From: Candidatus Pacearchaeota archaeon
GTDB lineage: Archaea > Nanobdellota > Nanobdellia > Pacearchaeales > GW2011-AR1
Direction: 5' to 3'
Length of the DNA: 36,907 bases
Assembly: GCA_002686355.1 (NCBI GenBank)
Contig: NZBV01000018.1
Location: 1 to 36,907 of the forward strand
Shown in pieces: positions 1-36,907 of the stretch. The stretch's first letter is position 1. Each line of letters begins with the position of its first letter. Under the pieces are notes generated by a model, which saw only the letters and a list, made by a program, of their open reading frames with translations, searched no databases and was not told where the DNA came from. The position numbers and the translations under genes were made by a program.

Positions 1-1
1 A

Positions 2-76
2 ATAATTGGAATTACCACAGGAGTTTTAATTACCCGTCCTGCTTTCACAGACATGATTAAAAAAATCGAAGAATAA
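2..76 (+). CDS. 3' terminal fragment of a CDS cut by the window edge (...IIGITTGVLITRPAFTDMIKKIEE*). Hydrophobic membrane-protein tail. SecD/SecF-like is only a weak guess.
   Basis: Frame 2 is open from the window edge to TAA 74-76. The tail is a hydrophobic stretch followed by charged residues. The family guess rests only on memory of archaeal SecD/F C-termini. Confidence 0.3.
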   Translation: MIGITTGVLITRPAFTDMIKKIEE

Positions 77-77
77 A

Positions 78-1031
78 ATGAAAATTTTAGTTACAGGGGG
101 TGCAGGATTTATTGGAAGCGTAACAACGAAAAAACTTTTGGATAAAGGTCACGAAGTCGTTGTTTATGATAGCTTAATTAAAGGACACAGAGAATCTGTT
201 GACTCAAGAGCAGAATTTGTCCAGGGATGTTTGAGTGATAAAAGTCTTCTTGACAAAACTTTCAAAAAATTTGGAATCGAAGCAGTAATTCATTTCGCAG
301 GATTTATAGAAGCAGGAGAATCTATGAAAGAACCATCTAAGTTTTTTAAGAATAATGTTATTTACGGATTAAATCTTCTTGATGTAATGGCTAAGAACAA
401 CGTAAAAAAAATAATTTTCTCTTCATCAGCAGCAGTTTACGCGAGCAAAGATTCTCCTCTTGAAGAAGAGGACATAAAAAAACCTGCCAATTTTTATGGA
501 GAAACAAAATTAATCTTTGAAAAATTATTAAGTTGGTATGACGACATCTATCAAATTAAATTTGTAGCTCTGAGATATTTTAATGCAGCAGGTGCCTGCG
601 GGGAATTGGTAGAAAAACACAACCCTGAAACCCATTTAATCCCTTTAGTAATTTTTACAGCTTTGGGAAAAAGAGAAAGCATAAAAATCTTCGGAACAGA
701 TTATTCAACCCCTGATGGAACCGGGATAAGAGATTATGTTGATGTAAAAGATTTAGCAGAAGCTCATATTCTCGCTTTAGAAAATTTAAGAGAAACCTCC
801 AATGCTTACAATGTTGGAACAGGCAAGGGAATTTCTGTAAAAGAAGTTGTAGAAGCTGTAAAAAAAATTAGTGGAAAAGATTTCAATGTGATTGAAGCAG
901 AAAAGAGAGAAGGAGATCCTACGATGCTTGTTGCAAACTCTGAAAAAATAAAAAAAGAGCTTGGGTGGGAAGCAAAAGTAAATTTTGAAGAAGGATTAAG
1001 AGAAACTTTTGAATATTTTAAAAACTCATAA
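78..1031 (+). CDS. galE: UDP-glucose 4-epimerase (extended SDR)
   Basis: 317 aa. N-terminal Rossmann motif GGAGFIGS and catalytic YGETK (YxxxK). RYFNAAG and IRDYVDVKDL blocks are colinear with GalE. Confidence 0.85.
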   Translation: MKILVTGGAGFIGSVTTKKLLDKGHEVVVYDSLIKGHRESVDSRAEFVQGCLSDKSLLDKTFKKFGIEAVIHFAGFIEAGESMKEPSKFFKNNVIYGLNLLDVMAKNNVKKIIFSSSAAVYASKDSPLEEEDIKKPANFYGETKLIFEKLLSWYDDIYQIKFVALRYFNAAGACGELVEKHNPETHLIPLVIFTALGKRESIKIFGTDYSTPDGTGIRDYVDVKDLAEAHILALENLRETSNAYNVGTGKGISVKEVVEAVKKISGKDFNVIEAEKREGDPTMLVANSEKIKKELGWEAKVNFEEGLRETFEYFKNS

Positions 1032-1047
1032 GTTCTCATTTACATAA

Positions 1048-1055
1048 TTATAAAA
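1048..1055 (+). promoter_or_regulatory. Archaeal TATA-box candidate for the flippase gene
   Basis: TTATAAAA centred 26.5 nt upstream of ATG 1078. No SD is present, consistent with a leaderless mRNA. Confidence 0.4.
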
Positions 1056-1077
1056 ATAAAAAAAAGAGTCTCTATCT

Positions 1078-2592
1078 ATGGCAGAAGAAGCTAGACCTAT
1101 TAAAAACAAGATTGTTAAAAATTCTTTTTGGAATTTTTTAATGACTTTCTTCGGGAAAATGGGGGGGTTGATATTTGCAATCTTGCTTGCTAGATTTTTA
1201 TTACCAGAAAAATTTGGGATTTATAGGTTAGCAATGTCCATAACATTAATTTTGCTAACTTTTGCAGATGTAGGAATAAATCAAACATTGATAAGATATT
1301 TTTCAGATTCTCTAAAAAAAACAGGCATAAAAAAAGCGATTTCCGAATATAAATATTTATTAAAATTAAAATTATTCTTAACATTAATTCTCGCAGGTTT
1401 ATTGCTTATTTTTGCATATCCCTTAGCAATGTATGTTTTCCAAAAACCTCTTTTATTTTATCCTTTACTGTTTTCAAGTATTTACCTTCTTATTTATTCT
1501 TTTGAATCTTTTTATAGTGCTTTCTTTTATATTGTTGAAAAAGTTGGATATTTAACAATTAAACAATTCATGTTCGAGGTAATTAGGATTTTTGGGGCAT
1601 TAGCAGTTTTTATTTTCATAGCTAGCCAATATCATATTTTAGGAATTATAGGGATTTTAACACTCTCAACAGCTTTTGCATTAGTCTTTGCGATATATAA
1701 TTTGAACAAATTACTGCCCTCCTTGTTTGAAAAATCTAAAGAAAAATTAGTTGATTATGATAAAAAAAGAATTAATTTGTTCTTATCTTATCTGGTTGTT
1801 GGGGGTTCTTTGATAGTCATTTTCGGGTATGTAGATATAGTAATGTTGGGAATTTTTTTGTCCTCTGAATTTGTTGGATTTTATGCAGCTGCATTAGCTC
1901 TTGCAACTGGTTTGGCCACATTGATAAACATAGCAAACGTTTTACTTCCTGTATTCACCCAATCAAAAAAAGATAACCTCAATCAAATTTTTGCTCAAGT
2001 CTTCAAGTACACAACTCTAATAACAATCCCCATGATTTTTGGGGTCCTTTTCCTTGGAAATTATTTAATTAAATCTATTTATGGACAAAATTATCTTCCA
2101 GCAACCCTACCTCTTTATTTTTTAGCTTTTTTAATGTTAGAAATACCTATAACGAATTCTCTAAAATCTTTATTTACTGCAAGAGAGCAACCAAAATATT
2201 TTGTTAAGATTTTAATTGGGGCAACAATTATGAATATTTTACTCAATTATATTCTAATCACTTCTCTTTTAAAGATTTCAATGAATTGGGCGATTGCAGG
2301 AGCAGCAATAGCTACTTTAACAAGCAGATATTTTTATTTTTTTGGTTTATCCTTTCATGCTAAGAAACAACTTAATGTATCTATAAATTTAAAAAATTTA
2401 ATAAAACCAATAATAGCTTCGATAATAATGATTTCTATTTTATTTGGGATAAATTCGTATATTGGTGATATCAATTATCTAATTGGCATCTGTGAAATAG
2501 TGGGGGGAATTTTGATTTACTTTTTAATCATGTTCTTAATCAAGGGTATAACAAAAAAAGACCTGCTTTTAATAAAAGAAGTTATAAGATAA
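1078..2592 (+). CDS. Polysaccharide biosynthesis protein / Wzx-type oligosaccharide flippase (MOP superfamily)
   Basis: 504 aa, hydrophobic throughout, with about 12-14 predicted TM helices. The N-terminus (NSFWNF...GKMGGLIFAILLARFL..E.FG) is typical of polysaccharide MOP flippases. It lies in a glycan locus. Confidence 0.7.
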   Translation: MAEEARPIKNKIVKNSFWNFLMTFFGKMGGLIFAILLARFLLPEKFGIYRLAMSITLILLTFADVGINQTLIRYFSDSLKKTGIKKAISEYKYLLKLKLFLTLILAGLLLIFAYPLAMYVFQKPLLFYPLLFSSIYLLIYSFESFYSAFFYIVEKVGYLTIKQFMFEVIRIFGALAVFIFIASQYHILGIIGILTLSTAFALVFAIYNLNKLLPSLFEKSKEKLVDYDKKRINLFLSYLVVGGSLIVIFGYVDIVMLGIFLSSEFVGFYAAALALATGLATLINIANVLLPVFTQSKKDNLNQIFAQVFKYTTLITIPMIFGVLFLGNYLIKSIYGQNYLPATLPLYFLAFLMLEIPITNSLKSLFTAREQPKYFVKILIGATIMNILLNYILITSLLKISMNWAIAGAAIATLTSRYFYFFGLSFHAKKQLNVSINLKNLIKPIIASIIMISILFGINSYIGDINYLIGICEIVGGILIYFLIMFLIKGITKKDLLLIKEVIR

Positions 2593-3346
2593 TCTCGGAG
2601 ATTTTTTTTGATTCGTATTTTGATAAAAACAAAGCGATTTTCTTAAATAATCTAAAATTGTCTAATGCAGCCATTGTGGAAGGATGAATTAAAACTATGC
2701 TTGCAATACCTTCATTTTCATTATTCTTCACCCTCTTTTTCAAAATTTCAAACCATTCTTCGGGGCTAACCCTTCCTTTAGTGCAACTTGCAAAAGGATC
2801 TCTATTACTTGGGCCTAGTTTTCCATAAATAATTGTATTTTGATCTACTGGAATATTTATTGGAAGATGAATTACCTCTCCTTTTTTAAATGGGGGTTTT
2901 TCTCCGAGCAAATCTGAAATATATTTTACTCCAACATTTTCCAACAATTTAAATGTTTTTTCATTTGAACCAAAACAATGAGTTCTCCACGAAATCATTT
3001 TAAGTCCAAACCGTTCGAAAGACTTCTTAGTTTTTTTAATATCTTTCTTTTGAAAGTTTGATGAGCCATAGATACAATTGAATAATTTTCTATTTTTATA
3101 GCTCTTTAGTAAATTCATCTTTCCAAAATTATCATATGTATGCCCCCCAAGTTCGACGTTGTAATTTAGTAATTTTTCAGCGCCCTCATTTTCAAAACAT
3201 TTTCCATTAATAAAAATCGTGCAAGAAAGATTATTTTTTTTCAAGATTTTAAGGTATTCTTCTGCAGCCTTGACTTCAGAACCAACTTTTTTCTGTTCCC
3301 ATCCTCCCATACTCTTTGAATGGACGTCGCCTGTAATAAATATCAT
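2582..3346 (-). CDS. Polysaccharide deacetylase-like protein (CE4 / ArnD-deformylase-like)
   Basis: 254 aa. The block order ITGDVH ... TIFINGK ... ELGGHTYDN ... ISWRTHCF ... HLPINIPVD ... VLIHPS is colinear with ArnD/NodB-fold deacetylases as I remember them. Family-level call only. Confidence 0.5.
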   Translation of the reverse strand: MIFITGDVHSKSMGGWEQKKVGSEVKAAEEYLKILKKNNLSCTIFINGKCFENEGAEKLLNYNVELGGHTYDNFGKMNLLKSYKNRKLFNCIYGSSNFQKKDIKKTKKSFERFGLKMISWRTHCFGSNEKTFKLLENVGVKYISDLLGEKPPFKKGEVIHLPINIPVDQNTIIYGKLGPSNRDPFASCTKGRVSPEEWFEILKKRVKNNENEGIASIVLIHPSTMAALDNFRLFKKIALFLSKYESKKISEIIL

Positions 3347-3443
3347 GCTAGTAAATTCTGAGGGAAGTATATAAACTTAATTATTTTTTATTAAGAAGAA
3401 AATTCAACCAAACTTTTATAAATTCAATTTTTTATTAAACAAA
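3347..3443. promoter_or_regulatory. Divergent promoter region with two TATA-box candidates
   Basis: TTTATATA (minus strand, 3368-3375) is centred 25.5 nt from ATG 3346. TTTATAAA (plus strand, 3415-3422) is centred 25.5 nt from ATG 3444. Confidence 0.5.
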
Positions 3444-5066
3444 ATGAGCAACGTATTATTGATAATTCCGAGGTATGATGTGACAAAAAGCAATAAAAAA
3501 GATTATAGTTATCAGTCTCCTGTGGGGCTGGGCTATATTTGCGCAACTCTGAGAAAAGAAGAATACAAGGTTGATTGCCTTAATCTGAATCACTCTGACA
3601 AAGGGCTTGCTGAACTTATACATGGCGCTTTAAAAAAGAGAAAATATGATTTTGTATGCACAGGGCATCTAGGAGTGGGGTACCCTGTAATTGAAAAAAT
3701 AATTAATGCAGTAAAATCCTACAACCCAAACCAGGCTGTTATTGTAGGTGGCCCGATTATCTCAAGCGAGCCAGAATTCATGGCAGAAAATCTTAAATTT
3801 GATTTTGGGGTGGTTGGTGAAGGAGAAGTTACAATTATTGAACTCCTTGATTTTATAAAAAAGAATAAAGATGTTTCAAAAGTAAAAGGCATTGTTTATA
3901 AGGGCAAATCTGGAAAAATCATAAGAACCTCCCCCAGGGAGAGAATTGAAGATTTAGATACTATTCCTTTTCCAGATTATAGTGACTTTGGTTTAAATGA
4001 AAAGATGGATAATATGTATTCAATAGACTCTCTTTACGGAACAATGGATCACCCCCGGACTTATTTTATGATTGGAAGCAGGGGTTGCCCTTTCCAGTGC
4101 ACTTTTTGTTATCAGAGTCTTGGTCAAAAATACAAGACAAGATCTGTAAAAAATATAATCAAAGAACTGGAATTTGCAATTGACAAATACAGGGCAAATT
4201 CCTTTCATATGTATGACGACCTTTTTTCAGTCAATAAAGAAAGACTTTATGATTTTTGCAAAGAAGTAAAAAAGTTAAACAAAAGAAGAAATGTAAATCT
4301 TAGATGGGTTTGCTCTTTATGGGTCAGCACTGTTGATGAAGAACTCCTCAAATTTTTAAAAGATTCCGGATGCACAGGGATTTGTTTTGGTTTTGAAAGT
4401 TATAGTAAAAAAGTTTTAAAGAGTATGAAAAAAAGCATAACTCCTGAGCAAATAGACAATGCAATGAAAGCGTGCATGAAAGTTCATATGCCTATTATTG
4501 CAAATTTTATTTTTGGGGATGTCACAGAAACAAAAGAAACCGCAAAAGAAACCCTTGATTATTGGAAGGAGCACTGCAATGATCAGGCAAAACTCTTTTT
4601 TATCCACGCTTATCCTGGAAGTGAAATTTATAATCATTGTATAAGAAAAGGGTTAATCAAAGACAAATTAGATTTTATTAGGAATAAAATCCCGCACACT
4701 TTTTTTATGAATATGACTGATAAAATGACTGATAAAGAATTTGAAGATTTGAAAAAAGAAATTTATAGATTAAAAGTTAAACATGGCAATTATGTTGTTC
4801 CATTTAAAGTTAAAAAAACAGATAAAAAAGATGTTTACAATCTTTCTGTTAAATGTCCTTTTTGCAAACAAACCAGCACACATAAAAATAATTATTTTTC
4901 TAATAGATTTTTCTACAGATTCCATGTTCATTGCAGAAACTGCGGAATGAGGTATCATTTAGTCAGCAAAGTCTACAAATTCACAATGGACCATTATGTT
5001 GAACTTGATTTTTTCAGAAGAAATTATCTTGAGTATAGGGGGATGTTACTTAGGAAAAAAATTTGA
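3444..5066 (+). CDS. B12-binding-domain radical SAM enzyme (class B), with C-terminal zinc ribbon (rSAM-1)
   Basis: 540 aa. N-terminal Rossmann-like domain (VGLGYICATL, VIVGGPIIS, VVGEGEVT), then LDTIPFPDY and the cluster motif GCPFQCTFC (Cx3Cx2C at 4086-4109). An extra CPFC...CRNC motif lies at 4854-4943. Confidence 0.85.
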   Translation: MSNVLLIIPRYDVTKSNKKDYSYQSPVGLGYICATLRKEEYKVDCLNLNHSDKGLAELIHGALKKRKYDFVCTGHLGVGYPVIEKIINAVKSYNPNQAVIVGGPIISSEPEFMAENLKFDFGVVGEGEVTIIELLDFIKKNKDVSKVKGIVYKGKSGKIIRTSPRERIEDLDTIPFPDYSDFGLNEKMDNMYSIDSLYGTMDHPRTYFMIGSRGCPFQCTFCYQSLGQKYKTRSVKNIIKELEFAIDKYRANSFHMYDDLFSVNKERLYDFCKEVKKLNKRRNVNLRWVCSLWVSTVDEELLKFLKDSGCTGICFGFESYSKKVLKSMKKSITPEQIDNAMKACMKVHMPIIANFIFGDVTETKETAKETLDYWKEHCNDQAKLFFIHAYPGSEIYNHCIRKGLIKDKLDFIRNKIPHTFFMNMTDKMTDKEFEDLKKEIYRLKVKHGNYVVPFKVKKTDKKDVYNLSVKCPFCKQTSTHKNNYFSNRFFYRFHVHCRNCGMRYHLVSKVYKFTMDHYVELDFFRRNYLEYRGMLLRKKI

Positions 5067-5068
5067 GG
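5064..5068 (+). promoter_or_regulatory. Shine-Dalgarno site for the internal operon gene (DUF362-ferredoxin)
   Basis: GAGGA lies 8 nt upstream of ATG 5077. Confidence 0.5.
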
Positions 5069-5076
5069 ATTAAAAG

Positions 5077-6183
5077 ATGTCTGAAAAAAGATTTATTGTT
5101 TCTATTGAAAAATGTTCTTCTTACGACCCGGAAAAAGTCAGAGTTGCCTTGGAAAATGGTTTGAAAAACATCAATTTTGAATTAGAGGAAAATTTAAAAA
5201 TTCTTATCAAGCCTAATTTAATATTTCCTGCAAAACCAGAAACTGCAATAATTACCCACCCAATTGTTTTGGAAGAATTATGTAAAATTTTGAAAAAGAA
5301 AAATGCCACTATTTTTATTGGGGAAAGTTCATCTTATGATACAGATAAATCCTTTGAAATTTCCGGAATTAATAAGCTCTCTAAATATGCAAAGATAATT
5401 AATTTTGAATCATCTCCAAAAAAGTTTTTCAATCTTGGAGCAGGAGAGTTAATGAATGTGCCTTTTCCAGAAATTCTTTTTGATGTTGATTTAATTATTA
5501 ATGTCTCAAAATTAAAAACCCATAATTTCACTAGAGCTACATTATGTGTAAAAAATCTCTATGGGTGCATCCCTGGAGGATTAAAAGGAAAATTTCACGG
5601 GGTCATCCCTTCTATCCAAAATTTTTCAAAATTTCTTTTAAAGATTAGTGAAAAAATTAATCCAGGATTGAACATTATTGATGGTGTTGTGGGGTTAGAA
5701 GGTAATGGTCCAGGTTTTGCAGGAAAACCGAAAAATTCAGGAATTTTGGTTGTATCTAAAAAAGCGGTTGCAGGAGATTTTGCAGCTTCAAAATTAATGG
5801 GTTTTAAACCTAAAGAGATTTATACAAATAAATTTTCAGGTATCGATGAAAGTGAAATAAAGATTGTTGGAAATGCGAAAGATACTCAATTAAATTTTAG
5901 AAAACCAAAATTTTCTCCAAAGATATTTCTGTCTGGTTTTTTAAAATTTCTTCCAGGTCCCAAAATAAGTTTTGATAAACTTAAATGTGTAAAATGCGGA
6001 ATTTGCAGGGACAAATGTCCTGTTGGGGCAATCGAATTAGATAAAGAGATAAAATGCAAGCATAAAAAATGCATTAATTGTCTATGTTGTATTGAAGTTT
6101 GTCCTAACGCCGCAGTTTTTCTTGAAAGACCCTTTATTATCAGATTTCTGAAATCAATCATTGTGCGAAAACAAAAGGTTTAA
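5077..6183 (+). CDS. DUF362 domain protein fused to a 2x[4Fe-4S] ferredoxin domain
   Basis: 368 aa. DUF362-like N-terminus (ILIKPNL...ITHP...IGESSS). The C-terminus carries CVKCGICRDKCP and CINCLCCIEVCP. A GAGGA site lies 8 nt upstream of the ATG, and the gene starts 10 nt after the rSAM-1 stop. Confidence 0.75.
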   Translation: MSEKRFIVSIEKCSSYDPEKVRVALENGLKNINFELEENLKILIKPNLIFPAKPETAIITHPIVLEELCKILKKKNATIFIGESSSYDTDKSFEISGINKLSKYAKIINFESSPKKFFNLGAGELMNVPFPEILFDVDLIINVSKLKTHNFTRATLCVKNLYGCIPGGLKGKFHGVIPSIQNFSKFLLKISEKINPGLNIIDGVVGLEGNGPGFAGKPKNSGILVVSKKAVAGDFAASKLMGFKPKEIYTNKFSGIDESEIKIVGNAKDTQLNFRKPKFSPKIFLSGFLKFLPGPKISFDKLKCVKCGICRDKCPVGAIELDKEIKCKHKKCINCLCCIEVCPNAAVFLERPFIIRFLKSIIVRKQKV

Positions 6184-6251
6184 AATTAAAATAGAAAAGA
6201 ACGATAAAAGGTAGATCAGATTTTATTAAAAAATTTATTCTTTTATTAATT
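6184..6251. terminator. Convergent intergenic spacer with oligo-T tracts on both strands (archaeal-type terminator candidates)
   Basis: This is the only sizeable convergent spacer in the window. T4 on the plus strand lies at 6221-6224 and T6 on the minus strand at 6228-6233. I saw no convincing hairpin. Confidence 0.3.
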
Positions 6252-7541
6252 TTAAAGCAAGTTCTCAACAACTTTTTTTCCATGCAAAATAGAATCATCC
6301 ATAGAAGAGTGCTCCCATGCCCCAAATTGCCCAACAGAATATATGCTATTTTTTATTAGATAATCCCGAATTAATTTCAGATTTTCATTGCGATTAAAAT
6401 CAAAAAGCACATATGCATGTTCTAATTTTAAAACATCCTTAAAAACAACTTCTTTTTTATCTTTAAGAAACCCCATTTTTATCAGATCCTCAATTATTCT
6501 CTCAATTAAATCTTCATCTGAGATTTTTTTATCATCAAGATAAGACCATTCTGCACAAATTGAACTCATTCCTTGCGGAGCAACATTTTTTCCATAGTTT
6601 GTTGCAAAGCTCAATCTATATGTTAAGACATCTTCTTGCGGGACATAAAGCACCTGATGTTCAGAAACTTTTGGTTTATTAACCCCCAAAATAATCGCAC
6701 AAATAGTATTGCACCTTAATTTCTTAGCTGCATTTTTAATCTCCTCAGGAGCCCCATCAATTAGTCCAACTAATTTTTTAAGAGGCATAGTAGAAACCAA
6801 ATTTTCAAAAGGATAATTTGTTTTTTCTGTAAAAACAATTTTTTTATCAATATCTATCTTAGTTACTTTTTCATCTAGTTTAATGTTTATGATTTTTCTA
6901 GCAATTGCTTTTGGAAGAAAATCTATCCCCCCCTCTTTATTATAGCCAAATTGATAATTATATCCTACCTTTGCTTTTGACATGTCTTTATTAGCACCTT
7001 TAATTATCTCTTTTAAATCAAAACGAGGAATATATCTTCCAAGATTTTCAAGAGTCAATTCTTTTGGATGAACACAATAGCATTTTTTATTATACGGAAG
7101 CATAAAGTGCTTGGCAATGCCTTCTCCTAAAGCCATTTTTATCCATTCGTAAAAATTAGTAGGGGTTTGTCCGTTAAACTTTTTATCAGCATCAATAGCT
7201 CCGGCTAAACATTCTTTTTTAGTTTCTTCATCCAGATGATAAAGATTATATTGAAAAGGATAAGGAACAACCCTCCCATTTATCAATATGCCATGTTTTC
7301 TATCCTCTGAAATTAACGCATCACCAAGCAAATCCCTTACAAGTTTTGTTATTTCTTTATTTCCAAAGAAAAACATATGTGGTGCAAAGTCAAATACAAA
7401 CCCATTTTTCCTAAATGTTCTGCACAATCCTCCAACTTCTGGATTAGCTTCAAGCAAAACATAATCTTTATTGCCCCGCTTTTCAAGATAATACGCTGTA
7501 CTTAAACCACTAAGACCCGCACCAATGATGATTGTTTTCAT
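6252..7541 (-). CDS. FAD-dependent oxidoreductase, UDP-galactopyranose-mutase-like / amine-oxidase-like
   Basis: The dinucleotide fold MKTIIIGAGLSGLSTAYYL...LEA..EVGG begins at the internal ATG 7541. The ORF-track start at 7598 is TTG and would overlap pseB. Blocks APHMFF, PYPFQ, EWIKMALGEGIAKHFMLPYNKK and the C-terminal GQFGAWEH resemble Glf-type mutases from memory. Confidence 0.55.
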   Translation of the reverse strand: MKTIIIGAGLSGLSTAYYLEKRGNKDYVLLEANPEVGGLCRTFRKNGFVFDFAPHMFFFGNKEITKLVRDLLGDALISEDRKHGILINGRVVPYPFQYNLYHLDEETKKECLAGAIDADKKFNGQTPTNFYEWIKMALGEGIAKHFMLPYNKKCYCVHPKELTLENLGRYIPRFDLKEIIKGANKDMSKAKVGYNYQFGYNKEGGIDFLPKAIARKIINIKLDEKVTKIDIDKKIVFTEKTNYPFENLVSTMPLKKLVGLIDGAPEEIKNAAKKLRCNTICAIILGVNKPKVSEHQVLYVPQEDVLTYRLSFATNYGKNVAPQGMSSICAEWSYLDDKKISDEDLIERIIEDLIKMGFLKDKKEVVFKDVLKLEHAYVLFDFNRNENLKLIRDYLIKNSIYSVGQFGAWEHSSMDDSILHGKKVVENLL

Positions 7542-7563
7542 TTTCTTATTTGTTAATCTCAAC

Positions 7564-7571
7564 TTTAATAA
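7564..7571 (-). promoter_or_regulatory. TATA-box candidate for the UGM-like flavoenzyme gene
   Basis: TTATTAAA (minus strand) is centred 26.5 nt upstream of ATG 7541, in the 44-nt gap after pseB. It supports the shorter start. Confidence 0.4.
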
Positions 7572-7585
7572 TTTTTGGAAAAGAA

Positions 7586-8701
7586 TTATTTCTTCCAACC
7601 ATGAACATATTCATTATAAGCTCGCACATGCTTTCCAACTAATTTTACCATATCATCTATTGTTAAAAACTTAGGATTAGTATTACTCACATATTGGAAT
7701 GTATCTGAAACAGACTTCCCCCCAACATGATAATCTTTCTCCCACCAATCAAACTGTGGCTGAATAATATAATAGTCTTCAAATTCAATTACATTTCTTG
7801 CATCATCTGCAGCAATCATTGATTCATGCAATTTTTCACCTGGTTTAATTCCAATATATTTTATCTCACATTCAGGAGCAATTGCCTTTGCCAAATCAAC
7901 AATCCTCATGCTTGGAATTTTTGGAACAAAAATTTCCCCCCCTCTCATACGTCTAAGACTATTTACGACAAATTTCACCCCATCCTCAAGAGTTATCCAA
8001 AACCTTGTCATTCTCTCATCAGTGATTGGAAGAACACCTTCTCTCTTTTTTTCTAAAAAGAAAGGAATAATACTCCCCCTGCTCCCAATAACATTTCCAT
8101 ATCTTGCAACAGCAAAAGAAGTTCTTTTTGTAGGAGAATGAGAGTTTGCTGCTACAAACAGTTTATCAGAACATAGTTTTGTTGCCCCATATAGGTTAAC
8201 AGGGTTGCAAGCCTTGTCTGTGCTAAATGCAATGACTTTTTCAATATTATTTTCTAATGCAACCTCAATTATATTCATTGCTCCAAGAATATTTGTCTTG
8301 ATTGTTTCAGGAGGGTTTTCTTCTCCAGTATGAACAATTTTCATTGCAGCTGTATGAACAATATAATCTACTCCTTTGCACGCAAGACTAAGCCTTTTTC
8401 TATCTCGCACATCTCCTAGAACAAATTTTAGGATTTTATTGCCATATTCTTTATTCATAAACCATTGCTTCATCTCATCACGGCTATATACAATAATCTG
8501 CTTTGGGCAATCATGTTCAAGAACATGTTTAATAAAGGCATTTCCAAAAGAACCTGTTCCGCCAGTGATTAAGATTGTTTTTCCTTCAAATATTTTCTTT
8601 TGAAAGTTTGGAGAAACACTCCTTTCAATCCTCTCCTGATTAATAACATCTCCCTTATAATCAGAATTATTCTCTTTAAATCCCCATACATTATTTTCCA
8701 T
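7586..8701 (-). CDS. pseB: UDP-N-acetylglucosamine 4,6-dehydratase (inverting), PseB/FlaA1/CapD family
   Basis: 371 aa. Near-continuous colinearity with H. pylori FlaA1/PseB from memory: ILITGGTGSFG, IIVYSRDEMKQ, GDVRD, NPVNLYGATKLCSDKLF, RYGNVIGSRGSIIPFF, RMTRFWITLEDGV, GGEIFVPKIPSMRI, GIKPGEKLHE. It has an N-terminal extension of about 40 aa. Confidence 0.85.
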   Translation of the reverse strand: MENNVWGFKENNSDYKGDVINQERIERSVSPNFQKKIFEGKTILITGGTGSFGNAFIKHVLEHDCPKQIIVYSRDEMKQWFMNKEYGNKILKFVLGDVRDRKRLSLACKGVDYIVHTAAMKIVHTGEENPPETIKTNILGAMNIIEVALENNIEKVIAFSTDKACNPVNLYGATKLCSDKLFVAANSHSPTKRTSFAVARYGNVIGSRGSIIPFFLEKKREGVLPITDERMTRFWITLEDGVKFVVNSLRRMRGGEIFVPKIPSMRIVDLAKAIAPECEIKYIGIKPGEKLHESMIAADDARNVIEFEDYYIIQPQFDWWEKDYHVGGKSVSDTFQYVSNTNPKFLTIDDMVKLVGKHVRAYNEYVHGWKK

Positions 8702-8815
8702 TTATTCTCATATCCCAAACCCTTTAAAAGATTATCTGTGCTATTTTGACAGTGTTTCTCAATAGTTAAGTTTTTATATTCGCCAGTTGTGCAAATTTTG
8801 AATCAAACACATAAA
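8702..8815. promoter_or_regulatory. Divergent promoter region (pseB / 3-dehydratase operon)
   Basis: TTTTAAA (minus strand, 8723-8729) is centred 25 nt from ATG 8701. TTTTTATATT (plus strand, 8771-8780) would give a leader of about 14 nt to ATG 8816. Confidence 0.45.
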
Positions 8816-10156
8816 ATGGAAGAAAATACTTATAACGAAAATCTTGAAAAGATAAAAGAGCTGATAAGACAAATATATGAACAAAGGAAAAAGTCCGAAG
8901 AATTCATTCCTGGCAAAAGCAAGGTTCATTATTCTGGTCCAATCTTTGATGAAAAAGAAGTAAACGCAACTATTGCCAATTTAACTGCTGGTACTTGGTT
9001 GGCAGAAGGCAAGGCTACATTGGAATTTGAAAAGCAATTCTCTGATTTAATGAGAGTGAAAGACACAATTGTTACTAATTCTGGCTCTTCGGCACTTCTG
9101 TTAATCTTTGCATGCCTCATGAATAAAGATCTGGAAAACCCTCTTAAAGAAGGCGACGAAGTTATAACAAGTGCCTTAATGTTTCCAACTACTTTGAATT
9201 CAATTATTCTAAACAGATTAAAACCTGTTTTTGTAGATGTTGAACCAGAGACTTATAATCTAGATATAAACCAGATAGAACAGATAATCTCAGAAAAAAC
9301 AAGAGCCATATTAGTTATGCATCACCTTGGCAATCCTTGCGATATGAATAGAATAGTAGATATTGCGAAGAAGCACAACTTGTATGTGATAGAAGATTGT
9401 TGCGATGCTCATGGCGCAATGTTAGGAGACAAGATTCTTGGCAGTTTCGGGCACATGGCTGCATATTCTTTTTACGGGGCTCATGCAATGACAATGGGTG
9501 AAGGGGGTGCAATAGTTGTTAATGATTTAAAATTCTCTCCACTACTAATATCTTTAAAAACATGCGGAAGAGCCTGCACCTGTGCATTTTGCAATGTAGC
9601 TGTTGACCCTGATTTCCAGTGTCCGCAAAGATTTGAGTCAAAATATGCAGGATTTGAAAACTTTGACAAGAGAACACTTTATCCAAATATCGGATATAAA
9701 TTAAAAATTTTAGATTTGCAATGTGCATTTGGCATAGAGCAATTAAAAAGGCTTCCAGATTTTGTAAAAAAAAGACAAGGGAATTTTGATTCATTAATGA
9801 ATGGGTTAAAAAAATTCGAGAAATATCTGACTCTTCCAAAAGTTTTAGAGGGAAGCAAGCCTTCATGGTTTGCAATACCAATAACACTCAAGTCTGATTG
9901 CGGATTTAGCAGAGAAGAGTTAGTTGATTATCTTGAAAAGAATAATATTGAGACACGCCCTTTATTAGGGGGCAATCTAGCAAAACAACCTGCCTATCAG
10001 GAAATTGATTTTAAATCATCCCCCCTTCCACACACAGATTATTGCCATGTCAATTCTTTTTACATTGGCTGTTACCCTGGAATAACTCAGGAAATGATTA
10101 ATTTTGTGTTAAATGTTTTTGAGGATTTTTTCAGAAAACTAGAAAACTCTCAGTAA
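8816..10156 (+). CDS. DegT/RfbH-family PMP-dependent sugar 3-dehydratase (E1/ColD-like) with a Cys-rich Fe-S-type insert
   Basis: Colinear with RfbH/E1 (FIPGKSKVHYSG, TNSGSSALL, GDEVIT...FPTT, EDCCDAHG). SFYGAHAMTMGEGG places His where aminotransferases have the PLP lysine. The Cys cluster is CGRACTCAFC...C. I prefer ATG 8816 to the GTG at 8789. Confidence 0.75.
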   Translation: MEENTYNENLEKIKELIRQIYEQRKKSEEFIPGKSKVHYSGPIFDEKEVNATIANLTAGTWLAEGKATLEFEKQFSDLMRVKDTIVTNSGSSALLLIFACLMNKDLENPLKEGDEVITSALMFPTTLNSIILNRLKPVFVDVEPETYNLDINQIEQIISEKTRAILVMHHLGNPCDMNRIVDIAKKHNLYVIEDCCDAHGAMLGDKILGSFGHMAAYSFYGAHAMTMGEGGAIVVNDLKFSPLLISLKTCGRACTCAFCNVAVDPDFQCPQRFESKYAGFENFDKRTLYPNIGYKLKILDLQCAFGIEQLKRLPDFVKKRQGNFDSLMNGLKKFEKYLTLPKVLEGSKPSWFAIPITLKSDCGFSREELVDYLEKNNIETRPLLGGNLAKQPAYQEIDFKSSPLPHTDYCHVNSFYIGCYPGITQEMINFVLNVFEDFFRKLENSQ

Positions 10157-10157
10157 A

Positions 10158-11045
10158 ATGAAAAAAATTTTTATTACAGGTGGGACAGGAGGAGTAGGAA
10201 GCGAAGTATCTCTTTTTTTAGGCGATAAATACCAAGTTTATTCAGGAACAACTAATGAAAATGCAAAAATTAGAAATTGTAAGATGATCTTAATAGACAT
10301 AACAGACAGAGAAAAATTAATTAAAACAATCACAGAGATAAATCCAGATTATATAATTCATCTTGCAGCACTAACAGATGTCAATTTATGTGAAGAAAAA
10401 AAAGAACAGGCATGGAAAATCAATGTCGAAGGAACTAAAAATGTTACACTAGCAGCTGAAAGAGTAGGAGCAAAATTAATCTATGCATCAACTAACTATG
10501 TTTTTGACGGAGAAAAAGGCATGTATGCAGAAGAAGATGAACCAAGCCCTGTTAATTATTATTCTTTAACAAAAGTTAAGGGAGAAAAAGAAGCCCTAAA
10601 CTATTCTAATTCTATTGTAACCCGGCTCTGTCCTTTTGGATTAGGTGCAGAGAACAGACAAACTTTTACAACACGGGTAATCCAGGAGTTATCTAAAGGA
10701 GGAAAAATAAATCTTTTTACAGATCAATTTTTCTCTCCAATATTCACTTATAATTATGTGCAAGTTTTAGAGAAACTCTTTGAGAGTGATTTCACCGGCA
10801 TTATAAATATTGCTGGTTCAGAAAGATTAAGCAGATATGAATTTGTTAAAAAAATTGCAGACATTTTTGAGCTAGATTCAAATTTATTAAATCCGACAAA
10901 GATAGAAGACTTGGACGAGGTTGCAAAAAGACCAAGAGATACATCACTAGATATTTCAAAAGCAAAATCTTTATTTGGAGACATATTTCCTGACGCTGAG
11001 TCAGGAATAAGGCAGATGAAAAGAATAAGAGACAAAGATATCTAA
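10158..11045 (+). CDS. RmlD-like NAD(P)H-dependent 4-ketosugar reductase (dTDP-4-dehydrorhamnose reductase family)
   Basis: 295 aa. Motifs ITGGTGGVGSEV, HLAALTDVNLCEE, LIYASTNYVFDGEKG, PVNYYSLTKVKGE (YxxxK). It starts 2 nt after the previous stop. Confidence 0.65.
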   Translation: MKKIFITGGTGGVGSEVSLFLGDKYQVYSGTTNENAKIRNCKMILIDITDREKLIKTITEINPDYIIHLAALTDVNLCEEKKEQAWKINVEGTKNVTLAAERVGAKLIYASTNYVFDGEKGMYAEEDEPSPVNYYSLTKVKGEKEALNYSNSIVTRLCPFGLGAENRQTFTTRVIQELSKGGKINLFTDQFFSPIFTYNYVQVLEKLFESDFTGIINIAGSERLSRYEFVKKIADIFELDSNLLNPTKIEDLDEVAKRPRDTSLDISKAKSLFGDIFPDAESGIRQMKRIRDKDI

Positions 11046-11067
11046 GAACTACTTATAACAAAAACCT

Positions 11068-11075
11068 ATTTAAAA
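11068..11075 (+). promoter_or_regulatory. TATA-box candidate for the GT4-like gene
   Basis: ATTTAAAA centred 24.5 nt upstream of ATG 11096. Confidence 0.4.
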
Positions 11076-11095
11076 CCACCCCCTCTAAATCCAAT

Positions 11096-12142
11096 ATGGC
11101 AACTAAAAAGATTTGTTTTTTTGTAGGACATTATGATCCAGCAAGGCATGTTATTATGATGTATTATGAAAGAATCTTCCCTAAAGATGTTGAACTGCAT
11201 GTCGCCTGCGCAAGCAAATTTGAAAAGGAAAAATATCCTTTAAAAAGAATAAAAGTTGTCGAGTTTCTTGATAAAAAATCAAGAGTTCCTTTTAAACTAA
11301 GAGAATTTTGCAAGGAGAAGAAAATTGATTTTCTCATAAATTTAACTGGAAATGCAGAAGTCGCACTGGCATTGCTTATAGCAACAGTGTTCACAAAAAC
11401 CAAAAAAGGAATTTATTTTCTCGGCAATCCAAAACTGACTTTTAAAAATTGGTTTTTTTTGTTTTCACAATTTTTTACTTTGCGCTTTTTAGCCTGCAGT
11501 AATGAGGTCTCTGAGAAATTCAAGAAGTTCTTGTTTTTCAGCAGAAAAAAGACATTTTATCTTCCTTTTCCAGTAAATGTGAACAAATTTAAACCAAAAG
11601 ATAAAAAGAAACTAAGGAAAAAATTAGGATTTAAGGATAAAGATAAAATTCTTCTCCAGATTGGAAGAGTTGAACCCGCGCAAGGTTCTGATTATCTGAT
11701 AAAATTAATAAAGAACAACCAAGACAAGAAGTTTTTGTCTATAGGGCAGGTAAATGATGAGAACTTTAAAAATCATAAGTTCAAGAACCTAACTTTAATA
11801 CCATTTATCCCAAATGTCCAGCTTCCAGATTATTACAATATTGCAGACATGTGCATTTTCCTTACAAAAAGAAACAGCTATCCATATCCTCCACGAGAAT
11901 CAATGGCTTGCGGAACACCAGTAGTTGTTTTTGACATCGGCGCCTTTAAAATAATCTCTTCTCCTGCAACAATGAAAATTCCTTTTGACTATGATGCACT
12001 TCAAAAACAAGTAGACAAATTTTTTAGCTTGTCTGAAAAAGAGAGAGAAGAACTTTCAAAAGATGGAAGAAATTTTGTGATTAACGACTCCTCAGAAGAA
12101 AAATTAATTGATGAAACTCTGGATAAATTGTTGGGAGTTTAA
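11096..12142 (+). CDS. Glycosyltransferase, GT-B fold (GT4-like)
   Basis: 348 aa. The C-terminal half carries ILLQIGRVEP.QG ... PRESMACGTPVVVFDIGA, the GT4 nucleotide-sugar binding signature. The N-terminal half is divergent. Confidence 0.65.
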   Translation: MATKKICFFVGHYDPARHVIMMYYERIFPKDVELHVACASKFEKEKYPLKRIKVVEFLDKKSRVPFKLREFCKEKKIDFLINLTGNAEVALALLIATVFTKTKKGIYFLGNPKLTFKNWFFLFSQFFTLRFLACSNEVSEKFKKFLFFSRKKTFYLPFPVNVNKFKPKDKKKLRKKLGFKDKDKILLQIGRVEPAQGSDYLIKLIKNNQDKKFLSIGQVNDENFKNHKFKNLTLIPFIPNVQLPDYYNIADMCIFLTKRNSYPYPPRESMACGTPVVVFDIGAFKIISSPATMKIPFDYDALQKQVDKFFSLSEKEREELSKDGRNFVINDSSEEKLIDETLDKLLGV

Positions 12143-12148
12143 CAACCC

Positions 12149-13723
12149 TCACAAATCCAACTTCTTCATAAAGTCCATCTTTTTCCCTAATTTATATTCA
12201 AAAGGAAAATCAAAAAAATTCAGCATCATTCTTGTTTTTGCAAATGGGTAAAAAATAGCTGATAACAATTTCAGTTTTATTGGATAAGGCAAAACCATTC
12301 TCTTGAAAAAGGTTGCCAAATCTAATTTTCCCGCTTTGATATAGAGTTGTAGTGCAGCATAATATTCTGGTTCAAGCTGTATCCATGGGTAATCTTCAAT
12401 TTTATATCGTGTATTTTCACTGAAATATTTTTCCCATCCCTCAAGCGTGTCTGGTGATGTCCAGCCATATTCTTTTACAAGATATTCATAAAGCTCACCA
12501 CCAGGATAAGGGCGGTAAATCTCAGGTCCGGAAATCCTGCTCCTCTCTCTCCATTGATAAATTTTCCCATTCTTTTTAATGATCTTTATTCCTTTATTCA
12601 CCTTGTAAATCTTTTTTGCCATCTTTATTGTTGCAAGTGTATCTTCTTTTGTCTCATTTGGAAAACCAGTCATAAATCCGTAGCCAGCACAAATGTCAGC
12701 TTTTCTTAGCATTTCAACTGCAGTAAAAATATCTTTTTCATTCACATCTTTTTTTATAAAATCTCTCATCTTTTGGGAGCCAAATTCCGGACTTAGATTA
12801 ACATTAAAAAAACCAGCTCTGCTCATTTTGTTGAGCAAATCCTGAGTCACCAAACCCTTTGTAAAATAATCAGCCCTCAAATTTCCCCCAAAACCTATGT
12901 CCAAATTTTTCTCAAGAAGAAGGTCTGCAATTTTATTTGCTCTATCCTTATTTACAAAAAAACATTCGTCACTGAACTCTATAACTTTAATTCCATATCT
13001 TTTATGCAGGTGCTCAATCTCTTTTATTACATTTTCAGCAGTAAGAGCTCTCCACTTGGTATTTTTTGTTATATAATTTATGCAGAAAGTGCATCTATGT
13101 GGGCAGCCCCTGCTTGTCATAAAAGTAATAACCTTTTTTTCAAAAACATCTGGGTTTAGGAGCTCATAATTTAAAATACTTAATTCATTCATATCAACAA
13201 AATCTTCAGGAGGAGTTTTCACAATCTTTCCACCTTCTTCATATATAATCCCTTTTACATTTTTGCAGGATTTTCCTTTTGATAAGCAATTTGCTAGATT
13301 AAGAAAAGGTTTTTCCCCCTCATTATATACTGCAAAATCTATAAGAGGATGTTTTATTGTCTGTTCTGGATAAAGCCTTAGATGAATTCCTCCCCACACA
13401 GTTTTTATTTTCGGATCTATTTTCTTTATCAGTCGCGTAACTTCAAGAGCATTTGGAATGCAAAACGTCATTGCAGAAATTCCAACTAAAAAAACCCCCC
13501 CTTTTTTTATCTCATTTTTTATAATTTCTTTGTAATCTTTCTCAACAAGACAATCAATAAGCTTCACCTTAAAATCACTTTTTTTTGTAAGCCATGTTCC
13601 AACAGCAAGAAGCCCGGCAGGGATATTGTTCTTTTCACCCCCCTCCCCTAAACTAGAAGGATAAGCATTAATCAAAATAATTCTCTTCTTATTCTGCATA
13701 TTTTTTCTATTTTTCTGGGGCAT
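12149..13723 (-). CDS. B12-binding-domain radical SAM enzyme (class B) (rSAM-2)
   Basis: 524 aa. Motifs PAGLLAVGTWL, LVGISAMT, VWGGIHLRLYPEQ, VYNEGEKPF, then TSRGCPHRCTFC. Confidence 0.85.
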   Translation of the reverse strand: MPQKNRKNMQNKKRIILINAYPSSLGEGGEKNNIPAGLLAVGTWLTKKSDFKVKLIDCLVEKDYKEIIKNEIKKGGVFLVGISAMTFCIPNALEVTRLIKKIDPKIKTVWGGIHLRLYPEQTIKHPLIDFAVYNEGEKPFLNLANCLSKGKSCKNVKGIIYEEGGKIVKTPPEDFVDMNELSILNYELLNPDVFEKKVITFMTSRGCPHRCTFCINYITKNTKWRALTAENVIKEIEHLHKRYGIKVIEFSDECFFVNKDRANKIADLLLEKNLDIGFGGNLRADYFTKGLVTQDLLNKMSRAGFFNVNLSPEFGSQKMRDFIKKDVNEKDIFTAVEMLRKADICAGYGFMTGFPNETKEDTLATIKMAKKIYKVNKGIKIIKKNGKIYQWRERSRISGPEIYRPYPGGELYEYLVKEYGWTSPDTLEGWEKYFSENTRYKIEDYPWIQLEPEYYAALQLYIKAGKLDLATFFKRMVLPYPIKLKLLSAIFYPFAKTRMMLNFFDFPFEYKLGKKMDFMKKLDL

Positions 13724-13744
13724 AAGATTTTGTATAAGAAGCAG

Positions 13745-13751
13745 TTTATAA
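13745..13751 (-). promoter_or_regulatory. TATA-box candidate for rSAM-2
   Basis: TTATAAA (minus strand) centred 25 nt upstream of ATG 13723. Confidence 0.45.
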
Positions 13752-13768
13752 GATTATTTGTTCTATAG

Positions 13769-14527
13769 TTAAGTGTATCCCAACTCTCTTAACCTCTCCA
13801 TTATAGTCTCTCTGACTTCTCCCCTCCCTGCCCTTTCATGCATGTCTGGATCTAGGTTTTTGTCAGTGCATTCAACGCAACCAAGCGAGGTAAATCCCTG
13901 TTTGTATAATGGATTGCATTCAAGATTAAACTTTTTTACAAAATCAAGAACATCTTCTCTTCTCCAGAATATAATTGGATGAACCCTTATATGGGCTGGA
14001 TTTTGCCTGGGGGAAAAAATACTTTCTTTAGCTCTCTCTTCATGCTCAACCCCCCTTAACCCTACAAAAAAAGCATCAAAGTTTTTGTCTCCAATAGCTT
14101 TCATCATAGGCGTAATCTTATGATAATGACAGCATGTTTCTGTGAATACAGGAGTTCTTAATCCATGTTCATCTGTAAATTCTTTAACTTTATCTTTTTC
14201 AGCCATAACAGCATGATAATCTACAAGTTGCCACTCTCTTCTAATCTTGTCAATAAATGCATATGTTTCTGGGGCATCATGTTGTGTGTCAACAAAAACA
14301 ACAGGCATGTTTGGTTTAACCTGAAGAATTAAATGTAGTAAAATCAGACTGTCTGTGCCGCCACTAAAACCCATCCCAACTTTTGAGTATTTCTCAATTG
14401 CTTCTTTTATTATCTCTTTTGATTTCTCAATCTTCTCATCAAGTGATAAGTCAAGAAGTTCCTTCACCTCAGGCCTCATTAAATCCTCGCAGATTTTTGT
14501 CCTGTTTATTGTAAAATCTTTTGCCAT
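13769..14527 (-). CDS. PAPS reductase / CysD-family PP-loop (adenine nucleotide alpha-hydrolase) protein
   Basis: 252 aa. Motifs GFSGGTDSLILLHL (SGGxDS PP-loop), VVFVDTQHDAPETYAFIDKI, CCHYHKITPM, FFVGLRGVEHEERAKESIF, HPIIFWRREDV, NPLYKQGFTSLGCVECT. It has no C-terminal ECGLH. Confidence 0.75.
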   Translation of the reverse strand: MAKDFTINRTKICEDLMRPEVKELLDLSLDEKIEKSKEIIKEAIEKYSKVGMGFSGGTDSLILLHLILQVKPNMPVVFVDTQHDAPETYAFIDKIRREWQLVDYHAVMAEKDKVKEFTDEHGLRTPVFTETCCHYHKITPMMKAIGDKNFDAFFVGLRGVEHEERAKESIFSPRQNPAHIRVHPIIFWRREDVLDFVKKFNLECNPLYKQGFTSLGCVECTDKNLDPDMHERAGRGEVRETIMERLRELGYT

Positions 14528-14582
14528 TATAGATAATTATATATAATTACACCTTTTAAAGATTTCTATCTTGGAAAACATA
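14528..14582 (-). promoter_or_regulatory. Promoter/operator region of the PP-loop gene: TATA candidate plus 16-nt perfect palindrome
   Basis: CTTTAAAA (minus strand, 14554-14561) is centred about 30 nt from ATG 14527. The palindrome TAATTATATATAATTA (14534-14549) lies between it and the start codon. Confidence 0.45.
14533..14547. repeat. Copy 1 of the 15-nt box ATAATTATATATAAT (contains the 12-nt palindrome ATTATATATAAT)
   Basis: Exact string match to 14812-14826, read directly from the sequence. Confidence 0.8.
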
Positions 14583-14813
14583 TTAATAACCAAGACTTTT
14601 CAGCTTTGCTTTAATTTCTCCTGTTTCTTCAGAAGCAATTAGTGTCTTTGGAGAAGAAGCCAGAATCTGTCTTAGGACAAATGCAACATATGAAGAAACC
14701 GATGGCATTCCAGTTCCCTTTATTCTTTTTTTAACTTTTTCAATCAAAGGCGCAGGAAGAGAAATTGTTCCATATCTTACCTTATTCCCTGCTCTTTTTT
14801 TAGGCTTTTTCAT
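14583..14813 (-). CDS. Ribbon-helix-helix (CopG/Arc-like) DNA-binding protein
   Basis: A basic N-tail (MKKPKKRAGNK), a beta-strand candidate (YGTISLPAPL) and two helices (IEKVKKRI..., SVSSYVAFVLRQIL). I prefer ATG 14813. The alternative ATG 14855 would read through TATA-like sequence and overlap the upstream gene by 20 nt. Confidence 0.55.
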   Translation of the reverse strand: MKKPKKRAGNKVRYGTISLPAPLIEKVKKRIKGTGMPSVSSYVAFVLRQILASSPKTLIASEETGEIKAKLKSLGY

Positions 14814-14826
14814 AATTATATATAAT
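14812..14826. repeat. Copy 2 of the 15-nt box ATAATTATATATAAT
   Basis: Exact match to 14533-14547. It abuts and overlaps the RHH start codon (ATG 14813-14811). Confidence 0.8.
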
Positions 14827-14835
14827 ATCAAGAAG

Positions 14836-14843
14836 TTATAAAT
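14836..14843 (-). promoter_or_regulatory. TATA-box candidate for the RHH gene
   Basis: TTATAAAT as written on the plus strand (ATTTATAA on the gene strand) is centred 26.5 nt upstream of ATG 14813. It overlaps the stop codon of the upstream AP-superfamily gene. Confidence 0.4.
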
Positions 14844-16152
14844 CTTCCTTCTCATCTAAAAACTCTTTTAGTTCACTCTCTCCAGAATAAATATTCTCAT
14901 TCTCCCCAGAATCTTTTTCCAAATCATATTCTTCAAATTCTCCATGATGAGAGGATTTACACAAATTACACTGGTTGTCCTTTGCAACAATTAATTTTTT
15001 ATTCTTTGTCCTGACACCCCTAACATTTACACACAAACCATCCCAGAAAAAAACCTTGTCCCTGATTTTATCTCCCTTAACTAATTTAATCAAGGATTTT
15101 CCATCAAAATTATTATATTCTCTTTCACCAAGATAATCCAACACCGTAGGAGTTATATCAATGTTCTGGGCGAATTCATTCATCTCTTTTCCCTCAAAAC
15201 CAGGTAGATGCATGATGAATGGAACATGAATTGTATCATCATATAATCCAGAAGAACTAAAATAAATTTCATGGTCAATGAGATTAGTCCCATGGTCACC
15301 AAGGACAATCAAAACCGTGTTATCCCACAGATTATTGTTTTTTAGATAATTAAACAATCTCCCGATTTGTTTATCGACCTCTTTTATCGCAGCATCATAT
15401 TTATCAATCATATCTTCTGTTGAATTAAGACCAATATCTGTGACCCTCTTTTTGAAATATTCTCTCTGGGATTTATTTTCTATTTTTTCTAAAAATTCCT
15501 CAATATTCTCCTTCTTTGAACCTCTGAATTTTGTTGTTGGAAAAGGAAAGTGTGTGTCCCAAAAATGCATGAAAAGAAAGAAAGGTTTCTTTGAGTTTTT
15601 GATTTTTGAAATACCTAAGTCCATTGTATCCTTTGCAGGAGAGAATTTCACAGAAGCCCGGGTCTTCACAACTTTTTTTCCAATTTTGTATGCCCAATTT
15701 GGAAGATTTAGTAAAAATTTTTTTACAACAGGAACATTCATGAACTTTTTCAGTTTGCTTTGTGTTTCCTCTCTTTCTTCATAATAATCAAATCCGTCTT
15801 TAAACCACATCCCAATCCAGTCAATTGCGATTGTATTATATCCTTTTTCTTTAAGGTATTTCGGAAGCCAAAATTTCATTTCTCTGTCCATTTTTTCAAT
15901 CTCTTTATTTGTTGTATATGGAAATTGATGAAGTATTCCGTGATGGTTAGGGTATCTGCCAGTAAATATAGACATGAGAGAAGGAGCAGTTGCGTTTGAA
16001 CTTGAAAAGAAATTCTTAAACAATAAATTTTTATCAGCAATCTTTTTCAGATTTTTATCTATTTTTTTTCTGTAACCAAACATGCTTAGATTTTTTGGTC
16101 TAAAAGCATCAACTACAAGGATTATAATATTTTTTTTATTTGCATTATCCAT
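14836..16152 (-). CDS. Alkaline-phosphatase/sulfatase-superfamily enzyme, soluble, Thr at the nucleophile position
   Basis: Metal ligand block IIILVVDAFR. The nucleophile block SNATAPSLMSIFTGRYP aligns with sulfatase CxPSRxxxxTGR but has T67 and L71 (15976-15990). LIVLGDHGTN is also present, and there is no N-terminal TM helix. ATG 16152 is preceded by GAGGA, whereas the track start at 16188 is TTG. Confidence 0.75.
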   Translation of the reverse strand: MDNANKKNIIILVVDAFRPKNLSMFGYRKKIDKNLKKIADKNLLFKNFFSSSNATAPSLMSIFTGRYPNHHGILHQFPYTTNKEIEKMDREMKFWLPKYLKEKGYNTIAIDWIGMWFKDGFDYYEEREETQSKLKKFMNVPVVKKFLLNLPNWAYKIGKKVVKTRASVKFSPAKDTMDLGISKIKNSKKPFFLFMHFWDTHFPFPTTKFRGSKKENIEEFLEKIENKSQREYFKKRVTDIGLNSTEDMIDKYDAAIKEVDKQIGRLFNYLKNNNLWDNTVLIVLGDHGTNLIDHEIYFSSSGLYDDTIHVPFIMHLPGFEGKEMNEFAQNIDITPTVLDYLGEREYNNFDGKSLIKLVKGDKIRDKVFFWDGLCVNVRGVRTKNKKLIVAKDNQCNLCKSSHHGEFEEYDLEKDSGENENIYSGESELKEFLDEKEDL

Positions 16153-16153
16153 T

Positions 16154-17332
16154 TTAAATTTCCTCATAATCTTTGACAGTTTCGTCAACTATTCTTTTCC
16201 ATTTATATTGCTCTGCAGACTTTTTAATATTTCTATTTTCCCACTTTAAAATTTTTTTAACTGCTTTTGCAATTTCACTAGAATTCCTCTGAGGGACAAC
16301 ATAACCCTCTTTCTCATCTTTAATCATCAGGGGCATACCCGCTATATCTGTTGTCACAATCGGAACATTTCTTGCAAGCGCCTCCATAACAGAAACAGAA
16401 GCTCCCTCCCTTGATGAAGGTAAAATAAAAGCATCTGCAGCACTCAGATAAGGCAGTTTATTTTTTCCAAAAATCGCCCCTAAAAATTCCACATTCTTTA
16501 TTTTTTTTGATTTAGTATATTCTTTAAACTCTTCCAGCTGAGGCCCATAACCAATAACCTTCAAATCAACTTCAGGCAATTCCTTCATAGCATCAATTAG
16601 ATATTTAATCCCTTTGATATGAGTCATTCTTCCAAGATTTACAACTATTTTTTTATCCAGAGGCCATCCAAGCTTTTTACGTGCAGCTTCTTTTTTCATA
16701 GGAGAGAAATAAAAATCATCAATCCCCATTGTCTGAAATCTAATTTTAGAATTTTTTGCTCTTTTTTTTAGATAATCAATCTCCTGTGGACTTAGCGCAT
16801 AAAAAAGTTTAATATTTTTTAAAACCCTGTTTTCCCAGAATTGGCTTAATGCAAAAAAAGGAAAAAACCATCTTTTTTTCTTAGACTCTTTTAGATGCTT
16901 AAATGGCCAGCTTCCCCCGTGATGCTGTCCGATAATATCCTCTTTTCCAAATAAACTTGCAATTGCCAAGCCATGCAAACTATGGTATTCATGAAAATGA
17001 ATTATCAATTTATAACCCTCTCTCTTGCTTTTTTTAACCTCTTTTTTCAGTTCCTTCAACAGCGAAACAGAAAAATCCAAGCCATACACAGGAGAAATTG
17101 TCGTCGGAAACTGCCTATATTTTATTCCTTTATAAGTAAATTCTTTTTTCTCTTTAAAACTTCTCTCAGGTATCCAGCATTCTACTTCTATTCCAGGATG
17201 AAATTTTTTAATCTGCTGCGCAACCAGAGAAAACCAGTCATCAATTATGAATTTTTCCAGAGTTTTGTCGCTTCCTTCTAAGAAAAAAGACATTGAAGCA
17301 TGCGCAATTAAAATAATTTTTATCTTTTTCAT
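16154..17332 (-). CDS. Glycosyltransferase family 4-like (GT-B)
   Basis: 392 aa. Motifs VVNLGRMTHIKG ... ILPSSREGASVSVMEALARNVPIVTTDIAG (E-x7-E type). Confidence 0.8.
   Translation of the reverse strand: MKKIKIILIAHASMSFFLEGSDKTLEKFIIDDWFSLVAQQIKKFHPGIEVECWIPERSFKEKKEFTYKGIKYRQFPTTISPVYGLDFSVSLLKELKKEVKKSKREGYKLIIHFHEYHSLHGLAIASLFGKEDIIGQHHGGSWPFKHLKESKKKRWFFPFFALSQFWENRVLKNIKLFYALSPQEIDYLKKRAKNSKIRFQTMGIDDFYFSPMKKEAARKKLGWPLDKKIVVNLGRMTHIKGIKYLIDAMKELPEVDLKVIGYGPQLEEFKEYTKSKKIKNVEFLGAIFGKNKLPYLSAADAFILPSSREGASVSVMEALARNVPIVTTDIAGMPLMIKDEKEGYVVPQRNSSEIAKAVKKILKWENRNIKKSAEQYKWKRIVDETVKDYEEI
16161..16165 (-). promoter_or_regulatory. Shine-Dalgarno site for the AP-superfamily gene (internal operon gene)
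   Basis: GAGGA (minus strand) lies 8 nt upstream of ATG 16152, inside the 3' end of the GT4 gene. Confidence 0.5.
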
Positions 17333-17333
17333 T

Positions 17334-18872
17334 TTAAAGATCCTTGTTTTCAGTTCCCTTTCTAAATTTAAATTTATAACTGAACTTTTTTACTCTTTCC
17401 ATTACAGTTTTTTCTAATTTAGGAGAGACATTAAACAAGAACAATGAAAAATTACTCAAGAACAAAAGTGCCTGATAGACAAAATATGCAAAAAGAGGAT
17501 TCTTGAATCTCCTCTTACTGATAATATACAAATCCCATTTTCCCATAATCTTATAGAGTTTGTCTATTTCTCTGAAAATTTTCTTGTCATAATTAAAAAA
17601 ATTATTATGCAGATGATCCCAAAAAGTATGATAATAAATCATAAAAAACGGACGATACTCATCTTTGAATAATCGCTTTTTATACAGCCACCATTTTTCA
17701 AAACCACATTCATTTGCATATTCATTATAAATTTCTGTCCCAGGATATGGCTGAATTATCCCCCCGTCAAAACATTGGGTAACATATTTTCTAATCTTCT
17801 TCACATATTTCTGGAAATCCCTCATCTCTTCTGCAGTTTCCCACGGAAACCCAACAAGAGTATTTACTCCTGCCCGTATCCCGGCTTTATGACACCATTT
17901 AAGAACTCTCTCTGTTTGTTCAATATATTTCTGAGGATCTAAAGTTTTTTTTGTTTTCTCAAGTGTCTTAGGAATCATACTTTCAAAACCAAGACTTATC
18001 ATAACACACCCTGCTTTTTTCATTTTGAAGATAGTCTCTCTTGTTAAAAAATCAATTCTTGAGGCACAAACCCACTCTATCGGAAGCTTTTTTTCTATTA
18101 ACATATCGCAAATCTGATTCAGCCTTTTCCTGTTTGCAGTAAAAGAATCATCAACAAAATTAATTGTAGTAACTCCATATTTTTTGTGAAGTTGTAAAAT
18201 TTCTTCTAAAATCTTGTCAGCAGACCTGAATCTAAAACACTTTCCAAACAACGAATGAAGGCAAAAAGTGCATCTACCCGTGCAGCCTCTGCTTGAAAGC
18301 ACAGCCCCGTAATTATTCATCTCCTCCTTTATCTTAACATAATCTGATTGCCTGTGAACTTCTCTGTCTGGAATTGGCAGAACATTCAAGTCCTTAATAT
18401 CTGCTTCAGGTTTTGTCTTGACTATTTTCCCTTTTTCTCTAAACACAAGCCCTTTTACAGAATTTATCTTCTTATTCTGTGAAAGTTTCCCTAACAAATT
18501 CTTAAACGAGATTTCAGCTTCACCTAAAACAATAATGTCTGCGCCTTTCTCTAAAACCTCCTCAGGACAGATTGTTGCATGAGGCCCTCCAGCCACAATT
18601 ATCTTGCAATACGGACGAATTTTTTCAAGCAAGTCATAAGAATAAGTTACACTATTTGTGATAAAATTCATTCCCACTAAAAGCGGTTTTTCTCTCTTTA
18701 TCAAATCAATTATACTCTTGTAGTCTTTCTTAGTATATTGTGCATTTAGATTTTCAACAAGCACCTCAAACCCTTCTTTTTTGGCAATTGCCCCAAGATA
18801 ACTAAATGCAAGGGGTGGAAAAGGGTCTTCTATACCTAATTTTGCTCTTAGCAATAAAATCTTCTTATTCAT
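17334..18872 (-). CDS. B12-binding-domain radical SAM enzyme (class B) (rSAM-3)
   Basis: 512 aa. Motifs PPLAFSYLGAIA, LVGMNFIT, VAGGPHATICPEE, VLGEAEISF, LNVLPIPDR, SSRGCTGRCTFC. Confidence 0.85.
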   Translation of the reverse strand: MNKKILLLRAKLGIEDPFPPLAFSYLGAIAKKEGFEVLVENLNAQYTKKDYKSIIDLIKREKPLLVGMNFITNSVTYSYDLLEKIRPYCKIIVAGGPHATICPEEVLEKGADIIVLGEAEISFKNLLGKLSQNKKINSVKGLVFREKGKIVKTKPEADIKDLNVLPIPDREVHRQSDYVKIKEEMNNYGAVLSSRGCTGRCTFCLHSLFGKCFRFRSADKILEEILQLHKKYGVTTINFVDDSFTANRKRLNQICDMLIEKKLPIEWVCASRIDFLTRETIFKMKKAGCVMISLGFESMIPKTLEKTKKTLDPQKYIEQTERVLKWCHKAGIRAGVNTLVGFPWETAEEMRDFQKYVKKIRKYVTQCFDGGIIQPYPGTEIYNEYANECGFEKWWLYKKRLFKDEYRPFFMIYYHTFWDHLHNNFFNYDKKIFREIDKLYKIMGKWDLYIISKRRFKNPLFAYFVYQALLFLSNFSLFLFNVSPKLEKTVMERVKKFSYKFKFRKGTENKDL

Positions 18873-18895
18873 AAATTTAAGAAATCAAGCCCGCG

Positions 18896-18903
18896 TTTAA
18901 ATA
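18896..18903 (-). promoter_or_regulatory. TATA-box candidate for the rSAM-3/GT4/AP-superfamily operon
   Basis: TATTTAAA (minus strand) centred 27.5 nt upstream of ATG 18872. Confidence 0.45.
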
Positions 18904-18905
18904 GA

Positions 18906-19355
18906 TTATGCTAAATAACTAACAGCCCAATAAATCATCAATCCCAGTAAAAACCCTCCGATAATATCTATCCAATCATGCTTCTTTAAATAAATCCGTG
19001 AATAAAAAACCAGAATAAGGATAAATAAAATAAGTGTACTAACATAGACATTCAACGAAAAAGCGATTATAGCGAACAAGCCCAGGAATACTGCTCTTGC
19101 TGTATGAATGCTTGGAAACGACGATGCATCAATCTTTTCAAGGAAATTATTATATCTTACTTTTTTTGGTCTTGATTTAAAGTAAAATAACCTTATAATC
19201 AGTGTCACTAAATATATGACAACTACTCCAAAAAATATCTCTTTTGCAAAATCAATTTTTCCAGTTATAAAAAAAATCACAATTAGGAATAAACTAAAAA
19301 TTAGCCCTCCAAATAAGGTAATCTCTTCAAAAAATTTATCAAAGAGTTTTTTCAT
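18906..19355 (-). CDS. PAP2-family (type 2 phosphatidic acid / polyprenyl-diphosphate) phosphatase, membrane
   Basis: 149 aa with 4 hydrophobic helices. All three PAP2 motifs are present: KSRPKKVR (KxxxxxxRP), SFPSIHT (PSGH-like) and SRIYLKKHDWIDIIGG (SRxxxxxHxxxD). Confidence 0.8.
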   Translation of the reverse strand: MKKLFDKFFEEITLFGGLIFSLFLIVIFFITGKIDFAKEIFFGVVVIYLVTLIIRLFYFKSRPKKVRYNNFLEKIDASSFPSIHTARAVFLGLFAIIAFSLNVYVSTLILFILILVFYSRIYLKKHDWIDIIGGFLLGLMIYWAVSYLA

Positions 19356-19406
19356 AATTCTCCGAATCGAGCAATATTTAAATACTTTCTTACAACCTTA
19401 AACAAA
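19356..19406. promoter_or_regulatory. 51-nt bidirectional promoter with a single palindromic TATA element
   Basis: TATTTAAATA (19375-19384) is a perfect 10-nt palindrome. It is centred 24.5 nt from ATG 19355 (minus strand) and 27.5 nt from ATG 19407 (plus strand). Confidence 0.5.
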
Positions 19407-20366
19407 ATGAAAATAGCATACTTTCTCATAGAACCCTGGCAGGAAAAAATTCTTAGAGAGAACTTTCTAGATTCTGAACTTCAGATTTTTTCACAACCTT
19501 TAAACAGGGAAAACATAGAAAAAATAACCGACACAGATATAATTGTCTCAAGGGCAAGATTTATTGATCTAAAGTTGAATAGGGAAACCTTGGAAAAACT
19601 TCCAAACCTGAAATTTATCGCAACAATGTCAACAGGTTTTGATCATATCGATTTAGATTATTGCAGGCAAAAAAACATTCTTGTCTCAAATGTACCCGCT
19701 TATGGAAGTGTTTCTGTGGTAGAACAGACTTTTGCACTTCTTCTCGCTATCTCAAGAAAGATTCCTCAGGCAGCAAATGCATTAAAAGATAATCCAACAA
19801 ATCAATCTAATTTAATTGGTTTTGACTTAGATGAAAAAACATTAGGTGTCATTGGTTCTGGAAAAATTGGATTAAATGTAATTAAGATTGCAAAAAGTTT
19901 TGGCATGAATGTTCTTGCTCATGACATCATTAAAAACCACCAGGCAGCTGAAGAATTAGGATTTAAATATGTTGAACTTAGCGAGCTTTTGCAAAATTCA
20001 GACATAATAACGCTTCACACGTTTCTTAATAAAGATTCATTCCACCTAATCAGCGAAAAAGAACTTTCTCTGTTAAAACAAGATGCAATTATAATCAACA
20101 CTGCACGAGGAGGACTAATAGATACTCGCGCCTTAATCAACTATCTTCAGAGCAATCCTCTTGCTTTTGCAGGTCTGGATGTTTTTGAAGGAGAATCAAC
20201 AGACTTTAAAGTGAATAAATATCTCCAAGAACTTTCAAGTGTGGATAATGTGATAATAACCCCTCACAATGCTTCAAATACAAAAGAAGCAAAGGAAAAA
20301 ATTCTTCAGACAACAATTGGAAATATAAAAGAATTCATTAATGAAAAGCAGATTAATGTTGTTTAA
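19407..20366 (+). CDS. D-isomer-specific 2-hydroxyacid dehydrogenase family (LdhA/SerA/GhrB-like)
   Basis: 319 aa. Motifs GVIGSGKIGLNV (GxGxxG), INTARGGLID (catalytic Arg), FAGLDVFEGE, ITPHNAS (catalytic His). Confidence 0.85.
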   Translation: MKIAYFLIEPWQEKILRENFLDSELQIFSQPLNRENIEKITDTDIIVSRARFIDLKLNRETLEKLPNLKFIATMSTGFDHIDLDYCRQKNILVSNVPAYGSVSVVEQTFALLLAISRKIPQAANALKDNPTNQSNLIGFDLDEKTLGVIGSGKIGLNVIKIAKSFGMNVLAHDIIKNHQAAEELGFKYVELSELLQNSDIITLHTFLNKDSFHLISEKELSLLKQDAIIINTARGGLIDTRALINYLQSNPLAFAGLDVFEGESTDFKVNKYLQELSSVDNVIITPHNASNTKEAKEKILQTTIGNIKEFINEKQINVV

Positions 20367-21394
20367 GAAATCGTCTTCACAATCTTCAGAAATCCTTGTT
20401 TTAGCTTTTTCCTGTGGCTTGTCCCATAAGATTTCTTTCCCTGTTTTTTCATCTGAACATAACTATCATAGGCAACTTTTAGCGCTTCTTTGTTCCCTAA
20501 TTTTGGTTTCCATCCTAAAATTTTCCTTGCATTTTCATTGTTAAAATAAAAGTCCTTGTGAAACGTTAGGTAGTGCCAAGGCGCAAGAGGGGAGAGTCTC
20601 ATTTTATCTAGGATTTTCAAGGAGTTGATTGTAAAATTTGTCGGGAGAGAAATTATCTTTGAACCAGTTTTAGCATAATCTAGAAGAGATTGCAAATCTT
20701 CTCTTAGGGTTAAAAAATTCTTTGAGCCAATATTAAATATATGAGAACCTTTTTTCAGCAAAGACAAATAACAGCAAGAAGCCAAATCACCTGAATGCAA
20801 AAATTGTATTTTATTGTTCCCATTGCCAATGATATAGATATTTTTTCCTTCTGAAATCCATTCAAAAAAAATGTCAAAAATGCCCATTCTTCCAGGGCCC
20901 AAAACTGTTCGCGGTCTTATAATGTCCACATCCAATCCTTTTCTAATATATTCTCTGCAAACTAATTCCCCTTTTAATTTTGATTCAGCGTAGGGTCCGA
21001 CTGGATTATATTCATCGTTTTCATCAACAGGATTTTTTCCAGTAAACTGAACAGCACTTGTAGATAAATGAACTACTTTCTTAACTTTATTTTTTAGCGC
21101 AGCTTCTAACACATTTCTTGTTCCTTCAACATTAACCTCAATAAATTTTTTTCCTGCCTTGCTTATCGGAACTTTTGCTACAGTATGGATAATTCTATCA
21201 ACCCCAGAGCATGCTTCAGAAACTTTTTCCTTGTCAAGAATATCCCCATAAACAAATTCAACTTTTTCATAAAAAGAATTATCTGGCAGAGGATCAATAT
21301 CCATTACTCTCACCTTTTCACCTTTTTTTACCAAAAACCTGACAATTTCAAATCCACAAAACCCAGAACCCCCTGTAACTAAGCATATTCTCAT
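20363..21394 (-). CDS. NAD-dependent epimerase/dehydratase (extended SDR), basic amphipathic C-tail
   Basis: 343 aa. Motifs VTGGSGFCGFEIV, HLSTSAV, YAESKLKGE (YxxxK). Confidence 0.8.
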   Translation of the reverse strand: MRICLVTGGSGFCGFEIVRFLVKKGEKVRVMDIDPLPDNSFYEKVEFVYGDILDKEKVSEACSGVDRIIHTVAKVPISKAGKKFIEVNVEGTRNVLEAALKNKVKKVVHLSTSAVQFTGKNPVDENDEYNPVGPYAESKLKGELVCREYIRKGLDVDIIRPRTVLGPGRMGIFDIFFEWISEGKNIYIIGNGNNKIQFLHSGDLASCCYLSLLKKGSHIFNIGSKNFLTLREDLQSLLDYAKTGSKIISLPTNFTINSLKILDKMRLSPLAPWHYLTFHKDFYFNNENARKILGWKPKLGNKEALKVAYDSYVQMKKQGKKSYGTSHRKKLKQGFLKIVKTIS

Positions 21395-22384
21395 TTAAAC
21401 ATTAACCCCTTGTCTCCTGCACCAATCAATTGATTTTTCCATTCCCTCTTTCAAAGAAACTTTTGGATCATAGCCTAATTCTTTTTTTGCTTTTTCAACA
21501 TTGCATGCGATATCCTGATCCATCTCCCCTGCAACATGAAGTTCTTTGTTATAAATTCCGACACTTTGCAATAAACTATCAGCGATTCTACAAATACCCG
21601 AAACAAATCCAGGAATATGACGCGGTTTTAGCTTTACCCCCAAAATATCTGCAATAGTTTCATAAATTTCAATTATTGGGTAAGGTTTCTCATCTGCGAT
21701 CCAGTATGTCTGTCCACTTGCTCGTTTTTTAGTTGCTGCCAAAATTAATCCCTGAACTGCATTGTCAATGTAAGTCATGCTTCTTATATTCTTTCCGTTG
21801 CCAAATACAATTGGATTTCCTTTTTTAACCATCTTAAAAAAGGTTGTTTGTCTTAAGGGTTGGTTTGGTCCGTAAAACCAGCAGGGCCTTATAATAGTCA
21901 CATCGATTTTTCCTTCTCTATATTTTCTATTAACATATTTTTCTGCTAGCATCTTGCTCTTTCCATAACCTTTGTAAGGTTTATAGGGGGTTTCTTCATC
22001 AAATAACATTTTATTTTTATTAAATCCAAAAGGAGAATTGCTACTCACGAAAACAAATTTTTTAACTCCTGAGTTTATTGCTTCATTGATAATATTTTTT
22101 GTTCCAATAAAATTCAAATTATAAAGATCTTTTGTTTTTTTTGGATGAATTATTCCTGCACAATGTATAACTATTTCAATACCTTTTGTAGCATTCTTCA
22201 AACTTTCTTTTTTAGTTAAGTTGCCTTTTGTAATCTCAGCGCCCATTTTCTTCAGATGTTCTGCATTCATCCCTTCTAAAACAAGACATCTTACCTTGGC
22301 CCCTTTCTTTATCAACTCTTTAACCAGCGAATCTCCGAGCCATCCCGGAGCTCCTGTAACAAGAATCTTTTTTCTCTTGACCAT
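21395..22384 (-). CDS. NAD-dependent epimerase/dehydratase (extended SDR)
   Basis: Motifs ILVTGAPGWLGDSLV, FVSSNSPFG, YGKSKMLAE. ATG 22384 (MVKRKKILVTG) has a TATA-like box 25.5 nt upstream. The track start at 22426 is TTG and lies inside the promoter region. Confidence 0.8.
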   Translation of the reverse strand: MVKRKKILVTGAPGWLGDSLVKELIKKGAKVRCLVLEGMNAEHLKKMGAEITKGNLTKKESLKNATKGIEIVIHCAGIIHPKKTKDLYNLNFIGTKNIINEAINSGVKKFVFVSSNSPFGFNKNKMLFDEETPYKPYKGYGKSKMLAEKYVNRKYREGKIDVTIIRPCWFYGPNQPLRQTTFFKMVKKGNPIVFGNGKNIRSMTYIDNAVQGLILAATKKRASGQTYWIADEKPYPIIEIYETIADILGVKLKPRHIPGFVSGICRIADSLLQSVGIYNKELHVAGEMDQDIACNVEKAKKELGYDPKVSLKEGMEKSIDWCRRQGVNV

Positions 22385-22466
22385 TAATCTTTTCCAACCC
22401 TTAGATATATAAATGTTGTCTTTCAAATTCGATGCATTTTTAAAGAAAAGGTTTATTCATTTTAGG
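22385..22466. promoter_or_regulatory. Divergent promoter region (SDR pair / UbiA)
   Basis: TTTATATA (minus strand, 22406-22413) is centred 25.5 nt from ATG 22384. TTTTTAAA (plus strand, 22437-22444) is centred 26.5 nt from ATG 22467. Confidence 0.5.
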
Positions 22467-23321
22467 ATGACAATAATATCAGATTTATCCAGATTATTGA
22501 GGATATCTCAGTGGTATAAAAACCTTTTAATATTTGTGCCATTGATTTTTTCATTGAATCTTTTTAACTTGGACATTTTCCTAAGAGTTCTCTTGGGATT
22601 TTTATCCCTTTCACTTTTATCTTCAAGTTATTATATAATTAATGATCTTAAGGATATTGAAAAAGATAAGCATCATCCCGAAAAAAAGAAACGCCCTCTT
22701 GCGTCTGGAAGAACTCCAAAATTTTTAGCAGCCCTCCTTTTTTTCTTTTTATTTATCAATTCATTAGCAATCGCTTTTTTTCTTTCAAACATTTTTTTCA
22801 CCATAATGATCGTCTTGTTTGCTCTCTCTCAAATCTATAATCTTATCCTTAGGAACATTGCTTTTTTTGATATAATTGCGATTTCTCTCAATTTCGTTGT
22901 CAGAATTCTTTCTGGAAGTTTTTTAATAGGAGTAACCCCCCAATATCCATTGGTTTTATCAGCATTCTTTCTTTCTGTGTTTATGGTTTCAGGCAAAAGA
23001 ATTTCTGAAACTTACCTTTCTGACCTTATAAAGTATCGTCCTTCTCTCAGCAAACAACATAAAGACACTTTAACTTTGATGGCAACTGTTTCAGTGGCAT
23101 CTACAATCATTTTGTTTTCTTTTTATGCTCTTGAAATCTCTAAGCCTCTTTTACTATTAACTTTGCCACTCTCCTTTTATTTGGTTTTAGTTTATTTCAA
23201 CAGTGTATTTCACAATCCTGAAAAAATAAGAAACCCAGAAAAATTTATATTTGACAAAAGAATAATTCTTTCTTTGTTCTTTTGGACAGTTTTATTAATC
23301 TTGGCTCTATATGTTTTTTAG
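22467..23321 (+). CDS. UbiA-family prenyltransferase, polyprenyl-phosphate 5-phosphoribosyltransferase-like (DPPR-synthase-like)
   Basis: About 8 TM helices. Motifs RISQWYKNLLIF and NDLKDIEKDKHHPEKKKRPLASG, compared with mycobacterial NDxxDxExDxxHPxKxxRPxAxG from memory. I prefer ATG 22467, which has a TATA-like box 26.5 nt upstream, to 22413. Confidence 0.7.
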   Translation: MTIISDLSRLLRISQWYKNLLIFVPLIFSLNLFNLDIFLRVLLGFLSLSLLSSSYYIINDLKDIEKDKHHPEKKKRPLASGRTPKFLAALLFFFLFINSLAIAFFLSNIFFTIMIVLFALSQIYNLILRNIAFFDIIAISLNFVVRILSGSFLIGVTPQYPLVLSAFFLSVFMVSGKRISETYLSDLIKYRPSLSKQHKDTLTLMATVSVASTIILFSFYALEISKPLLLLTLPLSFYLVLVYFNSVFHNPEKIRNPEKFIFDKRIILSLFFWTVLLILALYVF

Positions 23322-24601
23322 ATTTCTTGTTTTTTTGATAATTCTTTAGAGGCTTTTTCAGGAGAACATTTTTCAAGATTAATCTTTCTTATAAAAATCC
23401 CTTTGAAAACTAATCCAACTAAGCTAGGAATATCCTTTATTTTTAGCAATTTAGAAATTTTCTCTTTTCCTGTTCCAGAATTTATTTTTTTTAGGTCATC
23501 TATCTTTATTGTGAGAACAGACATTTTAATTGCTACGATCATAAATGAGGCTAAAGAAAATATTAATACCCCTGGCCACAGAACAAAATTATTTTCAAGG
23601 AGTAATCCAATAGGAATCACAATATAAGGGATCATTGCTGATAAATATCTGTAATCTCCGCCACCCCCTGCCCAGTAGGTTTTGTGTTTTGAGACAAGCA
23701 AAAACAGAGGAAGTGTCAGGCATAAAAATAAAATTAAATTTTCATAGCTAAGATAATAAAATCCGATAATTCCAAATATTAAAACAGGACTAAGAACTAA
23801 CATCCCTCCTGGCAGAAAAATCTCTTTTTTCTTTTTTATATGAAACAACAATCCAAAAATCCCTTTCAAAATTGGGGTTACAAAAGTTGTCCGGAGAGAA
23901 TTAGACCATCTAAAGTGCGCACTGTATTTGTAAGATGTTGTCAGAGGCGAGCCAAAACATCTCCAGTTATATAAAAACAAGGGAACCACCCCAAGAACAT
24001 ATCCCCCTCCAAGTGGAAAAAGCACAGAATAATTTCCAAGGATAATTTGCGCGAGCCCGATTCCAAACAAGAACATAAAGTCAGTATACTCCACAATTGT
24101 TGCCAAACCAAGAATCAGTCCAATCACAAAAAAAGGATATCCATTAAGCAAAAAATAAACAGACAGCAAAACCAGGAAAGCAGACAGCGGATGGATGATG
24201 AAAGTTGTACTGTACCTCCAATTAATTGTGCATAGAGCAAATATCAAACCAGTTATAAGAGCGATTTTTTCTATTCCTACTAATTGCAGGGTGATTAGAT
24301 AGACAAGAACAGTGGACAAGATTCCAGAGATAACCGGAACCAGTACAACATTCAGTCCAAGAGCATGAAATGGAACAGAAGCAAAAGCCAGACCAGGCGG
24401 CCTATCACTATAATATTTGTCATTCTTTTTTGCATAATCCATAAAATTAGTATACCCAAGATATTCTTTTATTGCAAGTTTCTTTTTTTCAACTATTGCT
24501 CTGACCAAAGCATAGAGACTTCCGCTGTTGCAACAAGTTATTCCCTGCATGGAAAAAAGATAAACAAGGCTCACAATCAAAATTAAAATTATCAGCTCCA
24601 T
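23318..24601 (-). CDS. Polytopic membrane protein, GT-C-fold glycosyltransferase-like
   Basis: 427 aa, at least 10 hydrophobic helices. The first loop KNDKYYSDRPPGLAF resembles the acidic or (D/E)xPP loop of ArnT/PMT-like GT-C enzymes. Convergent with the UbiA gene and overlapping it by 4 nt. Confidence 0.5.
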   Translation of the reverse strand: MELIILILIVSLVYLFSMQGITCCNSGSLYALVRAIVEKKKLAIKEYLGYTNFMDYAKKNDKYYSDRPPGLAFASVPFHALGLNVVLVPVISGILSTVLVYLITLQLVGIEKIALITGLIFALCTINWRYSTTFIIHPLSAFLVLLSVYFLLNGYPFFVIGLILGLATIVEYTDFMFLFGIGLAQIILGNYSVLFPLGGGYVLGVVPLFLYNWRCFGSPLTTSYKYSAHFRWSNSLRTTFVTPILKGIFGLLFHIKKKKEIFLPGGMLVLSPVLIFGIIGFYYLSYENLILFLCLTLPLFLLVSKHKTYWAGGGGDYRYLSAMIPYIVIPIGLLLENNFVLWPGVLIFSLASFMIVAIKMSVLTIKIDDLKKINSGTGKEKISKLLKIKDIPSLVGLVFKGIFIRKINLEKCSPEKASKELSKKQEI

Positions 24602-24684
24602 TTTATTTAAAATTTTAAATCATTTATAAATTATTTCATACCATTATCTTTATAAATCTGTTTTATTAATCCCATTTATTCAAA
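24602..24684. promoter_or_regulatory. Divergent promoter region with the palindromic octamer TTTATAAA twice
   Basis: The copy at 24623-24630 is centred 25.5 nt from ATG 24601 (minus strand). The copy at 24649-24656 is centred 32.5 nt from ATG 24685 (plus strand, implying a short leader). Confidence 0.45.
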
Positions 24685-25830
24685 ATGCCAACAATGCCAT
24701 TATCACATAAATTAAAACTCTTTTCTAATTATATTTATGCAGGAAGATTCAGGGAAATTTATAATATGTTTTGGGTATATCCTCTTTGGTGGAATCGAAA
24801 ATGGGCTGCGTTTATTCTTAACAAATTTCTTCCAAAGCTTGGGATAGATTTATTTCCGCCTTTTTTGGAGATAGAACCTACGACAATATGCCCTTTTAGA
24901 TGCATCTGCTGTGAACATACTTATTGGGAGGAATCTGCAAAGAATATGACATTTCAACAGTTTAAAAAAATCTTTGATGATTTTGGAAGGCCAAAATGGA
25001 TCGGCCTTACAGGAATTGGTTATTCTTACGCAAATAAAGATTATCATAAAATGATTGCATACGCAAAATCAAGAGGAACAATTGTCGAAGTTTTTGACCA
25101 CTTTGCAAAATTCAAAGATGATGACCAGATAAGAGAATTAATTGAAATAGGTCCTGATTTCCAGTTCATATCTACTTATGGAGCTTCAAAGAAATCATTT
25201 GAAACTGTATGCGTAGGAAGTAGTTATGATACTGTGATTGAGAATATTAGAAAATTTGTAGAACTAAAAAAGAAAATGAACAAGCGATTCCCTATCCTAA
25301 GTTTTCATTATATTGTAACTTCAGAATCAAAGGATGAGTTAAAAGGTTTTTTTAAATTCTTACACTCTCTTGATACAGAAATAGCAGAGGTTCTAGTAAC
25401 TCCGATGCTCCATAGCTTTAAAGAGGCTGAGAAGTATTGTGTTGATTTGGACAAAGAATATATAGAAAACATAAAAAAAACAGCAAGAAGATACAAAATT
25501 CCAATTACTATAAACATGTGTGCAAAAAAAGAATCAGAAGGTTTGCACAAAAAACCAGATATAGGCAGTTGTAAGGAATATATCATGCCTTTTATTTTTG
25601 TCAACGGAAATGTAACCCCTTGTTGTGGTCAGAATGAAGTTAATCAGAGAGAATGGCAGCATAAGACTTCTCTTGGAAATGCACTGGAAAAACCATTTAG
25701 GGAAATTTGGTATTCCCCTAGATACAAAAATCTAAGGAAAATGATTAGAAAAAACAAGTGCCCTCCTGGATGTGCCTTTTGCCCTGCTTATGAGAAAATA
25801 GGTCTAAAAAATGACCCTGAAAAGAAATAA
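24685..25830 (+). CDS. Radical SAM enzyme with SPASM/twitch-type C-terminal auxiliary-cluster domain
   Basis: 381 aa. Motif EPTTICPFRCICCEH (Cx3Cx2C). The C-terminal CKEYIMPFIFVNGNVTPCC matches Cx9-15Gx4C, followed by CPPGCAFCP. Confidence 0.8.
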   Translation: MPTMPLSHKLKLFSNYIYAGRFREIYNMFWVYPLWWNRKWAAFILNKFLPKLGIDLFPPFLEIEPTTICPFRCICCEHTYWEESAKNMTFQQFKKIFDDFGRPKWIGLTGIGYSYANKDYHKMIAYAKSRGTIVEVFDHFAKFKDDDQIRELIEIGPDFQFISTYGASKKSFETVCVGSSYDTVIENIRKFVELKKKMNKRFPILSFHYIVTSESKDELKGFFKFLHSLDTEIAEVLVTPMLHSFKEAEKYCVDLDKEYIENIKKTARRYKIPITINMCAKKESEGLHKKPDIGSCKEYIMPFIFVNGNVTPCCGQNEVNQREWQHKTSLGNALEKPFREIWYSPRYKNLRKMIRKNKCPPGCAFCPAYEKIGLKNDPEKK

Positions 25831-25878
25831 TGGATTTTGTATGGTAACTCTTAAAAACACCTTATTTTTTTATTTTAA

Positions 25879-27414
25879 ATGAAAATTACACTAATTTCAA
25901 CCACGACATATCCCTCTGACCAGGGGATAAGGACAATCTCAGGGGTTCTTAAAGATGCAGGTCATGATGTAAGAATTGTATTTATGACTTTGAGCGAGGA
26001 TTATTCAAGAAACTATAACAAATCAGAATTAGGCCAATTGTTGAAAATCTGCAAGAAAAGCAAATTAATCGGAATAAATTCTTTTGCTTCAACGTCTAAG
26101 CGTGCTGCAAGAATCATCAATTTTTTAAAACAAAAATTAAATGTTCCAATCGTTTATGGGGGGGTTCATGCAACAATTTCTCCAGAAGATGCAATAAAAT
26201 ATTCTGATATTGTTTGTGTTGGCGAAGGTGAAGGAGCAATTCTTGATTTGGCACATGCAATTGAAAAGGGCAAACCCTTAGATAAGATAAAAAATCTTTG
26301 GGTCAGAAAAGGCAATAAAATAGTAAAGAACGATGTTCGCAATTTAATAGATGATGTAGACTCAATTCCCTTCCCAGATTATGACATTCAGAACCATTTT
26401 ATCCTCGATGGAGGCAAGATAAGAAAGTTTCTTGAATACGATTTAGGAGGTATGATTTTTTTTCTTACAGGAAGAGGCTGTCCTTATGGCTGTGATTACT
26501 GTAGCAACGGGCTTTTCAATGAACTATACTGCGGAAAGAGAAAAAAAATACTAAGATGGCATTCTCCAGAATATATCATTAGGGGGATATTATATCTTAA
26601 AAAAAGATTCCCTTCTTTGGGATATTTTGACATAAGAGATGATACTTTTTCTCTCAGACCATTGGAAGACATAAAGAAATTTTGTAAATTATACAAGGAA
26701 AAAGTTAAAATGAGATTCAAATGTCTTGGCGACCCAAAAACAATTACAGACGAAAAAATAAAACTTCTCGTTGATGCTGGTTGTACAGACATTATCATTG
26801 GAATTCAGGGTTCAGAGCGGGTTAATCAGGAGATTTATCATCGGAACCAACAAGACGAGCATGTTATCCAGGCAGCTAAGATTCTTAGCAAGTACAAAAA
26901 TAAACTTGCAATAATGTATGACATCATCACCTGCAACCCCTATGAAAAATCAGAGGACATACTGAACTTAATACGCCTTTTACAAAAAATCCCGCGACCT
27001 TTTTATCTCTCTGTAAATAATCTAGTTTTCTTTACAGGTTCCAAATTATACGAGCGAGCAAAAAGAGACAGTACTGTAAAATCAGAAAAAGATTCTGCAA
27101 TTCAATTGAATTACTGGGATAGGAGTTCACATATCTTGTTAAAAAGAAAAAACATATATCTTGTATTAATCTTGAACCTAATGAGAGGTGTTGCAACTGA
27201 GAATCGTTTTGGTCTGATGCCTAATTTTTTACTTAATCATCTTCTTGAGCCAGAAAGGGTGAGGGAAAATCTGCAAAATGAATTCCCCACTTTATTTGTC
27301 CTTAAATTCGTAAAATTGATAGACATTTTTAGAGAAAGAATTGCAAAACCAACATATCGTTCACTTCCATTGAATTTCAGAATCTGGTATGATAGAGCAA
27401 GATATAGGGTTTAA
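25879..27414 (+). CDS. B12-binding-domain radical SAM enzyme (class B) (rSAM-4)
   Basis: 511 aa. Motifs LIGINSFAS, VYGGVHATISPED, VCVGEGEGAI, VDSIPFPDY, TGRGCPYGCDYC. Confidence 0.85.
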   Translation: MKITLISTTTYPSDQGIRTISGVLKDAGHDVRIVFMTLSEDYSRNYNKSELGQLLKICKKSKLIGINSFASTSKRAARIINFLKQKLNVPIVYGGVHATISPEDAIKYSDIVCVGEGEGAILDLAHAIEKGKPLDKIKNLWVRKGNKIVKNDVRNLIDDVDSIPFPDYDIQNHFILDGGKIRKFLEYDLGGMIFFLTGRGCPYGCDYCSNGLFNELYCGKRKKILRWHSPEYIIRGILYLKKRFPSLGYFDIRDDTFSLRPLEDIKKFCKLYKEKVKMRFKCLGDPKTITDEKIKLLVDAGCTDIIIGIQGSERVNQEIYHRNQQDEHVIQAAKILSKYKNKLAIMYDIITCNPYEKSEDILNLIRLLQKIPRPFYLSVNNLVFFTGSKLYERAKRDSTVKSEKDSAIQLNYWDRSSHILLKRKNIYLVLILNLMRGVATENRFGLMPNFLLNHLLEPERVRENLQNEFPTLFVLKFVKLIDIFRERIAKPTYRSLPLNFRIWYDRARYRV

Positions 27415-27662
27415 TTTAATTCTTCCTCAATCTCTCTATGTTTCTCAAAATCATAATCTTGTCCAAGTTTTTCTTTTAGAAAATTTTCATAAGTGTGTAT
27501 CATTGCTAACACAACTTTCTTTTCATTGTCATTTAAATCACACATGCACGCCCCACATTTAGGACACTCAAAATCCCCACACTTTTCACATTCTTTATCA
27601 TCGTCAGATTTTCCAAACCATTCAAAACATTTAAAGCACTTGATTTTTTTCGGACTACACAT
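27411..27662 (-). CDS. Small Cys-rich (multi-CxxC, zinc-ribbon-like) protein of unknown function
   Basis: 83 aa with 9 Cys in the first 41 residues (CfkC, CekC, CpkCgaCmC), then an acidic helical tail. Its ATG overlaps the 3' end of the QueC-like gene by 8 nt. A coding call for so short an ORF is tentative. Confidence 0.45.
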   Translation of the reverse strand: MCSPKKIKCFKCFEWFGKSDDDKECEKCGDFECPKCGACMCDLNDNEKKVVLAMIHTYENFLKEKLGQDYDFEKHREIEEELN

Positions 27663-28365
27663 TTTTGTAAATTGTTGGATCTTTTATTTCTGAAAATTTA
27701 AATGCTTTTTTTCTTGCCTTGCAACTTCCACAAATCCCGCAGTGAATTGGGATTTTATTTTCATCAAAACCTCTCCCAACATAACAACTATAAGTTTTTT
27801 CCAGCCCAACTTCTAACTCTTTTGCCAGTTCAATCACTTCTTCTTTTTCTTTTTCCAAAAAAGGCGCAACAAATTTTAAGTTCCCTTCTTGCGTGCAGAA
27901 ATTCACCAACTTATTCATTTCACCGACAAATTCAGGAGTGGTATCCTTGAACTGAAGTTCTCCCTCATATTTTATTCCAATATAAACACCATATTTTTCT
28001 TTTTTAGAAATAAACTCTGATTCTGCAATTGCCAAACCCATTAACAAAAAAAGAGCATTCCTGCAAGGCACATACCATGAAATTATTTCATCTTCTTTCT
28101 CTATTCCTTTTAATTTTTCTTCATCTATTTTTTTATTTATCAAAGAAGTACTAATCTTTCCAAGCCATTTAGCATCAATGATTTTCAATTCAGCTCCAAG
28201 CTCTTTTACTGTGTTTTCAACACAAAATTTTTCTTCTTCAAATGATTGCTGTCCATAATCAATAAAAACCAGCAAAAGATTATCAAGTTTCTCTTTCTTT
28301 TTCAAATAATGAGCCAGCACAACACTATCCATTCCTCCAGACACAAGAACAACTGCATTCTTCAT
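27655..28365 (-). CDS. queC: QueC-family PP-loop ATPase (7-cyano-7-deazaguanine synthase-like)
   Basis: 236 aa. Motifs VVLVSGGMDSVV (SGGxDS), YVPCRNALFL, C-terminal Zn site SCY...HCGICGSCKARK. The bacterial GYPDCRxxF block is replaced by QFKDTTPEF, so function is inferred at family level only. Confidence 0.65.
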   Translation of the reverse strand: MKNAVVLVSGGMDSVVLAHYLKKKEKLDNLLLVFIDYGQQSFEEEKFCVENTVKELGAELKIIDAKWLGKISTSLINKKIDEEKLKGIEKEDEIISWYVPCRNALFLLMGLAIAESEFISKKEKYGVYIGIKYEGELQFKDTTPEFVGEMNKLVNFCTQEGNLKFVAPFLEKEKEEVIELAKELEVGLEKTYSCYVGRGFDENKIPIHCGICGSCKARKKAFKFSEIKDPTIYKNV

Positions 28366-28425
28366 GAATTATTCCAACCAATCCTATATAAAAAACTTTA
28401 TATAACTCATTATCGCTAATTTTTA
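28366..28425. promoter_or_regulatory. 60-nt divergent promoter region with back-to-back TATA candidates
   Basis: TTTATATA (minus strand, 28385-28392) is centred 23.5 nt from ATG 28365. TTTATATA (plus strand, 28397-28404) is centred 25.5 nt from ATG 28426. Confidence 0.5.
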
Positions 28426-28629
28426 ATGGCACAAAAGAAAGCTTCAGAATTGAAAGAAGGAGATACAATAATTGTCTACGGGGAAAAAGCAGTTGTTAAA
28501 AAAATAGAAACTTCTGGAAAAGGCATCAAGCAAGGAAAAATCAAGTGCAGAATTGAAGCAGAATCTGTAACAGACAAAAAACCAGTGACAATAATCCGGC
28601 TTGCTGACGACTTGATTGAAGCAGCATAA
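28426..28629 (+). CDS. Stand-alone aIF5A N-terminal (SH3/KOW-like) domain mini-protein
   Basis: 67 aa. ASELKEGDTIIVYGEKAVVKKIETSGKGIKQGKIKCRI aligns by eye with the aIF5A block SLKxGxYVxIDGxPCxIVxIS.SKPGKHGxAKARI. There is no C-terminal OB domain. A TATA-like box lies 25.5 nt upstream. Confidence 0.45.
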   Translation: MAQKKASELKEGDTIIVYGEKAVVKKIETSGKGIKQGKIKCRIEAESVTDKKPVTIIRLADDLIEAA

Positions 28630-28630
28630 A

Positions 28631-29512
28631 ATGATTCACATAATAATTACTTCTTATGGAGAACTAGAATCAACTATGAAAACAATAGATTCTTTTCTCA
28701 ATCAAAAAATCAAGGAGCCATATAAAATAACAGTCATAGACCCTTTTCCAGAAATTGAAAAATCATTAAAAAAGAAATATGGAAAGAATGTTGATTTTTT
28801 CTTAGATCCAGGGGAAGGAAAAAGTTATGCTTTAAATTTATTTCTTGAAAAAATTTATTCCCAAAATAAAGATGATATAATAATTTTTACAGACGGCGAT
28901 GTGCATGTTTCTGAGAATACAGTGCAGGAATTTTTAAATTCTTTCAAGGACGAAAAAATCGGATGTGTTACAGGAAAGCCAGTACCACTAGATGAAAAAA
29001 ATAATCTGTTTGGTTTCTGGAGTCATTTGCTTTTTGAAGGAATTCACAGAACAAGAGAAAAACTAAATACCCGAGAAAAATTCTTTGAATGCTCTGGTTA
29101 TCTTTTTGCAATCCGAAATGGTGTTCTCAAGGGATTTCCCCTTGAAGTTTCAGAGGATGGAATCATCCCTTATCTTTTTTGGAAACAAGGTTATAAAACA
29201 AAATACATTCCAAAAGCAGAAGTTTATGTTCTGAATAATTATAATTGGAAAAATTGGAAAAAACAAAAAGTAAGAAATATCAAGGGCCATGAAAATTATA
29301 ATGTTGTTGCTCCTGAAATGCCAAGGACAAAATCTCTTTTTAATGAAATAAAAGAAGGAACATTGTTTGCCTTGAAATATCCAAAAACAATGAAGGAGAG
29401 ATACTGGACATCTTTGTTGTTTCTTGCCCGTTTGAATATTTATCTGAAAGCTTTGTATGACATAAAAATCAAAAAGAAAAAATACGAGGATGGTTGGCGT
29501 GCAGATACTTAA
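28631..29512 (+). CDS. Glycosyltransferase family 2
   Basis: MIHIIITSYGE...TIDSFLNQ (GT-A N-terminus) and IIFTDGDVHV (DxD). ATG 28631 lies 1 nt after the preceding stop. The track start at 28616 is TTG. Confidence 0.8.
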   Translation: MIHIIITSYGELESTMKTIDSFLNQKIKEPYKITVIDPFPEIEKSLKKKYGKNVDFFLDPGEGKSYALNLFLEKIYSQNKDDIIIFTDGDVHVSENTVQEFLNSFKDEKIGCVTGKPVPLDEKNNLFGFWSHLLFEGIHRTREKLNTREKFFECSGYLFAIRNGVLKGFPLEVSEDGIIPYLFWKQGYKTKYIPKAEVYVLNNYNWKNWKKQKVRNIKGHENYNVVAPEMPRTKSLFNEIKEGTLFALKYPKTMKERYWTSLLFLARLNIYLKALYDIKIKKKKYEDGWRADT

Positions 29513-29916
29513 TCTTTAATCTTTCCCAACTCCTCACTCAACTCCTCCAAACTCTCAACAATCTTAACTTGCCCTGCAATCACAGCACTAATATCTGAAA
29601 TAGACTCACTAACTTTTCTGTCTGTTTTCAATCCAATGACTTTCTTACCAAGAGCCTGAAAATAACCTATCTCCCATGCTGTCCCAGCCCCAACACAAAT
29701 CCCGTCTAAAACCCCAATTAAGACATCACACTCGTGCAATTCTTCAACATCCTTCTTAGATATCTCTGGGACATCTTTAATATCCTTAAACAACCCTGCA
29801 TCTCTGTGCGGCAAAAACGTCTCAAACTCAAACTCCTTACACAGTTTATCTAACTTTTCTAAAAATTCCCTGTTTTCCTCAGTGCACAACGGACCAGCAA
29901 GATAAACCTTAACCAT
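29509..29916 (-). CDS. Nucleoside 2-deoxyribosyltransferase family protein
   Basis: VYLAGPL near the N-terminus and DGICVGAGTAWEIGYFQALGKKVIGL (Glu-containing catalytic block). ATG 29916 has a TTTTAAAA box 25.5 nt upstream. The track start at 29925 is TTG. Confidence 0.75.
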   Translation of the reverse strand: MVKVYLAGPLCTEENREFLEKLDKLCKEFEFETFLPHRDAGLFKDIKDVPEISKKDVEELHECDVLIGVLDGICVGAGTAWEIGYFQALGKKVIGLKTDRKVSESISDISAVIAGQVKIVESLEELSEELGKIKD

Positions 29917-29986
29917 AACTTTCAAGAGATTCTTCCATTTTAAAAACTATCACAAAATTTTAATACCCTCTTTTTATGGCTAAAGT
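29917..29986. promoter_or_regulatory. Divergent promoter region (NDT / GT9)
   Basis: TTTTAAAA (29938-29945) is centred 25.5 nt from ATG 29916. TTTTAATA (29958-29965) is centred 25.5 nt from ATG 29987. Confidence 0.5.
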
Positions 29987-31105
29987 ATGGCAAAATGGAA
30001 TTCAAATTGCAGATTCTTCAATGAGAAATATGCTTGCGATACACTTGCTAGTGAGGGCTATGAAAGTTGCGAGGAATGCAAGTTCGCAGCACCATACTCA
30101 AAAAAAATCCTAATCTTAAAATTCGGAGCAATGGGAGATGTCCTGAGAACAACCCCAATCCTCACAGCATTAAGGAAAAAACACGGCGAGGACATCCTTG
30201 TCTACTGGATGACTGCCCAAGATTCTGTAGAACTTCTTGAAAACAATCCTCTAATTGACAAAATCTTTCCTTACAATTTAGAAAACGTCATGAGAATCCA
30301 GCAAGAAAAATTCGACATTTTATACTCTCTTGAAATTGATACACCTTCAACTCTATTAGCAAATGTCGTTAATGCAACTGAAAAATTAGGTTTTTATTTT
30401 GATGATGGAACAACATCTTGTTTTAACAAAGGCGCAGAATCATATCTTCAAACAGCATTTCTTCAACATGTAAAACTAAAAAACAGGAGAACATACCAGG
30501 ATTTAATTTTTGAAGCATGTGAACTTTCTTACAACAAGGAAAAGCCAATTTTTAATTTTTCAAAGAAAGATTTAGAATTTGGAAAAAAGTTTGCAGAAGA
30601 AAACAATCTTTTAAGATCAGACAAAATTATTGGAGTTCATATTGGTTCTTCTGGAAGGTGGGAATCAAAATTTTGGGACAATGAAAAAATAAAGGAGTTA
30701 ATAAGAAAAATCTCTGGAAGAAATAAAATAATAATCTTTGGAGGCCCAAATGAGATTGAAAAACAGAAGGAATTCTTTGAAGCAATGAAAAATGAAGGAA
30801 TTTCTTTAATCAAAAATAATCCAAATAATTCTGAAGGAGAATTTGCAGCAGTGATAAATCTCTGCGACACAATAATTTGCGGGGATAGTCTTTCAATGCA
30901 CATGGCTTCAGCTTTAAATAAAAAAACAATTGCTTTGTTTTTCTCTACCCCTTGTTGGGAAGTTGAAGATTATGATTTAATCAAAAAATTAACCTCTCCG
31001 CTCTTGGAAAAATATTTTTTTATAGGAGATTATGTCCCAGAATTAGCAGATAGTATTTCTGTTGATGAGGTTATAAATCTTTTAGAATCTAATGAAAACA
31101 AATAA
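29987..31105 (+). CDS. Glycosyltransferase family 9 (heptosyltransferase-like) with N-terminal Cys4 extension
   Basis: 372 aa. Motifs ILILKFGAMGDVLRTTPILTAL, IGVHIGSSGRW.K.W, IIFGGPNE, ICGDSLSMHMASAL. The extra N-terminal Cx8Cx10Cx2C lies at 30008-30079. Confidence 0.7.
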   Translation: MAKWNSNCRFFNEKYACDTLASEGYESCEECKFAAPYSKKILILKFGAMGDVLRTTPILTALRKKHGEDILVYWMTAQDSVELLENNPLIDKIFPYNLENVMRIQQEKFDILYSLEIDTPSTLLANVVNATEKLGFYFDDGTTSCFNKGAESYLQTAFLQHVKLKNRRTYQDLIFEACELSYNKEKPIFNFSKKDLEFGKKFAEENNLLRSDKIIGVHIGSSGRWESKFWDNEKIKELIRKISGRNKIIIFGGPNEIEKQKEFFEAMKNEGISLIKNNPNNSEGEFAAVINLCDTIICGDSLSMHMASALNKKTIALFFSTPCWEVEDYDLIKKLTSPLLEKYFFIGDYVPELADSISVDEVINLLESNENK

Positions 31106-31129
31106 AAACTTCTCTCCCAAATTAATTTA

Positions 31130-32749
31130 ATGGAAGAAAAAGAAAATAATGATTTAATTGGTAAGAGAAAAAACACATTAAAAAACTTCTTTTTTGGATG
31201 GGTTGAAGATAATTATGATAAGGCTTTTCTTGGTATTTTGCTTGTTGCACTTATTTTGAGGTTCTTGGTTTTTCTAAAAACAATGGACCAGGCGATTTGG
31301 TGGGATGCTGCAGATTATCTTGCGACTGCAAAGAGGTGGGCTGGCGCCAATCCCCATTTAATTGATATGTGGTATTATCGAAGAGGATTCCTCTGGCCTT
31401 TATTTGGTTCACTCTTTCTAAGGTTTGGTTTGGGAGAAGTTGGAATAAGATTTGCAGTTGTTTTATTGTCAACTGGAATTGTCGCTGTTTCATATCTTCT
31501 TGTTTCAAAAATGTTTGATAAAAAATTAGCACTTTTTACAAGTATTGGAATAACTTTTTCATGGATATACTTGTTTTTCAGCGGACGACCATTAACAAAC
31601 CTTCCTGCGACTTTTTTCCTTTTGACTTCTTTGTTTTTTTTCTGGAAAGGTTATGTTCTCAAGGAGGGAAACAAGTTCATATATCTTTTTGGGGCATTTT
31701 ATGCTTTAGCTTGTCTAACCAGGATGCAGTATGTAACTTTTGCGATTCCACTAATGGCGCTCGTGTTCACAAAAGAAAAATTCCGAGCTTTAGTTAACAA
31801 ACATCTCTGGATTGCTATAGGGATTTTTCTCATAATCTTCACACCCCAGTTTGTTATGCATTATCAACATTTTGGAAATCCTATAACTGATTTAACATAT
31901 TATTATCTTGGAGTTGGTTCTGGAGGAGAAGCAGGAGGTGCTGGAACAGCTCCGCTCTATGTTTATTTTACAAATCTTCCATATATCCTCGACGGAAACA
32001 ATGCAGGTTATAGTTCTCTTTTAACCTTAAGCCCAATATATCTCTTATTTGTGATTGGGTTTTTCATGTTCTTTTTTGAAATGTTCTTAGGTCTTGATAA
32101 AATATTCAAAAACAAAGAAATTCAAAAGAAATTTTTCATTTTTTTCTGGATTGGATTCACATTCTTACTTTTAGCTTATATTGCTCCTCATCTTGAACAG
32201 AGATACATGATGCAGACACTACCTTTTTTGTTTGTTATAGTTGCCCAGCCTTTAATCTTTTTTGAAGAATTCCTTGTTAGAAATTTTAAGATAAAGAAAA
32301 TTTTAAGTGTCGTTTTAATTAGCACAATTTTTATTTTATTGCTTTACCCCAGTTTTGTTTTTGCAAATAACCTCGTAGAACTTAAAAAAACTTCATATAT
32401 CGAGGTAAAACAATCAGGAGAATGGATTAAGGAAAATTCAGACCCTACAGACATAATTATTTCGTCTTCTCTCCCCCAAACAACTTATTATTCAGAAAGA
32501 TCAACATATCCTTTTAATCTCGCATATCGAAGAGATATTGAAAAGAAAAATATAACAGAAACAGGGGAATTTATCCAAACAGAAAAACCGAAGTATATGG
32601 TGATTTCTGTCTATGAACAGCAAATACCTGATTTTGAATACTGGGCTTATACTTATCCTCAGAAAAATAATCATACAGTTATTCCCGTGAAAGTCTACGC
32701 ACAAGGAGAGCAACCTACCCTGATTGTTTATGAATTTAAATATGATTAA
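31130..32749 (+). CDS. GT-C-fold membrane glycosyltransferase (ArnT/PMT, GT39/GT83-like)
   Basis: 539 aa with about 11-13 TM helices, then a soluble C-terminal domain of about 130 aa. The first loop is WWDAADYLATAKRW (acidic pair). The architecture is typical of polyprenyl-phosphate-sugar-dependent transferases. Confidence 0.65.
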   Translation: MEEKENNDLIGKRKNTLKNFFFGWVEDNYDKAFLGILLVALILRFLVFLKTMDQAIWWDAADYLATAKRWAGANPHLIDMWYYRRGFLWPLFGSLFLRFGLGEVGIRFAVVLLSTGIVAVSYLLVSKMFDKKLALFTSIGITFSWIYLFFSGRPLTNLPATFFLLTSLFFFWKGYVLKEGNKFIYLFGAFYALACLTRMQYVTFAIPLMALVFTKEKFRALVNKHLWIAIGIFLIIFTPQFVMHYQHFGNPITDLTYYYLGVGSGGEAGGAGTAPLYVYFTNLPYILDGNNAGYSSLLTLSPIYLLFVIGFFMFFFEMFLGLDKIFKNKEIQKKFFIFFWIGFTFLLLAYIAPHLEQRYMMQTLPFLFVIVAQPLIFFEEFLVRNFKIKKILSVVLISTIFILLLYPSFVFANNLVELKKTSYIEVKQSGEWIKENSDPTDIIISSSLPQTTYYSERSTYPFNLAYRRDIEKKNITETGEFIQTEKPKYMVISVYEQQIPDFEYWAYTYPQKNNHTVIPVKVYAQGEQPTLIVYEFKYD

Positions 32750-33267
32750 TGTTCAAAAACAAATATCTTGCTTACTGTGAAAAAATTAATCTTTTTTTTC
32801 AATTTGAAGTTCTGTTTTAAGATATCAAAAATTTCATAGTGTCTTGTTATGTGTTCTCCTGGGACTTCAGATTTGCCTACAAATTTTCTCATCTTCCTTG
32901 AAACCCAATTCTCACTTGGAACAGAAACTATTAAATCAAAATTCTCATTTAATTTTTCAAATTTAGAAATAATTTTATTTATTTCGTCAAGAGGGATATG
33001 CTCAAAAACATCCAGAACAAATATCTTTGTTGGCGAAAGAGTCCTGTAATCTTCAATGAATGTTTTATCAGGATTATTATCATATCCATAAATTTCATAA
33101 TCTTTTAACTTTTTTTCAAGCCACCCCCCACCACACCCAAAATCAAGAATAACATCTTCTTTCTTCAATTTTGCTAACTTAATTGCCAGCCAGACCTTTG
33201 TCCTAAAATATGTTCGAGTAATCAAGCTTTTACTTTCATAAGTATTTTCAAGTTTATTGTCTTCCAT
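32746..33267 (-). CDS. Class I SAM-dependent methyltransferase
   Basis: 173 aa. VILDFGCGGGWL (motif I), YGYDNN (acidic motif II region), IFVLDVFEHIP. Confidence 0.75.
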   Translation of the reverse strand: MEDNKLENTYESKSLITRTYFRTKVWLAIKLAKLKKEDVILDFGCGGGWLEKKLKDYEIYGYDNNPDKTFIEDYRTLSPTKIFVLDVFEHIPLDEINKIISKFEKLNENFDLIVSVPSENWVSRKMRKFVGKSEVPGEHITRHYEIFDILKQNFKLKKKINFFTVSKIFVFEH

Positions 33268-33288
33268 GTTTAGAAATAATATATGGTG

Positions 33289-33295
33289 TTTTTAA
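33289..33295 (-). promoter_or_regulatory. TATA-box candidate for the methyltransferase gene
   Basis: TTAAAAA (minus strand) centred 25 nt upstream of ATG 33267. Confidence 0.35.
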
Positions 33296-33322
33296 GAATT
33301 GCGGAGTTCTAGAAGAGTTTAG

Positions 33323-34216
33323 CTATCTTCTAAAAAAGGCACAAAGTTTATCCAAACCAATTTTAGCCCTATGTGTGACAATTTCCCTATAGGGCAACCT
33401 GCCTTTTTTTAAATCTTCCAAATTAGCTAGATACATCTGCTGATTGAGATTCTCTAAATAATTTTCAAAACTATCTGTTTTGAGAGGGGCCATTCTCGTT
33501 GAGCTGGAACCTATAGATTTAATACTATATCCTCCACTCCCAGCTAAACATCCTGGAGCAGGCATCTCTCCAAAAATTTCTTTATACATTCTTTCACAAA
33601 ACTTGTTTGTTTTTCTTGGCTTTGAACTTGAATAAATCTTAATACCATTAAAGTCTTCTAAAACTTCATTATTTTCTCTCACAATTTTTTCAAAAGATTT
33701 TGGGCAAGAAGTGGCATTTAAGATAATTGGCAATTTTCTTTTCTGTGCTTCTTTGATATTTGGCATGGCATCTTGATTCTCAGGAAAATTTTCACCATAA
33801 GGGAGTCCTAAAACATCGCAAACAATTTCGGTGCTCTCGCCATTAGGCAAAATATAATTTCCTGTAAACTCTTGCCCTTTCATAAGCCAAATCTTTCTCA
33901 AATCATCAATTAAAACACTCTTTTCTCCTAATGTTCTAACTTCCTCTGTTGCCAAATCTGCAACCATTTCATATCTCTTATCCGGCTCCCATTTACAGTA
34001 TTTTGGCTCTCTTGCATTTAAGATTACTGCCCCTCCTCCAGAACCAACTCCTCTTAAAACAGAATTAGCAATAGTTTTATAATTATTTCTAAGGCGTGTT
34101 TTAGTTGGATTAACTCTTTCTAGCTCCCAACCTAAATCTACTTGAATCTTTTTCCCAAATCCTACATCATTCATTCCAAATCCTATATCATCCATTTCAA
34201 ATCTTACACCATTCAT
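33323..34216 (-). CDS. Hypothetical protein with N-terminal 3x heptapeptide repeat (M-x-D/G-x-G/R-F-G/E). No family recognised.
   Basis: 297-aa ORF with normal composition, its own TATA-like box 25 nt upstream, and two Gly-rich loops (GVGSGGGAVILNA, CLAGSGGYSIKS). No motif I can assign. Confidence 0.6.
   Translation of the reverse strand: MNGVRFEMDDIGFGMNDVGFGKKIQVDLGWELERVNPTKTRLRNNYKTIANSVLRGVGSGGGAVILNAREPKYCKWEPDKRYEMVADLATEEVRTLGEKSVLIDDLRKIWLMKGQEFTGNYILPNGESTEIVCDVLGLPYGENFPENQDAMPNIKEAQKRKLPIILNATSCPKSFEKIVRENNEVLEDFNGIKIYSSSKPRKTNKFCERMYKEIFGEMPAPGCLAGSGGYSIKSIGSSSTRMAPLKTDSFENYLENLNQQMYLANLEDLKKGRLPYREIVTHRAKIGLDKLCAFFRR
34154..34216 (-). repeat. Three tandem, in-frame 21-nt repeats at the 5' end of the orphan CDS
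   Basis: On the minus strand: ATGAATGGTGTAAGATTTGAA / ATGGATGATATAGGATTTGGA / ATGAATGATGTAGGATTTGGG. Units 2 and 3 differ at 3 of 21 positions and units 1 and 3 at 4 of 21; unit 1 is more diverged from unit 2. They encode MNGVRFE-MDDIGFG-MNDVGFG. Confidence 0.85.
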
Positions 34217-34237
34217 TTTCTTCGAGGTTTCTTAATC

Positions 34238-34244
34238 TTTTTAA
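34238..34244 (-). promoter_or_regulatory. TATA-box candidate for the orphan repeat protein gene
   Basis: TTAAAAA (minus strand) centred 25 nt upstream of ATG 34216. Confidence 0.35.
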
Positions 34245-34255
34245 GCATTTCCATA

Positions 34256-35647
34256 CTATTTGCCTAAACCCAAAAAAGCAATTCCTGCATTCAAATAGGC
34301 TTTCAATTTCTTTGGGCTGTTTAGATTTTTAAGAGCCTTGAAAAATATTTTTGGTCTAAAATAAAAACTTCTATAGGCTTTTTTTTGCATCTCTATTAAA
34401 AGTTCTTCACTTAATTCTCCATGGTTAAATATAACATTCCCATAGGCAATATAATCACGATAATTTTTTGGATAAATTTCCCCTTCTTTTTTTATGATTT
34501 TCCAGTAATCTGTATTAGGGAAAGGAATTGTTATATGAAATGTCGCAGTATCAATATCAAGGCTTTTTGCAAAATTTATTGTGTCCTCCATTGTTTGCTT
34601 ATTTTCTCCAAGATTTCCAAACATGAACAACCCCCTTGTTTCTATTCCTGCCTCCTTACACCATTTAACAGCTAACCTAACCTTATTAAGGTCTATGCTT
34701 TTTTTCATATTTTTTAAGATTTGTTCATTGCCTGATTCAATTCCCAATGAGACCATATAACATCCTGCTTTTTTCATTCTCCTTAACAATTCAGGTGTAA
34801 TCCTGTCAACCCTTATTCCGTTCGCACATCTCCAGCTCATTTTTTTATTTAAACCTTTTTCAATCATCATATCACAAAATTTTTCAACCCTGTCCATAAT
34901 TAGAGTAAAATTGTCGTCGACAAAATCCCAATCTTTAACACCTCTTTTATACAACTCTTCAACTTCTTGAATCATATTTTCCGGGCTTCTGAATCTAAAC
35001 TTCTTTCCATGAACAAGATGATCTGCACAAAAGATACACTGATAAGGACACCCCCGAGAACTTAAGATATAGTCGCTCGGTGTTTGTTTCGCGCCAACAC
35101 TAAAATACTTTTCCATCGGAAGAAGATCTCTTGCAGGAAAAGGAAGGTCATCCAATTTATCATTTAATTCTCTAGAAGGATTATGAATGATTTTTTCCTC
35201 TTCTCTGTATGATAATCCTTCTATTTTTGAGAGAGGTTTTTTTTGAATAAATTCAAGCATTGTAAATTCTCCTTCACCTCTCACCAAATAATCAAATCTA
35301 TCAAATTTTTCCAAAGTTTCCTGTGGCATTGAACTAGCATGAATCCCTCCAATAATAACTTTAATTTTCCTTGGGCAAAATTTTGCGATTTCATGAGCTT
35401 CTTCAATCAAACTTGTAGTAGCAGTTATTCCGACAACATCAGGAGAATATTCCATTATTTGTTTTTTTATCTGTTCATGATTAAAGTCATTAGCATTTGC
35501 CTCTAAAATTTTAACAGGAATTTTTCCCTTTTGTAAAACTGCTGCAATATATGCCAAACCAAGTGGAGGAAACACAGGGGTAATTTCTTTTTTTTGCGCA
35601 TAAGCATAAATGCTTCGATAATTTGGCTGGATCAACAAAACTTTCAT
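34256..35647 (-). CDS. B12-binding-domain radical SAM enzyme (class B) (rSAM-5)
   Basis: 463 aa. Motifs PPLGLAYIAAVL, VVGITATT, IIGGIHASSMPQE, LVRGEGEFT, LDDLPFPARD, SSRGCPYQCIFC. Confidence 0.85.
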   Translation of the reverse strand: MKVLLIQPNYRSIYAYAQKKEITPVFPPLGLAYIAAVLQKGKIPVKILEANANDFNHEQIKKQIMEYSPDVVGITATTSLIEEAHEIAKFCPRKIKVIIGGIHASSMPQETLEKFDRFDYLVRGEGEFTMLEFIQKKPLSKIEGLSYREEEKIIHNPSRELNDKLDDLPFPARDLLPMEKYFSVGAKQTPSDYILSSRGCPYQCIFCADHLVHGKKFRFRSPENMIQEVEELYKRGVKDWDFVDDNFTLIMDRVEKFCDMMIEKGLNKKMSWRCANGIRVDRITPELLRRMKKAGCYMVSLGIESGNEQILKNMKKSIDLNKVRLAVKWCKEAGIETRGLFMFGNLGENKQTMEDTINFAKSLDIDTATFHITIPFPNTDYWKIIKKEGEIYPKNYRDYIAYGNVIFNHGELSEELLIEMQKKAYRSFYFRPKIFFKALKNLNSPKKLKAYLNAGIAFLGLGK

Positions 35648-36907
35648 TTTATCTTTTGCAGATTATATTTATTTATAGTAAATCTATAAGCATGGTCTAA
35701 TTCTAGCCCATATTTTCTTTTATAATAGGTTAGAAACACTAATAAATCCCAGATAAAAAAGGGACCTCCTTTTAAAAATCCCTCATAAATATATTTCTTA
35801 ATTTGGTATAATCTTATCTTATTAATAATTTTTTTAATTTCATTACTTGAAGCAAATTTAGTTTTTACAACAGGATTGGTAAACATGTCTTGAAAATTTT
35901 CAAATCTTTCTTTCTCAATTAAATTTTCTTTTTCACAAATTTCTTTCATTTCTGTAGAAGGTAAGGGAATCAAAACAGGGAATAGAACATAATCTGCACC
36001 AGATTTTTTAGCCATATTAAAACTCTCTTCCATCATCTCAATATTTTCATAAGGAGCCCCAATAATAAATTGCAATCTTAATTGAAGATTATATTTTTTG
36101 ATTATTTTAATCGCATCAAAGATCTGTTTTTCACTCATATTCCTCTTATAAATACTATTTCGGATATAATCATTCCCTGCTTCTACACCCATTCTAACTT
36201 CATAACACCCTGCATTTTTCATAGCTCTGATTATTTCTTCTGTAACAAGATTAGCCCTCACATTTGCATTCCATTTTAATTTCTTATGGAAACCATTTTT
36301 CCTGAATTTTTCACAAAATTCTAGGACAAAATCCCTATCCATAATAAAGGTATCATCATAAAAGAAAAGGTATTTCATTCCTTTTTTGTGGTATTGATTC
36401 ACTCTCAATTTGATTTCCTCCATTAGATTATCTACACCTCTAAATCTCACATACTTTCCTTTCAATTCTTTTTTTAGGGCATGATTACTGCAATATGTAC
36501 ACCGATATGGACACCCTCTAGAAGCCATGATTGGGAGATGGTTATTACTTATCAAAAAATATCTTTCTAAATCAAAGTCATCCCATTCTGGAAATGGCAA
36601 ATAATCTAAGTCCTCAATAAGATTTCTCTGGCCATTTTTAATCACTTTATCGTCTTTTTTATACCAAATACCTTCGATGCCCTTACAGTTTAATTTTTTA
36701 TCCAAAAGTTCTTTTAAGACTTCTTCTCCTTCTCCAATGCAAATAATATCAACTTCTTCATTTTTTATGACTTCTTTAGAAGAAAGAATACAATGGACTC
36801 CGCCAAAAATTATTTTTACATCAAAATTTTTCTTGATGAGTTTTGCTATCTTAATTGCCTGAGTATAATTAAAACTTAAAACAGACAATCCCACGAGATC
36901 TGGCGTC
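35644..36907 (-). CDS. B12-binding-domain radical SAM enzyme (class B), 5'-truncated by the window end (rSAM-6)
   Basis: The frame stays open from the track's GTG (36894) to the window edge (...TPDLVGLSVLS). PDLVG(I/L)S normally lies about 60 aa into these proteins, so the N-terminus is missing. Other motifs: IFGGVHCILSSKE, ICIGEGEEV, LDYLPFPEW, ASRGCPYRCTYC. Confidence 0.85.
   Translation of the reverse strand, partial: TPDLVGLSVLSFNYTQAIKIAKLIKKNFDVKIIFGGVHCILSSKEVIKNEEVDIICIGEGEEVLKELLDKKLNCKGIEGIWYKKDDKVIKNGQRNLIEDLDYLPFPEWDDFDLERYFLISNNHLPIMASRGCPYRCTYCSNHALKKELKGKYVRFRGVDNLMEEIKLRVNQYHKKGMKYLFFYDDTFIMDRDFVLEFCEKFRKNGFHKKLKWNANVRANLVTEEIIRAMKNAGCYEVRMGVEAGNDYIRNSIYKRNMSEKQIFDAIKIIKKYNLQLRLQFIIGAPYENIEMMEESFNMAKKSGADYVLFPVLIPLPSTEMKEICEKENLIEKERFENFQDMFTNPVVKTKFASSNEIKKIINKIRLYQIKKYIYEGFLKGGPFFIWDLLVFLTYYKRKYGLELDHAYRFTINKYNLQKIK

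Follow-up and report, generated by a model that had tools for sequence, protein, structure and literature searches.

The analysed stretch of DNA (the window, 36,907 nucleotides) originated from a tiny, symbiotic-type Candidatus Pacearchaeota (DPANN) archaeon. Proteins identical to those encoded here are designated Candidatus Pacearchaeota archaeon CMI44_01340 and CMI44_01190. A glycan island bordered by archaeal housekeeping genes was found, with genes of SecDF, an ABC transporter, RpoN, L21e and an Rpb4-like protein located on the contig upstream of the GalE gene. The window contained 32 ORFs (Table 1), and six of them, designated rSAM1 to rSAM6, combined the PF02310 and PF04055 domains. The B12-binding domain was matched by all six at 41-73 bits and the Radical_SAM domain at 56-89 bits, with Pfam gathering scores of 32.1 and 29.5, respectively. 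Six matches to both domains among 32 ORFs cannot be a product of chance. The shared class B architecture recognized by the first-pass annotation was thereby confirmed in six of six ORFs: the Rossmann domain is N-terminal, and the partial TIM barrel after it bears the CxxxCxxC [4Fe-4S] site. The matches to Radical_SAM and SPASM domains also bore out its assignment of a seventh enzyme as SPASM-type.

Table 1. Genes of the window with positions, strands and supporting matches
Feature	Position	Strand	Evidence
UDP-glucose 4-epimerase GalE, left island edge	78..1031	+	TIGR01179 377 bits, cut-off 262
Wzx-type polysaccharide flippase	1078..2592	+	PF01943, PF13440
Weak NodB-type polysaccharide deacetylase-like protein	2582..3346	-	PF01522 24.5 bits, cut-off 23.1; no NCBIfam match
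rSAM1, class-B-type, 540 aa, C-terminal 4-Cys beta-rich domain	3444..5066	+	PF02310 + PF04055
DUF362 + 2x[4Fe-4S] ferredoxin fusion	5077..6183	+	PF04015 151 bits, Fer4 domains
FAD-dependent amine-oxidase-family oxidoreductase	6252..7598	-	PF01593, PF13450
PseB-type inverting UDP-GlcNAc 4,6-dehydratase	7586..8701	-	TIGR03589 494 bits, cut-off 408
RfbH-like DegT-family enzyme (sugar 3-dehydrase/aminotransferase type)	8789..10156	+	NF011936 456 bits, cut-off 423; PF01041
RmlD-like NDP-4-keto-sugar reductase	10158..11045	+	PF04321 184 bits; TIGR01214 194 bits, below cut-off 224
GT4 glycosyltransferase	11096..12142	+	PF00534
rSAM2, class-B-type, 524 aa	12149..13723	-	PF02310 + PF04055; CPHRCTFC motif
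PAPS-reductase-family (PP-loop superfamily) protein	13769..14527	-	PF01507 153 bits; NF002537 147.7 bits, slightly below cut-off 154
Alkaline-phosphatase-superfamily (sulfatase-fold) enzyme	14836..16188	-	PF00884 171 bits
GT4 glycosyltransferase	16154..17332	-	PF00534 119 bits; 46%-identity orthologue in L089
rSAM3, class-B-type, 512 aa	17334..18872	-	PF02310 + PF04055; CTGRCTFC motif
PAP2 lipid-phosphate phosphatase	18906..19355	-	PF01569
D-2-hydroxyacid dehydrogenase family protein	19407..20366	+	PF02826, PF00389
Two SDR sugar epimerase/reductase paralogues, best match HpnA-like	20363..22426	-	PF01370; TIGR03466 116 and 141 bits, both below cut-off
UbiA-family enzyme, closest to decaprenyl-phosphate phosphoribosyltransferase	22413..23321	+	PF01040; NF008977 151 bits, below cut-off 234
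GT-C-like polytopic membrane protein, ~11 hydrophobic segments	23318..24601	-	Weak NF047440 putative-glycosyltransferase match; no Pfam match
Radical SAM/SPASM enzyme, 381 aa	24685..25830	+	PF04055 + PF13186; 75%-identity orthologue in L089
rSAM4, class-B-type, 511 aa	25879..27414	+	PF02310 + PF04055
QueC-like PP-loop ATPase	27655..28365	-	PF06508 145 bits; TIGR00364 120 bits, below cut-off 150
GT2 glycosyltransferase, conserved core	28616..29512	+	PF13641, PF00535; 12/27 related loci
Nucleoside 2-deoxyribosyltransferase-like protein	29509..29925	-	PF05014
GT9 (heptosyltransferase-family) glycosyltransferase	29987..31105	+	PF01075
PMT_2-type GT-C glycosyltransferase, conserved core	31130..32749	+	PF13231; 19/27 related loci
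Small SAM-dependent methyltransferase, conserved core	32746..33267	-	PF13489; 14/27 related loci, ~66% identity
Near-orphan protein, 297 aa	33323..34216	-	
rSAM5, class-B-type, 463 aa	34256..35647	-	PF02310 + PF04055
rSAM6, class-B-type, N-terminus cut by window end	35644..36907	-	PF02310 + PF04055

The CxxxCxxC strings quoted earlier were exact, with the CPFQCTFC motif of rSAM1 at residue 215, but the other motifs were not universal. The GGxH motif was present in 5/6 ORFs, the exception being rSAM1 with GGPI (GGxL/I throughout its orthogroup), and the PFP linker was found in 4/6. GEGE also occurred in 4/6, being replaced by NEGE in rSAM2 and GEAE in rSAM3. Four cysteines of rSAM1 (C471, C474, C497 and C500) were invariant in 28 orthologues. 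The pairwise identity among the six class-B-type ORFs was 24-34%; hence they do not form a recently duplicated block, as had been stated before, and their sequences mark them as old, deeply diverged paralogues.

The rSAM genes were surrounded by glycan-type genes. From 0.1 to 24.6 kb, on the left-hand side, the window appears to be a sugar-tailoring region of greater variability, in which rSAM1-3 were embedded among GalE, Wzx, PseB-type, RfbH-like and RmlD-like enzymes, two GT4s and a UbiA/PAP2/SDR/GT-C module, among others. The right-hand part (~27.6-36.9 kb, and 10 kb past the window) is a core kept across the lineage, and a GT9 gene also lay there. This core comprised an AglH-like initiating transferase, GT2s, a NodB-type deacetylase, an HpnJ-like radical SAM enzyme and a flippase-like protein, as well as an uncharacterised 400-aa protein, rSAM5, rSAM6, an AP-superfamily enzyme, the small methyltransferase, the PMT_2 GT-C and a GT2. 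On the source contig the island extended beyond the window end, where the GT2s, deacetylase, flippase-like protein and AglH-like transferase were located and rSAM6 was complete (479 aa; L001, 8565-10004). All seven rSAMs counted previously in the window were real, but the number was an undercount for the island, since one additional B12-type paralogue, the HpnJ-like rSAM7, was found within 10 kb of the window end. Thus, the window and the flank together contained at least 8 radical SAM genes in ~47 kb.

Strand and spacing supported the five separate units described by the first-pass annotation, as five groups of closely spaced same-strand genes each contained a class B gene and its named partners. 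The PAPS-reductase-family gene was located upstream of rSAM2 in one such group. The DUF362-ferredoxin gene started 10 bp downstream of rSAM1, and its product is a possible electron donor; however, this pairing was found beside the rSAM1 orthologues of neither of the two other genomes examined (L088 and L089), so that this specific wiring, as first proposed, was not supported. The sulfatase-fold enzyme had Thr in the nucleophile position (..NATAPSLMSIFTGR..), with T-A-P-S-L in place of the C/S-x-P-x-R signature. The near-orphan protein had no match in Pfam or NCBIfam, and only 13 weak relatives were found among 1.84 billion representative proteins, two of them with a weak PHP_C match.

Further, the island was compared with three assembled relatives and with 27 metagenome loci that were 12 kb or longer (12-21 kb). 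The median number of B12-type rSAM genes per related locus was 3, and at least 2 were present in 24/27; the rSAM saturation is therefore not peculiar to this genome but typical of the lineage. Within the locus, conservation was highest for rSAM5, with orthologues in 27/27 loci; rSAM6 was present in 10/27, rSAM7 in 18/27, AglH in 14/27 and STT3 in 10/27. No other proteins of the locus were as well conserved in close relatives as the rSAMs, with identities of 80%, 70% and 67% (~80% for rSAM5); AglH reached 63%, PMT_2 51% and the flippase-like protein 45%. The recurring core consisted of STT3/AglB, AglH-like, GT2, HpnJ-like rSAM, flippase-like protein, rSAM, methyltransferase and GT-C genes, with the oligosaccharyltransferase STT3/AglB immediately beside it. 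We infer that AglB also lies upstream on the source contig, where the examined flank stopped inside the AglH-like gene, the adjacency being seen only in relatives. The orthologues of rSAM4 (73-74% identity) adjoined GT4 in L004 and L088, and a Wzx orthologue (44% identity) immediately preceded the rSAM1 orthologue in L089 too. The co-localisation of rSAM and GT/GT-C genes, the absence of which in relatives had been named as a refuting outcome, was strongly conserved in related genomes, and the refutation failed.

A single 870-aa ORF of L088 was a DegT sugar aminotransferase fused to a class-B rSAM, and it adjoined a sugar nucleotidyltransferase and a 4,6-dehydratase. Such fusions were found in four cluster representatives (four related lineages), and in the closest homologues of the aminotransferase portion the fusion partner was instead a SAM-methyltransferase or GNAT domain. 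The fused rSAM belonged to a different paralogous lineage in other genomes, with 27% identity to rSAM3. Likewise, in a bacterial Omnitrophota locus, a B12-type rSAM was flanked by an SDR sugar enzyme on one side and a DegT aminotransferase on the other.

None of the island rSAMs reached the curated cut-off of any characterised NCBIfam family, all scores being far lower, which places the proteins outside well-characterised clades, in agreement with the first reading; no reaction was therefore assignable by homology. The best-scoring families for nearly all paralogues were HpnJ and BchE, perhaps only because these two models are the most generic. The HpnJ model matched rSAM5 over its full length at 236 bits (cut-off 578), rSAM2 scored 148 bits for BchE and 138 bits for BzaD, both far under cut-off, and the SPASM enzyme scored 103 bits with its best-matching family (cut-off 380).

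The class B fold was evident in two AlphaFold models, rSAM1 (pLDDT 90; top matches TsrM, OxsB, CysS, MgmA and AprD4) and rSAM5 (AF2, pLDDT 90.4; MgmA, AprD4 and TsrM). The closest solved structure was MgmA, the substrate of which is a protein and not a sugar. Both modelled folds were equally close to the cobalamin-dependent MgmA and TsrM and to the cobalamin-free AprD4, a dehydratase; cobalamin use is therefore unproven, and the strong dependence expected earlier was not readable from sequence or fold. Homologues of AprD4 and ArsL within the same sequence space do not bind cobalamin (2026 review, PMC12931638). As AprD4 acts on paromamine (PDB 6fd2), it provided a sugar-modifying precedent for the fold of rSAM1 and rSAM5.

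We proposed, with moderate confidence, that the window represents most of a chromosomal surface-glycan/protein N-glycosylation super-locus, in which the rSAMs tailor nucleotide-sugars or lipid-linked sugars. We infer the substrates, reaction types and cobalamin use of these enzymes as follows. Each rSAM would most likely cleave SAM reductively to a 5'-deoxyadenosyl radical, which would most likely act on a nucleotide-sugar or a polyprenyl/dolichyl-phosphate-linked sugar by removing a hydrogen atom. Provided that cobalamin is bound, the sugar could be C-methylated; it could also be deoxygenated/dehydrated, the AprD4 type of reaction, or undergo the ring contraction that has been proposed for HpnJ and Cds. 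Heavily C-alkylated sugars, favoured at first, are thus one option among several, given the AprD4 dehydratase and the ring contraction proposed for the best-scoring family, HpnJ. Both HpnJ and Cds are precedents for action on lipid-linked sugars (PMC13459092). The tailored sugars would then be built up on the lipid carrier, flipped and passed to surface proteins or other acceptors.

No publication on such an rSAM-rich glycan pathway was found in the literature, consistent with the earlier statement that no envelope-glycan pathway was known to recruit so many class B enzymes. The recurring rSAM genes beside AglB suggest that archaeal glycans involve radical chemistry that is still unexplored.

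From the combined comparisons it was concluded that the gathering of class B (B12-type) radical SAM enzymes in this glycan island is real, conserved and undescribed, a pattern read from genomic context. The window was identified as the reverse complement of positions 61,227-98,133 on a 154.5-kb ENA contig (ERZ17294083 NODE_425396), and identical NCBI proteins (CMI44_01340 and CMI44_01190) were found for Candidatus Pacearchaeota archaeon. Genes for SecDF, an ABC transporter, RpoN, L21e and an Rpb4-like protein were located upstream of GalE, whose gene begins at window position 78. GalE is therefore the first gene of the island, and the setting is an archaeal chromosome. The GC content was even across the window (0.30-0.35), and a mobile or viral island was ruled out by this uniformity, the housekeeping flank and a synteny conserved in many genomes. 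Searches of the window for tRNA genes and Rfam elements gave no match.

The 10 kb past the window end contained the remainder of rSAM6, an AP-superfamily Phosphodiest protein, a 400-aa protein, a GT2 glycosyltransferase, a NodB-type deacetylase and a further B12-type radical SAM gene, rSAM7. These were followed by a second GT2, a flippase-like PF03706 protein (TIGR00374 above its cut-off, HpnL match weak) and the start of a Glycos_transf_4 (AglH/MraY-type) gene, inside which the flank ended; an AglB gene, if placed as in the relatives, would lie beyond it. The island thus extends over at least 47 kb and carries eight radical SAM genes.

Features of the island and of two related loci. Positions refer to the window unless a locus is named (L001, source-contig stretch including the flank of the window; L088 and L089, related loci). 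HpnJ and BchE scores are in bits (cut-offs 578 and 481), loci are those with the gene among 27 metagenome loci, and identity is the mean to the window proteins in close relatives.
Feature	Position (strand)	Assignment	HpnJ	BchE	Loci	Identity (%)
GalE	78-1031	above curated NCBIfam cut-off
rSAM1	3444-5066 (+)	class B radical SAM	168	142
DUF362-ferredoxin	5077-6183	DUF362 fused to 2x[4Fe-4S] ferredoxin
PseB-type enzyme	7586-8701	inverting UDP-GlcNAc 4,6-dehydratase, above curated cut-off
RfbH-type enzyme	8789-10156	DegT enzyme, above curated cut-off
rSAM2	12149-13723 (-)	class B radical SAM	100	148
Sulfatase-fold protein	14836-16188 (-)	Thr at nucleophile position
rSAM3	17334-18872 (-)	class B radical SAM	152	145
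Membrane and SDR group	18906-24601	PAP2, two SDRs, UbiA enzyme, GT-C-like membrane protein
SPASM enzyme	24685-25830	Radical_SAM and SPASM
rSAM4	25879-27414 (+)	class B radical SAM	80	75
QueC-like protein	27655-28365	PP-loop, below QueC cut-off
NDT-like protein	29509-29925	nucleoside 2-deoxyribosyltransferase-like
Near-orphan ORF	33323-34216 (-)
rSAM5	34256-35647 (-)	class B radical SAM	236	208	27	80
rSAM6	35644-36907 (-)	class B radical SAM, cut by window end	143	132	10	67
400-aa protein	L001:6232-7434	no Pfam or NCBIfam match			20	39
rSAM7	L001:2712-4181	B12-type radical SAM, CX4CX2C	191	133	18	70
AglH-like gene	L001:1-746	Glycos_transf_4			14	63
Small methyltransferase					14	66
PMT_2		GT-C			19	51
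Flippase-like protein		PF03706			14	45
A GT2					18
Phosphodiest protein					13
STT3		AglB			10
DegT-radical SAM fusion	L088:14094-16706 (-)	870 aa
SPASM relative	L089:17803-18987	75% identical to the SPASM enzyme

Among the 32 sizeable ORFs of the window, PF02310 and PF04055 were both found above their gathering thresholds in each of the six that the first-pass annotation had described as class B radical SAM enzymes (rSAM1 to rSAM6). The B12-binding domain scored 41-73 bits against a gathering score of 32.1 and the Radical_SAM domain 56-89 bits; CxxxCxxC was present in every protein, and the motif strings had been quoted exactly. The seventh enzyme was likewise SPASM-type by Pfam. The other motifs ascribed to all six proved less uniform. 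GGxH was kept in most of them, while rSAM1 reads GGPI and the His is replaced by I or L throughout its orthogroup; GEGE is NEGE in rSAM2 and GEAE in rSAM3; and the PFP linker is missing from these same two proteins and present in the others. In a seven-way alignment only G101, D119, R198, the three cluster cysteines, D244, G295 and E348 were invariant. Pairwise identity among the paralogues was 24-34%, so they are old, and the view that they are no duplicated block was borne out; a recent tandem duplication was ruled out by the same values. Judged by gene order and spacing only, five same-strand, closely spaced groups containing class B genes and their named partners could also be recognized.

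No membrane segments were predicted in the class B enzymes. The full length of rSAM6 on the source contig was 479 aa. An extra C-terminal beta-rich domain was observed at residues 450-510 of rSAM1, in which C471, C474, C497 and C500 are unchanged across 28 orthologues; either a zinc ribbon or a site for an auxiliary metal would be possible. The cluster of rSAM7, located about 5-7 kb past the window end, had the unusual spacing CX4CX2C (RDCWWGRCKFC), which was kept in 18 of 18 orthologues examined.

None of the class B enzymes, nor the SPASM enzyme, reached any curated NCBIfam cut-off, and all scores were far below. Consequently, the enzymes do not fall inside a characterised non-glycan clade; such a placement had been named by the first-pass annotation as contrary to its reading. 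Membership in HpnJ, BchE, PhpK, MgmA, AprD4 and BzaD was rejected. HpnJ (TIGR03471) was the top model for four of the six window paralogues and for rSAM7, and rSAM5 and rSAM7 spanned the whole model; however, the six window ORFs scored 80-236 bits against an equivalog cut-off of 577.6. Hopanoid genes were absent from the window and its flanks, where the neighbours are glycan genes in an archaeon. BchE (TIGR02026, anaerobic Mg-protoporphyrin cyclase), the top model for rSAM2, gave 75-208 bits against a cut-off of 481, and for rSAM4 the highest scores, about 81 bits each, came from TIGR04013 and TIGR04072. The AprD4 diol dehydratase model NF033070 gave 37-107 bits in five ORFs (cut-off 500) and was not among the 18 families listed for rSAM4, while the MgmA/MCR glutamine C-methyltransferase model TIGR04014 gave 24-132 bits (cut-off 360). 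PhpK, ApyD, MgmA, BzaD, AprD4 and the lipid-type TIGR04072 all ranked below these top models, and each fell far short of the cut-off set for it. The genes are deposited under the generic name "B12-binding domain-containing radical SAM protein", and several orthologues of rSAM1 and rSAM5 are misnamed as "Ribosomal protein S12 methylthiotransferase RimO", [quoted passage not shown] or "YgiQ".

The solved structures nearest by sequence to rSAM5 and rSAM1 were MgmA (9ccb) and AprD4 (6fd2), then OxsB, TsrM, TokK and CysS; for rSAM4 the sole match was TokK (E = 1e-4). The AlphaFold models of rSAM5 (pLDDT 90.4) and rSAM1 (pLDDT 90.0), the two enzymes modeled, showed a Rossmann domain and a partial TIM-barrel, and Foldseek matched them to MgmA, TsrM, OxsB, CysS and TokK with E values of 1e-19 to 1e-26. 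The best TM-score match of the rSAM5 model was AprD4 (0.77).

A strong cobalamin dependence had been proposed for the organism. On the models and domain assignments a cobalamin dependence of the window enzymes is plausible. According to a 2026 review, cobalamin is bound base-off in class B enzymes, without a conserved protein ligand or a residue-level binding signature, and no structural feature divides the methylases from the non-methylating members (PMC12931638). Since the cobalamin-free AprD4 was equally close in fold and neither the review nor the MgmA paper gives a residue signature that could be transferred, a strong dependence does not yet follow. It is conceivable, at somewhat less than even chances, that several paralogues are class-B-fold enzymes working without cobalamin, such as AprD4-like dehydratases, ring-contracting enzymes or epimerases; the island would then imply little or no cobalamin dependence. 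This would agree with AprD4 having the highest TM-score to rSAM5 and a sequence E value (1e-21) equal to that of MgmA, with the lack of cobalamin binding in the AprD4 and ArsL homologues of this sequence space (PMC12931638), with the loss of the GGxH His in rSAM1 and its whole orthogroup, and with the absence of DPANN from the lineages listed with a full cobalamin pathway (PMC11459464). However, PF02310 was above threshold in all six enzymes, and the fold matches were dominated by the cobalamin-dependent TsrM, OxsB, CysS, TokK and MgmA. The cobalamin-free alternative bears on the cofactor and the reaction chemistry and would go together with a role in glycan synthesis.

Co-localization of the radical SAM genes with GT and GT-C genes, a feature that the first-pass annotation had proposed to look for in related genomes, was conserved in three assembled relatives and 27 metagenome loci. 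Full-length orthologues of rSAM5 (50-87% identity) were found in many Pacearchaeota and Nanoarchaeota assemblies. Within 21 kb around the rSAM5 orthologue, three B12-type radical SAM genes were present in GCA_040961015, five and one SPASM gene in RBG_13_33_26, and four in a relative on an ENA contig. A scan of JGI metagenomes returned 80 loci, and the 27 of at least 12 kb were used for the counts; the median was three B12-type genes per locus (range 1-5), with two or more in 24 of the 27. Where the contigs sufficed, the order was STT3/AglB, AglH-like, GT2, (deacetylase), GT2, rSAM7, flippase-like, 400-aa protein, rSAM5, (rSAM6), Phosphodiest, methyltransferase and PMT_2, then GT9, NDT-like, GT2 and QueC-like, collinear with the window from 36.9 kb back to 27.6 kb. 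STT3 directly preceded the AglH-like gene in the related loci L004 and L006; on the window contig the flank ends inside the AglH-like gene, short of that place. By sequence identity in close relatives, no genes of the glycosylation locus are more strongly constrained than those for the radical SAM enzymes.

Full-length rSAM1 orthologues (about 50% identity) were found across the lineage, and the orthologue was again surrounded by glycan genes in two other genomes (L088 and L089), in one of which it follows Wzx immediately, as in the window. The DUF362-ferredoxin, which begins 10 bp downstream of rSAM1 and is a candidate electron donor, was absent beside the orthologue in both loci; a conserved pair of the two genes was therefore not upheld. 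The 21-kb stretch of L089 contained seven radical SAM genes. From such counts, the described saturation with radical SAM enzymes is a trait of the lineage and no peculiarity of this genome. A scan of the GTDB genome set gave no species-level match and returned a single, distant Omnitrophota locus.

An initiating polyprenyl-phosphate phospho-sugar transferase, glycosyltransferases and flippase candidates, as expected of an agl locus, were found (Glycos_transf_4; GT2, GT4, GT9 and GT-C; the TIGR00374 protein and Wzx). The neighbours in the window included Wzx, an RmlD-like reductase, two GT4, one GT2 and one GT9, together with a PMT_2 GT-C and another polytopic protein of GT-C-like type. A UbiA enzyme closest to decaprenyl-phosphate phosphoribosyltransferase stayed below its cut-off (151 bits against 234). 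PAP2, two HpnA-like SDRs, a 2-hydroxyacid dehydrogenase, a small methyltransferase, a PAPS-reductase-family protein, the QueC-like and nucleoside-deoxyribosyltransferase-like proteins and the DUF362-ferredoxin completed the set. The combination of PAP2, the SDRs, the UbiA enzyme and the GT-C-like protein resembled the mycobacterial polyprenyl-phospho-ribose/arabinose donor pathway, with all scores below curated cut-offs.

Several neighbours showed features of their own. In Cys/Ser-type sulfatases the residue at the nucleophile position is converted to formylglycine. The sulfatase-fold protein reads T-A-P-S-L..FTGR in place of C/S-x-P-x-R, with a Thr nucleophile, Arg changed to Leu and the signature otherwise kept; with this Thr it looks, by sequence, like a phospho-transferase or phosphodiesterase that would need no maturase. 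An anSME role was rejected for the SPASM enzyme, as no anSME model was among its NCBIfam matches and the adjacent sulfatase-fold protein has the Thr nucleophile; its best match was a tungsten-cofactor maturase model (103 bits, cut-off 380). The SPASM enzyme is 75% identical to its relative in L089, a Nanoarchaeia genome in which the neighbouring orthologues of Wzx, rSAM1 and GT4 are only 44-49% identical to the window proteins, a difference that points either to very strong constraint or to lateral transfer.

In 20 of the 27 related loci the gene of the 400-aa protein immediately precedes rSAM5, or else the series Phosphodiest-rSAM6-rSAM5, and the N-terminus of the protein (GGFGRGEG...DYDF) reads like a Pol-beta-type nucleotidyltransferase fold. 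A search of 1.84 billion representative proteins gave the near-orphan ORF only 13 relatives, all weak (E 1e-13 to 3e-4); two of these matched PHP_C weakly, and the ORF had no PDB match. A homologue occupied the same position after rSAM5 in the related locus L015, and in several other relatives a Phosphodiest-like gene followed rSAM5 or rSAM6; a degenerate Phosphodiest protein was rejected, there being no link by BLAST. The QueC-like and NDT-like genes lie beside GT9 and GT2, and all four occurred together in three related loci (L014, L015 and L031), whereas L086 had GT9, NDT-like and GT2 without a QueC-like match. By sequence, a role of the two proteins in sugar amidation or nucleotide handling is possible.

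As to the substrate, an indication came from a gene fusion. An uninterrupted 870-aa ORF in L088 (GCA_902386025.1, CABMHR010000001.1) joins a DegT sugar aminotransferase to a class B radical SAM enzyme with the cluster motif GCPYACTYC, and it adjoins genes for a sugar-1-phosphate nucleotidyltransferase and an NDP-sugar 4,6-dehydratase. The fusion was found in four cluster representatives, while somewhat further out among the relatives the radical SAM enzyme is a separate protein. The aminotransferase half has its closest homologues in proteins that carry, in place of the radical SAM half, SAM-dependent methyltransferase or GNAT domains, partners that act on the same NDP-amino-deoxy-sugar. By this Rosetta-stone evidence, at least one class B lineage in these islands would work on nucleotide-sugars. 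The fused radical SAM enzyme is a different paralogue (27% identity to rSAM3), and the inference for the window enzymes is therefore indirect. In an Omnitrophota genome, a B12-type radical SAM gene lies between an SDR sugar enzyme and a DegT aminotransferase. Based on genomic context, we proposed that the island is probably a Pacearchaeota surface/N-glycan super-locus in which the radical SAM paralogues tailor nucleotide-sugars and lipid-linked sugars. Hydrogen abstraction would be followed by methylation, deoxygenation or rearrangement of these sugars.

Lipids were weighed as an alternative substrate, the paralogues then methylating, cyclising, cross-linking or changing the saturation state of a polyprenyl/dolichyl carrier or of membrane lipids scavenged from the host. 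Lipid remodelling is known from GrsA/B, Gmm, HpnP/R and ladderane-type enzymes, and to our knowledge DPANN archaea are generally without lipid synthesis, which counts for such a role. The island encodes UbiA-family, PAP2 and flippase-like (weakly HpnL-like) membrane proteins, the lipid-biosynthesis model TIGR04072 scored 81-127 bits for all paralogues, a conserved lipid substrate would be in keeping with how little rSAM5 and rSAM7 vary, and GrsA/B belong to the same B12-type radical SAM megacluster (PMC13459092). All lipid-family scores were nevertheless far below cut-off, the enzymes were without predicted membrane segments, and no Tes homologue was found in Pacearchaeota by Zeng et al. (PMC8941075). 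Moreover, the neighbours are overwhelmingly sugar-nucleotide enzymes and glycosyltransferases and a related class B lineage is fused to a sugar aminotransferase. Lipid remodelling was considered unlikely. It was considered more improbable still that the enzymes modify proteins or peptides, whether by adding C-methyl groups or cross-links to secreted proteins such as S-layer proteins and pilins, next to their N-glycosylation, or by maturing a RiPP. MgmA, Mmp10, PoyC and ApyD are precedents, the solved structure closest by sequence and fold was the protein glutamine C-methyltransferase MgmA, and AglB, to which the locus is linked, itself modifies proteins. For the RiPP models ApyD and rSAM_ocin_1 the scores were 84-158 bits, however, which is far below cut-off and no higher than HpnJ or BchE; no conserved small precursor gene lay by the enzymes in the related loci, and no RiPP-type peptidase or exporter was found in the window.

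For sugar tailoring in the conserved core, the hopanoid HpnI/HpnK/HpnJ/HpnL module is, by analogy and with no claim of membership, the closest known logic. In that module a GT2 adds GlcNAc to the lipid, a deacetylase removes the acetyl group, and HpnJ is credited with a ring contraction that yields a cyclitol, a reaction so far only proposed; HpnL is a PF03706 membrane protein (PMC13459092). The core likewise has a GT2, a sugar deacetylase and a PF03706 protein. It differs in that the HpnJ scores are less than half the cut-off, the setting is archaeal with no hopanoid genes in view, the deacetylase is NodB-type and the core is linked to AglB/AglH and not to squalene-hopene cyclase. AprD4, a radical SAM 1,2-diol dehydratase of the apramycin pathway, acts on a sugar and shares the two-domain fold (TM 0.75-0.77 to the rSAM5 model), but rSAM5 is only 21% identical to it, NF033070 remained far from its cut-off, and AprD4 serves an aminoglycoside antibiotic pathway with no cobalamin bound (PMC12931638). 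MgmA/QCMT, TsrM, TokK and CysS have the Rossmann and partial TIM-barrel domains and CxxxCxxC in common with the window enzymes and were the top fold matches; the identity is 15-23%, and TIGR04014 reached at most 132 bits. GenK, GenD1 and Fms7, likened by description only, methylate unactivated sugar carbons (PMC12931638), though in secondary metabolism and not in envelope glycans. Calditol synthase (Cds) of Sulfolobus, also compared by description only, is a radical SAM enzyme from an archaeon, by which the hexose head group of a lipid is turned into a carbocycle, and its homologues are reported mainly from acidophiles (PMC13459092). It offers an archaeal precedent for remodelling lipid-linked sugars by radical chemistry. 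The agl loci of Haloferax, Methanococcus and Sulfolobus resemble the relatives of the island in having STT3/AglB by an AglH-like phospho-sugar transferase, GT2/GT4, flippase candidates and sugar-nucleotide enzymes. We know of no characterised agl cluster with radical SAM enzymes, and no such report was found in the open-access literature, whereas in the Pacearchaeota core these enzymes are the most conserved components.

A bolder proposal, which we regard as rather unlikely, is that AglB-linked N-glycosylation with obligatory radical SAM enzymes and radical-made units extends across the Pacearchaeota and probably the wider Nanoarchaeota. Once GT2 transfer and de-N-acetylation had taken place, the lipid-linked sugar at the reducing end would be the substrate of the HpnJ-like rSAM7 and of rSAM5, and the product would be a unit that no protein glycan is known to contain, either carbocyclic (cyclitol-like) or C-branched. 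Outer sugars would be diversified, while still nucleotide-sugars, by the variable extra paralogues. Were the enzymes to bind cobalamin, these reduced-genome symbionts would also rely on their host or community for the cobalamin needed in glycan synthesis.

Antibiotic and hopanoid pathways provide known examples of class-B-type enzymes that act on sugars, and no description of radical SAM enzymes in DPANN glycan or AglB loci was found in the open-access full-text literature. The genes themselves were already deposited; what is new is the conserved recruitment of such enzymes into an archaeal envelope/N-glycan pathway. Class B is the largest and least explored branch of the radical SAM enzymes. 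According to the 2026 review, its biggest sequence groups have no characterised member (PMC12931638). The locus gives a biological context to at least four conserved, uncharacterised orthogroups, better conserved there than the glycosyltransferases. Through this genomic context they become testable targets for the discovery of enzymes for C-methylation, deoxygenation and carbocycle formation on sugars. If sugars or lipid-linked glycans are tailored as proposed, archaeal protein glycans would hold radical-made structures so far unseen. Cell-surface chemistry is central to host attachment in DPANN archaea, and, were the proposal true, it would depend on iron-sulfur and possibly cobalamin chemistry.
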